Positions 1 to 64,000 are shown, counted from the first letter of the stretch. The stretch is 64,000 nucleotides of DNA from an uncultured Nitrospiraceae bacterium (GCA_963705105.1 CAVPIW010000007.1:292715-356714); one strand, 5' to 3'. Made by a program: numbers and translations. Notes: generated by a model not told the origin, from the letters alone.

Positions 1-427
1 CCCCCGCGCTCGACCAGCGGTATTGATCCGCTTTTAAGACGATCCCGGCTTTCACCGGATTATTCTCCACATATCGCACAGCCGCATAGAGATGCCGTTC
101 ATCCAGAACGCACGAGTAAAACCGCCCCTGCCAGAGATGTCCCCTTTGATCTTGCTTCGTGTTGATGTGCTGCGAATATCTCATATGAAGTGTGTTGAAG
201 GTCTTTGCCAGGGCATCATCTTCATGAGGGACGGCAATGAAGTGCACATGATTGTTCATCAGGCAATAGGCCCAGATGCTCAGAGAATATTTCCGGCTGT
301 ATAGCGTCAGCCAATCCAGATACCGGAGGAAATCGTCATCACTGTCAAAGACCCTCTGGCGGTAGTTGCCCCGCTGCGTGATGTGGTGAGGATATCCGAC
401 TGCAACCGCTCTTGCTATTCTCGGCAT
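1..427 (-). CDS. RAYT / IS200-like Y1 HUH transposase (runs off the left edge of the window)
   Basis: Manual translation from ATG 427: MPRIARAVAVGYPHHITQRGNYRQRVF...AYCLMNNHVHF...GHLWQGRFYS...VRYVENNPVKAG...YRWSSA. Contains the HUH motif (NHVH) and the typical RAYT motifs. Not in the ORF track because there is no stop codon in the window. Confidence 0.9.
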   Translation of the reverse strand, partial: MPRIARAVAVGYPHHITQRGNYRQRVFDSDDDFLRYLDWLTLYSRKYSLSIWAYCLMNNHVHFIAVPHEDDALAKTFNTLHMRYSQHINTKQDQRGHLWQGRFYSCVLDERHLYAAVRYVENNPVKAGIVLKADQYRWSSAG

Positions 428-655
428 GGTTCAATGCTATGGCACCACACCCCGTTATGTCAATAAATGGGCGCTGTCCCTCTTTATTCCCCGATACCGG
501 AGGAAATCGTCATCACTGTCAAAGACCCTCTGGCGGTAGTTGCCCCGCTGCGTGATGTGGTGAGGATATCCGACTGCAACCGCTCTTGCTATTCTCGGCA
601 TAGTTCAATGCTATGGCACCACACCCCGTTATGTCAATAAATGGGCGCTGTCCCT
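319..655 (+). repeat. Direct duplication of about 163 bp (319-481 and 493-655) covering the RAYT 5' end and upstream region
   Basis: Near-identical copies from gataccggagg to aataaatgggcgctgtccct, separated by 11 bp. Confidence 0.95.
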
Positions 656-717
656 AATTATGCGCAGTCCCAAGCCAAGCTAGAAATAAGTGATGCGAAG
701 AATTGCAGCCAGTCCAT
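656..717 (-). pseudogene. Truncated 5' end of a cassette gene (MDWLQFFASLISSLAW...)
   Basis: Starts just after the attC core GTTAGGG, with a GGGGA RBS-like sequence; cut off after about 16 codons at gcgcagtccc, a near copy of the RAYT end motif gcgctgtccc. Confidence 0.55.
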
Positions 718-737
718 AGTATCCCCGTGTCTTTGGC

Positions 738-824
738 CCCTAACGCAGAGTTGTGCCGCGCCGCCACCGCAACAACAGGAAACGGCGCGCCGTCCCCGGC
801 GTCGGCACGAACGACGTGTTATGC
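738..824 (-). other. attC integron recombination site
   Basis: Minus strand GCATAAC...GTTAGGG with an internal imperfect palindrome, directly after the stop of 828-1397; the inverse core matches the cassette start GTTATGC at 1394-1400. Confidence 0.85.
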
Positions 825-827
825 CGC

Positions 828-1397
828 TTATTGACTTGGTTTACAGCGAGCATGCAGCGCCCTTAAGAATTTTCTTGCGCCTACCAAACAGTTCGCCACA
901 AACTCTCGGTCAAGTTCATACCGCCCAAGAACGTTTTCTTTGCGCGGATCTTTGTATCCTTTTCGGTGTTTGAAAGCATTAATGGTTTTGCGGAGTTCCT
1001 CTACTTCCTTGCTACCGGGAAGCTCATCAAGCTTGATACTGTAGTGACTCTCTATCAGTCTGTGTAAGTCGTCTCGCTTTAAATCCCAAACCAACCGCAG
1101 TTTGTTCTTCTTCAATGGCTCCTTCGAGAAGGGCACCACTCCCAGACTGGATAGCTCCCACTCCACGAGGCTGTTTATTTCGTTTAAGGCGGCTCGCATT
1201 GCGAGACTTTCACTAGTTCGCGGACTGAAGAACGCATTGGCTTCTTCGTCTGGGTCTTTAAACCCTCCCGTTTGGGCACGCGAGATCAGGTCTCCATACT
1301 CGCTGTCTACTGAACGGTACACCCGTTCGAGGAAGGACTTCATCTCGTTTAATTCGATATCAATTGAAATCAGCGATCCCATTTCATGCTGAGGCAT
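828..1397 (-). CDS. Hypothetical gene-cassette protein
   Basis: 189-aa ORF, AT-richer than core genes, bounded by GTTATGC and an attC. Confidence 0.75.
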   Translation of the reverse strand: MPQHEMGSLISIDIELNEMKSFLERVYRSVDSEYGDLISRAQTGGFKDPDEEANAFFSPRTSESLAMRAALNEINSLVEWELSSLGVVPFSKEPLKKNKLRLVWDLKRDDLHRLIESHYSIKLDELPGSKEVEELRKTINAFKHRKGYKDPRKENVLGRYELDREFVANCLVGARKFLRALHARCKPSQ

Positions 1398-1441
1398 AAC
1401 AATGAGTTAAGCGGGTTCCCCGCTTGAACGATTGGTTGGGA
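1394..1441 (-). other. Very short attC-like site (48 bp)
   Basis: TCCCAAC-CAATCGTTCAAGCGG-GGAAC-CCGCTTAACTCATT-GTTATGC; L boxes resemble the classic GTTCAAGC/GCTTAACTC. Confidence 0.7.
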
Positions 1442-1495
1442 GTCACTCTGTCCGAATGTCAAGGGCTACCCCCTGTATTTTTCTCCTGCGGAGGA

Positions 1496-1747
1496 TCAGC
1501 GGCAAAAAGATGTTATTTGAAGTGCAGCCTCTATCGTGTCCGGCCCAAGGTCTTGACCCTCCGGCCAGCCGATACCGTTAAAGAACAGACCCACTTGCCT
1601 GAAGTATGTCTCGTCTTCAAGTCGCTTGAAAAAATCACCTCTGATATAGGGAGTTACATCAAAGACACCGCAGACCCCGTCTGAAAAAACAATCTCGACT
1701 TTTTTCCCTTCAATGGGTTTTACGCTTGTCACTTTCTTCATCATCAC
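1496..1747 (-). CDS. DUF2442 family protein (putative toxin-antitoxin partner)
   Basis: V..V.P...I.FSDG...FD...IGWPEGQDLGPDT pattern; downstream of a DUF4160-like gene. Confidence 0.8.
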   Translation of the reverse strand: MMMKKVTSVKPIEGKKVEIVFSDGVCGVFDVTPYIRGDFFKRLEDETYFRQVGLFFNGIGWPEGQDLGPDTIEAALQITSFCR

Positions 1748-1753
1748 TCCAAA

Positions 1754-2023
1754 TCACTCTAATGGTTTTATGGGCATAGGATTTTGCCCGCTCACCGCAA
1801 GGCGCCAATCTGTCATAAGGTCCTCCCGATGAATCTCAATCCACGCCTGAACCAGCCTCTGTTTGTTCTTGGGTATGCTTCCTTCGAGAACCTCACCATC
1901 TGCGATTGAAAAAACGGCGTCATCTTCTCCATAAGATGCGTGGAAATGCGGCAACTTGTGCTTCTTGTTGTCGTAAAAATACATATAAATGATTATTCCG
2001 AAGAACATTGAGATTGTCGGCAT
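1754..2023 (-). CDS. DUF4160 family protein (putative toxin-antitoxin partner)
   Basis: MPTISMFFGIIIYMY...HKLPHFHASY...WIEIHREDL..W; RBS AGGAGA upstream of the ATG at 2023/2026. Confidence 0.85.
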   Translation of the reverse strand: MPTISMFFGIIIYMYFYDNKKHKLPHFHASYGEDDAVFSIADGEVLEGSIPKNKQRLVQAWIEIHREDLMTDWRLAVSGQNPMPIKPLE

Positions 2024-2168
2024 CATTCTCCTTTTATCAATATTATACATGAGACCGTCGCTCTTCATATCACGCTGAAAGGTCATGCTGTCCATCCATC
2101 GACGTCCGGACAAGTTGGTTTTATTGGCAACGTGGAAATCGAGCAGGGTTGCGACGACAGCGTGTCTG

Positions 2169-3475
2169 CTACGTGCTGTTTCTCGTCAGGTGCACGACCG
2201 ATTCGACATGGTAGGTCTGGGGAAAGAAGTCGACCATTCTCGCCGATTGGACGGTGTAACGCACTGAGAGTTTCTTCAGGTCTCTTGCGAGTGTCGGGGG
2301 ATTGCACGAGACATAGACGATCCTTTCCGGTTCCATGGCGAGGACTGTCTGTATGACACGCTTTGTGAGACCCGTCCTCGGCGGATCGAGGATGAGCACA
2401 TCAATCCCTTCGGGGACCTGAAGACTCTCTGCCGCAGTCCTGACAAATCTGCAGTTCCCGATTCTGTTTCGCCTGCAGTTTCTGCGGCCGTCCCCGACGG
2501 CTTGGCTGTTTTCTTCGACGGCGATGACACGCAGGGCCTCGCGGGAGAGGGGAAGGGAAAAATTCCCCGCGCCGGCGTAGAGATCGAGGACCGACTTGCC
2601 CGTGAGGGGAGACAATTCCTGCAGGAGCGTCCTGATGAGGTCCCCGTTGAGGTCCCAGTTGCTCTGAAAGAAGGCGGCGCCGGAAAATGCGAAGACCAGC
2701 CCGTCCAGCCGGAGCTGCGATCGTTCCGCCCCGAGGGTCAGCCGATTACCGGCGGCGGTCGCGATCGTAACTCCCGCCAGGCCTGCGTCTATCAGACGGC
2801 GGGCCAGGTCCCTGAACATCGCCGGGATTGCACTGCTTTATCCGGCACTTTCAGGAAGCAGATGACTCCTTCACCCGCAGACAGGTGGAGTTCGAAGGGC
2901 GGGACGTCCCCTGTGCTCATCTCTTTGAGAACCGGTCCGACCACTGACAGAGAATCATTGATTTCGCGGCTCATGAGGAGACAGTGACTGACCGGGACGA
3001 GTTCCCGTGTATTTTCTCGGAAAAAACCGATCTCGGCAGCGGCGGTCTTGAATTGACCACGGTACCGGTGATGCCACGGGGGACCCGTGAGGGAGGGTAA
3101 AAGCTCCGTATGGATGCCCGCGATCCGGGCGAGGCAGTCGCGCAGCACCTGCTCTTTCATCGCGACCTGCTCGCGATATTCGATATACTGAAACTGACAA
3201 CCGCCGCAGATCCCGAAATAAGGGCAGGGAGGTGTGACCCTGAAGGGAGAGGCTTCGATGACCCTTGTCACCGTCGCCCGCGAAAAGTCCCTCCGCTCTT
3301 CATCGATCTCAGCTTCGACCGTTTCGCCGGGGATGGCCCCCCTTACAAGGATGACCTTGCCCCCCTTACGAAGCTGCGCCTGACCCCCACTGCCGTCAGG
3401 CGACCTTGCGAGGCAGTAGCCGCCGTAGACGGGGATTTCGGTCCTGACAGTCAGGAAGGGGTCATTTCCGCTCAA
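2169..3475 (-). pseudogene. rlmD: 23S rRNA (uracil-5)-methyltransferase RlmD/TrmA family, frameshifted near 2820-2830
   Basis: TRAM domain and CPYFGICGGCQ in 2792-3475; FFQSN, DLYAGAG, LDPPR, YVSCNP, DFFPQTYHVE in 2169-2819. The frameshift may be a sequencing error. Confidence 0.85.
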
Positions 3476-3812
3476 GAATCTGCTTGATCGTCGCCTTGAG
3501 CTGCGTGAGGTCCGATGACTTCACGACGTAGGCATCGGATACCCAGACGGAGAAGTCGTCCCGGTAATCGTACGCGGTGAGCATGATGATCGGCGTGGCG
3601 GCACGCTTTTCCTTCATCGCCCGGAGCACCTGGATCCCGTCCATTTCGGGCATCAGGATGTCGAGAGTCACGATGTCGGGATTTTCCCTGTCGAAGAGGT
3701 CAAGCGCCTCCAGCCCCGAATTGGCGGTGACGACCGTGTAGCCCTCATCCTCCAGCTCTGCCTTGTAAAGTTTCAGAATGTTCTTCTCATCATCGACAAC
3801 AAGTACCTTCAT
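3462..3812 (-). CDS. Single-domain response regulator receiver
   Basis: MKVLVVDDE...LDILMPEMDG...IIMLTA; start overlaps the kinase stop codon. Confidence 0.9.
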   Translation of the reverse strand: MKVLVVDDEKNILKLYKAELEDEGYTVVTANSGLEALDLFDRENPDIVTLDILMPEMDGIQVLRAMKEKRAATPIIMLTAYDYRDDFSVWVSDAYVVKSSDLTQLKATIKQILERK

Positions 3813-6370
3813 GCAGCAACCTCCTGTATCGGTAGATAGATCCTGAAAGTCGTCCCCTTGCCCCAGGTACTGGTCACGTCCATCCTCGCCCCGTGTTCCT
3901 CGACGATCCTCTTGGTGATGGAGAGACCAAGCCCCGTTCCCGTCGGCCTGGTCGTGAAAAAGGGATCGAAGATGCGGCACAGGTCGTCGGCCCTGATGCC
4001 GCACCCGGTGTCGGAGATTTCGATGACCGCCTCGGTCCGCGTAAAGTTGCCCGATCCGTTGCCGGCGACCCTGTCGGTGCGGTATGCGCTGATCGCGATG
4101 CGTCCGTTGTCCGTGGCCTGATTGGCGTTTGTCACGATGTTGATGATCACCTCCCTGAATCTGTCCGGATCGACGGACACGGTGAATGTCCGGGGCACTT
4201 CCCCGACGAGGACGTTTCCCTTCTCATGCACTGCAGGTTCGAGAAGGTTGACGACATCATTGATGAAGCCTGCGACGTCCACGTCACGGACCTGCATGCG
4301 CCCGCTCCTGACGAAACTGAGGGTATCATTCAGGATCCCCTCGAGGCGGGTGACCTCATCGACGACTATTTTCGCATACTCCCTGAGCTCCCTGTTGAGA
4401 CTCCGTTCGAGTCTCCGGGCAAACCCCCCGATGGACAGGAGCGGGTTTCTGATTTCATGGGCCACCCGTGCCGCCATTTCGCCGAGGGCGGCCATCCTTT
4501 CGGCAGCGGCCACCTGTTCCCGCAGTTTCCTTATCTCCGTGACGTCGCGTACGATGTGGACGGTGCCTGTCAACTCGCCCGCCTTGCTGATGATCGGCGA
4601 GCTCGACACGAGATGCGTCTCGCCCGGGCGGATGAAGTCATCGACCTCCTCAATGAAGGGCTCCCTCATGGATATGGTCCTGAGGTGCGGGCAACGCTCC
4701 CAGGGTTCATGCAACCCGTGGAACACCTCGTAACATTTCCTGCCGATAATGTCTGATTCCTCCTTGCCGAGCCCCTCCAGCACGGCCCGGTTCACCTTCC
4801 TGATCGTGAAATCGGATCCGATGATGTAGACGAAATCCGAGATCGACTCGAAGATGTTTTCCAGCTCCTGCTCAGCCTGGGCAACCTGCTCGAAAAGGCG
4901 CGCGTTCTCGACGGCCGACGCGATCTGGTCGGTGAATCCCTTCAGGAACTCCATATCGTTGGCAGTGATCTGCCTCTTCGAGTAGAGATTGTCGACCCAG
5001 AGGATGCCGATCACCTTGTCCCGGGAGATAAGGGGAACGACTGCATAGGCTGTCGTCCCCAGATACTGGATCAGAATCCCGTCGGAGAAAGGCTCCGCAT
5101 TGACGTCCGTCACATTGAAAGCCCTCTTCTCCCTTGCCGCCTTCGTGAGAATGGTATTTGTGTCGAGACCGATCTCCAGGGTACTGCACAGCCTTTCCAT
5201 GAAGGAGTCCTTCCGGAGGGGGCTTCTTTCGATCTCCCTCATCAGGGAATGGAGGTCCTTCCTCTCCATGGACAAGCGCGACCAGATCTCCCAGGCCTCT
5301 TCGTGACTCGACGGTCCGACCCCCATCGCCCCCCTGAGGATGCCCCTGCCCTCGTCGACGAGGAAAAGAATGGCCCTGTTGAACCCGAGACCGTCTCCCA
5401 TGGTGACGGCCGTCAGCACCATTCTCAGGAGCTTGTCCAGTTCCAGCGTTCCCCTCATTGCCGATGCGATAAAGAAGAGCCTCGAGAGTTCGTCGCTCTT
5501 TCTCATCAACTCCTTTTCGATCCTCTTGCGCTCCGTGACGTCCCGGGAGATGCCGCTGATGCCGATAATCGCCCCCTGGGTGTTCCTGACCGGCGAGAGG
5601 GTCACGGTGACGTCGATAATCCTTCCATCGGCCGCTTTTCTGATCGTCTCGATATCCTTGATGACCTCTCCCCTGCTCACGCTCTCCATATATTCCCTTT
5701 CGACATCCATGATGAAATCGGGCACGAAGGGGAGAAATGTCCCGATGACCTCATCGGCCGCGAAGCCGTAGATCTTCTCGGCGCCCTTGTTCCAGGACGT
5801 GATGATTCCCGACAGGTCGCTCACGACGATGGCGTCGGCGGAGTTTTCGATGAGCCCTTCCAGGTATTTCTTCAGCTCCTCAACCTCTCTCCTTGCCTCG
5901 CCCGCTTCCTCCTCCCGCTTCTGAGACTCGGACCGTCGCACGCATCTGTCAGCGGCGAGGGCCGCGATCGAGGTCACGTCGCTGAGGACATCCATATCAT
6001 CATCGGTGAAATCGAGGGGTGCGCCGTCAGGTCCCTTCCTGCCGGAGAGCTCAAGGGTGCCGGCGGTCCGATCACCGGCCTTCAGAGGCGCGCATACGCT
6101 GCCGCCGGATTTCACAACCGGTCCTTCGGTGCAAGCCGGGCCCTTTTCCTCCATATCTCCGGTGACGCCGAAGGACGCCCTGACTCTGAAGACATCTCCC
6201 TCGGCGACGCGGATTATGCATCCTGATGCGCCGAACAACGCCGCTGCTTCCATTGCCATTTTTCGGAGGGCTTCATCGGGGTCCGCCGCCTCGACGGCCA
6301 GGCGCACGAGACTGAGAAGCGCCGCAGTGCGGTTTTCGAGAGGCCCGCGCGATCCCCGGGAAGACTTCAT
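3809..6370 (-). CDS. GAF/PAS sensor histidine kinase
   Basis: PAS (WNKGAEKIYG), GAF, H-box AHEIRNPL, N-box NANQA, G boxes DTGCG and GTGLGL; start placed at ATG 6370 overlapping the glgA stop. Confidence 0.9.
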   Translation of the reverse strand: MKSSRGSRGPLENRTAALLSLVRLAVEAADPDEALRKMAMEAAALFGASGCIIRVAEGDVFRVRASFGVTGDMEEKGPACTEGPVVKSGGSVCAPLKAGDRTAGTLELSGRKGPDGAPLDFTDDDMDVLSDVTSIAALAADRCVRRSESQKREEEAGEARREVEELKKYLEGLIENSADAIVVSDLSGIITSWNKGAEKIYGFAADEVIGTFLPFVPDFIMDVEREYMESVSRGEVIKDIETIRKAADGRIIDVTVTLSPVRNTQGAIIGISGISRDVTERKRIEKELMRKSDELSRLFFIASAMRGTLELDKLLRMVLTAVTMGDGLGFNRAILFLVDEGRGILRGAMGVGPSSHEEAWEIWSRLSMERKDLHSLMREIERSPLRKDSFMERLCSTLEIGLDTNTILTKAAREKRAFNVTDVNAEPFSDGILIQYLGTTAYAVVPLISRDKVIGILWVDNLYSKRQITANDMEFLKGFTDQIASAVENARLFEQVAQAEQELENIFESISDFVYIIGSDFTIRKVNRAVLEGLGKEESDIIGRKCYEVFHGLHEPWERCPHLRTISMREPFIEEVDDFIRPGETHLVSSSPIISKAGELTGTVHIVRDVTEIRKLREQVAAAERMAALGEMAARVAHEIRNPLLSIGGFARRLERSLNRELREYAKIVVDEVTRLEGILNDTLSFVRSGRMQVRDVDVAGFINDVVNLLEPAVHEKGNVLVGEVPRTFTVSVDPDRFREVIINIVTNANQATDNGRIAISAYRTDRVAGNGSGNFTRTEAVIEISDTGCGIRADDLCRIFDPFFTTRPTGTGLGLSITKRIVEEHGARMDVTSTWGKGTTFRIYLPIQEVAA

Positions 6371-7887
6371 GCTCCGGCAAGCCTCTGATAGAGATCTCCG
6401 TAGAGACGTGCCGAACGGGACCAGGAAAAGTCCTGATCCATGGCGTTCAGGACGATCTTCCGCCACGCAGGCCTCGCTTTTCTGAAGACACAGATCGCCT
6501 TTTTGACTGTCCCCAGCAGGGCCTCCGGGGCGTATTCCCTGACGAGGAACCCTGTCCCTTTCACGTCTTCGAACAGCTCATCACAGAAGAGAATTTCGGC
6601 CTGGCCCGACACATCGCTGATAGTGTCCGAGAGGCCGCCCGTCATCGTCGCCACCGGTATGGACCCGTACCTCATGGCGATGAGCTGACCCAGGCCGCAA
6701 GGCTCATAACGGGAGGGCATAAGAAAGATATCCGAGCCGGCGTAACAGAGATGGGCCAGCGGTTCATTGAATCCGAGAGACATGTGCATGGCGCCGGGGA
6801 ATTTTTCGCTCAGATCTGCGAGCCGCCTCTGGTAGATGTCTTCTCCCTTGCCGAGCACGACGAACTGCGCTCCGGCCCGCATCAATGCGGGCATGACATC
6901 GATCAGCAGCTCGATGCCCTTCTGACTCGAAAGTCTCCCGATGAAGCAGAGCAGGGGCCCCTCCGAATCCCTGAGACCGGTGCTCGCCCGGAGCTCCTGC
7001 CGGCAGGCTTCCCTGCCCGACAGGTCACCGGATGAAAAAGACGCCGGCAGGTGCGCATCCGTCAGCGGGTTCCATTCGCTGTCGTCGATGCCGTTCAGAA
7101 TGCCCGTGAGCTCGCGGGACCTTTTTCTGAGCACCCCGTCGAGACCGAAGCCGAACTCGGGCGTCAGGATCTCCCGCGCATAGGTCGGGCTGACCGTCGT
7201 CACAGAGTCTGCCGCGACGATGCCCGCCTTCAGGAAATTGACGTTCCCGTAAAATTCGACCGCACCGGGGTGAAAGTGGTCCCAGCCGAGACCGGCGATA
7301 TCCATGACCGACGGCGGGAACAGGCCCTGATACCCGAGGTTGTGGATGGTCATGACGGTCTTCGCCTTCCTGAAGGCGCCGTCACCGCGGTACGCCGTCT
7401 TCAGATAATAGGGGATGAGACCCGTCTGCCAGTCGTTGCAGTGGATGATGTGGGGGGAAAGGCGCAGTATCCTGCAGATCTCGAGGACGCCCCGTGAAAA
7501 GACGATGAATCGTTCGGCATTGTCGGGGTAATCGCCGAGGGCCGTTCCGTAGAGCTCTTCCCTTCCGAAGAGATCGTCGTTTTCGACAAAAAAGACGCGC
7601 CCGCCGACGATGGTCCCTTCGTCTGACGGGCCGGACCCGTACTTTTCGGTCCGCAGCGTGTAGACTCCGCACCGCCTCGTCACAGGACCGGCAGGGATGT
7701 CAAGGGTGACACCCGTATCCCTGAGCCGGTCTCCGACGGCTTCCCTTGTCGATTTATAGAGGGGGACCATGAGGAACGCATCGAGGCCGGCTTTCCTGTA
7801 TTCCCTGAAGAGAGTGCCCGCGACGTCTGCAAGGCCGCCCGTCTTCGAAAAGGGGACCGCCTCCGGGGAGGCGATGACGATTCTCAT
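6367..7887 (-). CDS. glgA: Glycogen synthase
   Basis: KTGGLADV, HCNDWQTG, TIHNLGYQG, PSRYEPCGLGQ. Confidence 0.95.
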   Translation of the reverse strand: MRIVIASPEAVPFSKTGGLADVAGTLFREYRKAGLDAFLMVPLYKSTREAVGDRLRDTGVTLDIPAGPVTRRCGVYTLRTEKYGSGPSDEGTIVGGRVFFVENDDLFGREELYGTALGDYPDNAERFIVFSRGVLEICRILRLSPHIIHCNDWQTGLIPYYLKTAYRGDGAFRKAKTVMTIHNLGYQGLFPPSVMDIAGLGWDHFHPGAVEFYGNVNFLKAGIVAADSVTTVSPTYAREILTPEFGFGLDGVLRKRSRELTGILNGIDDSEWNPLTDAHLPASFSSGDLSGREACRQELRASTGLRDSEGPLLCFIGRLSSQKGIELLIDVMPALMRAGAQFVVLGKGEDIYQRRLADLSEKFPGAMHMSLGFNEPLAHLCYAGSDIFLMPSRYEPCGLGQLIAMRYGSIPVATMTGGLSDTISDVSGQAEILFCDELFEDVKGTGFLVREYAPEALLGTVKKAICVFRKARPAWRKIVLNAMDQDFSWSRSARLYGDLYQRLAGA

Positions 7888-8882
7888 ATCTTCGCTTCTC
7901 TCATGAATTTCGTCGCCTCTTCCGGCGTGGTCGGGTTGATGTAGAAACCCGATCCCCACTCGAACCCGGCCATTCTCGTCAGCTTCGGCATGATCTCGAT
8001 GTGCCAGTGGTAGTAGTCATTGATTTCGTCCTTGAACGGCGACGTATGGATGATGAAGTTATAGGGGGGAGCATCGAGCACCTTGTCGATCTGCCTGAGG
8101 ACCCTCTGGAGAATCTCGGCAAGGCTGGTGAAACTCTTGTCCGGCGGCGAGAAGGAGGATTCGTGACTCTTCGGGAGAATCCACGTTTCGAAGGGTTCCC
8201 GGGGAGCGAAGGGCGATATGGCCACGTAGCGGTCGTTCTCGTAGATGACCCGTTTGTCCGCGCCCAGCTCCTGGCTGATGATGTCGCAGAAAATGCAGCG
8301 GTCCTTGCTCTCGAAATATTTCTTCGATGTCTCCATCTCGACCTGCACGATCCTCGGAACGATCGGCAGGGCGATCAGCTGGCTGTGCGTATGTTCAAGG
8401 GAGGAGCCCGCCACCTCGCCCTCATTCTTGAAGATGAGGACGTACTTCAGCCTGTTGTCCTTCTTGAGGTCCGTCAGTCTCTGATGATAGGCCCAGAGCA
8501 CGTCCTCGACGGCCCGCTGCGGCACCGTCGCAAGGGAGAGCTGATGATCGGGAGTTTCGATGATGACCTCATGGGCGCCGACGCCGTTCATCATGTCGAA
8601 GACGCCCTCGCCGCGCTTGCTCAGCTCCCCGTGTATCTGCAGGGCCGGGAATTTGTTGGGCACCACCCTGAGGGTCCAGCCCGGGGAATTGGGCGGTGTG
8701 CTCGCCGGCCTGAAGGCGACGATTTCGGGAGTCGTCGTATGTTCATTGCCCGGGCAGAAGGGACAGAAACCGCCGGCCCTCCTTTTCTGCGAGGGGGAGA
8801 TGAAATCGGTCGGCCGCTTCCCGCGCTCGATAGAGATGATCACCCACCTTCCTGAAATCGGGTCTTTTCTCAGCTCAGGCAT
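7884..8882 (-). CDS. galT: Galactose-1-phosphate uridylyltransferase (GalT-like)
   Basis: MPELRKDP, CPFCPGNE, VVPNKFP, GSSLEHTHSQ. Confidence 0.9.
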   Translation of the reverse strand: MPELRKDPISGRWVIISIERGKRPTDFISPSQKRRAGGFCPFCPGNEHTTTPEIVAFRPASTPPNSPGWTLRVVPNKFPALQIHGELSKRGEGVFDMMNGVGAHEVIIETPDHQLSLATVPQRAVEDVLWAYHQRLTDLKKDNRLKYVLIFKNEGEVAGSSLEHTHSQLIALPIVPRIVQVEMETSKKYFESKDRCIFCDIISQELGADKRVIYENDRYVAISPFAPREPFETWILPKSHESSFSPPDKSFTSLAEILQRVLRQIDKVLDAPPYNFIIHTSPFKDEINDYYHWHIEIMPKLTRMAGFEWGSGFYINPTTPEEATKFMREAKI

Positions 8883-9012
8883 GTTTCCTCCTTGTATGAA
8901 GCCGCAGATCCATGTCGGTATTCATGACGTCCGGGATTGGGACGGCTTACAAAACCCGCCCGTTTTGGGTATTATTATAAGTCGGCTCTGAAATTCTAAT
9001 AATTATACCACT

Positions 9013-9999
9013 ATGAAGCCAACTTTTCATGCGAACCCTGTGAACGATCCCTACGACGATCCGGCCGTTTTTGTCCGTATTTTGAGGGAGAAAAGGGCAC
9101 TTCTCTTCGATCTCGGCGACATCGGGAGTCTCGGGCTCGGCCATATCCAGAAGATCACCGACATCTTCGTCACCCACATGCACATCGACCATTTCATCGG
9201 CTTCGACACCGTCCTGAGGGCGAACCTGAGAAGGACCGTCCCCCTCCGTGTCTACGGCCCTGACCCGATCATCGGCTGCGTCGCGGGGAAGCTGAAGGGC
9301 TACACCTGGAACCTGATCCGGGACTATCCCCTGAGGATCGAGGTCTTCGGGATCAGTCCCGGCATGCTGCATCACGCCGGCTTCCATGCAGAGAATGCCT
9401 TCGAACAGGTCGACCATCCCCCGGTTCCTTTCGATGGGACCCTTCTGCAGGAGGTGATGTTCACCGTGAGAGGTCTCGTCCTGTCCCACCAGATCCCCGT
9501 TGTTGCCTATGCGATGGAGGAGGGATGCCACATCAACATCCACAAGGCGGCCCTCGACGAGATGGGCCTTCCCGTCGGTCCCTGGCTCTCCGATCTGAAA
9601 CGGGCTGTCCGTGAGGGAGCGCCGGGAGACAGTACGTTCTTTGTGGACGGCAGGAGTCTCGCTCTCGATGCGCTGAGGCGCGTCGTCAGCATATCGAAGG
9701 GACAGAAGATCTCCTACGTCATGGATGTGTCGCCGACGGAAGAGAATATCGGCAGGATCATATCCTTTGTGCAAGGATCGGACATACTCTTCTGCGAGGC
9801 CTATTTCCTTGGCAGGGACAGCGACAGGGCGATGGCGCGCCATCACCTGACAGCGGAGACAGCCGGGTGGATCGCCCGGAAAGCCGCCGTCGGATCGCTC
9901 GAAATCATGCATTTTTCTCCAAAGTACCGCGACTGCCCCGATGACATTTATGCCGAGGCGGAGAGGGCGTTCACCGGCAGCGCGGCGGAGGTCCGATGA
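9013..9999 (+). CDS. Ribonuclease Z-like metallo-beta-lactamase fold protein
   Basis: THMHIDHFIG motif, HHLTA, HFSPKY. Confidence 0.8.
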   Translation: MKPTFHANPVNDPYDDPAVFVRILREKRALLFDLGDIGSLGLGHIQKITDIFVTHMHIDHFIGFDTVLRANLRRTVPLRVYGPDPIIGCVAGKLKGYTWNLIRDYPLRIEVFGISPGMLHHAGFHAENAFEQVDHPPVPFDGTLLQEVMFTVRGLVLSHQIPVVAYAMEEGCHINIHKAALDEMGLPVGPWLSDLKRAVREGAPGDSTFFVDGRSLALDALRRVVSISKGQKISYVMDVSPTEENIGRIISFVQGSDILFCEAYFLGRDSDRAMARHHLTAETAGWIARKAAVGSLEIMHFSPKYRDCPDDIYAEAERAFTGSAAEVR

Positions 10000-10751
10000 A
10001 AAGAGACGCCATTCTCGTTACAAATGACGACGGCGTGCATGCGCCGGGACTCATCGCCCTGTTCAAGGCGATGAAGGATCTCGGTGACGCCTTCGTCGTC
10101 GCCCCCGACAGGGAGCGGAGCGCTGTCGGCCACGCCCTGACGCTCCACCGGCCCCTGAAGGCGGAGGAGCTCCGTGAAAACGTTTACAGCGTCAACGGGA
10201 CGCCGACGGATTGCGTCGCCCTCGGCATTCACAAGGTGCTCCCGCGGAAGCCCTTCCTCGTGGCCTCCGGCATCAACAGGGGTGCAAACCTGGGCGACGA
10301 CATCACCTATTCCGGAACGGTCTCCGCCGCCATCGAGGGGACGATCCTCGGTGTGCCGTCCTTTGCCATTTCCCTCGTCGGGGACAAGCCCTATCATTAC
10401 GAAACAGCCGTTCCCTATGCCGTTGAGGTCGCGCGCTACATCCTCGAAAAGTCCCTGCCCTTCGACACCCTGCTCAATGTGAATGTCCCGAACATCGCGA
10501 AGGACCAGGTGAAGGGCATCAAGTTCACGCGGCAGGGAAAGCGTGTCTACGATAACGCCATACAGGAGATCTACTCACCCTGGGGAGACAAGCACTATTG
10601 GATCGGCGGCGGCCAGCCGTACTGGGAGCAGGGCGAGGACATGGACATACAGGCCGTCCTCGACGGCTATGTCTCCATCACGCCGATCCACCTCGACCTG
10701 ACGAACTACGAGGCCCTGGAATACGTTTCGCGCACATGGAAGAGAGGCTGA
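9996..10751 (+). CDS. surE: 5'/3'-nucleotidase SurE
   Basis: LVTNDDG, GTPTDCV, SGINRGANLG, YSGTVSAA. Confidence 0.95.
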   Translation: MKRDAILVTNDDGVHAPGLIALFKAMKDLGDAFVVAPDRERSAVGHALTLHRPLKAEELRENVYSVNGTPTDCVALGIHKVLPRKPFLVASGINRGANLGDDITYSGTVSAAIEGTILGVPSFAISLVGDKPYHYETAVPYAVEVARYILEKSLPFDTLLNVNVPNIAKDQVKGIKFTRQGKRVYDNAIQEIYSPWGDKHYWIGGGQPYWEQGEDMDIQAVLDGYVSITPIHLDLTNYEALEYVSRTWKRG

Positions 10752-10752
10752 T

Positions 10753-11397
10753 ATGGAAGATTACAGGAAGCTCCGGGACATCATGGTTGAGACCCAGCTC
10801 ATTCCCAGGGGGATAAAGGATGCGAGGGTGCTGCAGGCGATGAGGAAGGTGCCGCGCCACCTCTTCGTCCCCGAGGTCTACCGCCACAGCGCCTATGAGG
10901 ACATGGCCCTCCCGATCGGGGAGGAGCAGACGATCTCACAGCCGTACATGGTCGCCGTCATGACGGAGCTTCTCGGACTGAAGGGAACCGAGAAGGTGCT
11001 CGAAATCGGCACCGGCTCGGGGTACCAGGCTGCGATCCTCGCGGAGCTTGCCGGCACGGTCTACACGATCGAACGGCTCCCCGACCTCGCCGAGGAGGCA
11101 CAGACGAGAATACGGTCCCTCGGATATGACAACGTGACGGTGGTGGCCGCAGACGGGACCAAGGGATACGAGCAGGAATCGCCCTACGACAGGATCATCA
11201 TCACCGCGGCTGCTCCCGCCATCCCGATGCCCCTCATCATGCAGCTTCGCGAGGACGGCGTCATCGTCGCCCCCGTGGGCGAGAGGTTTTCTCAGGTGCT
11301 CATCAGGGGCAGGAAAGAGGCGGGGAGTCTCGTCGAGGACTACCACACCCCCTGCGTCTTCGTCCCCCTCATCGGTGAGCACGGCTGGCAGAGATGA
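10753..11397 (+). CDS. pcm: Protein-L-isoaspartate O-methyltransferase
   Basis: QTISQPYMVA, LEIGTGSGYQ; conserved surE-pcm order. Confidence 0.95.
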   Translation: MEDYRKLRDIMVETQLIPRGIKDARVLQAMRKVPRHLFVPEVYRHSAYEDMALPIGEEQTISQPYMVAVMTELLGLKGTEKVLEIGTGSGYQAAILAELAGTVYTIERLPDLAEEAQTRIRSLGYDNVTVVAADGTKGYEQESPYDRIIITAAAPAIPMPLIMQLREDGVIVAPVGERFSQVLIRGRKEAGSLVEDYHTPCVFVPLIGEHGWQR

Positions 11398-11550
11398 GAT
11401 TAGCGATGCAGTCGCATGAAAAGGCGGGGCTGAACTTCATTGGTGTCCAAGGTAACGTAACACGAGGACAGGGCATGCTTTCTTCGCAAAATAAACTCCC
11501 TTTCCTCATGAGCATGTCTTTGTTTTGAAAACATGTGTCTTCACAGGTAC

Positions 11551-11752
11551 ACCTTTCTGTTGCATGGAAAGGCGCGGCGAAGCACCTCAAAGCCTTGCTG
11601 AAGGCGACGATGAGCCTCGTCAGCTTCGTGTTTCAGGATTCCACTCTTTGTGTCATCGACCATTGGCGTATAGTTCATGATACAGGTGTCGCCGCAGCAA
11701 GGTTTTCGGCGCATACACCCCGCCTTCCAGAAAGCGTATGCAACCATAAGGT
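11551..11752. repeat. Palindromic intergenic element E1 (possibly nested in a degenerate outer copy at about 11405-11868)
   Basis: acctttctgttgcatggaaaggcgcggcg...ccttgctgaaggcgac / gtcgccgcagcaagg...caccccgccttcc...tgcaaccataaggt; another left end gcatgaaaaggcggggc at 11414. Confidence 0.85.
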
Positions 11753-11931
11753 ACACAGTGCGGCTCCCGCTGCGGCTTGCGCCTTCGTCTACCGCCGCCG
11801 TGAACATTACCCGTGAATTTTGCTTCAGAAACCACACCCCGTCCTCGTTTTCAAGGTCTCGCTGCACAATATCTGGACAAAGGTGAGGGGTATACATTGC
11901 GGTTATCATGGGATGAAATCAGGAGGCAATC

Positions 11932-12201
11932 ATGGACGTCAAGATCGAGACACCGTCGGAGGAGATGATCAGGGAGCGTAATGTGAGGTCCTGGCCTATC
12001 TGGGAGAAAGGGGTCTCACGGTTCGGCTGGCACTACGATCAGACCGAGGAGTGTTTTCTCCTGGAAGGCAGGGTCGTCGTCGAAACGAAGAACGGAGGCA
12101 GGGTCGAGTTTCAGAAGGGCGATTTCGTCACCTTTCCGAAGGGCCTCTCCTGCACGTGGGACATCAAGGAGCCGGTGAGAAAGCACTACAACTTCCGGTA
12201 G
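11932..12201 (+). CDS. Cupin domain protein (DUF861/EutQ-like)
   Basis: WPIWEK..S.F.WHY..TEECF.LEG.V...GDFVTFPKG..CTW. Confidence 0.85.
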   Translation: MDVKIETPSEEMIRERNVRSWPIWEKGVSRFGWHYDQTEECFLLEGRVVVETKNGGRVEFQKGDFVTFPKGLSCTWDIKEPVRKHYNFR

Positions 12202-12268
12202 ACATATCGGGTCGCTCCGATATGGGTGGGACACCGCGATCACCCGTTCCGGCTGCCGGCAAAGCGCC

Positions 12269-12757
12269 TCAGAGGGTGTAGAGCGTTTCGTCCCTGAGAG
12301 GGGCTTTTCTCCGGCCTTTCGCGGCGATCTTCCGCTGCCTGAAGGGCATGTCCTCTCCTTCGAGGAGGTCCCCCATCTCCGCCTCGATCTTGTCGGGGTC
12401 CTCCCCGGCTTCCATACGGCGGATCGCCTCCTCCATGCCCGATCCGAGATCGAGCCCCGTGGCGTCGCAGAGTTTTCGCATGAGACGGGCGGCCTGTCTG
12501 GGGTCCTCATCGTTGATCCCCTGTGCTTCCCGTTCCAGGAGGGACATGGCTTTTTCGATCTTCGACTCGTCCAGGTCCGGCATACCCGCATCGTCAGACT
12601 CTTTCAGTCCTCTGAGAACGGAGACCCTCGAGACGAGACGCCCGATGGGGCCTTTCCCGCATTTCGGGCAGAGAGGGCGCTTCTCCGTGTTGACCCTGGC
12701 AGAGAAGAAATTAAAAATCGTATTGCAGTCGCTGCAGAAGAACTCATAGATCGGCAT
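12269..12757 (-). CDS. FmdB family zinc-ribbon protein
   Basis: MPIYEFFCSDC...CPKCG; RBS GGAGG upstream of ATG 12757. Confidence 0.85.
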   Translation of the reverse strand: MPIYEFFCSDCNTIFNFFSARVNTEKRPLCPKCGKGPIGRLVSRVSVLRGLKESDDAGMPDLDESKIEKAMSLLEREAQGINDEDPRQAARLMRKLCDATGLDLGSGMEEAIRRMEAGEDPDKIEAEMGDLLEGEDMPFRQRKIAAKGRRKAPLRDETLYTL

Positions 12758-13139
12758 GGTTCTTCCTCCGGCGGCTACTGTTCCTTCGGAGCCGGGGGCG
12801 CCTGTTCCTTCGGAGCCGGGGGCGCGCCGTTTCCTCCGCATCCTGTGAGGGAGGGGGAGGATCGATGTAGCGGGACGTGTATTCCCCGAGAGGGCGCTCA
12901 AAGGTGTAGTAAAAGGGTTTGCGGACGAGTTCATGGGCCGTCTTTTTTACGCTCCTGCTCGTTGCGGCGAAGGGCAGGGCAAGGACAAAAATGGCAGCAC
13001 CGGCGATTGTCGCGGCAATGCCGAGGGGCCGTGATACGACGAGATCGCCGATCATCTCCGGCGTTTTGTCCGTTGCAAAGGCGGGGATTGCCGTCAGCAG
13101 GGTCACGAAACACATCAGGAGAGCAAGTCCCTTCATCAT
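12744..13139 (-). CDS. Hypothetical exported/membrane protein
   Basis: Signal peptide, D.VV.RPLG.AATI.G...F..ALPF...P..YTF.RPLG; RBS GAGGAGG; 24-bp tandem repeat at 12778-12825 in the tail. Confidence 0.7.
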   Translation of the reverse strand: MMKGLALLMCFVTLLTAIPAFATDKTPEMIGDLVVSRPLGIAATIAGAAIFVLALPFAATSRSVKKTAHELVRKPFYYTFERPLGEYTSRYIDPPPPSQDAEETARPRLRRNRRPRLRRNSSRRRKNHADL

Positions 13140-13197
13140 GATATATACCTCCTCACAAGGAACTTCTTTCTTTCCATTATACCCCAAAAACAGATTT

Positions 13198-13394
13198 ACT
13201 TTATCGGTGCAACACACTCCCGCGAAAGGCGGGGCGTATGCGCAGAAAACCTTGCTGCGGCGACACCGTAACTCTCACAGAAGACGACCTTTCAAGCAAA
13301 TGGCCGAAAAGTGAGCCTTTTTACTGACACTGACACTCACACTGACACTGTTTTTCAGAGCGCTTCGCCCCGCCTTTCCATGCAACTGAAAGGT
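13198..13394. repeat. Palindromic intergenic element E2 (type A interior, short)
   Basis: actttatcggtgcaac...gaaaggcggggcg ... cgccccgcctttccatgcaactgaaaggt; internal (CACTGA/CACTCA)n. Confidence 0.9.
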
Positions 13395-13466
13395 TTAGTG
13401 ACAGTGTCGGTGTGAGTGCCAGTCAAGGGAAGGTCCGGCCGTTCGGAGGAACGGCACCCGATATAA

Positions 13467-14294
13467 TCACTCGTCCACCCTTTCCCCCCAGACCTTCTGA
13501 CTGCGGGCGATCTTCTTTTTCACCGTTTCCCAGGTTTTCGTCACCAGGAACGAATCGGGCCATCGCCCGACCATGCGGCTGTACATCTCATAGGGCACGG
13601 CAAAGGTGATTTCATCGGGTTTCAGGAACTTACGGTCCGACGGGTCCCATCCGCCGATGACGGCCTTCAGTTTTCCCTCGGAGACGTACTTGAGCGGCCA
13701 TGTGGCGATGTTCGTGCAACCCGCGCCGAACGGGGACATGACCGCCTCGAAGTCGTTCGTCACAAATGTGGCGAGCTGATTCAGGCCGGCGATGATCTCC
13801 CCCCTGGCGAAGAAGATGACCACTTCCGGCTGCTCGCCGTCGCTGAAGTGACTGACCGACTTGAACACGCAGTAACGGGCCGGCGCAGGCCGGGGATCGA
13901 CGGTCCTGAAAAAGTCCCGCACCACATCGGGAGACGCGAGGTAATGCTCGCCCTCCATGACGCCCGGGATGCCGGAGGAGACGTAATAGGTGATGAAATC
14001 GAGCTGGGGCTTCAGAAAACCGAGATAGAAAGCGCCGCCGAGGCAACCGAAGTGGTCGCGGTCGAAAAAGGCGGCGGTCTTCTTCCTCCGTGCAAGCCAG
14101 ATCTTGCCGACGACGCAGGAGAAACCGGCAAAGAGGGCGTTGAAGTCGACCTTGCCCTGTTTTTCTTCTTCAGCCGACGGGAGGGTCCCCGGCTCGGGCA
14201 GGAACCCTTCTTCAGGCCGCTTATCCGTGTAGAACATGCCCATGGGCTCCTCCAGGAGACCAAGGGCGTCGAACAAACCTTTCGCATTTTCCAT
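13467..14294 (-). CDS. DUF169 family protein
   Basis: SCV..., FGCLGG...LGF, SPFGAGC, A.IGG.DPS.R pattern; RBS GGAGG. Confidence 0.75.
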   Translation of the reverse strand: MENAKGLFDALGLLEEPMGMFYTDKRPEEGFLPEPGTLPSAEEEKQGKVDFNALFAGFSCVVGKIWLARRKKTAAFFDRDHFGCLGGAFYLGFLKPQLDFITYYVSSGIPGVMEGEHYLASPDVVRDFFRTVDPRPAPARYCVFKSVSHFSDGEQPEVVIFFARGEIIAGLNQLATFVTNDFEAVMSPFGAGCTNIATWPLKYVSEGKLKAVIGGWDPSDRKFLKPDEITFAVPYEMYSRMVGRWPDSFLVTKTWETVKKKIARSQKVWGERVDE

Positions 14295-14315
14295 AACAAC
14301 CTCCCCCAAAACAAA

Positions 14316-14460
14316 GTGTCAGTGTGAGTGTGAGTGCCAGTGAAAGGAGACGTCATAAATAATTATCCCAAAAAAAAGTGTCAGTGTGAGTGTGAGTGCC
14401 AGTGAAAGGAGACGTCATAAATAATTATCCCCAAAAAAAAGTGTCAGTGACAGTGTGAGT
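14316..14460 (+). repeat. Tandem 62/63-bp unit (two copies plus a partial third) built on GTGTCA/GTGTGA hexamers
   Basis: gtgtcagtgtgagtgtgagtgccagtgaaaggagacgtcataaataattatccc(c)aaaaaaaa at 14316 and 14378, partial at 14441. Confidence 0.95.
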
Positions 14461-14462
14461 GA

Positions 14463-14695
14463 ACCTTAACGTTGCAATGGGACCTCCGGAAAGGCGGGGC
14501 GTATGCGCCACCCAATAAATTATTGAGTCATTGAGTCATTGAGTAATTGAGTAATTAAGTCATTGACGGCAGTCAACAGGCGCTGAACACCTGGAGAAGT
14601 CTCATCATCGCATTGGAAAGGCTTTGAACCATATCTGCCTTCCCGGGGCAGAGCCGCTGCCGGCGATGGCATCCAGGAGCCTCGCCCCGCTTTTA
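14463..14695. repeat. Palindromic intergenic element E3 (type B interior, internally deleted)
   Basis: accttaacgttgcaat...ggaaaggcggggcg, (TCATTGAG/TAATTGAG)n octamers, cctcgccccgctttt at the right end. Confidence 0.85.
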
Positions 14696-15778
14696 TCGGC
14701 TGCCGGCTGAGGGCGACCGGCTGTCTTTCGGCCTCTCTTTCGACTCGATGAAGATATCCACCTGCTGTCCGGCATAAACGGGAAAGTCGGGGGGAGTGAA
14801 ACGGTAGATGACCTGGAGCACCCGGACGTCGACCCGCTCCGTCGTGTTGCCGGTGAGCTGTCTCTTGGGAATGATGTAGGGATCGACGCGCTCGAATTCG
14901 AGGGGGATCTGCCTGTCCGTGTATCCCCGGAGGTAGGCGATGGCACGGGCGCCCTTCCGCACGTCCACCGCGTTGACCTCGTCGATGTCCGCCCTGATCT
15001 GGAGGCGGTCCGTCCGTCCCATGAGAACAGGCGATTCAGCCTGACCCGGGGCGATCCACTCGCCGGGCCGCACGTTGATCTGGAGGATGGCGCCGTCCTT
15101 CGGCGCACGCACGGTGTGCCACGAGAGGACCTGGGACGCCTCCTTCAGGGATGCCCTCTTTGCATTGAGTGCCGCTTCCTGCTCCCTGACCTCATATTCC
15201 CACGCGCCGGCTTTGACGGCGGCGAGGTTCGCCTTTGCCTCACCGAGGCTCGCCTCGGCGGCCTTGACCTGCTGACGCGTCTGATCGATGGCGTCCTGGC
15301 TGACCGATCCGGGATAGGCCTCCCAGGTCTTTTCGAGTCGCGCCAGCCGTGTTTTCAGGTCCGCCAGCTGCGCCTCCGCCCGCTCCACAGCCTGTTCAAG
15401 GGGCACGACATTTTCCGGTCTCGGCAGGTGTCGCAGGAGGGCGAGCCGCTCTTCCGCGGCCTTGACCTCTGAGGTCAGCCGCTCGACGAGGGCCTTCTGC
15501 GCACGGCCGTCAAGTTCGATCAGGGGGTCTCCCGTCCTGACCTGCTGGTTTCTGGACACGAAGATCTTCTCGACGAGGCCGGCCACCTGGGACTGGACGC
15601 GCACATTCTCTTCGGTGGACTCGATGATGCCTGACCCGGCGACGGATACGGGGAAGGGGCTTGCCGAGGGCGCGTGGAGCGGCGGCGGAGGGGGCTGCGT
15701 TTTGCCGCCGACGACAACGCGGTAGATGCCGAAGAGGATGCCGATGATCGCCAGGACAAAAAGGGCCTTATACTTCAT
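14693..15778 (-). CDS. HlyD/efflux periplasmic adaptor subunit
   Basis: N-terminal TM, biotinyl-lipoyl halves (V..GDPLIELD; VRAPKDG), coiled coil. Confidence 0.9.
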   Translation of the reverse strand: MKYKALFVLAIIGILFGIYRVVVGGKTQPPPPPLHAPSASPFPVSVAGSGIIESTEENVRVQSQVAGLVEKIFVSRNQQVRTGDPLIELDGRAQKALVERLTSEVKAAEERLALLRHLPRPENVVPLEQAVERAEAQLADLKTRLARLEKTWEAYPGSVSQDAIDQTRQQVKAAEASLGEAKANLAAVKAGAWEYEVREQEAALNAKRASLKEASQVLSWHTVRAPKDGAILQINVRPGEWIAPGQAESPVLMGRTDRLQIRADIDEVNAVDVRKGARAIAYLRGYTDRQIPLEFERVDPYIIPKRQLTGNTTERVDVRVLQVIYRFTPPDFPVYAGQQVDIFIESKERPKDSRSPSAGSR

Positions 15779-16485
15779 ACTGGAACCTCCTGAGCCTTTT
15801 TATGACTGATTTCGGTGACGCGTCCGTCCACGAGATGGGCGATTCTGTCCGCATAGGGAATGATCCTGTTGTCATGGGTGACGACAATGAGACACCGGTC
15901 GGGGCTGAGGGCCCGTTTGCGCATGAGATCCATCACTTTCTGGCCCGTTTCCGTATCGAGGGCTGCTGTCGGCTCATCGCAGATGAGGATCTGGGGTTCG
16001 TGCACGATGGCCCGCGTGAATGCGACCCTCTGTTTCTCTCCCGTCGAGAGGAGACCGATGGCATTGGACGCCCGCGCCTCGAGGCCCACTTCGCCGAGGT
16101 ATTGAGAGGCCCTCCGGAGTGAGTCATCCCAGGGCCCTTCATTGATGAGGAGCGGTATGGCCACATTCTCCGCCGCCGTCATGTGGGGGAGAAGATTGTA
16201 CTCCTGGAACATGAACCCGATTTTCTTCGCCCTCAGGGCCGTTTTGTCGGCATTCGAAAGGGCCGTTATATCCGTCCCGAGGACTGTGACCGTTCCCCTC
16301 GTCGGAGCAAGGACGCCGCCGATGATGCTCAGCAGGGTCGTCTTGCCGCTCCCGGAAGGACCCATGATCATGAAGAGCTCCCCGAAGTGGATGTCAAGGT
16401 TGACGTCTCTCAGCGCATGGATCGTCGCCTCTCCTCTGCCGAAGCTCTTGTTCACGCCCCGCAAGGCTATTGCGATGTCAGGCAT
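15775..16485 (-). CDS. ABC transporter ATP-binding protein (MacB/LolD/DevA type)
   Basis: GPSGSGKT, LSTGEKQRVA, ICDEPT, VTHD. Confidence 0.95.
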   Translation of the reverse strand: MPDIAIALRGVNKSFGRGEATIHALRDVNLDIHFGELFMIMGPSGSGKTTLLSIIGGVLAPTRGTVTVLGTDITALSNADKTALRAKKIGFMFQEYNLLPHMTAAENVAIPLLINEGPWDDSLRRASQYLGEVGLEARASNAIGLLSTGEKQRVAFTRAIVHEPQILICDEPTAALDTETGQKVMDLMRKRALSPDRCLIVVTHDNRIIPYADRIAHLVDGRVTEISHKKAQEVPV

Positions 16486-16486
16486 G

Positions 16487-17627
16487 TCAACCCCGGAAAA
16501 CGTCCGCCGGATCGATGCGGAGGACGCGGTTCAGGACGACGACGGCGGCGATGCCGCAAATGACGACGGTCATGACGAAGGAACCGATGAGGACATGCGG
16601 AGGGGTGTATGCCGCGTAGTTGGGCAGATTCTCCAGCAGCACCTTCAGGAGGATGCTCGCAACTCCGACGCCTATGCCGTATCCCTGGATGCCGACGACG
16701 GCGCTCTGCAGGACCACCATGCGGACCAGCGTCCATGAATTCACCCCCATGGCCTTGAGGGCGGCGAACTGCTTGAGGTTCTCCAGTCCGAAGGTGTGGA
16801 AGGTCTGGCCGGTGACGGCGGCGCCGACGATAAAGCCGAGAAGGGTGATGATGCCGAAATTCATCCCGATGCCCGTCTGGGTGAGATAATACCGGACCGT
16901 CATCCAGCTCAGTTCGTCCTTCGTCAGGGCGAGGAGACCCGTTTTCTGCCGTATTTCCTCCTTGAACTCAGCCATCCCGACGCCCTCCTTCGGCTTGAGC
17001 AGGACGAACGTGATCTGTTTCCTCTCGGGAGGCGTGAATTCGAGGGCCCTTTCGAAGGTCGTGAAGAGGATGGGCAGATCGAAGAGACTCGTCTCGACGC
17101 TGACAGTCCCGGCGATCCGGGCCTGCCGGTCATTCATCTCGAAGGTATCGCCCACCTTCGGCATGCTGAGCTTGCGGAGCCCCCGATCATTGACGAGGAC
17201 GGCATTCGCCTGGTAGACATCATCTATTTTGCCGGAAAGGACCCGCGAAGGGACGGCCGACGAGGGATGCGCTGTCGAGGCCGAAAAGACGCACTGTCTG
17301 GAAGGACCCGTTCGGCAGTCGCGCCCTCAGGTTCCCGATGTAGAGGGGCACGGCCCAGTCGACGCCGGATATACTCCTGATCCTGCTCAGGGCGGCATTG
17401 GGAAGGGGCTGGACGTCATCGATGTACTTGATGCCGGGATCGGTCACCCAGACGGGCGCCCCGATCGTCCGGATGTCGGCCGTCGTCCTCCTGAGGATGC
17501 CGAGAAAGACGGACACCATCTGAACGACGAGGAAGACCGAGAAGGTGATGCCGGCGATGACGGCGAAGTATTTGGCCCTGTCTCCCATGAGCATCTTGAG
17601 GGCCACACGATCCAGTCCCTTCATCAT
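16487..17627 (-). pseudogene. ABC permease (FtsX/DevC type), +1 frameshift near 17250
   Basis: Removing one C from CGTCCCTTCG joins the two ORFs as ...GRPSRVLSGKIDDVYQANAVLVNDRGLRKLSMPKVGD...; may be a sequencing error. Confidence 0.8.
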
Positions 17628-17666
17628 GTTTCAGCATATCACAGGGACGGCGCCGTTTCAAATCAT

Positions 17667-20600
17667 TCATCCCTTTCCCCATCCGCCGCCGCCGGGTGTT
17701 TCGATCACGACGGCATCACCGGCCTCCAGCTCCAGTGTCACCCTGTGGGGCAGCCCGACGATGCGTCCGTCGGCCCTCCTGAGCAGGTTCATCCCCCTTG
17801 CTCCCGGCTGCCCTCCTTCAAGTCCGTACGGCTCAGTCCGTCTCCGCTCCGAAATGATCACCACCCTGGCGGGCTTGAGAAAAGCGATCTCCCTCGCCAG
17901 GCCGTCACCGCCCGGAAAGAGTCCTCTCCCCCCGGACCCCCGTCGCAGCATGAACCTCTTCAGGAGCACGCCGGGATGGCGGTATTCAAGGATCTCCGGG
18001 TCCGTCATCCGGGTGTTCGTCATGTGCACCTGCACGCCCGATGCGCCGGCGCACCCCTCAGTAGCACCCGATCCCCCTGCAATCGTCTCATAGTAAGGGG
18101 TGTCCCCTTCGACCTGGAAGAGCAGGTTGTTCATGGTGCCCTGCGATGCGGCGGCGAGGCCGAGGGCACCGAGGAGGACATCGACGATGCGCTGCGACGT
18201 CTCCACATTGCCCGTCGAAACGGGCGCGGGGAAACGCGGATTCAGGATGGTGCCTTCCGGGGCGATGATTCTGACAGGTCTCAGGCAGCCGCTGTTTAGG
18301 GGGATGTCCGTGCCGGCGATCGTCCTGAGCACATAGAGGACCGCCGAGCGGGTAACGGGAAGAGGCGCGTTCAGGCTGTCGGCGTCATGCTGCGGCCCCG
18401 TGCCCGAAAAATCGATTGTCGCCTGAACGGTCCCCGGAGGGTCTGATCCTCCTGAAATAACGATCCTTACCATGATGGGGCTGCCGTCGTCGAGACGATC
18501 CCCGAAGGTCCCCTCGAAAATATTGCCCGGTCCGAGAAAGCGTGCAAGCCCCTGCCGGACCATCATGGCCCCGTTGTCCTGGATATGTTTCATGTAGTGC
18601 GTCACCGTTTCAGTGCCGTATTTCGCGATCGCCCCGGCCAGGTCCCTCGCCCCTTTCAGGCACGCCGCCATCTGGGCCTGCACGTCGAGGAGCCGCTCGG
18701 AAATGTTCCTCGCCGGATAGGGGCTGTCCGTGAGGAGACGCGCGAGTCGCTCCGCGAAGAACGTGCCGCCGCGGGCGACGCGCATCGGGTCGATGAGAAC
18801 GCCCTCTTCGTCGATATGACGGGCTTCCGGGAGGAGAGACCCCGGCACGATGCCCCCTATGTCGGCATGATGGCCCCGCGCGGCGGTGAAGGCCAGCGGT
18901 CCCTCGCCATCCAGGAAAAAGGGGCAGACCACCGTCATGTCCGGGAGGTGCGAGCCTCCGCGATAGGGGTTATTCGTGAGAAAGAGGTCGCCCGGCTGCA
19001 TGTCGCTGCCGTATCGGGCCAGCACCGCCTTGACCGTATCGGCCATGGAGCCCAGGTGGACGGGGATATGGGGTGCATTGGCGACGAGGTCTCCCCGCCC
19101 GTCAAAGAGGGCGCAGGAGAAGTCGAGCCGCTCCTTGATGTTGACGGAGCAGGACGTGTTCCTCAGGACGTGTCCCATTTCCGAGGCGATGTTCATGTAG
19201 AGGTTGTTGAATACCTCCAGGAGGACCGGGTCAGGGGCCGCATGTTCCCGCAACGCCGTCACCGTGCCCTGTGCAACCATATCGATCGTTATCATGGCTG
19301 ATTCGTCGATCACGGCCGTGAAACCCGGATCGACGACAACGGTCGTATGCGCGTCGACGATGAGCGCCGGACCATTGATCGTCTCGCCGGCCGGCGCCGT
19401 TTCTCTGAGAAACACCGGGGCAAGGACCTCTCCTTCCGGGACGGCGACAGTCTGCCAGGTGACGGGACCCGCTCCTTCCCCTCCGTGCAGCCTGTCGTGG
19501 CGGTATGGCGGGAAGAACTCCTCCTCCGCCTCCAGCTCCACCCTGATATTCTCGACCTCGATCACACCGTCTCCGGGAGAAAAACCGAAGGTGCGGCGAT
19601 ACCGTTGCCTGAATGATTCAGCGGTCTGATCGTAGTCGCGGCATTCCACAGACAGGGACATGTCCGTCCCGAGAGGCCGGAGGTCAAGCATGCGCTTCCG
19701 GAGGAGTCTCCTTGCCGAAAGCCCGTGATCATTGACCATCGTCTCCTCAAGGGCCAGAAAAGACCGCGCAAGGTCGCCGTGACTCTGCGGCGTGTAGGGC
19801 CTGAGGACCGACAGGGAGGACGTCCAGGCCTGCTTTGCCAGGCCCATGCCGTAGGCGGACAACAGGCTTCCCAGGGGGTGGATCAAGATCCTCCTGATGC
19901 CCAGCGATGATGCGATGCCGCAGGCGTGCTGGCCTCCCGCCCCTCCGAAGCAGACGAGGACGTGCTTCGTCACGTCGTAGCCCTTCGAAACGGAAACCTC
20001 CCTGATCGCCATCGCCATCTTTTCATCGGCGATCTGCAGGAAGCCGAGGGCCGTCCCGACAGGGGTGTCAGACCTTCCCAGGTCCGTGTTGATACGGTCC
20101 GTCAGCTTTTGAAAGCCCTGACGGACGGCGGCGATATCGACAGGCGACTTCCTGTCTCTTCCGAAGGTCTTCGGAAAGAATTCCCCGGCGACCCTGCCGG
20201 TCATCACGTTCGCGTCGGTTATTGTGAGGGGGCCGCCGAAGCCGTAACAGGCGGGCCCGGGATCGGCGCCGGCCGATTCGGGACCGACGCGCATCTTCTG
20301 TCCGTCGAACCAGAGGATCGATCCTCCACCTGATGCGACGGTATTGATGCCGAGCATCTCCGTCCGGAATTCCAAGCCTCCCAACACCTGATCCGGGCGC
20401 AGCAGAAACTCGCCGTCGAAGCGTGACACGTCCGTCGATGTGCCTCCCATATCGAAGCCGATCGCCTCGCCGATGCCCCTCCGGCCGGCAATGCCCGCCA
20501 CGGCAACGACTCCTCCCGCAGGCCCGGACAGGAGAGCCGCCTTGCCCCGGAAACGTCCCGCCCCGGTGAGCCTGCCGGAACTCTCCATGAACTCGATCCT

Positions 20601-21290
20601 GATATTCCCCGTGCAGCGTTGGATGGATTCGGTGTAGAGGGCGATGGGCACGCTCAGATAGGCATCGATGACGGTGCTCTGTCCCCTCGTCACGATCTTG
20701 ATGAGGCTCAGCGTCCGGTGGGAGAGAAAAACGGGGTTGAATCCACGCGCTTCCAGGAGCCTGCCGCAGAGGATTTCGTGGACGGGGTTCTTCCATGCGT
20801 GCATCGACACGACGGCAACGGCATCGATGTCCATCGTCCCGAGGCGGTCGATGTGGGTGATGATATTCTTTTCGTCAAGGGGCGTCACGACGTCACCCTT
20901 GCCGTTGATCCGCTCATCCATCTCGAAGACGGCGGCATAGAGAGGCTCCGGCTTTCTGATGCAGAGACTGAACAGGTCCGGCCTCGTCTGATACCCGATA
21001 TCGAGGATGTCCCCCAGTCCGGCGGTGATGAACAGGGCGACCCTGCTCCCCTTTCTTTCAAGGAAGGCGTTGGTGGCGACGGTCGTGCCGAACCTGATGG
21101 CTTCGATTTTGTCCTCCGGCAGCGGCTCGCCGGGGCTGGTGCCGAGGATGCGCCGGATGCCCTCTATGGAGGGGTCGCCGTACTCGGGGGATCGGGAGAG
21201 GAGCTTGAGGGTGTGATAGGAGCCGTCAGGATCGACGCCGATGATGTCCGTGAAGGTGCCGCCCTGGTCGACGGCGAATTTCCATTTCAT
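17667..21290 (-). CDS. 5-oxoprolinase / hydantoinase A+B fusion
   Basis: DQGGTFTD, GTTVATNA, DMGGTSTDV, NIKERLDFSCA, HIPVHLGSM, TPGGGGWG. Confidence 0.92.
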   Translation of the reverse strand: MKWKFAVDQGGTFTDIIGVDPDGSYHTLKLLSRSPEYGDPSIEGIRRILGTSPGEPLPEDKIEAIRFGTTVATNAFLERKGSRVALFITAGLGDILDIGYQTRPDLFSLCIRKPEPLYAAVFEMDERINGKGDVVTPLDEKNIITHIDRLGTMDIDAVAVVSMHAWKNPVHEILCGRLLEARGFNPVFLSHRTLSLIKIVTRGQSTVIDAYLSVPIALYTESIQRCTGNIRIEFMESSGRLTGAGRFRGKAALLSGPAGGVVAVAGIAGRRGIGEAIGFDMGGTSTDVSRFDGEFLLRPDQVLGGLEFRTEMLGINTVASGGGSILWFDGQKMRVGPESAGADPGPACYGFGGPLTITDANVMTGRVAGEFFPKTFGRDRKSPVDIAAVRQGFQKLTDRINTDLGRSDTPVGTALGFLQIADEKMAMAIREVSVSKGYDVTKHVLVCFGGAGGQHACGIASSLGIRRILIHPLGSLLSAYGMGLAKQAWTSSLSVLRPYTPQSHGDLARSFLALEETMVNDHGLSARRLLRKRMLDLRPLGTDMSLSVECRDYDQTAESFRQRYRRTFGFSPGDGVIEVENIRVELEAEEEFFPPYRHDRLHGGEGAGPVTWQTVAVPEGEVLAPVFLRETAPAGETINGPALIVDAHTTVVVDPGFTAVIDESAMITIDMVAQGTVTALREHAAPDPVLLEVFNNLYMNIASEMGHVLRNTSCSVNIKERLDFSCALFDGRGDLVANAPHIPVHLGSMADTVKAVLARYGSDMQPGDLFLTNNPYRGGSHLPDMTVVCPFFLDGEGPLAFTAARGHHADIGGIVPGSLLPEARHIDEEGVLIDPMRVARGGTFFAERLARLLTDSPYPARNISERLLDVQAQMAACLKGARDLAGAIAKYGTETVTHYMKHIQDNGAMMVRQGLARFLGPGNIFEGTFGDRLDDGSPIMVRIVISGGSDPPGTVQATIDFSGTGPQHDADSLNAPLPVTRSAVLYVLRTIAGTDIPLNSGCLRPVRIIAPEGTILNPRFPAPVSTGNVETSQRIVDVLLGALGLAAASQGTMNNLLFQVEGDTPYYETIAGGSGATEGCAGASGVQVHMTNTRMTDPEILEYRHPGVLLKRFMLRRGSGGRGLFPGGDGLAREIAFLKPARVVIISERRRTEPYGLEGGQPGARGMNLLRRADGRIVGLPHRVTLELEAGDAVVIETPGGGGWGKG

Positions 21291-21306
21291 GGCATGAAAC
21301 GGGAGG

Positions 21307-22200
21307 CTACACGAGTCTGCGGCTGATGAGGGGCTCGAGCGTAGCTATGATCTTTCCCTTGTTGAAAATGGACACCCTTCCGGTGCTCTCGGAAACGACG
21401 ATTGCGACGGCGTCGGTGATCCGCGAAATGCCCGCGGCAGAACGATGGCGCGCGCCGAGTCCCCTCAGGCTTTTCGAAATATGTCCGGACACGTCGAGGT
21501 GACGCCCTGCCGCCTCGACAACGCCGTCATCGGATATGACGACAGCACCGTCGAGCTTGGAGAGCTCCTTGATGCTCTCGACGACCTCGGGCCGTGTGAT
21601 CATGCGCTCGTCCCGGTCGTACCCTTTGAAGGGATTGAAGACGGTCTGATGAGACGATCTCATGACGTTTTCCGTATCGCCGATGACGAAGGCGGTGCCG
21701 AGAGGCTTGCCTTCCCGACCCAGAGCCCCGATGTCGAGGGCGATGTCGACGACGGCCATGATCGTGTGAAAGGCCCTGTTTTCCATGAGAGGCTGGACCT
21801 CGAAAGGAAACTCTTCGCTCCAGGAGTGGGCGAGGTCATGGATGGTGATGGTGTCGAGATGACATCTGCCGTACGGGCCAAGGACGCAGACGACCTTGCT
21901 GTCGGGCCTGATGATGCCGTGGAGAACGCCGTTCATAAATGCGTACTTGATCCGGGAAAACCTGCTCTGGTTCCCGGACCAGCTCTTCAGGACCGTGGCG
22001 CATTCCGGAATGGCTTCATTGCCTGTCAGGGTCAGATAGGTGGGGATGACGATGACGATGAGATCTTTTTCGATGATGCCGCACTTTATGAACCACCTGC
22101 ATTCCGACGGGGTGCTCGTGAAAAGGAAGACCCTTTCGCACCCTGTCTTTTTCGCCAGGTCAAGAGCGCTCTCGATGATGAAAAGACGCTGATCCTTCAT
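21307..22200 (-). CDS. Diadenylate cyclase (DisA_N/DAC domain, DacZ-like N-terminus)
   Basis: ELSKLDGA and GLGARHRSA catalytic motifs, VVSESTG. Confidence 0.85.
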
Positions 22201-22326
22201 GGTTTCTATGATACCACAGCACAGGACGGAATCCGCACTTTCCGCTCACTGACACTGACACTCACACTGTCACTGAATGCAGACTTGCGTGATGCCCCTG
22301 TCTTGAATTACATTTATAAAATAATT

Positions 22327-25020
<2,694 letters not shown>

Positions 25021-25024
25021 GAAA

Positions 25025-25407
25025 TCATCGTGGTTGCATGAAAAGGCGGGGCGAAGCATTCTGAAAACAGTGTGAGTGTGAGTGTCACTGCCGCTGCCGA
25101 CGGGAAGGCAGATATGATTCAAAGCCTTTCCAATGCGATGATGAGGCATCTCAAGGTGTTCGGTGCCTGTTGCCTGACGGACGTTTGTTTTCAATCGACA
25201 CGGCAAAGGGTGGTCTGGGGATACAAGAGGGTATCTTAGCGGACAGGCTTTTCATCACATCAGCCTTCCCGTCGTGACGTACGTGGTTTTGTTCCCATTG
25301 TCGACTGTCGTTCAATGACTTAGTGACTTAATGACTCAATGACTTAATGACTTTTCTAGGTGGTCTTCACCCCGCCTTTCCGGAGGTCCTGTCGCACCGG
25401 TTAAGGA
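25025..25407. repeat. Palindromic intergenic element E4 (type A end joined to a type B interior)
   Basis: gttgcatgaaaaggcggggcgaagc...hexamers...cgggaaggcagatat...cagccttcccg...octamers...caccccgcctttccggaggtcc. Confidence 0.9.
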
Positions 25408-25506
25408 TACTGAAAGACGGGGATTATTTTAAGAACCGATGATAAGCTATAATGAATGTCAGGCATTGTTGCCCCTGGCAAGAAGAATATCCGATCGGAG
25501 GAAGGA

Positions 25507-26178
25507 ATGAAGGGAAAGACCATTTTGATTACCGGCGCCAGTTCCGGCATCGGCAGGGCGAGCGCACTCCGCTTCGCTTCGGAACGCGCGAACCTGATTC
25601 TCACCTATAAGAAAAAGAAGGTCGAAGGCGAGGACACGGAGCGGCGCTGCAGGGAGGCCGGTTCCTCGGAGACCCTCCTGCTGAAGATGGATGCGCTGAA
25701 AGATGCGGACATCGCAGCGGCCGTTGAGGCGGTGAAGAAATCCTTCGGTACCGTCGACATTCTGATCAATAACGCCGGCACCAATATCCTGAAGACCTTC
25801 AGTGAAATCACGGGAAACGACATTGAACTCCAGCTTCGCACGAACCTTGAAGGGCTGATCAAAATCACTCATGCCTTTCTCCCCATCGTCAGAGAGGGGA
25901 TCATAAATATCGGGAGTTTTCTCGGCAAGAATCCCTCCGAGGATTTTGCGGTCTACTGCGCGTCGAAATACGGTGTTCGCGGTTTCACCCAGGCCCTTGC
26001 GCTGGAGTATCCCAAGCTGAAGATCTGCTGCTTCAACCCGGACATGACGGCGACGCCGCTGACGGGTTACCAGGGAAGATCGCCCGAGAAGGTGGCGGAC
26101 CTCCTGTACCGGACCGCAGCAGGAGAAATAGCCTGTGCTGACGGCGGAGACGTCGACGTCTGGGTTTTGGATAAATAG
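25507..26178 (+). CDS. Short-chain dehydrogenase/reductase
   Basis: TGASSGIG, NNAG, YCASK. Confidence 0.9.
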   Translation: MKGKTILITGASSGIGRASALRFASERANLILTYKKKKVEGEDTERRCREAGSSETLLLKMDALKDADIAAAVEAVKKSFGTVDILINNAGTNILKTFSEITGNDIELQLRTNLEGLIKITHAFLPIVREGIINIGSFLGKNPSEDFAVYCASKYGVRGFTQALALEYPKLKICCFNPDMTATPLTGYQGRSPEKVADLLYRTAAGEIACADGGDVDVWVLDK

Positions 26179-26211
26179 GGTGCTGTTTATACACTCACAG
26201 AGTTGAAGTGT

Positions 26212-26488
26212 ACCTTTCTGTTGCATGAAAAGGCTGGGCGAAGCGCTCTGAAAAACAGTGTCAGTGACAGTGTGAGTGTCAGCAAAAGTTCACATTTTTT
26301 CAGCCGGCGGCCTGAAATAGCTTCATCGATGTCGGGCGTTCGGGGAACGGCCCCTACACTATTTCATCCTTATGTGTCATCGACCATTGGCGTATAGTTC
26401 ATCTCTCGCTTTGATACAGGTGTCGCCGCATCAAGGTTTTCGGCGCATTCACCCAGCCTTTCCCGCAAGTGCATTGCAACGATGAGGT
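26212..26488. repeat. Palindromic intergenic element E5 (type A; inverted relative of E7; contains a REP at 26334-26357)
   Basis: acctttctgttgcatgaaaaggc...tgcattgcaacgatgaggt; abuts the stop codon at 26489. Confidence 0.9.
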
Positions 26489-27307
26489 CTACCTGACGAT
26501 GGGAGACCGGTCTGCGCTGAAGGGATTGAGCCGGACGGCGAGAGAGAAGAGATAGGGATAGTTTTTCTTGAGGTATTCCAGGTAATCCACCCACTGTCGT
26601 GCCATCAGGCCGTAGACCCTCTTGACGTCATGGGCGAGATGATCGAGGTCGGTTTTCGGAAGATCCGAGAAATCGGACCGGTGAATGAGCTCCTCCTTCA
26701 GGTGGAGCACCGCCCTCATCAGCTCCGAGAAGGCCTCGTGTTCGAGAAGATAGGGATTTTGAAGGATCCTGAGGAAGAGCGGTGTGTTGTCACGGAGAAA
26801 GGTGCGGAGATTCGGCATGTCGATGTGGCGGACATCGACTGTAAAGGAATGACCCTTCATCCTTGTACGCACCCTTTCGAAGTCCGCCTCTGACCACTGG
26901 GGTTTCACGCTGAGCTCTTCGCGGATGTCCTGCACGTGAAGGTCCGCCGCGGCAAAAGACGAGAGCAGGTCCGTGCCGACCTCGCCGTAAAACAGTTCGA
27001 TCACCATGTTGATCTTCTCCCGCCTGAGCAGCCGCTCCCTCCGTTTCAGCAGCATGTCCGTCGTACTGGCAAAGAAGGCGAGGAATGTGCCGACGCCGAG
27101 GATGATGACGAACATGGCAAGCAGCTTTCCTTCGCGGCTGAGCGGGTGAATGTCGCCGTACCCCACTGTGGCGAGGGTGACCACCGTGAAATAGACGGCA
27201 TCGGCGGGATGGAGGTGCTCGATATAGGTGAAACCGACGGTGCCGATGAGCAGGATGGCGACCAGCAGGAGCGAGAATATCTTTAGTCTGAAGCCGTCGG
27301 TGTCCAT
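26489..27307 (-). CDS. Potassium channel family protein (2TM pore)
   Basis: TLATVGYGD selectivity filter flanked by two TM helices. Confidence 0.9.
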   Translation of the reverse strand: MDTDGFRLKIFSLLLVAILLIGTVGFTYIEHLHPADAVYFTVVTLATVGYGDIHPLSREGKLLAMFVIILGVGTFLAFFASTTDMLLKRRERLLRREKINMVIELFYGEVGTDLLSSFAAADLHVQDIREELSVKPQWSEADFERVRTRMKGHSFTVDVRHIDMPNLRTFLRDNTPLFLRILQNPYLLEHEAFSELMRAVLHLKEELIHRSDFSDLPKTDLDHLAHDVKRVYGLMARQWVDYLEYLKKNYPYLFSLAVRLNPFSADRSPIVR

Positions 27308-27312
27308 ATTTT

Positions 27313-27948
27313 ACCTTGCAGGTGCGTGAAAAGGCGTGGCGAAGCGCCTCAATGCCTTGCTGAAGGCGACGATGATCATTCCAAGTTCGTTTATCATGAT
27401 TTCATCCCACACGTTGTTGCCCTCCGGGAAGGCAGATATGATTCAAAGCCTTTCCAATGCGATGATGAGGACCATTTTGGGCAGATGCACCGAAAGGCGG
27501 GGCAAAGCGCCTCAAAGCCTCGCTGATAGCGAGCATGGTTTTTTATTATTGGATTTTAACGATTTCATCCTTTGTATCATCAACAGTTGTGCTTCCATAC
27601 TCTCAACGGGACGGCAGCGGTTTCGCAGCACCGATGCTATTCGGCGCATCCCTCCCGCCTTTCGGCTGGGCGTATTAGGCAATGTGTACATCTCCGGGTG
27701 TTCAGCGCCTGGTGCCTGACGGGCTTTTGATATCAATGGACACGGCAAAGGGTGGTCTGGTGATGTATAAGGTATCTTAGCGGAAAGGCTTTTCACCACA
27801 TCAGACTTCCCGTCGTGACGTACGTGGTTTTGTTCCCATTGTCGACTGTCGTTCAATAACTTAGTGACTCAATGACTTAATGACTCAATGACTATTACGT
27901 TGGCATCTTCGCCCCGCCTTTCCCGGGGACGCATGTAACGATGAGGGT
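27313..27948. repeat. Palindromic element E6 (type B) with a nested family member at about 27471-27687
   Basis: Reverse complement of E8 except for an insert in gatgatgag|acatctc that itself has gaaaggcggggc...cccgcctttc ends. Confidence 0.9.
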
Positions 27949-28041
27949 CAAGTCATTATAGCATGACAGCGGAGCGGAGGGAGCGGGGGCGATGAGAGTC
28001 CGAGGGGGATCGACGCTCTCATCGCCCTCCGCTTGCGGGAA

Positions 28042-28485
28042 CTACTTGTAGTATCCGACTGCGCAGACCTGATCGCCGACCTTGGTGTAATAGACGACCT
28101 TGTCGACCGGCTCGGCCTGTCCGGGGCGGGGCCACTTGTATCCCATTTCGCCCATGGCGCCCTCTTTGGCCTTCTCATACATTTCGGCGCCGATGGGCTT
28201 GCCCGCCTTATCCTTGAGGTCCTTCAGGCTCTTGCCGACCAGGGTCGGGTGGGCCGTGAAATTCCCGTCCGGACCGCCGCAGTAAGGATAGAGGTCCCTG
28301 TCCTTGAATCCGCCCTCGCCCTTGGTGAACATCGCCAGGGCCGCGGCCTTGTCTTTCTTCAGCGCTGCAACGGCTTTTTCGAGCATCGCCTTGGCCTCGG
28401 CCGGCGTCCCGTATTCCGCGGCCCAGACGGAAACAGCAATTAAGAGAACAGGCAATACGAGAATCAGAAAGAATTTTCTTGTCAT
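28042..28485 (-). CDS. Exported single Cache-domain protein
   Basis: Signal peptide; EAKAMLEKA...FKDRDLY...AHP.LVGK...D..GK...YKWP.P...K; RBS AGGAGGAG. Confidence 0.85.
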   Translation of the reverse strand: MTRKFFLILVLPVLLIAVSVWAAEYGTPAEAKAMLEKAVAALKKDKAAALAMFTKGEGGFKDRDLYPYCGGPDGNFTAHPTLVGKSLKDLKDKAGKPIGAEMYEKAKEGAMGEMGYKWPRPGQAEPVDKVVYYTKVGDQVCAVGYYK

Positions 28486-29020
28486 CAAGTCTCCTCCTTA
28501 GTTTCATGGTATGCGTGATCATGCGGGGTTAGTGAAGCAGCCACCCATAAGATGACAATCCGAAAGAATAACGATCCCCCTCTGTAATTCAGTGTCAGTG
28601 ACAGTGTGAGTGTCGGTACATGACTCATTGACCCGGAAATTAAACAGATGACCTGTTTTGTATTTTGTCATTCCGGCTTGCCCGGAATCCTTCCTTGTTT
28701 TCAAAAGGATTGCCGACGCGCGGAGCCTGTCCCTGCTTGACTGGGGCTTGCGGCAACAACACTATTAGAGTTTTTTGCCGGAGTAATAATTCCTCAATTC
28801 CTCGCAGCGGATGAAATCCATCCTGCGCCCCATTGTAGCAATTTTATGCAATAAGTCTGCCATGGGGAGGCGGAATCGGAATTCAGGAAAAGCAACAGGA
28901 AAGCGGCCCTGACATGCCTGAAGACATCAGAGAGTCGTTACTTTTTGTTACGTCGTTGTATAGAATAACCTACATTATCAGTGTCAGTGTGAGTGACAGT
29001 GCGAGTGCGGGAGACAGTGA

Positions 29021-29299
29021 ACCTTATCGTTGCAATACACGCCCGGGAAAGGCGGGGCGCATGCGCCGAAAACCTTGCTGCGGCGACACCGTAAACCTCA
29101 CAGAAGACAACCTTTCAGGCCAATGGTCGATCACACAAAGAGTAGAATCCTGTAGGGGCCGTTCCCCGAACGGCCCGACATCGATGAAGCTATTTCAGGC
29201 CGACGGCTGAAAAAGGTGAACTTTTTGCTGACACTCACACTGTCACTGACACTGTATTGCAGAGGCGCTTCGTCACGCCTTTCTATGCGACTGCAAGGT
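29021..29299. repeat. Palindromic intergenic element E7 (type A, full length)
   Basis: accttatcgttgcaat...gggaaaggcggggcg ... cgtcacgcctttctatgcgactgcaaggt; hexamer tracts on both flanks. Confidence 0.9.
29152..29176 (+). repeat. GTAG-type REP
   Basis: GTAG foot followed by GGGCCGTTC-CCC-GAACGGCCC stem; inverted copy at 26334-26357. Confidence 0.75.
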
Positions 29300-29361
29300 G
29301 AAAAACTGCACAAGTCAGTGTGAGTGACAGTGAACTATATTTCAATAAAAGAGGTGGAACA

Positions 29362-29931
29362 ATGGAGAGAACAGTCGTGTATTTCGAAAAGACGGGCAAG
29401 GAAAACACGGAGGCATGCCTCGATGTGGTGAGGGAAGCCGTCCGGGAGCGGGGTTTCAGACATGTCGTCGTGGCATCGACCTGGGGAGACACGGGGCTCC
29501 TCTTTGCGGAGGCCCTGCGGGATGCGGATGTGCGTCTCGTCGTCGTCACCCATTGCGCCGGCTTCGCATCGCCGAATGCCCTCGAAATGAGCCTTGAAAC
29601 ACGGCAGGAGATCGAGGCTGCCGGGGCGGTCGTGTACACGGGGACGATGATAACCCACAGCCTGGAAACTGCCTTTGCCATGAAGTTTCAGGGGATGTAC
29701 CCCACCCTCATCGTCGCAAACACCCTGAGAGTGTTCGGCCAGGGGACCAAGGTCTGCTGCGAGATCGTCATGATGGCGACCGATGCGGGACTTGTCCCCG
29801 AGGGCGACAAGGTGCTCGCCGTCGCGGGGACGGCAAGGGGGGCGGACACGGTCCTCCTCATGAGGTCTGCGGCGTCGAAGCGGTTTTTCGACCTCAAAGT
29901 GCTTGAGGTGCTTGCAAAGCCGGGAGAATAG
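29362..29931 (+). CDS. Pyruvate kinase C-terminal (alpha/beta) domain-like protein
   Basis: YFEKTGKENT...VVVASTWGDTG...VVTH...FGQGTKVCCEI..MA.DAG...GTARGADT. Confidence 0.8.
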   Translation: MERTVVYFEKTGKENTEACLDVVREAVRERGFRHVVVASTWGDTGLLFAEALRDADVRLVVVTHCAGFASPNALEMSLETRQEIEAAGAVVYTGTMITHSLETAFAMKFQGMYPTLIVANTLRVFGQGTKVCCEIVMMATDAGLVPEGDKVLAVAGTARGADTVLLMRSAASKRFFDLKVLEVLAKPGE

Positions 29932-29984
29932 GCCCCGGTATCCTCAATTTGCAGGCATCAGGTCCTTTCGGTTACAATGAGAAC

Positions 29985-30797
29985 ATGAAAGCAAAAGCCA
30001 TTAAAACAGAACAGTATCTGATTGAAAAGGAGCCCTATTATCTCCCCCAGGGCAAGGAAGTGGAACTCTTTGAGAGTGTATACAGAAACAAAATCCCCGT
30101 TCTTCTCAAAGGACCGACGGGATGCGGCAAGACACGATTCATGGAATACATGGCGTGGAAGCTCAGGAGACCCCTCATCACCGTGTCCTGCCACGACGAC
30201 CTCACCGCCTCCGACCTCGTGGGAAGGTACCTCGTCAAGGGCGGGGAGACGGTGTGGGTCGACGGTCCCCTCACCCGTGCCGTCAAGGTCGGCGGTTTCT
30301 GCTACCTTGACGAGATCGTTGAAGCCCGCAAGGATACGACGGTGGTGATCCATCCCCTCGCTGACGACAGGAGGATCCTGCCGATCGAAAAGCGCGGAGA
30401 AGTCCTCAAGGCGCCCCCCGAATTCCTCCTCTCCGTCTCGTACAATCCCGGCTACCAGAGTGTTTTGAAAGACCTCAAGCAGAGCACCCGCCAACGGTTT
30501 GTCGCCCTCGAATTCACATACCCGAAGAAGGAGCTCGAGATCGAGATCATCGTCCATGAATCGGACGTCGCGGAGGCCGTTGCGGAGAAGATCGTCAACT
30601 TCGGCAAGAAGACGCGGAACCTCAAGGACAGGGGACTGACCGAGGGAGCGAGCACCCGTCTGCTCATCCATGCGGCGAAGCTCCACATGTCCGGGATCGA
30701 CATTCAGACGGCCTGCAGCGTCGCCATATCGGAGCCTCTCACCGACGACCACGAGATGCTGGCGGCCCTTGACGAGATCGCACAGTCCGTATTCTGA
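29985..30797 (+). CDS. CbbQ/NirQ/NorQ family AAA+ ATPase
   Basis: GPTGCGKT, CHDDLTASDLVGR, YLDEIVEAR, DLKQSTRQRF, STRLL. Confidence 0.93.
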   Translation: MKAKAIKTEQYLIEKEPYYLPQGKEVELFESVYRNKIPVLLKGPTGCGKTRFMEYMAWKLRRPLITVSCHDDLTASDLVGRYLVKGGETVWVDGPLTRAVKVGGFCYLDEIVEARKDTTVVIHPLADDRRILPIEKRGEVLKAPPEFLLSVSYNPGYQSVLKDLKQSTRQRFVALEFTYPKKELEIEIIVHESDVAEAVAEKIVNFGKKTRNLKDRGLTEGASTRLLIHAAKLHMSGIDIQTACSVAISEPLTDDHEMLAALDEIAQSVF

Positions 30798-30873
30798 GAA
30801 GACAGTGTGAGTGTGAGTGACAGTGTCAGTGAAATGCCTGCAAAGTCAATTCCTGACGAAAAGTGAGAGTGTC

Positions 30874-31279
30874 AGCGTATCGTTGCATACGCCCTCCCGA
30901 AAGGCGGGGCGAAGATGACAACGTAATAGTCATTAAGTCATTGAGTCACTAAGTTATTGAACGACAGTCGACGGTGGGAACAAAACAACGTACGTCACGG
31001 CGGGAAGGCTGATGTGGTGAAAAACCTTTCCGCTAAGATACCGTATACATCACCAGACCACCCTTTGCCGTGTCCATTGACATCATAAGCCCGTCAGGCA
31101 ACAGGCGCTGAACAGCTTGAGATGTCTCATCATCGCATTGGAAAGGCTTTGAACCATATCTGCCTTCCCGGAGGGCAACAACGTGTGGGATGAAATCATG
31201 AAAAACGAACTTAGAATGATAATCTTCGCCTTCAGCAAGGCATTGAGGCGCTTCGCCACGCCTTTCTTACGTCACAGGT
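30874..31279. repeat. Palindromic intergenic element E8 (type B, full length)
   Basis: atcgttgcata...gaaaggcggggcg, octamers, internal inverted repeat cgggaaggc/gccttcccg, cgcttcgccacgcctttc end; sits between the cbbQ-like and cbbO-like genes. Confidence 0.9.
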
Positions 31280-31291
31280 TTGGTAAATAGC

Positions 31292-33535
31292 ATGCCGGGG
31301 AAAGACCATTACGAGAGGGTCCGCGAAGAACTCCTGCGGTCCCTGTCACAGGAATATTTCGATGACGAGGAGAAGGAGGCGATCCTGAGGGACATCGAGT
31401 CCCTCGACAAGCGCTATCGCCGGAAGACCCTCGCCCTCTGCGCGTCCCTCGCCGCGGCGAGCTCCTCTCTCATCCCCCGTGCCCTCAAGCGCATCCGGAA
31501 GGCCTCCAGGAGCCTCCCGCCACGAGATATGGAGCGATGGGTATCCCACGCTTTCGACCTTCTCGAGTCCCAGGGCATCAGCCCTTTCCTCGACTTCCTG
31601 TCCCGGAACGACGAAGAGGCGCTCAACGAGTTCCGGGGAGGGGAAGGCCTGCTTCTCGCCAAGGTCTCACCGAGACTGGAGACGTACGTCCGGGGCATTT
31701 CGGGCATGGAGCTGAAGATCGCACCGTCCGAGGAGACGTACACCGACAGCGAGACCCTTTTCCTGCCGCCGCTGCTCGGCCGCTATGCCGAGCCGGAGAG
31801 AAACCTCCTCTACCTGAAACTCATGGCGATTTATCAGTGGGCCTTCATTGCCAGCGGTTCGCTCGATCCCGGCGAGGACCTGCTGAAACCCTATCTTCGG
31901 GAAAACGGCGACAACCCTGCCGGCCTCATGGGCCTGTTCCGCCTGTTCGACGATGAAAGGCTCGCCCTGGATCTCTACACGGTCATCGAATGTATCCGTC
32001 TCGGCGGGTTCGTGAAGAGAGAGCTTCCGGGTCTTTTCAGGGAAACCTCCTTTATCCTGAAGGACATTCATGACGAGCGCCCGTCCCTGTCCGGCCTGTC
32101 CGGGAAGACCGCTTTTGTCGAGGGGCTCTACCGGTATTTTCTGATGGGGACGATGAGGGGGACCCCGCTGCAGGGGCCCGTGGCCTCCGTTGCGGGTCTT
32201 TTGTCGCAGCGTCCGCTCATTGCCCTGAGTGACTCCCTGGAACTCCTCTTCAGCCTTTACAGGCGCGCTGAGTCCCTCAGCGGACCCTATGAGCCCCATC
32301 TGTTTCCGGTGCCGGGCACGATCAGGCCAGAGCGGATCGCCGCGGCTCTGGATGCCCGTCGTCAGCAGTTGAAGAAGCGCCTGGAGCAGGTCATCTCCAG
32401 GATCATCAACATGCCCGATGTCGAATGGGAACTCCACAAAAAGAAGCTCGACGAGACTCAGGTGGGGCTGCCGGTAAAGAAAGAGGGAGAATATCTCCAG
32501 CTCAAGGGAAGGCTGTTTGAGGTGGATGACGACCTGAAGGAAATCGTGCGGGAGACGCCCTCGGTCTCGGAGGGGGTGCTCATTGACGGAGACTCCGTAA
32601 AGGAAGGCAGCGCGGTCTTCATGCTGAGGGCGGTCATGGAGGACGAGGACGTCAGCGGCGATGACGGAGGAATTCGGTACGATGAGTGGGATTACAGGCG
32701 GGGCGATTACAAGAGCGGATGGTGCACGCTCATCGACAAGGAGATACCTCCCGTTGACGACCCCTTCGTCGAGATGACCCGCCGGCGCTACGGCGGGTAC
32801 ATCAAGACGCTGCGTCGCAAATTCGAGCTCCTCAAGAAAGACCTGAAGATCCTGAGAAGACAGAAGGACGGTGACGATGTCGACATCGACGCCATTGTGG
32901 AGGCTTTTTCCGATCTGAGAGCGGGGCTTTCGCCCAGCCCGAACCTCTTCGTGAAGAGGGACCGCCAGGAAAGGGACATTGCGGCCCTCTTTCTCATCGA
33001 TGTCAGCGGATCGACGAAGGGATGGGTGAACAGGGCCGAGAAGGAGGCCCTCGTCCTCATGTGCGAGGCCCTCGAATCACTGGGCGACCGGTATGCGATC
33101 TACGGGTTTTCGGGGATGACGAGGGCCAAGTGCGAGTATTACCGGGTCAAGAGTTTTGATGAGCCGTACAATGAGACGGTGAAACAGAGGATCGCAGGCA
33201 TCGTCCCGAAGGACTACACGAGGATGGGAGCACCCATCCGGCATTCGACGGGCATCCTGAAGACCGTGGACGCGAAGATCAAGCTCCTGGTCACGCTCAG
33301 CGACGGCAGGCCTGAAGACCGTGACATCTACCGGGGCGATTACGGCATCGAGGACACCCGGAAGGCCCTGACCGAGGCGAAGGAACAGGGCGTCCAGCCC
33401 TTCTGCATCACCATAGACAAGGAGGCGAGCTCCTATCTTCCCCACCTCTTCGGCGAGGTCAACTACATCGTCCTCGACGACGTCCGGAAGCTGCCGAACA
33501 AGATCACGGACATCTACCGGAAGCTCACGACGTAA
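31292..33535 (+). CDS. CbbO/NorD family VWA-domain protein
   Basis: YDEWDY, MIDAS DVSGST, YTRMGAPIRH, LSDGRP, PFCITID. Confidence 0.9.
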   Translation: MPGKDHYERVREELLRSLSQEYFDDEEKEAILRDIESLDKRYRRKTLALCASLAAASSSLIPRALKRIRKASRSLPPRDMERWVSHAFDLLESQGISPFLDFLSRNDEEALNEFRGGEGLLLAKVSPRLETYVRGISGMELKIAPSEETYTDSETLFLPPLLGRYAEPERNLLYLKLMAIYQWAFIASGSLDPGEDLLKPYLRENGDNPAGLMGLFRLFDDERLALDLYTVIECIRLGGFVKRELPGLFRETSFILKDIHDERPSLSGLSGKTAFVEGLYRYFLMGTMRGTPLQGPVASVAGLLSQRPLIALSDSLELLFSLYRRAESLSGPYEPHLFPVPGTIRPERIAAALDARRQQLKKRLEQVISRIINMPDVEWELHKKKLDETQVGLPVKKEGEYLQLKGRLFEVDDDLKEIVRETPSVSEGVLIDGDSVKEGSAVFMLRAVMEDEDVSGDDGGIRYDEWDYRRGDYKSGWCTLIDKEIPPVDDPFVEMTRRRYGGYIKTLRRKFELLKKDLKILRRQKDGDDVDIDAIVEAFSDLRAGLSPSPNLFVKRDRQERDIAALFLIDVSGSTKGWVNRAEKEALVLMCEALESLGDRYAIYGFSGMTRAKCEYYRVKSFDEPYNETVKQRIAGIVPKDYTRMGAPIRHSTGILKTVDAKIKLLVTLSDGRPEDRDIYRGDYGIEDTRKALTEAKEQGVQPFCITIDKEASSYLPHLFGEVNYIVLDDVRKLPNKITDIYRKLTT

Positions 33536-33552
33536 GAGGGTGTCACAGTCAG

Positions 33553-35226
33553 ATGAAGAGCTACACCAATCCGGTCTTTGAGTATCTGCCTTCTCCGGAC
33601 CAGTCTGCTTCGCGGCCCGTTCATCATCCCGTCGTAGTCGTCGGCGCCGGACCGGTGGGCCTGACGACGGCTGCCGACCTTGCACAGCAGGGCGTCCCTG
33701 TGGTTCTCCTGGACGACGACGAGACGGTCAGCGCCGGCTCCCGTGCGGTGTGTTATGCGAAGAGGACGCTGGAAATCCTTGACCGCCTCGGCTGTGGCGA
33801 AGAGGTGGTCCGGAAAGGCGTGCAGTGGAGCGTCGGGAAAGTCTTCTTTCGTGACCGGTCGGTCTGCTCTTTCAATCTCCTTCCCGAGAAGGGGTACAGA
33901 CGGCCGGCTTTCGTCAATCTGCAGCAATACCATCTGGAAGAAATCCTCCTCCAGGCCGCTCTTGGCACCGGGCGCATCGATCTCAGGTGGATGAACAGGG
34001 TCGTCGGTATTCAGCAGACAGACCGTGAAGTGTCTGTCCATATTTTGACCCCTGACGGCTCCTATGATGTAACCTGTGATTGGCTAATAGCATGCGACGG
34101 ATCCAGGAGCCCCGTTCGGCACTCGATGGATCTGAAGAGCATCGGCCGGGTTTACAGAGACCACTTTCTCATCACCGACGTGCTCATGAAGTCGGAGTAT
34201 CCGCCGGAGCGATGGTTCTGGTTCGATCCGCCTTTCAATCCCGGCCGGTCCGCACTTCTCCACAAACAGGCTGACAACGTCTGGCGCATCGACCTGCAGC
34301 TTGGTCCCGATGCGGACCCCGAGGCCGAGAAACAGCCGGAGCGTGTCATGGATCGCCTCAGGTCCATGCTCGGCGAGCGCGAATTCGACATAGAATGGGT
34401 AAGTGTCTATACCTTTACGTGCAGGCGTCTCGAGAAGTTTCGCCACGGGAGGGTGATATTTGCCGGGGATGCGGCGCACCAGGTGAGCCCTTTCGGGGCG
34501 AGAGGCGCAAACTCCGGCATACAGGATGCCGACAACCTGGGCTGGAAGCTCGGGCTTGTCATGAGCGGATCGGCGCCGGACCGGCTCCTCGATACCTACT
34601 CTGACGAGAGGACTGTCGCAGCCGACGAGAACATTCATCATGCCATGCGGAGTGCCGAGTTCATCACACCGCACAGCGAGACCTCCCGGCTGTTCCGCGA
34701 TGCCGTGCTTCACCTTGCGGTGACGTATCCCTTTGCCCGCCCCCTGATCAACTCGGGAAGACTCTCCGTGCCTGCCGTCCTTCGGAATTCACCGCTTAAC
34801 ACGCCCGACGACGGCCTGTTTGCCGGTGGTCTTGTTCCCGGCATGCCGGCTCTCGATGGGCCTGTCACTGTGGACGGCGGGAGCCGGTGGCTCCTTGAAT
34901 TTCTCGGAAGTTCCTTCTGCGGTATGTATTTCAGTTCCGGCAACGTGACGGAGGACATGAGCGTCCTCAGGCAGGTAAAAAGCTTGACTCAAGAGCGGAT
35001 CCCGGTCCTGCCGCTGCTCATTAATCCTCAAGGCGCTCCGGTGGTAGAGGAGACGGGAAACAACACCATTATTGAGGACTCACAGGGTTTTGTCAAAGAA
35101 CGCTACGCCGCCCTGCCGGGCGCCTTTTACCTGCTGAGGCCAGACCAGCACGTCTGTGCACGATGGCGGCGGTTTGACCTCAAAAGCGCGTGGAGGGCCG
35201 TGGCCAGGGCGACGTGTAATGACTGA
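33553..35226 (+). CDS. FAD-dependent monooxygenase (MhpA-like)
   Basis: GAGPVG, ACDGSRS, GDAAH..SPFGARGANSG, LLRPDQHV. Confidence 0.9.
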   Translation: MKSYTNPVFEYLPSPDQSASRPVHHPVVVVGAGPVGLTTAADLAQQGVPVVLLDDDETVSAGSRAVCYAKRTLEILDRLGCGEEVVRKGVQWSVGKVFFRDRSVCSFNLLPEKGYRRPAFVNLQQYHLEEILLQAALGTGRIDLRWMNRVVGIQQTDREVSVHILTPDGSYDVTCDWLIACDGSRSPVRHSMDLKSIGRVYRDHFLITDVLMKSEYPPERWFWFDPPFNPGRSALLHKQADNVWRIDLQLGPDADPEAEKQPERVMDRLRSMLGEREFDIEWVSVYTFTCRRLEKFRHGRVIFAGDAAHQVSPFGARGANSGIQDADNLGWKLGLVMSGSAPDRLLDTYSDERTVAADENIHHAMRSAEFITPHSETSRLFRDAVLHLAVTYPFARPLINSGRLSVPAVLRNSPLNTPDDGLFAGGLVPGMPALDGPVTVDGGSRWLLEFLGSSFCGMYFSSGNVTEDMSVLRQVKSLTQERIPVLPLLINPQGAPVVEETGNNTIIEDSQGFVKERYAALPGAFYLLRPDQHVCARWRRFDLKSAWRAVARATCND

Positions 35227-35270
35227 ATCTTATCGTTACATACACCCGCCTTTCCATACAACTGCAGGAT
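35227..35270. repeat. Collapsed/minimal palindromic element E9 (ends only, 44 bp)
   Basis: atcttatcgttacataca joined directly to cccgcctttccatacaactgcagg. Confidence 0.7.
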
Positions 35271-35282
35271 GAGGAGGATACC

Positions 35283-35477
35283 ATGTCGCTCAATACCGAA
35301 CCGAATCTCGCCGAACCTGATGACTTCTACGAGCATCTCCTCATGATGCATCAGGGACTCAGTGAAGAACAGAGCCGGCTCGTCAACGCAAAACTCATAC
35401 TGATCCTTGCCAACCATATCGGAAACCTGGAGGTGCTCAGGGAGGCCATGGCGGCCGCCCGAGCTGGAATGGAATGA
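35283..35477 (+). CDS. DUF2783 family protein
   Basis: LNTEPN...PDDFYE.L...H.GLS.EQS...NAKLILILANHIG; usual neighbour of this monooxygenase family. Confidence 0.85.
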   Translation: MSLNTEPNLAEPDDFYEHLLMMHQGLSEEQSRLVNAKLILILANHIGNLEVLREAMAAARAGME

Positions 35478-35645
35478 ATGACGTGCCCTGTCTTGCTGAT
35501 GATGAAACGATAATGCTTGCCCCTTTCTGCGACAAGAAACATCGCACCTGACCTCCCTGACAAAATAATTATTGCGAACATAGTTGACAAAATAAAACAT
35601 GCCAACTATAATAACAATAAATATTTTGTCAAAAGTGGAGAAGGC

Positions 35646-36815
35646 ATGAAGAACAAAGTAGGTCCGGCGGTAAGCGGTGTCGATTTCTTCGATAGACCTC
35701 GGGAAATCAAGAAGATACTGAGGGCTCTGGAGTCGGAGACGAATGTCCTAATCTCTTCGCCGCGAAGAGTCGGCAAGACATCGATCCTCTACCGGTTGGC
35801 CGATACGGCAGAGGATAACTACCACTTCATCTATGTGATCACACAATCTGTGAACACAGAGAGTGCTTTCTACAAGCGACTGTCCGACGCGATCCTGAAA
35901 AGTGATTCCTTGACGAGCAGCGCCACAAGGGTCAGCAGCAAGACCAGGGATTTTCTCAAAAAAACAATTGATAGGATCAAGAGCGTCAAGGGGGTAGAAT
36001 TGAACCCCGGGGTTGAAACTGATTACAGGGAGCGCTTCATCGGCATTTTGAAGTCACTTCAACTGGACGGCGCCAAGATCGTGCTGATGATCGATGAGTT
36101 CACACAAACGATTGAGAATATCATGCGAAAAGAGGGCGAGGCCAAGGCTATTCACTTCCTTCAATCCATGCGCGAGATAAGGCAAGATGAAGAGATGCGC
36201 AAGGAGGTGCTCTTCATCCTCACAGGTTCTGTCGGCCTTGAGAATATCGTTGCCCGTCTGGCTTCAGTGGATCTCATTGCTGATTTGAACTCCGTGAAGG
36301 TAAATCCCCTCTCGGAGAAAGAAGCCAAGGAAATGATCCACGCGATTTTCAAGGCCACCGCCCTCTCAATCGGCGATGAACAAATCTCTTATGTGCTGGA
36401 GAAAATTGAATGGTTCATCCCTTTCTACATCCAGCTTTTTGTTCAGGAGTTGACTAATGTTTGTGCTGATAAGGAAACGTCCAGGGTCACAAAACCGATG
36501 ATTGACACCTCTTTCAAAGAGATGCTGAAGCACCGCAACCATTTTGAGCACTGGCAGACACGGCTCAAGAAATCGTTCAAGAAGGAAGCTTATAAGTTCG
36601 CGGAGGAAGTCCTGAGCGTAGCAGCGAGAAAGAAGGCAATCACCGCCAACGAGATATTGAACCTCGCCGTGAGGTTCGATGTGGAAGAAAAGTATAAGCC
36701 TATAATTCACGCACTCATGTACGACGGCTATGTCAACAACAACGACGATCCGGCAGTATACCGGTTCAACTCTCCCATCCTGAGGGCATGGTGGTATGAA
36801 AACGTTGCCTACTAA
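35646..36815 (+). CDS. P-loop ATPase (STAND/archaeal ATPase-like)
   Basis: FFDR..E, SPRRVGKTS, VLMIDEF, LTGS, PFYIQL; RBS GGAGAAGG before ATG 35646. Confidence 0.85.
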   Translation: MKNKVGPAVSGVDFFDRPREIKKILRALESETNVLISSPRRVGKTSILYRLADTAEDNYHFIYVITQSVNTESAFYKRLSDAILKSDSLTSSATRVSSKTRDFLKKTIDRIKSVKGVELNPGVETDYRERFIGILKSLQLDGAKIVLMIDEFTQTIENIMRKEGEAKAIHFLQSMREIRQDEEMRKEVLFILTGSVGLENIVARLASVDLIADLNSVKVNPLSEKEAKEMIHAIFKATALSIGDEQISYVLEKIEWFIPFYIQLFVQELTNVCADKETSRVTKPMIDTSFKEMLKHRNHFEHWQTRLKKSFKKEAYKFAEEVLSVAARKKAITANEILNLAVRFDVEEKYKPIIHALMYDGYVNNNDDPAVYRFNSPILRAWWYENVAY

Positions 36816-39012
36816 GGTCGCCTATATCTACAACCCCGACAGCCAGTCGCCGGACGAGCTCATCGCGAACTTCGTCATCAGGATCAAAGAATTCCAGACC
36901 GTTTTTCGAGACATCAAGAGCTCACCCATGGAGAATCCCGAGCAGCATCACATCATTCAGGGACCGCGGGGCTCAGGCAAGACGACACTTCTTCTGAGGG
37001 TCTACTATGAGATTAGGAATGACCCCCAACTGTCTCAGTGGCTCGTCCCGATCATGTTCAGTGAGGAGCAGTATCACATACGAAGCCTGAGCAGGCTGTG
37101 GGAGAGCGCGGCAGAACTTCTTGATGAATATGACGAGTTCAAAGGTATCTACGACATTTTCGAGGATGCCAGGGACGGGGCGGATTACGAGGATATCTGT
37201 TTCGGCCTGCTCTCAAGGGCCCTGAAGGAGCAAGGGAAGAAGTTAGTCCTCTTCATAGACAACATAGGCGACATGCTCGACAGACTGAGCGAGACAGAGC
37301 ACCACAGGCTCCGGGAGATCCTTCTGACGTCCCCGGACATCAGAATGGTCGGAGCGTCATCTGTTACCCTTGAATCAACCTACGACTATTCGAAGCCTTT
37401 TTTTGATTTCTTCAAATTCATTCAATTGGGCGGTCTTGACCGGGAGGAGACAAACTGCCTCCTTTTGAACCTCGGCGAGACCTACGATAAGACTGGGATA
37501 GAGAACATAATCAAGAACCAGCCCGAGCGCGTCGAGATACTGCGGCGCCTTGCAGGCGGCATCCCCAGGACGATCATACTGCTCTTTGAGATCTTTGCCG
37601 ATCACAAGAGCGGGGATTCCATCAAAGACCTGGAGATCGTCCTTGACAGAGTCACGCCACTTTACAAACACCGGATGGAAAACCTCCCTTATCAGCAGCA
37701 GGAGATCGTGGATGTCATGGCGCTTAACTGGGATGCCCTGAGCACCGGCGACATAGCCAGGAAGATACGGATGGAGAGCAAGGCGGTTTCAGCCCAGCTT
37801 AAGCAGCTTGAGAAAAGCAGGATGGTCCATAAGATCCGGACTGACACCAAGAACTATCTTTATCAGATCACGGAGAGGTTCTTCAACATCTGGTATCTCA
37901 TGAGATACGGCAGGATAAGGGACAGAAACAAAGTCCTATGGCTCGTGAAGTTCATGCAGGAGTGGTGCAGCAAGGAGGATTTGCTGGAGAGAGCGAAACA
38001 ACATTTGGTGGCGCTTACGAGGAAGGGCTACCACCCCGGCCACGCTTTTTACATGACGGAAGCGCTTGCAAGGACGGAACTGCCTTGGGAGCTGCAACAC
38101 CAGATTATAACGAAGACGAGAGACTTCCTGGGAGAGAAAGACAAGGGTCTGCTCAAAGAGCTTTCAGAGTCGGATGAGGAACTCTTTGTGTCGGCGGGAA
38201 AGAACTTCAGTGAACAAAAGTACAAAAAGTGCCTCAGCCTTTTAAATAAAATCAGAATCAAGAATGCGGCAGTCTACTATGCTTGCGGTGATACTTGTCG
38301 TAAGCTTAATGACTATAAGAAGGCCGAAGAGTATTACCTGAAGGCAGTTGAAAAGGGTCATGTGAGAGCCTTGACTGCCCTTGGAGTTGTCTACGTTGAG
38401 CGTCAGGATCACGGCAAGACAGAGGAGTATTTCCTGAAGGCCGTCGATAAGGGGGACAATAGAGCATTGTCTTTTCTTGGCCTTTTCTACGCGGGGCGCA
38501 AAGAATACGACAAGGCAGAGGAGTATTGCCTGAAGGCTATCGACAAAGGTGACATCAAGGCTGGAGCCGGTCTGGCATTTATGTACTTCACTCAGAAAAA
38601 AAATAAGCGAAAAGCACTTGAATACATGGAAACGGCTGTTGGGGCACTTGAGTCGACGGTCGAATTGAAGCTCATCTTAAGTCATCTTCTCATCTGGAAC
38701 GACCAAATAGAAAAGGCAATAAAGCATCTTAACGAGGCTATTGCTTATGACAGCCCCAGTGAACAATACAACGATATGATCATGTTTTGCCTGCTGCTCC
38801 TCATGGCGAAGAAGCAATACTATCTCACGTTGAGGCTGTTTGAGGACAAGCGGTACAGCCTTAAGGACAGGTTCAAACCCATCTATTTCGCTCTCATGTA
38901 TTTCATGCAGGACGAGTTCCCGAATGAAAACAGAAAAATAGGAGAGGAGCTGCGCGAGACCGTCGAGGAAATCATTGAAAAGATCAACCGGCTGAGCGCT
39001 GACTACGCATAG
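36796..39012 (+). CDS. P-loop ATPase-HTH-Sel1/TPR repeat protein
   Basis: GPRGSGKT, LFIDN, GGIPR, HTH-like (STGDIARKIRMESKAVSAQLKQL), three KAEEY.LKA..KG repeats. Confidence 0.85.
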   Translation: MKTLPTKVAYIYNPDSQSPDELIANFVIRIKEFQTVFRDIKSSPMENPEQHHIIQGPRGSGKTTLLLRVYYEIRNDPQLSQWLVPIMFSEEQYHIRSLSRLWESAAELLDEYDEFKGIYDIFEDARDGADYEDICFGLLSRALKEQGKKLVLFIDNIGDMLDRLSETEHHRLREILLTSPDIRMVGASSVTLESTYDYSKPFFDFFKFIQLGGLDREETNCLLLNLGETYDKTGIENIIKNQPERVEILRRLAGGIPRTIILLFEIFADHKSGDSIKDLEIVLDRVTPLYKHRMENLPYQQQEIVDVMALNWDALSTGDIARKIRMESKAVSAQLKQLEKSRMVHKIRTDTKNYLYQITERFFNIWYLMRYGRIRDRNKVLWLVKFMQEWCSKEDLLERAKQHLVALTRKGYHPGHAFYMTEALARTELPWELQHQIITKTRDFLGEKDKGLLKELSESDEELFVSAGKNFSEQKYKKCLSLLNKIRIKNAAVYYACGDTCRKLNDYKKAEEYYLKAVEKGHVRALTALGVVYVERQDHGKTEEYFLKAVDKGDNRALSFLGLFYAGRKEYDKAEEYCLKAIDKGDIKAGAGLAFMYFTQKKNKRKALEYMETAVGALESTVELKLILSHLLIWNDQIEKAIKHLNEAIAYDSPSEQYNDMIMFCLLLLMAKKQYYLTLRLFEDKRYSLKDRFKPIYFALMYFMQDEFPNENRKIGEELRETVEEIIEKINRLSADYA

Positions 39013-39146
39013 AAAGAAGTGCCCACAGAGGACGAGGATGCCCGTTTGTCATTCTCGTCCTCCCTGAAAATTATCAACATAAAGCGGCTGCAACGGGGAG
39101 TTGGGAGGGGTTAAGGACTTCACACATTGCACAATGGCGGAAAGAG

Positions 39147-39219
39147 TGGGCAGTGAGAGAATCGAACTCCCGACACGGGGCTTTTCAGGCCCCTGCTCTA
39201 CCGACTGAGCTAACTGCCC
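39147..39219 (-). tRNA. tRNA-Phe (GAA)
   Basis: GGGCAGT acceptor stem, TAGCTCAGTCGGTAGAGCA D arm, GGGGC-CTGAAAA-GCCCC anticodon arm, GTTCGATT T loop; CCA not encoded. Confidence 0.97.
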
Positions 39220-39763
39220 GATCTATAAAAATAAATCTTCAAAGCCTCAAAAGTCAACCTTGACGACCTCCCAAAAAGCCCGGCACAGCACGCGCCTGTC
39301 ATCCCCGTGCAGACGGGAATACAGTATTTTCAGGCAGTTTTTTGCAATCAGGATACCCGCCTTCATTCACGAAAAAAGCCGGCACGACGCCTTGCCGCCG
39401 TGGAGCGGCAGTAGGGCCGTTTCCCGGCAGCGGCATCAAATCTCCCTCCCGTAGTGAACTTTCTCATTGTATCACAGGACAGTGACAGCGCTGTTCGGAA
39501 AACGTGTCATATCAACATTTTTCAGGGGTCATCACACATTTGTCGGCAGGAGTGTTATACTGTCCGCGATTAGACCGTTTTTGGGCAGCAATTATATACA
39601 ATATATACCTGTAATTGTTAAAATACATGTTGATGTGTTTACAAACAGCGAACATGGTGAGCTGTATCTGTTCTGACCGGCATGACGGAGGTCCCGCCGG
39701 GTCTTTTCGGAATGGCGCTGCGGAACGGGGCGGGTCACCAGGAAGCACGCAAGGAGGATATTG

Positions 39764-40624
39764 ATGAAGGGCAACATTCTCGTTGTTGACGACGAGGAAG
39801 TCGTTCTCAAGAGCTGTGAACGACTCCTGGGGTCGGAGGGTTTCGACGTCGACACTGCGAGTTCGGCGATAGATGCATTGGGGCTGCTTGACAGGAAGAA
39901 GTACGACCTGATCCTGACCGACATAAAGATGCCGGAGATGGACGGCCTTCAGTTCATGAGGGCCGTGCGGGGGAAGAATCCCGACATCAATATCGTGGTG
40001 ATCACGGGGTATCCGTCCCAGGATACCCTCAAGGAGTCGCTCAGTCTCAGGATCGTCGACTATGTTCCGAAGCCCTTTTCCCCGGCCCTCCTGCTTGAGG
40101 TCACGCACAGGGCCGTCAACCTGAAAAAGCGGGGCATCGCGCCGGAGCCGCAGGTGGAGGACTTCACCAATGAGGTGGCGGCGAAGCTCGACGAGGTCAT
40201 TGTGCGGTACAAGGACAAGCCGGGTAGTCTCATCCCCGTGCTCCAGGAGGCGCAGGAACTCGTCGGCTACCTTCCGCCGGTCGTCCAGCGCCACGTCGCC
40301 AAGGGTCTGAATATGCCTGTGAGCGCCGTTCACGGCGTCGTGTCGTTCTACTCCTTCTTCACCATGAAGCCGAGAGGCCGGCACAATGTGCGGGTCTGCC
40401 TCGGCACGGCCTGCTACGTCAAGGGGGCGGAAGACATCGTCAAGAACCTGAGCGATGGGCTGAAGATATCCGTCGGCGGCATAACCGATGACAAGAAATT
40501 TTCCCTCGAGGCGGTCCGGTGTCTCGGCGCCTGCGGCCTGGCGCCGGTGGTCATGGTGGGCAAGGACACGTATGGTTCCGTCAAGGCGATCAAGGTTCTC
40601 GATCTGCTGAAGGATTACGAGTAA
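39764..40624 (+). CDS. Receiver domain fused to a NuoE/HydC-like [2Fe-2S] subunit
   Basis: ILVVDDE...TDIKMP...ITGY...KPF, then LIPVLQEAQ...FYSFF...VCLGTACYVKG...RCLGACGLAP. Confidence 0.9.
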   Translation: MKGNILVVDDEEVVLKSCERLLGSEGFDVDTASSAIDALGLLDRKKYDLILTDIKMPEMDGLQFMRAVRGKNPDINIVVITGYPSQDTLKESLSLRIVDYVPKPFSPALLLEVTHRAVNLKKRGIAPEPQVEDFTNEVAAKLDEVIVRYKDKPGSLIPVLQEAQELVGYLPPVVQRHVAKGLNMPVSAVHGVVSFYSFFTMKPRGRHNVRVCLGTACYVKGAEDIVKNLSDGLKISVGGITDDKKFSLEAVRCLGACGLAPVVMVGKDTYGSVKAIKVLDLLKDYE

Positions 40625-40636
40625 GAGGAGGAAAAC

Positions 40637-41020
40637 ATGCCGAGAGTGTCGATCGATGATTTGAATATGATAAAGGAGAAGGTCCGGGAGTCCTTTGCCC
40701 TCCGGGAGGGAGGCAACAGGGCGAAAATCACTGTGCACATGGGTACCTGCGGAGAGGCTGCCGGTGCGAGGAAGGTCATGGCGGCCCTGCTTGACGAGAT
40801 GGAGCAGAAGGGCGTGAAAGACGTGATCGTGACCACGTCGGGCTGTGCGGGGTTCTGCAGCAGGGAGCCGATGGTGACGGTGGAGATGCTCAACGAGCCT
40901 CCCGTCAAATATGTATATCTTAACGATGAAAAGATGAGGAAGGTCTTCCAGGAGCACATCGTCGGCAACAAAATCGTCGAAGAGTATGCCCTGGCCGTCG
41001 GGAACGAGATCGGCTATTAG
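40637..41020 (+). CDS. Thioredoxin-like [2Fe-2S] ferredoxin (HndB-like)
   Basis: HMGTCGEAAGA...SGCAGFCSREP. Confidence 0.85.
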   Translation: MPRVSIDDLNMIKEKVRESFALREGGNRAKITVHMGTCGEAAGARKVMAALLDEMEQKGVKDVIVTTSGCAGFCSREPMVTVEMLNEPPVKYVYLNDEKMRKVFQEHIVGNKIVEEYALAVGNEIGY

Positions 41021-41088
41021 CGGCCCCGACTTTACGGACGTATGAGCAACCCCGCGGCGAAGGCCGTCGGGGGTTTTGAGGAGGAACA

Positions 41089-42963
41089 ATGGATACATAC
41101 AGGGCAAGCATGATGGTGTGCGGAGGCACCGAATGCGTTTCCAACGGAAATCTCGAGCTCAGGAACGCTCTGCTGGCAGAGCTTAAGAATAAAGGACTCG
41201 AAAACGAAATAAACGTCGTCATGTCAGGGTGCCACGGCCTCTGCGCGCGGGGTCCAATCATAGAGGTTTCCCCGGGCGACGTCAAGTACGAAAAAGTCAC
41301 CGTCCAGGACATCCCCGTCATCGTCCAGGAGCATCTCGTCGGGGGGACTCCCGTCGATCGCCTGATCTGCAAGGAGCCGCCGAAGGAGTATGCCGTACCG
41401 CTCACAAGGGACATGCCCTTTTACAACCTCCAGGTGTTGAGAGCGCTGAGGAACAAGGGGATTATCAACCCCGAGAGCATTGACGAGTACATCGCACGGG
41501 ACGGGTATCGCGGTGCGGCCAAGGCCCTCACCCAGATGACGCCGGAGCAGATCATAGAGCAGATGAAGATTTCCGGGCTGAGGGGACGCGGAGGCGCAGG
41601 CTTTCCGACGGGTCTCAAATGGGAATTCTGTTACAAGGTGCCGTCGGACCAGAAGTTCATCCTCTGCAACGGTGACGAGGGAGACCCGGGCGCCTTCATG
41701 GACAGGAGCATCATGGAGGCCGACCCCCATGTCGTTCTGGAGGGCATGATCATAGGCGGCAAGGCGATTGGTGCAAGCAAGGGCTACATTTACGTCAGGG
41801 CCGAGTATCCCCTCGCCGTGCGGAGACTGCAGCTCGCGATCAACCAGGCCAAGGAGTACGGCCTGCTCGGTGATAATATCCTCGACAGCGGCTTTAACCT
41901 CGACATCGAAATCTACCAGGGCGCGGGCGCTTTCGTCTGCGGCGAAGAGACGGCCCTCATGCGGTCCATCGAGGGAAAGAGAGGGATGCCGAGGCCCAGG
42001 CCTCCTTTCCCGGCCCAGAAGGGCCTGTGGGACAAGCCCTCGGTGCTCAACAACGTCGAGACATATGCGAACATTCCCCAGATCATCATCAACGGCGGTG
42101 AATGGTACCGGGGCCTGGGGACGGACAAATCAACGGGCACGAAGGTCTTTGCCCTGAGCGGCGCCATCACCAATATCGGTCTCATCGAGGTGCCCATGGG
42201 CATTCCGCTGAGAAAAGTCATCTACGACATCGGCGGCGGGGTACCGAAAAAGAGGAAATTTAAGGCGGTGCAGCTCGGCGGTCCGTCAGGGGGCTGTGTT
42301 CCCGAGGACCTGCTCGACACCCCCGTCACCTATGAGGACATCGTCAAGACCGGCGCCATCGTCGGGTCCGGCGGCATGGTCGTGATGAACGATCTCAACT
42401 GCATGGTCAGCGTCGCCCGGTTCTTCCTCGACTTCACCACCGAGGAGTCCTGCGGCAAGTGCCCGCCCTGCCGGATCGGGACGACGGTGATGCTCGACAT
42501 CCTCGACAAGATCATAGAGGGTCACGGACGTGAGGGCGACATCGAGCTGCTTCAGGACCTCTCACAGGACATCATCATCACGTCCCTGTGCGGCCTCGGT
42601 CAGACCGCTCCGAACCCCGTCCTGACGACAATCAAGTACTTCAGGGACGAGTATGAGGAACACATAAAGGAGAAATGGTGCAAGACCGGCGTCTGCAAAG
42701 AGCTCTGCGCATTCCATGTCGATGAGGCCAAGTGCACCGGGTGCGGCGCCTGCAGGCGGATCTGCCCGAAGACGGCGATAACGGGGGAAAAGAAGAAGCC
42801 CCACAAGGTCCATCAGCATCTCTGTATCCAGTGCCGCTCCTGTTATGAAGTCTGCCGTTTCGATGCCATGAAGATCGGCCCGAGGAACCTGAGGGATAAA
42901 CTCCTTGAGGAGGAAAAGGCAGAGCTTGCAGTGGCGGCGGCCGGACAGGAGGTGCAGTCATGA
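41089..42963 (+). CDS. NuoF/HydB/HndC-like FMN-NAD(H) subunit with a C-terminal 2x[4Fe-4S] domain
   Basis: GRGGAGFPTG, CNGDEGDPGAFMDR, CGEETAL, ESCGKCPPCR, CTGCGAC, CIQCRSC. Confidence 0.93.
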   Translation: MDTYRASMMVCGGTECVSNGNLELRNALLAELKNKGLENEINVVMSGCHGLCARGPIIEVSPGDVKYEKVTVQDIPVIVQEHLVGGTPVDRLICKEPPKEYAVPLTRDMPFYNLQVLRALRNKGIINPESIDEYIARDGYRGAAKALTQMTPEQIIEQMKISGLRGRGGAGFPTGLKWEFCYKVPSDQKFILCNGDEGDPGAFMDRSIMEADPHVVLEGMIIGGKAIGASKGYIYVRAEYPLAVRRLQLAINQAKEYGLLGDNILDSGFNLDIEIYQGAGAFVCGEETALMRSIEGKRGMPRPRPPFPAQKGLWDKPSVLNNVETYANIPQIIINGGEWYRGLGTDKSTGTKVFALSGAITNIGLIEVPMGIPLRKVIYDIGGGVPKKRKFKAVQLGGPSGGCVPEDLLDTPVTYEDIVKTGAIVGSGGMVVMNDLNCMVSVARFFLDFTTEESCGKCPPCRIGTTVMLDILDKIIEGHGREGDIELLQDLSQDIIITSLCGLGQTAPNPVLTTIKYFRDEYEEHIKEKWCKTGVCKELCAFHVDEAKCTGCGACRRICPKTAITGEKKKPHKVHQHLCIQCRSCYEVCRFDAMKIGPRNLRDKLLEEEKAELAVAAAGQEVQS

Positions 42964-45413
42964 TCGAGCTGACCATTGACGGAAAATATGTCGCCGTTGA
43001 GCCGGGCACGACGATCCTCGAGGCTGCCCTGCAGAACGGTCTTTATATCCCCAACATGTGCTACGACCGCAGGCTGAGGCCCTACGGCGGATGCAGGCTC
43101 TGCGTCGTCGAGGTGGAGGGTCAGCCGAGGCTCTTCGCCGCATGCTCGTCACCGGTTACACCGGGCATGATCGTCCACACGGAGACGCCGAAACTCGCCA
43201 AATGCCGCCGGACGGTCCTTGAACTTATGCTGCTTCACCATCCCCTGGACTGCCCCGTCTGCGACAGCGCGGGCGAGTGCGCTCTCCAGGACCTCACCTT
43301 CAAATACGGCTCCTCGCAGACCCGCTTCTTCGCCGAGAGAAAGCACGAACCCGAGCGGCTCGACGCGCCCATCGTGGAGCGGAACATCAACCGCTGCATC
43401 CTCTGCGGCAAATGCGTCCGCGTCTGCTTCGAGCACCAGGGCGTCGGCGCCATCGAGCTCCTGGGCAGGGGGTTCGAGACGAAGGTGAGTCCCGCCTTCG
43501 AAGAGACGCTTGACTGCGAATTCTGCGGCCAGTGTGTCGATGCCTGCCCTGTAGGCGCCCTCGGGACACGCCATTACAGGCACAAGTCGAGGGTCTGGTA
43601 TATGGAGGAGTATGAGATCGTCTGCCCCTTCTGCGGCTGCGGCTGCACGACGAACGTGAGTCTCCGCGATGAAAAGATCATCCGTGCCAGGGGAAGGGAA
43701 GGCGTCGGGATTAACGAGGGCAACCTCTGCAGCAAGGGCCGTTTCGGCTTTGACTACATTTACTCGGAAAACAGGCTGACCACACCCCTGATCAGGAAGG
43801 ACGGGGAACTCGAACCGGCGTCGTGGGAGGAGGCTTTCTCGTTCATAGCCAGGAAGCTTCAGTCCCTTCGTGAGCGGTATGGACCGGGCGCAATCGGGGC
43901 TATCGGCTCCCAGCGATGCACCATCGAGGACGGCTTCGTGCTCCAGAAGTTTATGCGGGAGGTCATCGGCTCCGACAACATCGATTCCGCTGCGCGGTTC
44001 GGCTATGCAAAAACGCAGCAGGCCGTGGAAAAGGTCTTCGGATTGGACCAGCTTCCCATCGTCTGGAAATCACCTCTTTCAGCAGACTTCATCCTCGTCG
44101 TCGAGTCGGACATCACCTCGACGCTGCCTGTGTGGGGCCTTAACTTTATCCATGCGAAACAGCGTGAAGCGGAGCTCGTCGTCGCCGATTCAAAGAAGAC
44201 GAAGCTCTCCCGTCTGAGCTCCCGGTGGCACAGGATCCGCCCCGGCACAGGGGTGGTTCTCCTGAATGGGATCATGAAAGTCATCGTCGATGAGAACCTG
44301 TTTCCCAAGGACAAGGTGTCGTCTATTGCGGACTTCAACGCCTTCGTCGGGAGCATCAGCGGATTTACGCCGGCCTATGTGTCCGAGCAGACGGGCATAC
44401 CGGAAGAGGAGATCGTCGGCCTCGCAAGGAAGTATGCAGCAGCCGGAAAGAGGCTCCTCGCCCTCACCTCGAACGCCTCGGAGAACACGAAGAGCCTGAG
44501 CACGCTCCTGGCTGCGGCAAACCTGGTCCTCCTCATGGGGGACGCTCCGGAGACGCTCCAGATCCCTGCCGAGTTCTCCAACACACTCGGCACATGGATG
44601 GCGGGCGTGAGGCCCCTCGGAAAGGGCAAGGACGTCTTCGAGATGCTGTACAAACCGGGCAGCGTCAAGGCGCTTTACATCATGGGTGAGAATCCGCTCG
44701 TCGCCCTGCCCGACGTGAACGCCGTCGAACATACACTGAAGGGCCTCGAGTTCCTCGTTGTGCAGGATATCTTCCTGACGGACACGGCAAAGAGGGCCGA
44801 TGTCGTTCTTCCGGCCTGCAGTTGGGCCGAAAAGGAGGGCAGCTTCATGTCCGCAACAGGCCAGATCCAGCGCATCCCGAAACTCGTTCCCGAGAAGGGA
44901 GACGCCCGTCCCGACTGGATGATCGTCACCGGCATCGCGGCAGCGATGGGACAGGATCTGGAGTTCAGCGATATTCAGCAGGTGAGGGCCGCCGTTTCGG
45001 ATCTCGTCGTCTCCGGGACGTCAGGGGAGATGAAACCGTCATTCGCCGTCGCGAATTACCAGGTCCTCGAACAGCCCGACGAGAGCTACCCCATGGTGCT
45101 CGCCACGTCGATCATCCTGCAGCATTCAGGCTCGCTCTCGGCCCTCTCGAAAAACCTCGATTCCGTCGTCTCCGACGCCTATCTGCAGATCAACACGGTA
45201 GACGCGCAGCATTACGGGATCAGGCACGAGGATTTCGTGAGGGTCACGTCAAGAAGGGGAGAGGTGATCCTCAAGGCGATCGTCTCCGACGAGGTGACGG
45301 CGGGCACGGTCTTCGCGCCCATCCACTTCGCCCATGTCAAGGTGAACACACTGACATACCCGTCCCTGGACGGGGGCATTCCCCTCGTGGCGGTGAAGAT
45401 CCAGTCTCTCTGA
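42960..45413 (+). CDS. NuoG/FdhA-like molybdopterin-oxidoreductase-fold subunit (SfrA-like)
   Basis: N-terminal [2Fe-2S], HPLDCPVC, CILCGKC, CEFCGQC, CPFCGCGC...LCSKG; DSAARFGY at the position of the FDH Cys/Sec ligand. Confidence 0.85.
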   Translation: MIELTIDGKYVAVEPGTTILEAALQNGLYIPNMCYDRRLRPYGGCRLCVVEVEGQPRLFAACSSPVTPGMIVHTETPKLAKCRRTVLELMLLHHPLDCPVCDSAGECALQDLTFKYGSSQTRFFAERKHEPERLDAPIVERNINRCILCGKCVRVCFEHQGVGAIELLGRGFETKVSPAFEETLDCEFCGQCVDACPVGALGTRHYRHKSRVWYMEEYEIVCPFCGCGCTTNVSLRDEKIIRARGREGVGINEGNLCSKGRFGFDYIYSENRLTTPLIRKDGELEPASWEEAFSFIARKLQSLRERYGPGAIGAIGSQRCTIEDGFVLQKFMREVIGSDNIDSAARFGYAKTQQAVEKVFGLDQLPIVWKSPLSADFILVVESDITSTLPVWGLNFIHAKQREAELVVADSKKTKLSRLSSRWHRIRPGTGVVLLNGIMKVIVDENLFPKDKVSSIADFNAFVGSISGFTPAYVSEQTGIPEEEIVGLARKYAAAGKRLLALTSNASENTKSLSTLLAAANLVLLMGDAPETLQIPAEFSNTLGTWMAGVRPLGKGKDVFEMLYKPGSVKALYIMGENPLVALPDVNAVEHTLKGLEFLVVQDIFLTDTAKRADVVLPACSWAEKEGSFMSATGQIQRIPKLVPEKGDARPDWMIVTGIAAAMGQDLEFSDIQQVRAAVSDLVVSGTSGEMKPSFAVANYQVLEQPDESYPMVLATSIILQHSGSLSALSKNLDSVVSDAYLQINTVDAQHYGIRHEDFVRVTSRRGEVILKAIVSDEVTAGTVFAPIHFAHVKVNTLTYPSLDGGIPLVAVKIQSL

Positions 45414-45420
45414 GAAGCCT

Positions 45421-46989
45421 GTGCCGACAGACCGCTACCGCGTCATGCTTGAGAGCATCCCCGACGGGGCCTATGCCGTCGACGGTAAAGGATGCATTTC
45501 TTTCTGGAACAGGGGGATGGAGCTGCTCACGGGACGCCCCGTCCTTTCGACAGTCGGAAAGGCCTGCCATGAGGTTCTCCGGTATGAGGACAGGCCGGGA
45601 TCGCCGGTGCCTGTCTCCGATTACCCCGTGCTTCAGTGCCTCCGGTCCCGGTCTGTTGTATCGAGGCATCTCTACATGAGGGACAGTGAAGGCGGGACGA
45701 GGTTTATCGAGGAGCTGGCCGTGCCTGTCCTTTTTGGTGGAAACAAACGCGCCGGCGCCCTTGCCGTCCTCCGTGACAACTCCCGCATCATGCCCGTTCT
45801 TGAAGAGTCGCTGAGGGCGCAGCGGAGGGAAAGGCTCATCCCGATCTGCGCCTGGTGCAAGAAGATCAGGGCCGATGATGACTCATGGGAGCGCCTCGAA
45901 GGGTTTCTGACGAACGAAGGCATCGGCGTCCTGTCTCACGGGATCTGCGAGGACTGCGCGGAAACAATCTTCAGCAAGAGGGTCTACCTCGAGAGCTATC
46001 AGCAGATCTGCAAGGCCATCAGCTCCAGTCTTTCGCTGAAAGAGGTGCTGGACCTCATCGTCCGCAACGCCGTCCGTGTCATGAACGTGAAAGCCAGCAT
46101 GCTCAGGCTCGTCAACAGGGATACGAAGGAGCTGGAAGTTGCGGCCCACTACGGGCTGAGTGACAGGTACGTCAACAAGGGGCCCGTCGAGTTCGACGGC
46201 AGCCTCGACCAGCCGGGGAAACCCCTCTCCATATACGACATAACGAAGGACCCCCGCGCCAGGTACAGGACCCATGCCGAAGAGGAAGGCATCAGGAGCA
46301 TCCTCTCCGTCCCCGTCGCGCTCAAGGATGAGATGATCGGCGTCCTGAGGATGTACACGGCCGAGCCCGTCAAATATACGCCGGAGGACCTGAAATTCAT
46401 GACGGCCATCGCCGAGCAGGCGGCCACAGCGATCATGAACGCACGCATCTTCGAGAGGTCCCTGTCTCACGCCCGCGAATACCTGAGGGTCTTTCAGGAG
46501 GTCACGAGGGCCGTCAGTTCGACGCTGAAACTCGGGGAGGTGCTCGGTCTCATCGTGCGGAAGCTTCCGGAGGTGATGGACCTCAGGGCCGCCACGATCA
46601 GGCTCCTCGACGAAAAGGGCGAAAAGCTCGAGCTTGCCGCTGCCTATGGCCTGAGTGACCGCTACCTCGGCCGGGGTCCCGTCGATGCCGAAGACAATGT
46701 GCGGGAAGCTCTGCAGACGAGACCCGTGGCCATTTTTAACGTCTCCCGCGATGCCCGCGTCCACTACCAGCGGGAAGCCCTCGACGAAGGCATTGCCAGC
46801 ATGCTGACACTTCCCATCGTCGCCAGGGGCAAGGTCATCGGCGTCCTCAGGCTCCTGACGGACAGGCCGCGGGAGTTCACCGAGGAGGATGTGGCTTTTT
46901 CCGCTTCACTGGCAGAGGTCTGCGGCACGGCCATAGAGAATGCGCGCATCTATGAACAGCTTCACAGGCAAACGGGGACACAGCCATGA
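45421..46989 (+). CDS. PAS + Cys-rich motif + tandem GAF sensor protein (no output domain seen)
   Basis: PAS (FWNRGME.LTG), ICAWCKKIR...SHGICEDC, two GAF repeats. Confidence 0.8.
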   Translation: MPTDRYRVMLESIPDGAYAVDGKGCISFWNRGMELLTGRPVLSTVGKACHEVLRYEDRPGSPVPVSDYPVLQCLRSRSVVSRHLYMRDSEGGTRFIEELAVPVLFGGNKRAGALAVLRDNSRIMPVLEESLRAQRRERLIPICAWCKKIRADDDSWERLEGFLTNEGIGVLSHGICEDCAETIFSKRVYLESYQQICKAISSSLSLKEVLDLIVRNAVRVMNVKASMLRLVNRDTKELEVAAHYGLSDRYVNKGPVEFDGSLDQPGKPLSIYDITKDPRARYRTHAEEEGIRSILSVPVALKDEMIGVLRMYTAEPVKYTPEDLKFMTAIAEQAATAIMNARIFERSLSHAREYLRVFQEVTRAVSSTLKLGEVLGLIVRKLPEVMDLRAATIRLLDEKGEKLELAAAYGLSDRYLGRGPVDAEDNVREALQTRPVAIFNVSRDARVHYQREALDEGIASMLTLPIVARGKVIGVLRLLTDRPREFTEEDVAFSASLAEVCGTAIENARIYEQLHRQTGTQP

Positions 46990-47771
46990 ACGGTTACATC
47001 CAGAGGAGAATCTGCAGGAACAGCGGCGACGCCTTTGAGGAATTGCCGGACCTCCTGGCGATCGAAAGGAGGCTGAGGATTTCCGTCAACGGCCGGGAGG
47101 TGCTGAGCCTCTACTGCACTCCCCTCATGGTCCGCGAGCTCGTTGTGGGAATGTTCCTGACGGAGGACCTCATAAAGGGCGGCTGGTGCGCCGAGAGGAT
47201 GACGATCCAGTACGGTGACGATGTCCTTGTCGACATTCCCGCCGAGGGAGACGTGGACATGGAAGGGGGAGTCATCACCTCGGGATGTATCGGCGGCATC
47301 ACGTTTCCGAAGAGGCTTGCACTGAAGAGGATCGAAGACCCCTTTCAGGTTGCCGCCGGCACGGTGAAGCACGTTTTCAGGAAATTCCAGCATGCATCGG
47401 AGCTGTACAAGCTCACCGGCTGCGTGCACAGTGCGGCGTTGAGCGACGGCAATGACATACTCTGTCTTGCCGAGGACATCGGCAGGCATAACGCCGTCGA
47501 CAAGATCATCGGCTATGCCGTGCTCGAGAACATACCCTTTGGTGGTAAAATAATGCTTGCCAGCGGCAGGCTCTCGTCGGAAATCGTCTCGAAGTGCGCC
47601 AAGTGGGGGATCCCCGTTGTGGCAAGCAGGACGTCACCGACGAGCCTCGCCGTCGAGATCGCCGACACATATGGCGTGACGGTCATCGGATTCATCCGTG
47701 CGGACAGGATGAACGTCTACACTCATTCATGGAGAATCACAGAGGCTGTACCTGTGAGAAAGGAGGAATGA
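46986..47771 (+). CDS. fdhD: Formate dehydrogenase accessory sulfurtransferase
   Basis: TSGC, TGCVHSAA, EDIGRHNAVDK, SGRLSSEI, SPTSLA. Confidence 0.92.
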   Translation: MNGYIQRRICRNSGDAFEELPDLLAIERRLRISVNGREVLSLYCTPLMVRELVVGMFLTEDLIKGGWCAERMTIQYGDDVLVDIPAEGDVDMEGGVITSGCIGGITFPKRLALKRIEDPFQVAAGTVKHVFRKFQHASELYKLTGCVHSAALSDGNDILCLAEDIGRHNAVDKIIGYAVLENIPFGGKIMLASGRLSSEIVSKCAKWGIPVVASRTSPTSLAVEIADTYGVTVIGFIRADRMNVYTHSWRITEAVPVRKEE

Positions 47772-47774
47772 TTC

Positions 47775-48272
47775 ATGGGAACGAGAGGCAGAGAGATCGT
47801 CGGAATGGATGTCGAGGAGCTGCTCAAGCTTCTGAACAAGGCTTTCGCCGATGAGTGGTTCGCCTATTATCAGTACTGGCTGGGGGCCAAGGTCGTGAGG
47901 GGCCCGATGAAGGACGCCGTGGCCGCAGAGCTCCTGCAGCATGCGACGGAAGAGCTGATGCACGCGGGCATGGTGGCGAACCGGATCATTCAGCTGGGCG
48001 GCAAGCCCGTGACGGAGCCGAAGAAATGGTATGAGTGGTCCGGCTGCGGTTATGAGCCGCCAGATGATGAGTATGTCAAGACCATTCTCACCCAGAACAT
48101 ACGGGGGGAGCAGTGTGCCATCAGCTACTACAGTGGGATACTGAATATCACCCGCGACAAGGACGTCGTGACGTTCAACATGGTCACGACGATCCTGGAG
48201 CAGGAAGTCGAACACGAGGAGGACCTGCAGTCTCTCCTTGAAGACCTCGATCTGATGGTCTCAAGGGCATAG
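47775..48272 (+). CDS. Ferritin-like protein (bacterioferritin/DPSL-like)
   Basis: ADEWFAYYQY, EELMHA, GEQCAI, EVEHE. Confidence 0.85.
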   Translation: MGTRGREIVGMDVEELLKLLNKAFADEWFAYYQYWLGAKVVRGPMKDAVAAELLQHATEELMHAGMVANRIIQLGGKPVTEPKKWYEWSGCGYEPPDDEYVKTILTQNIRGEQCAISYYSGILNITRDKDVVTFNMVTTILEQEVEHEEDLQSLLEDLDLMVSRA

Positions 48273-48497
48273 CCAGTCCACAGGCCGGCACGTCGCTTCC
48301 CCTGCGGGGGGGGGTCGGTGCCGGCCGTTCTTTACCCTTCGCAGGAATCGTCATGCAATCGCCTTTCCCTCGCAGCCGAAACTGCTCATCCGTCATTCCC
48401 GTGCAAGGAATCATGGTCGTTGGAAAGTCTTGGGGGTATAATTAAACAAGGTCTGAGACCCTGTTCATTCCTTCAGGCACGAAAGGAAACGGTGACT

Positions 48498-49742
48498 ATG
48501 AAGAAAGCGATATCAATTGTCCTGACCCCTCTCCTGTCGATCGCCCTGGCTGCGATTGCCGTGAATTGCAGCAGCGACCCGAAACCCTCCGCCGTCGCGA
48601 CCGGTTCAGGCGATCAACCGGGTCTGACCCGCACCGTCTTCCTGTCCGGGTTGAGTTCACCGTGGGACCTGGCCTTCACGCCTGAGGGCGCAGTGTTTTT
48701 TACCGAAAAGTGCCGTGGTCTTTCGGTGCGCCGCGCAGACGGGACCGTCCAACGATTGTTCGGCTCTTCCGGCTCCGCCCTCATAGCCGGCGATTTCTTC
48801 TGTCAGGGTCAGAGCGGCATGCTCGGTGTGGCCGTCGATCCCAGGTTCGCGGACAACCGCTTCGTATATGTCTACATGGCTTCGAAGCCCGGCAATACGA
48901 AGACGAATCACGTCGTACGTCTCACCGTCGATGCCGGTTACAGGACAGTCAGCGGCCGCAGGGACATCGTTGCCGACATTCCCTTCAAAAGCGGGGCCAC
49001 CATCTGGGGAGGGGCAGGGACGCACAGCGGCGGCCGCATTCGTTTCAGTCCTGACGGCGGGTTCCTGTACGTCACGACCGGCGATAACCACAACGGCCCG
49101 CTGCCGCAGGACCTCAACCGGCTGGGCGGCAAGATATTGAGGATCGATCGCGACGGGAAGGCTGCGCCGGGAAACAACACCCCGGCCGGCGGCGATCCCC
49201 GCATCTTCACATACGGGCACCGGAATGTGCAGGGCATCGCTTTCCGCCCCGGCACGGGGCAGCCCTTTTCATGCGAGCACGGACCCGGGCATAGCGACGA
49301 GGTGACGCCCCTGGCGGCGGGCGGCAACGGGGGATGGGACCCGCAACCGCAAGCCGGTGTCACCTGCGCAGGCGATTACTGCGGGTACATCTCGAACAAT
49401 CGCAGCGGAAAGCCCACGCCGATGACCGATCTTTCCCGGTTTCCCGACGCGCTTCGGCCTTCGTGGAACAACGGCGGCGAGTCCGAAGGCATGGGGCCCT
49501 GCGTCTTTCTCAGCGGCACCCACTGGCGGGGGTGGGACGGACGGCTGGCAGTCGGATTTCTGCGGGGCGCGCGCATCGAGATCCTCCAGATGGATGAGGC
49601 CGGTATGACGAAGAATAACACGCCTGTCCCCGGCATACCGGCCGAGCGCATGCGTTCCCTCGTCCAGGGTCCAGACGGTGCTCTTTACGTGGCCGTCGAT
49701 TCCGGCGAAATCTGGAGGCTTGCCGTCAGCCCGGGTCCGTGA
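48498..49742 (+). CDS. PQQ-dependent sugar (GSDH) dehydrogenase, lipoprotein
   Basis: Lipobox-like AVNC, HSGGRIRF, GKILRI, YGHRNVQG. Confidence 0.88.
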   Translation: MKKAISIVLTPLLSIALAAIAVNCSSDPKPSAVATGSGDQPGLTRTVFLSGLSSPWDLAFTPEGAVFFTEKCRGLSVRRADGTVQRLFGSSGSALIAGDFFCQGQSGMLGVAVDPRFADNRFVYVYMASKPGNTKTNHVVRLTVDAGYRTVSGRRDIVADIPFKSGATIWGGAGTHSGGRIRFSPDGGFLYVTTGDNHNGPLPQDLNRLGGKILRIDRDGKAAPGNNTPAGGDPRIFTYGHRNVQGIAFRPGTGQPFSCEHGPGHSDEVTPLAAGGNGGWDPQPQAGVTCAGDYCGYISNNRSGKPTPMTDLSRFPDALRPSWNNGGESEGMGPCVFLSGTHWRGWDGRLAVGFLRGARIEILQMDEAGMTKNNTPVPGIPAERMRSLVQGPDGALYVAVDSGEIWRLAVSPGP

Positions 49743-49790
49743 GGGGAGAAGTCCCCCGACAGTGGTTCCTGCCCATTTGAAGCCGCAAAA

Positions 49791-50453
49791 AACCACAGGG
49801 CCGGACATCTTTTCCAGGGCAGATACAAGGCCGTTGTTGTTGACGCCGACGCATACGCCGGAGAGCGTTCACGGTACATTCACCGGAACCCTGTAAGGGC
49901 AGGGCTCGTCGACCTGCCGGAGGATTATCCCTGGTCGAGCTATGCGGCATACGCCGGCAAGACGAAATCACCTGCCTGGCTGACAACAGACCGGCTGCTG
50001 CACTATTTTGGCAGGCGACCTTCCTCTGCCCGGCATGCCTATCGGGCATTCGTCGAGGCAAAGACAGGCGGCATGCAAGGAAGCCCTCTGAAAGATTCCG
50101 TCGCTTCCTCGATACTCGGCAGTGCTGCATTCAGAGACGACATACGGGAGAAATACCTTGGGGGCCGGAAAAAAGACCGGGATGTGCCTGCGCTCGGAGC
50201 GTTAAGCAGAGTGAGGCCTGAAGAAATCATGGAGAAGGTCGGGGGCGAGTTTCAGGGGCAACCTGATCTGGCGAGGAAAGTCGGCATCTACCTGAGCCAC
50301 AGATACGGGGGATTGTCGCTCAGGGAAATCGGATGGCATTTCGGCGTGTGGGAATCGGCGGTTTCACAGGCGAGCCGCAGATTTCAGGCGACCCTTGAGG
50401 ACCGTGAGCTAAGGAGAAGGGTGGACAACGTACGAAGATCCCTGATTCTTTAG
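49791..50453 (+). pseudogene. 5'-truncated RAYT/Y1 transposase with a C-terminal HTH
   Basis: In frame with ORF 50073: GHLFQGRYKAVVVD...RYIHRNPVRAG...YPWSSY...IYLSHRYGGLSLREIG.HFG..ESAVSQ; the N-terminal HUH part is missing. Confidence 0.85.
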
Positions 50454-50539
50454 TATGTCATATGTGTAGACCCCAAATCTGGCCACGAAGCGCCCCCATG
50501 ATTCACATGTTTCGGATGTCAATGAGACAGGATCGGAAG

Positions 50540-50944
50540 TTACAAACCGGGCAGAACGCGATATTTCATGGTATTGAAGTGGGTGTCAAAGGAAAAGGCT
50601 GTGTCAATACGCAACCTTTCCATGAATGCGAAGCTGGTGCAGTCTGTATAACTGAAGTCAACGTCCCTGTATTTCAGGAAGATTTCCCAGGCCCTTTCCT
50701 CATCTCTATCCTGAACAGCAGCAAGACTGGCAAAAGCACTGTCTTTCAGTCTTTTGCCGAATTCGGCAGCCACTTTCCAGCCTAACCTGACCCTCAGGAG
50801 GGTTGCCGTTTCATCGAATACAAAGTTGGTCGTTACCAAAGGAATCGGGTTTGCTGCGAGAAATTCAGAGGCAGCGTGATGTTTGGGGTCTTTGCTGTCA
50901 ACCAGCGCATACCACGCACCGGTATCAACAAAGATCCGTCTCAC
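50540..50944 (-). CDS. vapC: PIN-domain toxin (VapC family)
   Basis: IFVDTGAW, DET, SYTDCTSF, SFDTHF. Confidence 0.9.
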   Translation of the reverse strand: MRRIFVDTGAWYALVDSKDPKHHAASEFLAANPIPLVTTNFVFDETATLLRVRLGWKVAAEFGKRLKDSAFASLAAVQDRDEERAWEIFLKYRDVDFSYTDCTSFAFMERLRIDTAFSFDTHFNTMKYRVLPGL

Positions 50945-51189
50945 TTCTTCTTCCCATAAAGGTATCTATCGTGATCGCTCGCGACCGCAGAGCCGTCGCC
51001 CGCACCTAAGCCGATCACCCCAAATAGAGGGTCTTTCCCCCTGACAGGGGTCTCGGTCGCAAACTTTTCTGAAATGAGCTCTCTGACAATTGCAGACAGG
51101 CTCTTCTTCTTCTTTCTCGACAACTCAAGCAATCTCTGATATTGCCACTGCTCAAGCGATATTTGGGTTCTATGTTTAATGCCTTTCAT
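50941..51189 (-). CDS. Ribbon-helix-helix antitoxin (VapB-like)
   Basis: RTQISL...SLSAIVRELI...HDRYLYG; overlaps the vapC start. Confidence 0.85.
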   Translation of the reverse strand: MKGIKHRTQISLEQWQYQRLLELSRKKKKSLSAIVRELISEKFATETPVRGKDPLFGVIGLGAGDGSAVASDHDRYLYGKKK

Positions 51190-51195
51190 AATTAC

Positions 51196-51224
51196 ATCTT
51201 ACATCATCTAAAATATGATGTCAA
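51196..51224 (-). promoter_or_regulatory. Sigma70 promoter of the TA module with an operator palindrome
   Basis: TTGACA-17-TAAGAT; ACATCAT-7-ATGATGT overlaps it; the -10 box lies 6 nt from the ATG. Confidence 0.75.
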
Positions 51225-51243
51225 TGCCGCGTCCGTTAACTGT

Positions 51244-51488
51244 AGGTCGGGGGCGAGTTTCAGGGGCAACCTGATCTGGCGAGGAAAGTCGGCATCTACC
51301 TGAGCCACAGATACGGGGGATTGTCACTCGCCTGTGACACCGCCGATTCCCCGACGCCGAAATGCCGTCCGATTTCCCTGAGAGCCGCAGATTTCAGGCG
51401 ACCCTTGACGACCGTGAGCTAAGGAGAAGGGTGGACAACGTGCGAAAATCCCTGAATCTTTAGTATGTCATATGTGTAGACCTGACCC
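51244..51488 (+). repeat. Second copy of the RAYT 3' end (50236-50474) with an internal 56-bp inversion
   Basis: Flanks near-identical to the first copy; 51327-51382 is approximately the reverse complement of 50319-50374. Confidence 0.9.
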
Positions 51489-51735
51489 GCAGACTCTCTC
51501 ACTCTTGTGCAGACCGCAAGACGCCAGGGTATCCATCCGCGGGAATTCCTGCATATCCTCCATGCCGCCGATACAGCTACCGCACAGGCAGCGCTGTATA
51601 ACAATTCAAGCTGACAAGTGACAAGTAAAATGAAGGACAGTTCTGCGACATGACTTTGCCCCGACCTTGAGGGTTCAGGTCCAAAAGGGGTGAGATCTCT
51701 CATGCGACTGAACAGCACAGGGACTAAACTGTTAC
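51489..51735 (+). mobile_element. IS66-like right-end remnant
   Basis: ...TLVQTARRQGIHPREFLHIL...* (stop 51614) resembles an IS66 TnpC C-terminus; ends ctaaactgttac (GTAA terminus). Confidence 0.6.
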
Positions 51736-51810
51736 CCACAGTGGGCGGTGGACCCCAAAAACTGGACAGTGTGCTAAGCTCTGATTCAGACCACTCATGG
51801 AGGATCTGAG

Positions 51811-52092
51811 ATGAGCAAGAAACGAAAGCAACACAGTTCCCAATTCAAGGCGAAGGTCGCGCTGGCCGCATTACAGAACGAAGAGACCACCGCTCAACTG
51901 GCCAGTCGCTTCGACATCCACCCGACCATGATCTCCACCTGGAAGCGGCAGCTGCTCGACAGCGCCGCTGAGCTTTTCGACAAGAACCACAAGTCCCGCA
52001 AGCAGGTCGAGGGCCAGTTCGATGAGCTCTACCGGCAGATTGGCCGGCTCAAGGTAGAAAACGATTTTTTAGCACGAAAGCTCGGCTCTTGA
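51811..52092 (+). CDS. IS3 transposase OrfA
   Basis: FKAKVALAAL...HPTMISTWK; T-run near the orfA/orfB junction. Confidence 0.9.
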   Translation: MSKKRKQHSSQFKAKVALAALQNEETTAQLASRFDIHPTMISTWKRQLLDSAAELFDKNHKSRKQVEGQFDELYRQIGRLKVENDFLARKLGS

Positions 52093-52946
52093 GCAGCCAG
52101 CAGCGAAAGCAGATGATCGAACCTGAACTTCGCGAGCCGAGCATCTCCCGCCAATGCCAGTTGCTGGGATTGAGCCGGTCCTCGTTCTACTATGAGCCGT
52201 GCCCGATTAATCCCGAGGACCTGGACCTCATGCGCCTGATCGACGAGCAGTACCTGAAGACCCCGACCTACGGCAGCCGGTCGATGGCGCGGCATTTCCG
52301 CCGACAGGGCCGTAAGGTCAACCGCAAACGCATCCAGCGGCTGATGCGACTGATGGGCATCGAGGCGATCTACCCCAAGCCGCACACCAGCCGGCCCCAT
52401 CCGGAGCACATAATTTATCCCTATCTGCTCAGAGACCTGAGGATCGATCATGCCAACCAGGTGTGGGCTACCGATATCACCTACGTTCCCATGGCACGTG
52501 GCTTTATGTACCTGGTGGCGGTCATGGACTGGCACAGCCGCAAAATCCTGTCCTGGCGTCTTTCCAATACCTTGGACTCGGACTTCTGCAATCAGGCCCT
52601 CCAGGAAGCCCTGAGCCGCTATGGGGCACCGGAGATTTTCAACACGGATCAAGGAGCACAGTTTACCAGCAAAGGGTTCACTCAAATCCTCAAGGACCAC
52701 GGAGTCGCCATCAGTATGGACGGCCGCGGTAGGTGCCAGGACAACATCTTTGTTGAACGGCTATGGTGGACCATCAAACATCACTACCTTTACCTGCATT
52801 CGTTCGGCGGCGGCTCTGAGCTGCGTCAGGGGTTAACCAACTGGATACGCTTTTACAACGAACAGCGCGGGCACTCTTCTCTTGACGACCGTACCCCGGA
52901 TGAGGTTTACTATGGACTGCCTCACCCATTCGCCGAGGCTGCCTGA
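52089..52946 (+). CDS. IS3 transposase OrfB (DDE)
   Basis: WATDITY, NTDQGAQF, DNIFVERLW. Confidence 0.92.
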   Translation: MSSQQRKQMIEPELREPSISRQCQLLGLSRSSFYYEPCPINPEDLDLMRLIDEQYLKTPTYGSRSMARHFRRQGRKVNRKRIQRLMRLMGIEAIYPKPHTSRPHPEHIIYPYLLRDLRIDHANQVWATDITYVPMARGFMYLVAVMDWHSRKILSWRLSNTLDSDFCNQALQEALSRYGAPEIFNTDQGAQFTSKGFTQILKDHGVAISMDGRGRCQDNIFVERLWWTIKHHYLYLHSFGGGSELRQGLTNWIRFYNEQRGHSSLDDRTPDEVYYGLPHPFAEAA

Positions 52947-53023
52947 TGCTTCATAAAGAATTTAACAATGAACTCAGAGCTTATCCCACCCATCAGGCTG
53001 TCCAAACAATAGGGTCCACCGCC

Positions 53024-53123
53024 GTGAGCAAGGCATCGGCAAGGCTGCGTGAAGAAATGAAGAGAAACAAAGAACTGTTAGAGCGTGTCGGGAACCTTGT
53101 TTCACAATTCAAGACATGACACC
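53024..53123 (+). pseudogene. 3' end of a third RAYT-type gene (HTH tail plus end motif)
   Basis: (T)VSKASARLREEMKRNKELLERVGNLVSQFKT* then cacc; continues from 51736-51743 across the IS3. Confidence 0.6.
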
Positions 53124-53149
53124 TTATTCCTCTGACAAGAGCATAACAT

Positions 53150-54121
53150 TTAAGTCGACTCAAGGGATCTTGCCAATGCCTCAATATCTGTCATCCCAAA
53201 ATCAGTCACCAGGACCACCCGCGTGGAAGCGGCGAGATCTTTGGCTGCCTTCGTGTATCCGCTTTGCGATATGACCACCGCATAGTCAGTCTTGTAGTGA
53301 GACCGCGCAGCTGCGGCTTCTTGGACCGCTGTGATCCCTGCGGGCATCTCTCGTCCTTTGCACTGCACCGCGTATCTGAGCCCATCCTTCGTAGCGACTA
53401 TATCACACCCAAAGTCACCCGAAACACTCGTGAACTCAACCTCAAAGCCCAGCTCGCTAAGTCTGTCCCCACATGACTTTTCAAAGTCACGACCGATCTG
53501 ACTGGCAGGCCTTGTCAGGGGGAGTTGCAACCCATCAGCTATGATCCGTCTCGTGATACACAAAGCCTCGTTGGCGAGACGCGAAGCTCTATAGGATGAA
53601 CCGTACTGAGTGGCAAGCCCATCGTAGCGACTCCTGAAGTTCCGCTCAAGAAGTGTACTCATTGCATCACGGGCTTCCAGCCAATTAATCTCATCCGTAA
53701 AATCATTGCGTATCAATACCCGTGAGAGTTGCCGCCTGAAACCCTCCGCATGTTCGGCGTAGAAGCTGTTTCCTGTAACATAGTCGGAGCAGATTCGGTA
53801 AGCCAGAATTCCGAGCTGGAATTCCAACATGCCTTCGACAGAACCCAACTCAGGCTTCGGCAAGGCTTCGTATTCCTTGCGAAGGCTCCGAACAGTGCCT
53901 GCATCGAAGAAGGCACAGACATCGTGAAGGCCGGTCAATCGGCTTATCAGCTCTCGGAGAATACGTAGACCATCGTCGCTGAGCGACGGAGTCTCAAACG
54001 CTTCAAGCTCACTTGCGGCAGACAGAATTATCTCACGACGAGTTTCCATCAGCTCCAGTTGGGCTGGGGTCATGAAGAACAGGATCTGCACCACCTCATG
54101 AATACGCGTTTGATTGGGCAC
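53150..54121 (-). CDS. Cassette protein with a C-terminal Mrr-like restriction endonuclease domain
   Basis: GRDFE...GDFGCDIVA...AVQCK...AVQE...YT..AKDLA. Confidence 0.8.
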   Translation of the reverse strand: MPNQTRIHEVVQILFFMTPAQLELMETRREIILSAASELEAFETPSLSDDGLRILRELISRLTGLHDVCAFFDAGTVRSLRKEYEALPKPELGSVEGMLEFQLGILAYRICSDYVTGNSFYAEHAEGFRRQLSRVLIRNDFTDEINWLEARDAMSTLLERNFRSRYDGLATQYGSSYRASRLANEALCITRRIIADGLQLPLTRPASQIGRDFEKSCGDRLSELGFEVEFTSVSGDFGCDIVATKDGLRYAVQCKGREMPAGITAVQEAAAARSHYKTDYAVVISQSGYTKAAKDLAASTRVVLVTDFGMTDIEALARSLEST

Positions 54122-54165
54122 TTGTACTACCTCCCATAGATATTCCAGAACCGAGTTGTTCTATC

Positions 54166-54256
54166 GTCTAACGGTCCGGGCGCGCGGCGCCGGCCCCGAA
54201 AGTATTAAGAAACATGGCGCGCTGACCCCGGCGTCCGCACGCCCCGGTTGTTAGGT
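54166..54256 (-). other. attC site
   Basis: ACCTAAC...GTTAGAC, overlapping the upstream gene's stop; shares GACGCCGGGG..GCGCGCC with the attC at 738-824. Confidence 0.85.
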
Positions 54257-54742
54257 GGCGCATGCAAAGCGCACCAAGAGCCAACACACAGCACCAAAAC
54301 CCACGAGAAAAACGGCCCGGAAAAACCAAAGCAACTGAAGTTTCTCCTCCGGGTTATCAGGGACCTCAGCTACCCCTTTCCCGTATCGCCAAGCGTTCAT
54401 AAACTCTTTTGTGAAATGTTTCCGTGTTTCAGCGAGACGCTTTCTCCGTACTTGGATTGAGTCCGCGAGTACCCCCACTAGATACCAACCAGATGCCATT
54501 ACACTGACCGCCGCACCAAAAAGCACGAAATATTCAACTTGATTCAGAGTGTCGAGAATCCTCGGAATTGAGACGATCGCAGCGAACAGCAATAGGCCAT
54601 AGTTTGTGACTTGCCACTGTTGCTTCTTAAATGAATTGATTTCTGACACGCACGCGGAATACAGAAGCCTCAGTTCGTCGTTCTTCTGTTTTTCGTTTTC
54701 ATTTTGTTCCGCCATAGGCTCCTCCACGGTTGTGCCACCCAA
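54251..54742 (-). CDS. Hypothetical membrane cassette protein
   Basis: Three hydrophobic segments; flanked by attC sites; true start probably MAEQN at about 54715. Confidence 0.75.
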   Translation of the reverse strand: MGGTTVEEPMAEQNENEKQKNDELRLLYSACVSEINSFKKQQWQVTNYGLLLFAAIVSIPRILDTLNQVEYFVLFGAAVSVMASGWYLVGVLADSIQVRRKRLAETRKHFTKEFMNAWRYGKGVAEVPDNPEEKLQLLWFFRAVFLVGFGAVCWLLVRFACAT

Positions 54743-54818
54743 ACGTTCAGTTCACCGGCGTACAAGCAGGAGCGCGAAGCGACGCTGCTTGTACGACCGG
54801 TGCAACGCGATGCTATGC
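54738..54818 (-). other. attC site (degenerate cores)
   Basis: GCATAGC...CACCGG.CGTACAAGCAG..CTGCTTGTACG.CCGGTG...GTTTGGG long hairpin. Confidence 0.8.
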
Positions 54819-54848
54819 GTCGTCCGTCCAGTACGGCAGGGGGGATAT

Positions 54849-55781
54849 CTATCGTACTCTACTTCTGCCGTTGTCTCGCTTTGATAGTGAATCTTCAAGG
54901 GATTCAAGTGACTTTTCCCACCAACCCTCCTTGCTTCCATCACCAAGGTGGACTCTCACTGTGGGGTAGAAGTGCTTTCGATGGCTGGCCTGAACACGCC
55001 AAAACCATTGATGGTCTTTTCGATCAGCCGCAATCAGCTCGACCGTAATGCCCAGTGCAGCGGCGATATGCGTGGTGGTCGTCGAGATCGTTACGAGGTA
55101 GTCCAATCCGCGGATTGCTTCGATCAGCGCATCGAGAGAGGTCTCAGTCTTTGCCTCGAGGATCTCGTCTGAAAGGATACGCACCCCACGCCTGTTAGCA
55201 TCACCATCTGGATCCGCGACAGCGACTTTACGCTGAAGCGAAATGAAGTCGGCATCAATACCGTTCAGAAGCGGTAGCAACTCCTCTACCGGAACGGACT
55301 TCGCAGCGATAGGTCCACTGTTCGATACGCTGGCCCAAGCTAGTCCCACTCGTAGGCGCGGTTTGCTCTTCGAAGGGAGTATGGTTCCTATGGTCGCCAG
55401 TGGGACAAACGGTTCGTCCAACAAATTGCCCATTAGTGCCTGCCGCAGAATTGCAAGCGGAGGTCTTCCTTCGTTGTCATCTCGGCGCAGCTTCGGCAGA
55501 AAGGCTAAATCATGCTTCAGGATTGAACAGACCTGTGCACAAGCAAAAACCTGGACGGGAATTTTAGATGTACCAGCGTGCCTCTTAAGGAGGGACGCGA
55601 CCAGCAGTTCTTCTCCCCAACCTTGCGCTCGCGGAAAGCTCAGTCGGAATGGCCCTCTAAGATCGACACGATCGTCGTGCCACTCTGGATCCTTATCGAG
55701 TTTGGCAAGTCCGCTTTCGAACGCGCCCGAGGCGAGATCTCGGAATCCGGCATTCATTTTGTCATCGATGACGTCGTTCAC
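54849..55781 (-). CDS. Cassette protein with a glycosyltransferase family 9-like fold
   Basis: QGWGEEL, RVGLAW, FISLQ, LDYLVTISTTTTHIAAALG. Confidence 0.6.
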   Translation of the reverse strand: MNDVIDDKMNAGFRDLASGAFESGLAKLDKDPEWHDDRVDLRGPFRLSFPRAQGWGEELLVASLLKRHAGTSKIPVQVFACAQVCSILKHDLAFLPKLRRDDNEGRPPLAILRQALMGNLLDEPFVPLATIGTILPSKSKPRLRVGLAWASVSNSGPIAAKSVPVEELLPLLNGIDADFISLQRKVAVADPDGDANRRGVRILSDEILEAKTETSLDALIEAIRGLDYLVTISTTTTHIAAALGITVELIAADRKDHQWFWRVQASHRKHFYPTVRVHLGDGSKEGWWEKSLESLEDSLSKRDNGRSRVR

Positions 55782-55784
55782 GAC

Positions 55785-55835
55785 GCACGTCGAAGGCGAA
55801 GCCCGCTTGCGGTGCGGCCCTCTCGACCTCCATGT
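55785..55835 (-). other. Degenerate attC remnant (group II intron target)
   Basis: Hairpin before the intron 5' end; core decayed to GACGTGC, but the adjacent TGCGTCGT matches the downstream inverse-core flank at 54812-54823. Confidence 0.5.
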
Positions 55836-56450
55836 GTACGCCCGGCATGGGCGTGAGCTTATGGGGTGAAAGTCCCTTGTACGAGAACCTGAGAGTGTTC
55901 ATACTAATGGATGCTATCACAAGTACGAGCCGAAGGCAAGGGCGTCTCCGCGAGGAGGGGTCTGAGGGAAGCCTTAGTGCGAACGTGCGAGCTGGATCCT
56001 GCCCCGGACTTGATCCGGGGAACAGAAACCGCATACAAGGCTCAGTCTCCGGGCGGGTTGGCACAACGAAGTCCGTGGGTTCAGGGGATAGGGTAAATGC
56101 GGCGGTTGTGCACAGAAAGTTCACGTTCTTATCCGGGGAGATCTGCGTGTCAGGCGACAGAAAGTTCATGAGCAGAATCCGGACGAGGTCTATCCGGTTT
56201 ACCAATGACCCGGCGCATCCGTCCGCTGTGGGCAGATGCGCGTCTCCTTTTAGAGAAACACAAAGCAGATAACATCTCATGAGCATTCCCGGAGCGCCGA
56301 CTGTGGAAACATATCCGGTCAGCACGCAGAAGTCAGCAGACGGCATAGTACTTCCGGGCGACTGGAAGGAAGGCCTGAACGTGGAAATGAGCGGGGCACC
56401 CAATGAGCTCGATGTCGGCGCTGAATCCGACCGACGGAGCCGAATGAGGC
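55836..56450 (+). mobile_element. Group IIC intron, 5' fragment (no RT ORF, no domain V/VI)
   Basis: GTACGCCCGGCATGGGCG...GGGTGAAAGTCCC, agccgaaggcaagggc, cttatccggggagatctg, gcagaagtcagcagacggcatagta...gaaggcctgaac; opposite to the cassette orientation. Confidence 0.85.
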
Positions 56451-56514
56451 GTGTCATGCAAGACTGTCCCCTCAATCCTGTCTCAGTGCAGTCTATCGTC
56501 AGCAGAATGTTTCG

Positions 56515-57297
56515 TTATGCACCTCGGTAACGCTCCCATACCCACGTTAAGTTCTCGGTCAGTCCGGTAACGTCTGGAAATAGGGATGCTTGGTTAATTG
56601 CGAGGCGATGAAGCTGTTTTCGGATGTATTCTTTGGAACTGCTTTTAATGAGACATTCTGTCAAATTATCATCCGTAATTATTTCGAACGGATCTTCCTG
56701 AATGGTAAATACACTTTGTTGAGCTGCCATTCTGGTGTCAATGATTGGGGGAATGAAGCGATTCATACTACCGGTATAGTCAAGAGGACTCTCGGTAAGT
56801 GGTGCGTTCAAATCGATCATATGTTGCTGCCCCTCAGCCAGTGGACCAAAATCGAACGCATACACCCAAACGTCGGATGTGATCGACTCGTTCGATATAG
56901 CAAAGTACAAGGCTGCCAAAGGATTCTTGCTCCAGTCCAGCAATCTTGTTCGAAGACCATAATGCTGAGCGTAGGCAAGCCACTCCCACTTGGTTGTTGG
57001 CAGCGTTGTAAGGAAGGCCCGCGATTGCCGTATAAAACTATTGAACAAAGTGGATTCGTAATCTCGAAACTTGGTCTCTATTTCAGAATTTAACTTTCGT
57101 TTGGAATTCCAGCCTTCATACCACTCATCGAAGGCCTTCAGATCACCACAGCCATGATTGATCTGCGAGCAGCAACAAAAGGAACGAACAATAGTCGGTA
57201 CCTTCTTATATTGAGCGTCGATTCCGCGGAATATCGCTGTTTTCCCCTCTAACTTTTTCAGGGCGTCAAAATAAGATTCGAGGCTCTCAATTTCCAT
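56515..57297 (-). CDS. FRG-domain cassette protein
   Basis: IFRG, AQHYGLRTRLLDWS.NPL.ALYFA, RMAAQQS.F, LFPD; stop overlaps GCATAAC. Confidence 0.9.
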   Translation of the reverse strand: MEIESLESYFDALKKLEGKTAIFRGIDAQYKKVPTIVRSFCCCSQINHGCGDLKAFDEWYEGWNSKRKLNSEIETKFRDYESTLFNSFIRQSRAFLTTLPTTKWEWLAYAQHYGLRTRLLDWSKNPLAALYFAISNESITSDVWVYAFDFGPLAEGQQHMIDLNAPLTESPLDYTGSMNRFIPPIIDTRMAAQQSVFTIQEDPFEIITDDNLTECLIKSSSKEYIRKQLHRLAINQASLFPDVTGLTENLTWVWERYRGA

Positions 57298-57321
57298 TAA
57301 TCACCATTTCTTTTTTTCATT

Positions 57322-57412
57322 GCCTAACGCGGGGTATGAGGCTCACGGGCAAGAAGCTCAGATGAAGACCGAACCAGGATTTCTACGTGTCGCCTCGATA
57401 CTTTTGTTAGCA
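57322..57412 (-). other. attC site
   Basis: TGCTAAC...GTTAGGC; the inverse core is the exact complement of the cassette start GTTAGCA at 57957-57963. Confidence 0.8.
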
Positions 57413-57937
57413 TTTAATTTCAATTATTTCCCATCCCTTAAAGTAATTAGCATAAACCAAAAAAGATCGAAAGCGTATATTTGAGGCTGAATGTATTTGA
57501 GATAGCATTTCATGTGTTCTTAAATCATTTCTCGATATTCGTTTCCGGCCTGAAACGTTTGGGTGATTATGATACTGTCGGATTTCATCACAGCCGAGCC
57601 TCGTAGCATGTTGGGTCCATTTATATACATTATCTGAGTTTGAACAATGATAATTGCTTCCAATTGATGCAGTTACTCTTTCTACGTTATCACCTTTACA
57701 AAAAGCTGTAACAAATATCTCTTTGTTCTCGCTGAACATTCCTGATGCCATTCTTATTTCAAAATCTGCGACCGATTGTTTTTCAGTAAGTCCGTAATAG
57801 GTCTTAAATAGTGAATTCTTTGGTCGGTTAAATTTCTTTCGATTTCCAAGGGGATCTTTGTTCCAATTATTTATTACTTCTTCGGCAATAAAAACGCTAA
57901 CGAGTATTGTTATGACAATCCAAAGCCACATAAGCAT
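57407..57937 (-). CDS. AT-rich cassette protein, N-terminal TM plus JAB/MPN-like motif
   Basis: KE.F...YHNHP...SRND. Confidence 0.6.
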   Translation of the reverse strand: MLMWLWIVITILVSVFIAEEVINNWNKDPLGNRKKFNRPKNSLFKTYYGLTEKQSVADFEIRMASGMFSENKEIFVTAFCKGDNVERVTASIGSNYHCSNSDNVYKWTQHATRLGCDEIRQYHNHPNVSGRKRISRNDLRTHEMLSQIHSASNIRFRSFLVYANYFKGWEIIEIKC

Positions 57938-57956
57938 TCCGTTAGTTATTATGTGA

Positions 57957-58014
57957 TGCTAACGCGGCGCTGAGCAGTGCCCGAAGGGCATCTGTTTCGA
58001 GTGCCTGGTTCTCC
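57957..58014 (-). other. attC site (58 bp)
   Basis: GGAGAAC...CAGATGCCCTTCGGGCACTG...GTTAGCA. Confidence 0.7.
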
Positions 58015-58080
58015 CAACGCGGAGCGAGGGAAACCAGGAACGAGCTGCTCAGCGCCGCATTCTCACCAAGCGAAGCGAGG

Positions 58081-58158
58081 TGAGAACGTTGCGGTTGACC
58101 CGCCCGTGTAGGCGGGCGAAGCCCGCCGGAACGGGTCGGGTCGAACCGCGGGTTAGCC
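58081..58158 (-). other. attC site
   Basis: GGCTAAC...GGCGGGCTTCGCCCGCC...GTTCTCA; the inverse core matches the cassette start GTTAGCC at 60270-60276. Confidence 0.8.
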
Positions 58159-58241
58159 GCATATCTTCTCGATCAGATGAACAGCCGGTGCGGGTGCCCA
58201 CCCTCGCATAAACCGCGAGAATGGGGCACCTGCTATACGCA

Positions 58242-58748
58242 TTAGTATCCGGACCAGGCCGTGCAGAAAAGGAATCTGTCTCCGTACCAATAACAAACAA
58301 TACGGGGAGTCCTACAATAAAAATAAGATCCTACCGATCGACATATGACTTTCGGACTTTCCTCCATCTTTATACTCGGGAGCAGATATAGCTCCTTTCC
58401 AGCCTGCGCCAAATGTCTCCCGTCGCTAAGTCTAAGTTCTACGACGGGTATGTCATTCCAGAAGCCGATATGGCTCTGAGCAACATGTGCTGGTTTCGCG
58501 CTTAGATCAGGCATCTCTTCACACGACTTTGCCTTGCGTTGCTCCTCCGGCGGGAGGGAGTAGAGGGAGGCAACGCACGAGCGCAGGTATTGCTTAGACG
58601 CGAAAGATACCGATCCAGGTCTGCCCTGGGGAGCCTTCTTTTGAAAGTCCGCCTGCTGTGCTGAAGTTGGCGTCGCGCGAAACGCAATCACAAGCAGTGC
58701 GGAGAGAATGAATAGAGGCACCCGATGACCATAACTCGATGCTCGCAT
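58242..58748 (-). CDS. Hypothetical secreted Cys-containing cassette protein
   Basis: RBS AAGGAG before ATG 58748; signal-peptide-like N-terminus. Confidence 0.6.
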   Translation of the reverse strand: MRASSYGHRVPLFILSALLVIAFRATPTSAQQADFQKKAPQGRPGSVSFASKQYLRSCVASLYSLPPEEQRKAKSCEEMPDLSAKPAHVAQSHIGFWNDIPVVELRLSDGRHLAQAGKELYLLPSIKMEESPKVICRSVGSYFYCRTPRIVCYWYGDRFLFCTAWSGY

Positions 58749-58824
58749 GGCGATCTCCTTCTTGTGGCGGTAACAACACATGCTATCTGTCTAAAATGTC
58801 CCAATCCTGTTTTAGGCCGTCGAC

Positions 58825-60195
58825 GAGGTAAGATCAAAAAGTGTGTAAATGAGTGAGAAGGCGGTGTATCCTTAATCAGTTGACCTGGAATCAACAAAGA
58901 GAAAGGAGACACCACCATGGACAAGAGTATCACCGAGGCAGTTGAGCCGTCAAGGGCGACGTACGAGGCATTGGAAGGGATAGTTCGGCAGAGAGTCCAG
59001 GAATACATTCAAGACATACTGGAAGAGGAAGTCGAGATCTTTTTAGGGAGGAAGAAATCCGAGAGGATCAAGAAGGTGGATAGCAAGCGGGGGTATTGGA
59101 ACGGACACGGGAAGGGGAAGAAGTTCACGCTGATGAACGGGACGATCACGGTCCGACGGCCCCGTGTGCGGGGAGCGGAGGAGCGATTTGAGAGCAAGGT
59201 CCTGCCGTTATTCATACGTCGGTCAAAAGAAGTGGGGCAGTTACTGCCGGAATTGTATCTCCACGGACTGGCGCAGGGGGATTTTGATTTAGCGCTTCGG
59301 GGGTTATTGGGAGAAGGGGCGCCGCTGTCGTCCTCGTCGATCCAGCGGCTGAAGGGCAAATGGCAGTGCGAATACGACGAGTGGAAGGCTCGGGATCTTT
59401 CCGGGCTTGAGGTCGTCTATCAGTGGGCGGACGGGATATACGTGAAGGCCGGGTTGGAGAAAGACAAAGCAGCATTGCTGGTGATCATCGGGGCGTTGGT
59501 TACGGGGGAAAAGATCCTGCTGGCCTGCGAGAGCGGGTATCGGGAGAGCAAGGAATCCTGGGCAGGGGTCCTGAGGGATCTGACCGCTCGGGGACTGAAG
59601 CTGGGCACATTGACGGTTGCCGATGGTCATTTGGGGATATGGTCAGCGTTGGGAGAGCTTCATCCCGAGGGCAAGGAGCAGAGGTGTTGGAACCATAAGA
59701 TAACCAACGTGCTGGATGCGATGCCCAAGAGGATACGTGCCGAGGCAGGCGAGTATCTCACCAAGATCCCCTATGCAGAGACGCAGGCAGAGTGTGAGAG
59801 GCTCAGGGACAGCTTTATCAGCCGGTATGGGAGGGATTTTCCGAAGGCGACGGAGACCCTGAGGAGAGATTGGGAGCGAATGGTGACGTTCTATTCATTG
59901 CCGAAAGAGCACTGGGTGCATATCAGGACGACCAATGTGGTGGAGTCACCGTTCAGCGCGGTGCGTTTGAGAACGGATGCGGCGAAGCGGTATAGGAAAG
60001 TCCAAAACGCGACGGCGATGATCTGGAAGTTGCTGGGAGTCGCTGAGAAGAGATTCCGCAGGCTCAAGGGATATTGGTTACTGAGGGATGTCCACGAGGG
60101 GAAACTCTTCACAGACGGCATTGCCGTCGAGCAGGAAGAGTCTGTCGAAAGGTTCGCCGCCTGATGGCTTTTTACACACCTATTGACATGACCTC
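58825..60195 (+). mobile_element. IS256-family element, copy 1 (1371 bp)
   Basis: Inverted repeats gaggtaagatcaa..gtgtgtaaa / tttacacac..ttgacatgacctc; 8-bp TSD CCGTCGAC. Confidence 0.95.
58917..60164 (+). CDS. IS256-family (Mutator-like) transposase
   Basis: WADGIY, VADG, QRCWNHK, RTTNVVES. Confidence 0.95.
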   Translation: MDKSITEAVEPSRATYEALEGIVRQRVQEYIQDILEEEVEIFLGRKKSERIKKVDSKRGYWNGHGKGKKFTLMNGTITVRRPRVRGAEERFESKVLPLFIRRSKEVGQLLPELYLHGLAQGDFDLALRGLLGEGAPLSSSSIQRLKGKWQCEYDEWKARDLSGLEVVYQWADGIYVKAGLEKDKAALLVIIGALVTGEKILLACESGYRESKESWAGVLRDLTARGLKLGTLTVADGHLGIWSALGELHPEGKEQRCWNHKITNVLDAMPKRIRAEAGEYLTKIPYAETQAECERLRDSFISRYGRDFPKATETLRRDWERMVTFYSLPKEHWVHIRTTNVVESPFSAVRLRTDAAKRYRKVQNATAMIWKLLGVAEKRFRRLKGYWLLRDVHEGKLFTDGIAVEQEESVERFAA

Positions 60196-60269
60196 CCGTC
60201 GACTGGTATGTCAGGTAGGAGGGGCTCGTGAGTCGTCTTGCAATAATGCCTCCTTAACTCAGTCTGTCC

Positions 60270-60356
60270 GGCTAACGTTCGCCATAACCGGCAGCAAAAA
60301 GTGGCGCGACGAAGGAGCGACGCTTTTTGCTGTCCGCGTTCATGGCGTTGTTAGGC
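60270..60356 (-). other. attC site
   Basis: GCCTAAC...CAGCAAAAAG...CTTTTTGCTG...GTTAGCC. Confidence 0.88.
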
Positions 60357-61253
60357 GAACTGCAAATAGCGGAGCCCCCAGCCCAGCGAGGGCTATGCCT
60401 TTCCCTACATCATTTGCTTGACATACTCGCGCACAGTCATTGGACGAATCGTCGGATAGTGTGCGTTCATGAGCGGGCCCAGTTGACCTTTTCCGTTCAG
60501 CATGCCGCGCCAGTACATGAGCGGCAGCCAAGCAAGCATGTTGGTAGGTTCGGCCTGTTGGCGGCGCGTGATCTCGGCGTCGAGATCGGCAAGCGTGCCA
60601 AGCTTTTTCACCGTGATGGGGCGGCCAAGGGCGGCGGCTGTCTCGTTCACGAGTTCGTGGAAGGTTAACGATTCGCCCGCTACGTTGAACTGGCTAGCAA
60701 GGGGGCCATCAGCTAACGCAGCCTCAGCGGCGTAAGCGGCGGCGTCGGCGTAGGTCGTGACCTGCATTTTTTCGTTTCCATCGCCCCAAAGGTAGGCTTC
60801 AGCTTTGCCCAGGTCGAACGCGCCCAGGAATCCGAACAGAACCCTCTTATCGAGGAAACAGCCGTTCAAGATGTGAACCACCTCGACAGGGCCGCGTTCC
60901 TGTTCGGCGCGTCGCCCAAACTCGCGACGCCAATCCGAGTTGATGTTTTCTCCCTCGGCCAGATTAAACAGGTTGAAGCTGAAACTGGAGGGAATGAAGC
61001 GCCTCACGCCTGCCGCGCGCGCTGCCCGCAGGAACCGGAGTTGCGCGTCGATGATCGTCTCGGGTCCGCCCTGCACGGCCGACACGACGGCGTAAACGCC
61101 ATCAAATGCACCGGCCTTGTTTTCCACAATCTCCGCCGCTGCAGCGACATCTCCGGCGAGCTTGGTTCGGCTGCCGGGCCGCACCAGCAAACGGAGTGTA
61201 GCGCCCCTAGTCAGCAGCGCCCTGGCGATCTGGCTACCGAGATTTCCCGTAGC

Positions 61254-62624
61254 GAGGTAAGATCAAAAAGTGTGTAAATGAGTGAGAAGGCGGTGTATCC
61301 TTAATCAGTTGACCTGGAATCAACAAAGAGAAAGGAGACACCACCATGGACAAGAGTATCACCGAGGCAGTTGAGCCGTCAAGGGCGACGTACGAGGCAT
61401 TGGAAGGGATAGTTCGGCAGAGAGTCCAGGAATACATTCAAGACATACTGGAAGAGGAAGTCGAGATCTTTTTAGGGAGGAAGAAATCCGAGAGGATCAA
61501 GAAGGTGGATAGCAAGCGGGGGTATTGGAACGGACACGGGAAGGGGAAGAAGTTCACGCTGATGAACGGGACGATCACGGTCCGACGGCCCCGTGTGCGG
61601 GGAGCGGAGGAGCGATTTGAGAGCAAGGTCCTGCCGTTATTCATACGTCGGTCAAAAGAAGTGGGGCAGTTACTGCCGGAATTGTATCTCCACGGACTGG
61701 CGCAGGGGGATTTTGATTTAGCGCTTCGGGGGTTATTGGGAGAAGGGGCGCCGCTGTCGTCCTCGTCGATCCAGCGGCTGAAGGGCAAATGGCAGTGCGA
61801 ATACGACGAGTGGAAGGCTCGGGATCTTTCCGGGCTTGAGGTCGTCTATCAGTGGGCGGACGGGATATACGTGAAGGCCGGGTTGGAGAAAGACAAAGCA
61901 GCATTGCTGGTGATCATCGGGGCGTTGGTTACGGGGGAAAAGATCCTGCTGGCCTGCGAGAGCGGGTATCGGGAGAGCAAGGAATCCTGGGCAGGGGTCC
62001 TGAGGGATCTGACCGCTCGGGGACTGAAGCTGGGCACATTGACGGTTGCCGATGGTCATTTGGGGATATGGTCAGCGTTGGGAGAGCTTCATCCCGAGGG
62101 CAAGGAGCAGAGGTGTTGGAACCATAAGATAACCAACGTGCTGGATGCGATGCCCAAGAGGATACGTGCCGAGGCAGGCGAGTATCTCACCAAGATCCCC
62201 TATGCAGAGACGCAGGCAGAGTGTGAGAGGCTCAGGGACAGCTTTATCAGCCGGTATGGGAGGGATTTTCCGAAGGCGACGGAGACCCTGAGGAGAGATT
62301 GGGAGCGAATGGTGACGTTCTATTCATTGCCGAAAGAGCACTGGGTGCATATCAGGACGACCAATGTGGTGGAGTCACCGTTCAGCGCGGTGCGTTTGAG
62401 AACGGATGCGGCGAAGCGGTATAGGAAAGTCCAAAACGCGACGGCGATGATCTGGAAGTTGCTGGGAGTCGCTGAGAAGAGATTCCGCAGGCTCAAGGGA
62501 TATTGGTTACTGAGGGATGTCCACGAGGGGAAACTCTTCACAGACGGCATTGCCGTCGAGCAGGAAGAGTCTGTCGAAAGGTTCGCCGCCTGATGGCTTT
62601 TTACACACCTATTGACATGACCTC
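61254..62624 (+). mobile_element. IS256-family element, copy 2 (apparently identical to copy 1)
   Basis: Same inverted repeats; 9-bp TSD TCCCGTAGC. Confidence 0.95.
61346..62593 (+). CDS. IS256-family transposase
   Basis: Translation identical to 58917-60164. Confidence 0.95.
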   Translation: MDKSITEAVEPSRATYEALEGIVRQRVQEYIQDILEEEVEIFLGRKKSERIKKVDSKRGYWNGHGKGKKFTLMNGTITVRRPRVRGAEERFESKVLPLFIRRSKEVGQLLPELYLHGLAQGDFDLALRGLLGEGAPLSSSSIQRLKGKWQCEYDEWKARDLSGLEVVYQWADGIYVKAGLEKDKAALLVIIGALVTGEKILLACESGYRESKESWAGVLRDLTARGLKLGTLTVADGHLGIWSALGELHPEGKEQRCWNHKITNVLDAMPKRIRAEAGEYLTKIPYAETQAECERLRDSFISRYGRDFPKATETLRRDWERMVTFYSLPKEHWVHIRTTNVVESPFSAVRLRTDAAKRYRKVQNATAMIWKLLGVAEKRFRRLKGYWLLRDVHEGKLFTDGIAVEQEESVERFAA

Positions 62625-62674
62625 TCCCGTAGCTCCGATCAACAGGATTGTCTTCATGATGTCTCCTTACTTTC

Positions 62675-62743
62675 GTCTAACATTATTCTTTCGCTGCCGA
62701 CTGTATTTAATCACATCATAGCGAAAAAAAGAGGGCGAGTCAA
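62675..62743 (-). promoter_or_regulatory. Array-head promoter (Pc-like) and attI-like core site
   Basis: TTGACT (62743-62738)-17-TATGAT (62720-62715), then GTTAGAC (62681-62675) with no attC hairpin before it. Confidence 0.65.
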
Positions 62744-63217
62744 TCAGAAAGACTGGTTTTGGTGACGTTTTGGGGCTAAAGTAGCCGTCTTATATTACCG
62801 AAAAGGCATGTTATGTAGTCACTGCATGGTAACAAGAATTTGTTATTTCAGCATCTTCCGTTCTCAGGCACACTCATTTCTATGGAACTATGCATCATCC
62901 TGGGTCCGTCATTTAGGCGGACCTTCGGAAGCATCCTGCTCTCCCATTATGGTCCGCCGGTGGCGATGTTGTTTTGGAAATCATCCGAATGGGCGCGATG
63001 CCTCTTGCACGGAGTTGCAGGTATATCTCCACTCCGTCTGACAGCACAAAGAGCGGTGTCATGGCTGAAGTATCGCATCCGCGGAACGAGTCCTGTTGAA
63101 TGCCGGATAGCAACGGACCATCGGAATTTCGCATTATTGCAAATGCAAACCTCATTTTCGCAGGAATGCAAAGGAAGTGCTGCAGAAGAATGATGGAAAT
63201 ACAATAAGAAAGAACAT

Positions 63218-63233
63218 TGGCACGGGACGTGCT
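63218..63233 (+). promoter_or_regulatory. Sigma54-type -24/-12 promoter
   Basis: TGGCACGGGACGTGCT (GG-N10-GC), about 40 bp upstream of ATG 63273. Confidence 0.6.
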
Positions 63234-63272
63234 TATATGAATGGCATGATCAGCTCAAAAGGAGGCAGGACG

Positions 63273-63593
63273 ATGAAAACGAATGAGACGGCAAAAAAGG
63301 GATTGGTCATCGGGGCAGGCATCGGGGTCGTCCTGTTTGCGATCATCGGGTTTCTGCCCGGCTCGTTCATCGGCGTCGTCGTCGGCTTGAACATTGCGGG
63401 GATGCCTCTGGAGCCGACGATCGGCACGCGGATGATCATGGCGCTGTCGATGGTGTTCGGTATCCTCGTGGCGGGCTTTCTCTGTGTGACCGGCACGGCC
63501 CTGGCGGGATGGATCGTCGGGAGCATTGCAGAGCATGTCCGGACGGCACGGGCGCAGGAAGCGGCGGAGGAAGCCGCGGTCAGCCGGAAGTAA
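63273..63593 (+). CDS. Gly-rich small membrane protein (paralog 1)
   Basis: RBS GGAGG; GA..G...F...G..PG...G...EPT...R pattern. Confidence 0.75.
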   Translation: MKTNETAKKGLVIGAGIGVVLFAIIGFLPGSFIGVVVGLNIAGMPLEPTIGTRMIMALSMVFGILVAGFLCVTGTALAGWIVGSIAEHVRTARAQEAAEEAAVSRK

Positions 63594-63641
63594 GAGACGA
63601 AACGCAACGGTATCAGAAAATACAAGAAAAGAAAAGGAGAA

Positions 63642-63965
63642 ATGGAGATGAAAGACATGGTGAGGACGGGGACGAAGGCAGGGGCGGCACTGGGAGGATT
63701 GGCCTTCGTGGTGTTCGGGATCATCCCGGGATATCATTTCGGCAGCTACGGGACGCTGCTGATGCTGAAGCACCTGCTGGGAGAGGCCGTGGAGCCGACG
63801 ATCTTTGTGAGGCTGGCAGTGGCGGTGGGGATCATCTTCGGAATCGCCTGCATGGCATCGGTGAGCATCGTGATGGGCTCGATCGTGGGGACGATGTTCG
63901 GGTATGTGGCGAAGGCCTTCAGCGGAGCGGCGGAGACGAAGAAGACCGTCGAGGTGAAGCAGTAG
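63642..63965 (+). CDS. Gly-rich small membrane protein (paralog 2)
   Basis: Same pattern as 63273-63593; RBS AAGGAG. Confidence 0.75.
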   Translation: MEMKDMVRTGTKAGAALGGLAFVVFGIIPGYHFGSYGTLLMLKHLLGEAVEPTIFVRLAVAVGIIFGIACMASVSIVMGSIVGTMFGYVAKAFSGAAETKKTVEVKQ

Positions 63966-64000
63966 ACGGACGACCAGGACAAAGCAAAACATCCGGGGGA

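Follow-up and report, generated by a model that had tools for sequence, protein, structure and literature searches.

Introduction

Elements of the TIRYT/TIRtron family account for most of the recurrent junction motifs in the window, a 64,000-nt stretch of contig C7 of genome G000 (GCA_963705105.1 CAVPIW010000007.1:292715-356714). Judged by sequence, six of its seven motifs are intact or decayed TIRs of such elements. The ends of TIRtrons probably hop to nearby positions, where they bracket resident genes and can carry them, the attC cassettes of the same loci being most likely the work of IntI. The family is a known one, and end-hopping is the mechanism that we propose as likely for it.

TIRYT/TIRtron elements were described in 2013 by Di Nocera et al. 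(PMC3733652), and correspond to TnpA-Y1 subclass 2.1 of Quentin et al. 2018 (PMC6006769) and to RAYT Group 1 of Bertels et al. 2017 (PMC5581495). Among the Y1 subclasses, 2.1 ranks second in size, with 14.9% coverage, and Quentin et al. call for its further analysis (PMC6006769). Our literature search found no assay of subclass 2.1, and the accessible portions of the three papers on TIRYT (PMC3733652, PMC6006769, PMC5581495) describe neither an empty site nor the position of the end, and mention no stutters, end hops, cargo or assay.

Junction motifs and the elements they terminate

All seven motif strings reported by the first-pass annotation occur exactly where it had placed them, and, motif 7 apart, the breakpoints that it saw there are real, marking the end of a Y1/HUH element family. 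An ungapped weight matrix, trained solely on 49 TIRs of relatives' Y1 genes, gives motif 2 a score of 32.6 bits and motifs 1, 5 and 6 the scores listed in Table 1. Matches at those scores in the reversed and shuffled genomes number 0/0 for motifs 1 and 2 each, 6/1 for motif 5 and 15/3 for motif 6, which makes motif 6 the weakest of these four. Motifs 3, 4 and 7 fall below the ungapped matrix (−1.9, −13.4 and −10.1, respectively). Motif 4 is motif 5 less a short internal stretch and terminates a Y1 remnant, and motif 3, compared by eye, looks like the TIR that borders the Y1 gene at C6:957386-958412 after a deletion. The earlier view of the motif as a RAYT end at junctions stands for motifs 1, 2, 5 and 6, which are clear TIRs, and for motifs 3 and 4 in degenerate form. 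It fails for motif 7 (56451-56472), which codes for the N-terminal residues of the intron's reverse transcriptase; we rejected it as a TIR or junction, because alignments with intron homologues from four other genomes, and with three further G000 copies, continue across it. Nor is the motif a one-way (+) end, as had been supposed: the intact left Y1 gene runs past the window start to C7:292479, and the inverted partner of its motif 1 TIR lies at C7:292460, 254 nt upstream of the window start. The neighbours named at the outset, namely the IS66 3' end, the PIN and DhiT toxin-antitoxin (TA) modules and the intron remnant, were all recovered; the truncated cassette gene beside the motif was seen by sequence reading, with no homologue among 301 genomes.

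Table 1. Features of the left locus (1-2023), the right locus (49743-53123) and the adjoining cassette array, in window coordinates.
Feature	Position	Strand	Basis or remark
Y1 HUH transposase, 5' two-thirds of intact 221-aa gene	1-427	−	PF01797, E 2.8e-14
Upstream TIR (motif 1, 457-481) and short outer flank of intact element	457-492	−	29.8 bits
Second copy: TIR (motif 2, 631-655) and 162 nt of Y1 5' end	490-662	−	direct orientation
Probable truncated 5' end of cassette gene, cut at TIR outer edge	670-717	−	sequence reading
attC site	737-826	−	by eye
Cassette gene (189 aa, no family) and attC at 1394-1441	828-1441	−	fold z −3.7
Degenerate TIR-like relic (motif 3) inside TA cassette	1455-1472	−	matrix −1.9
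DhiT/DUF2442 toxin-antitoxin pair	1496-2023	−	
5'-truncated long Y1 gene with DnaA-C-like HTH tail	49743-50474	+	ended by shortened TIR (motif 4, 50454-50474)
vapBC-type TA pair between two Y1 3'-end copies	50540-51189	−	PIN, E 8.5e-15
Second Y1 3'-end copy and TIR (motif 5, 51464-51488)	51244-51488	+	18.1 bits
IS66-type transposase 3' end and IR	51489-51738	+	cut at TIR outer edge
IS3-family element, later insertion	51744-53023	+	
Short Y1 3'-end fragment and degenerate TIR (motif 6, 53101-53123)	53024-53123	+	16.5 bits
Cassette array without integrase (CALIN)	53143-62930	−	
Group II intron, 5' remnant	55832-56507	+	

Motifs and TIRs place these elements in TIRYT/TIRtron, that is, TnpA-Y1 subclass 2.1. 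The subclass core is present (NHVH, W followed by E or Q, Y..NP, proximal SS), the Y1 gene lies between TIRs fitting GGGGWSAS, and the protein ends in a C-terminal extension (2.1.1) or an HTH/Bac_DnaA_C tail (2.1.2). The left protein has H60-V-H62, W99, Y119 (YVENNP), WSS and a C-terminal PRGRP, in a tail common to relatives; its motif 1 TIR contains a −35-like TTGACA. The tail of the right remnant matches Bac_DnaA_C at E 7.8e-4, below the Pfam cut-off, and a profile of relatives' tails at E 1.5e-6, and the relative L032 combines the same HTH tail with a full TIR. TIR pairs accompany all 4 intact Y1 genes in G000, inverted GGG-type pairs surround 22 of 28 Y1 loci of relatives, and a single TIR family occupies at least 121 loci in many phyla, including one archaeal record. 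Published TIRYT share with the G000 elements a Y1 gene between GGGGWSAS TIRs without REP flanks, the NHVH, WQ, Y..NP and SS motifs, the C-terminal extension or DnaA-C-like HTH, and genomic TIRs that occur singly, as dimers and in groups (PMC3733652, PMC6006769, PMC5581495).

What had been presented as a new RAYT system is thus this family of 2013, which lacks REP flanks. GTAG-footed REP hairpins were not seen by eye at the flanks, and the NF047646 score of 71.7 lies under its cut-off of 80. Members of IS200/IS605 would have a short TnpA, Y...Q and asymmetric subterminal hairpins, whereas the element here has 221 aa, YVENNP and inverted ends. Target-site duplications were found neither between relatives' flanks (by eye) nor at the empty site described below; the window's IS256 and IS3 copies do carry one. 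A PDB sequence search returned no match.

Mobility and the outer end of the element

TIRtrons are mobile, as is evident from an empty site without target duplication and from near-identical copies at different sites. The empty site comes from one independent contig of public run X4, with 40 nt on its shorter side; it unites both flanks of a deleted element with 36 other letters between them, so that 36 bp were replaced. Runs X3 and X2 contain the elements in other surroundings, the flanks differing from a point 5 nt outside a TIR onward, and whole and deleted elements occur at unrelated sites. In fifteen pairs of near-identical copies located at different sites, the shared sequence outside GGG measures 0-11 nt (median 7; 9 nt in five pairs), a length of 9 shared nt being reached by 0.3% of 6652 unrelated pairs. 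The element end lies 5-11 nt outside GGG, and relatives' elements match the left element out to window 485-491.

Short tandem stutters occur at 14 of 114 ends, against 0.6 (maximum 4 in 500) in swap controls that preserve word and flank composition. They are found at 9/48 ends in relatives, 3/40 in G000, 0/33 of IS256 and 0/9 of IS3, with no conserved dinucleotide seen by eye at their starts. Longer duplications are polar: among the 13 TIR-anchored pairs listed in G000, 11 start at −19 to +6 and extend 48-585 nt inward, the longest, on C13, being a 585-nt piece of non-element DNA. We also considered whether the truncated copy is outward of the element in every case, and rejected this as not general, because in L076 the copy lies beyond the element's far end. 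Pairing energy between outer flank and inner arm exceeds that of swaps (84 unique combinations, 0/2000, uncorrected for kinship), and the folding of single TIR hairpins is not significant (z −1.5 to +1.0).

These patterns could in principle be passive debris, IS-like TIRtrons having piled up while host slippage and microhomology deletions worked on the G-run and AT tract with no enzyme involved. The loci do contain IS3, IS66, IS256 and intron remnants as well, the outer flank is of low complexity, and both the internal deletions of the L064 derivative and the motif 5 joint sit on microhomologies. However, such an origin is unlikely given the stutter excess over composition-keeping swaps, the stutters beside GC-rich outer flanks (L027, L031, L033), their lack at IS256 and IS3 ends and the polarity of the duplications.

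That the duplications are assembly artefacts is highly improbable. Contigs of runs X1 and X2 lack 2 letters at the site of the window's rlmD frameshift, so the assembly probably has small indel errors; the contig comparison covered the left locus, and the joint at 481-493 is bridged by none of the listed contigs. On the other hand, the copies differ from each other: the left second copy departs from 316-481 at two positions (2/166 nt), and the right second copy is 86% identical to the first, with an internal inversion at 51327-51382. The left variant and its junction at motif 2 recur in a run X1 contig covering 570-959 with 0 differences, contigs of runs X1 and X4 bridge motif 3, and the same patterns are met in other genomes. 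The short fragment at 53024-53123 is 88% identical to C6:407907-408007, with a weak protein match (E 0.34).

Bracketed genes and passengers

The earlier claim that such ends can bracket non-element DNA is supported at the window brackets and at topA in L062, and that they can carry it by a passenger in L064. The vapBC insert (770 nt) and a 4.25-kb block on C13 each lie between an end fragment and a full end, and on C12 an M6 metalloprotease gene, absent from 34 family genomes, lies between two back-to-back TIR dimers. All three arrangements would also suit an enzyme that splices incoming foreign ssDNA, attC cassettes included, at its end motif, with the TIR acting like an attI site and building islands, as the first-pass annotation had envisaged. 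Against such splicing, an identical layout, with an 8+36-nt end fragment, encloses native topA in the dprA-topA-xerC order of L062, and the X4 empty site shows the element arriving between pre-existing flanks. At both of these places, where the order of events is readable, the end arrived in resident DNA.

In L064 a 249-aa passenger lies between TIRs, and a 276-bp deleted copy 3.3 kb away keeps passenger pieces within different flanks. This is the one case that points to the same passenger moving with both ends to a second site, and it was local; all passenger co-movement found spans less than 5 kb, and cargo without an inner TIR appears at only 1 of 80 long loci. The L064 passenger has 1 homologue in 53 family genomes, with no Y1 nearby and no adjoining TIR core. 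Travel of TIRs with the M6 gene was considered and rejected, 0 of 14 homologue loci carrying a TIR, and no syntenic relative offering an empty site for the M6 block was found among 250 genomes. In metagenomes, back-to-back dimers were found at 6 loci, five of them from one REP-like family among ordinary genes, with no cassette arrays. Mobility, stutters, polar duplications and the topA and passenger cases together make it likely that TIRtron ends hop and bracket resident DNA.

Integron cassettes and the group II intron

Integrons and CALINs served by IntI in trans would account for the attC arrays at 737-2023 and 53143-62930; they need no HUH enzyme, and TIRtron TIRs are neither attI nor attC sites. 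The CALIN here holds an Mrr-type nuclease, FRG, other cassettes and two IS256 copies. Two intact IntI genes elsewhere in G000 (C12:170610 and C5:226825) account for the 53-63 kb array. Most likely, the cell's own IntI assembled the attC cassettes, and TIRtron pieces landed in and cut the arrays.

Cassette capture at the motif is further opposed by the position of motif 3 inside a cassette whose neighbour changes at the attC crossover (the run X4 contig departs from the window at 1398), as well as by motif 7 being intron sequence. The vapBC insert was also considered as an opened attC cassette circle and rejected, its ends rebuilding no attC fold. Integron-like capture would show a fixed point of entry and a series of excisable cassettes with the motif at their borders, and this was not found. 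In the left locus, 6 other genomes have 77-88% matches to parts of 739-827. One statistic does favour splicing: 3 of 11 intron-remnant loci have TIR clusters nearby, where 0.77 would be expected (P 0.03, at a 17.5-bit cut that missed some by-eye TIRs), and IS256 near 1 of 11 (P 0.36). Intron remnants served here as a proxy for attC enrichment, two home-made attC finders having missed all known window attC sites. On balance, splicing of foreign ssDNA at the motif is quite improbable, more so than passive debris.

Proposed mechanism and related systems

In end-hopping, the Y1 enzyme would likely cut one strand ~6-10 nt outside the TIR and join the end to new, often nearby, DNA. From HUH chemistry we infer that the element end would carry a 5'-phosphotyrosine, that a second, loosely placed cut (or a release) on the inner side would give fragments of 25-600 nt, and that these would be rejoined to a 3'-OH on the same strand. 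A zero-distance hop would show up as a stutter and one of 0.8-5 kb as a bracket; where the inner TIR is lost, a cargo element would result. The outer 6 nt may base-pair with the inner TIR arm, which is AT-rich, and TIR binding may be the role of the C-terminal tail (RGRP or HTH).

TnpA-REP enzymes of REPtron groups 2 and 3 depend on GTAG as a guide, and their cuts fall at CT/CA (Corneloup et al. 2021, PMC8266576). REPtrons probably resemble TIRtrons in HUH chemistry with 5'-phosphotyrosine, in cutting on both the 5' and the 3' side of the bound site, in strand transfer and in the spread of short repeats (PMC8266576). TIRtrons differ in lacking GTAG, in the movement of the gene itself between phyla and in an end set by distance from the TIR. 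IS608 of IS200/IS605 likewise has a Y1 core, no target duplication and possible base-pair guidance at the end; its hairpins are subterminal, differ from each other and lie on the same strand, and its target word is fixed, unlike the inverted-repeat ends of TIRtrons and their junction varying by several nucleotides. IS91/ISCR elements, with their one-ended transposition, and Helitrons, which capture genes, use larger rolling-circle HUH enzymes and have distinct ori and ter ends. Common ground with them would lie in an HUH enzyme, one fixed and one loose end, and the carriage of adjacent DNA, but both TIRtron ends are TIRs, and capture would arise from end copies. In prochlorosin clusters, subclass 2.1 full copies and 3' fragments lie among variable genes; Laurenceau et al. 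proposed a role in recombination, an authors' note withdrawing the causal claim (bioRxiv 10.1101/2020.03.09.984088). The accessible portion of that work found no inverted repeats for its subclass 2.1 TnpA-REP, unlike the TIRtrons here.

Only tentatively, and with the balance tipping against it, can TIRtrons be viewed as widespread cross-phylum HUH transposons that capture genes by end-hopping, successive rounds building and shuffling TA and defence islands. The enzyme would copy one end beside resident DNA, and the new outer end and the far end would then move together. If true, bacteria would have a means of gene capture other than integrons, ISCR read-through and DDE composite transposons; were genes carried routinely, it would add a hitherto uncounted path by which islands are built and genes transferred horizontally. 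Neither the IS608 nor the REP model accommodates an HUH enzyme that acts between inverted repeats. The footprints specify a substrate and predict a cut 5-11 nt outside GGG, and since the window locus supplies an intact enzyme with its ends, the mechanism is directly testable.

Further observations

An empty site for the left island as a whole was sought at 14 rlmD flanks; there was no Y1, DhiT or left response regulator and synteny was lost, one weak TIR score falling inside rlmD itself. The public sequencing runs listed include no RNA. At the right locus, the IS66/motif 5 joint sits at the TIR edge on a 5-nt microhomology; host deletion could yield both this joint and the one near-identical pair sharing 0 nt.

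Terminal inverted repeats in the window

The window corresponds to C7:292715-356714 (contig C7 of the genome, G000), and all seven strings that the first-pass annotation had reported as RAYT/Y1 end motifs were recovered where it had placed them. The first gene is intact but runs on past the upstream window edge, so that the window has only its 5' part; it encodes a 221-aa Y1 transposase carrying NHVH, WQ, YVENNP and WSS. Because an inverted partner of motif 1 lies directly beyond the stop of this gene, motif 1-type sequence is a terminal inverted repeat (TIR). An internally deleted copy, both TIRs kept, lies 700 bp further left of the intact element. A weight matrix trained on 49 TIRs, all from relatives, gave 40 matches of at least 18 bits in G000; reversing the genome left 6 and shuffling it 1. 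Motifs 3 and 4, which did not pass with this ungapped matrix, are read as putative TIRs with internal deletions. Motif 7 fell as an end motif, since group II intron homologues align straight through it; translated, it gives the opening residues of the intron reverse transcriptase, and it was rejected as a TIR.

Features in the window and at other loci (window positions unless a contig or locus is named)
Feature	Location	Strand	Observation
Y1 gene, 5' part	1-427		
Motif 1	457-481	+	29.8 bits
Motif 2	631-655	+	32.6 bits
Motif 3	1455-1472	+	
rlmD	2169-3475		frameshift near 2828
Intergenic repeat family	11550-31270		50-250 bp, many copies
Repeat examples	25101-25406, 27313-27942, 30879-31275		
Motif 4	50454-50474	+	
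vapBC	50540-51189	-	toxin-antitoxin (TA) pair
Motif 5	51464-51488	+	18.1 bits
Motif 6	53101-53123	+	16.5 bits
Group II intron remnant	55832-56507		same family at 10 other G000 loci
Motif 7	56451-56472	+	
IS256 pair	58825-60195, 61254-62624		near-identical, within cassette array
Two related small membrane-protein genes	62931-63998		recur at three other G000 places
topA start	L062:3235-3262		TIR end appears to replace first codons and give new in-frame start
Related repeat	L177:1405-1638		contig depth very high throughout runs X1-X4
Three direct TIR copies, one family	C13:15884-22452 (L238)		WYL, HepT/MNT and DUF433 genes between; two copies abut a different TIR family's end, identical 8-nt spacer
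M6-family metalloprotease gene	C12:356145-358830 (L207:5145-7830)		775 aa, two P-domains
Solo TIR	C10:164200-164245		outer side cuts Rhs gene
Solo TIR	C9:208996-209018		

Family identity and distribution

By architecture and the GGGGWSAS motif, the window elements match the TIRtrons, or TIRYT, which the accessible text of PMC3733652 describes as a Y1 gene between inverted repeats with that motif; on sequence grounds they are members of an already known family. As far as its accessible text goes, PMC6006769 treats TIRtrons/TIRYT as identical to TnpA-Y1 subclass 2.1, which its table assigns to RAYT Group 1 (PMC5581495). TIRYT as a whole word appeared only in PMC3733652 and PMC6006769 within the literature searched, and no assay of subclass 2.1 was found there, most subscription papers and supplements lying outside its scope. 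The accessible part of a preprint (bioRxiv 10.1101/2020.03.09.984088) describes prochlorosin genes with subclass 2.1 copies and 3' fragments interspersed; its authors did not find inverted repeats and withdrew the causal claim. Each of the four intact Y1 genes of G000 has a TIR pair.

In relatives, 22 of 28 Y1 loci carry a GGG-type pair, five a single end and one a different repeat. A pattern search with the left element's TIR family returned at least 121 loci, spread over many phyla and with one archaeal record among them, a set from which chance matches were filtered in the pairing test only (107 of 120 retained). Among the matches listed are complete elements about 735 bp long, two-ended forms carrying deletions, and TIRs standing alone. 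The 221-aa class (the window protein and its relatives) has a conserved, AT-hook-like C-terminal GRP/RGRP motif, which may bind the TIR at its AT tracts.

Element ends as breakpoints

Public contigs from four runs (X1-X4) of four studies were compared with C7:289500-296500. In one X4 contig the deleted element is missing and its two flanks are joined through 36 other letters; at this empty site a target duplication is absent, and 9-10 nt beyond each TIR are element DNA (one contig, short side 40 nt). In runs X3 and X2, intact and deleted elements are set in different surroundings from 5 nt beyond a TIR onward. That the duplications at element ends are assembly artefacts is hardly credible.

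Near-identical pairs at different sites (n=15) have 0, 3, 5, 5, 6, 6, 6, 7, 7, 9, 9, 9, 9, 9 and 11 nt in common outside the GGG of the TIR, and 0.3% of 6652 unrelated pairs share as far as 9 nt. Many ends also show stutter, a tandem repeat of the outer flank and first TIR bases, with units mostly beginning 5-10 nt outside the TIR. Scored with a 9-letter word, it occurs at 14 of 114 ends; 500 swaps gave 0.6 on average, and shifted positions 0.2%. Relatives show it at 9/48 ends and G000 at 3/40; none was seen at IS ends (IS256 0/33, IS3 0/9). The outer 6 nt pair better with the inner arm of their own TIR than with others' (84 unique combinations, 0/2000 swaps, kinship uncorrected), although single TIR hairpins fold weakly. 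Among 73 G000 sites, 13 pairs also have DNA in common past the TIR: in eleven of them this stretch begins at -19 to +6 and extends 48-585 nt inward, and the other two are palindromic dimers. On metagenome contigs (L232, L234-L237), back-to-back TIR dimers with an 8-nt loop lie scattered between ordinary genes in the manner of a REP-like repeat.

Genes between element ends

Three loci in other genomes appear to show how capture happens. At L062 the element lies within dprA-topA-xerC, and an 8+36-nt end copy sits 2.1 kb outward, across topA, in identical orientation; since topA is native there, the TIR end moved to topA, not topA to the end. L106 has the same layout, but around a Fic gene. L064 holds a 249-aa passenger (RNA_ligase, E 4.9e-5, under the Pfam cut-off) with the Y1 gene on one side and the far TIR on the other; 3.3 kb off is a 276-bp deletion derivative that keeps both TIRs and pieces of the passenger and has different flanks; this arrangement was found at 1 of 80 long loci. 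Within G000, a TIR together with non-element DNA is duplicated on C13 (600 bp, 97.7%), the copies lying 4.25 kb apart, and vapBC in the window is placed between an end fragment and a fuller end. On C12 an M6 gene lies between two back-to-back TIR dimers (spacers 10-11 nt). A search of 34 family genomes did not find it; the best homologues (~50%) are in distant lineages. TIRs occur at 0 of 14 homologue loci.

Every case found of genes moving with ends is local. What survives of the proposed gene capture is a narrower form, in which hopping ends bracket resident genes, and not the splicing in of foreign DNA, a model that now seems quite improbable. Bracketing as a routine capture route is a tentative reading that we would not yet favour.

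A candidate mechanism

For the observed mobility, end position, stutter, polarity, bracketing and single cargo copy, end-hopping is probably the best explanation, with HUH chemistry as set out in the accessible text of PMC8266576. After a cut 6-10 nt outside the TIR the enzyme would stay attached to the 5' end. Release or a loose cut on the inner side would free a TIR-headed fragment or the whole element, which would rejoin a 3'-OH on the same strand. A hop of zero distance would give stutter and a short hop a bracket; cargo would arise when the inner TIR is lost. Three points count against end-hopping: the motif 5 junction falls on a 5-nt microhomology with IS66, locus L076 contradicts the outward rule for truncated copies, and contigs bridging the right-hand locus or the 481-493 joint were not among the matches listed. 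Debris made by the host, instead of end-hopping, is an unlikely source of these structures. The footprints of TIRtron ends define an assay for the mechanism.

Cassettes, introns and other features

Two intact integron integrases on G000 contigs other than C7 most likely account for the attC arrays. In an X4 contig, motif 3 occurs together with its TA pair and attC, and the match to the window stops at the attC crossover; motif 3 is therefore part of a cassette. Joining the vapBC ends does not rebuild an attC. With intron remnants taken as proxy for the attC neighbourhood, TIR clusters lie near 3 of 11, vs 0.77 expected (P 0.03), a result compatible with targeting as well as with survival in dispensable DNA. 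The inner edge of both solo TIRs on C10 and C9 joins group II intron DNA, at a different intron position each. All group II intron remnants examined in G000 are truncated or internally deleted.

The rlmD frameshift is probably an assembly error, as contigs of runs X1 and X2 are without 2 letters there. The membrane-protein genes matched no Pfam family, and the IS256 of the cassette array has more than a dozen copies across G000.
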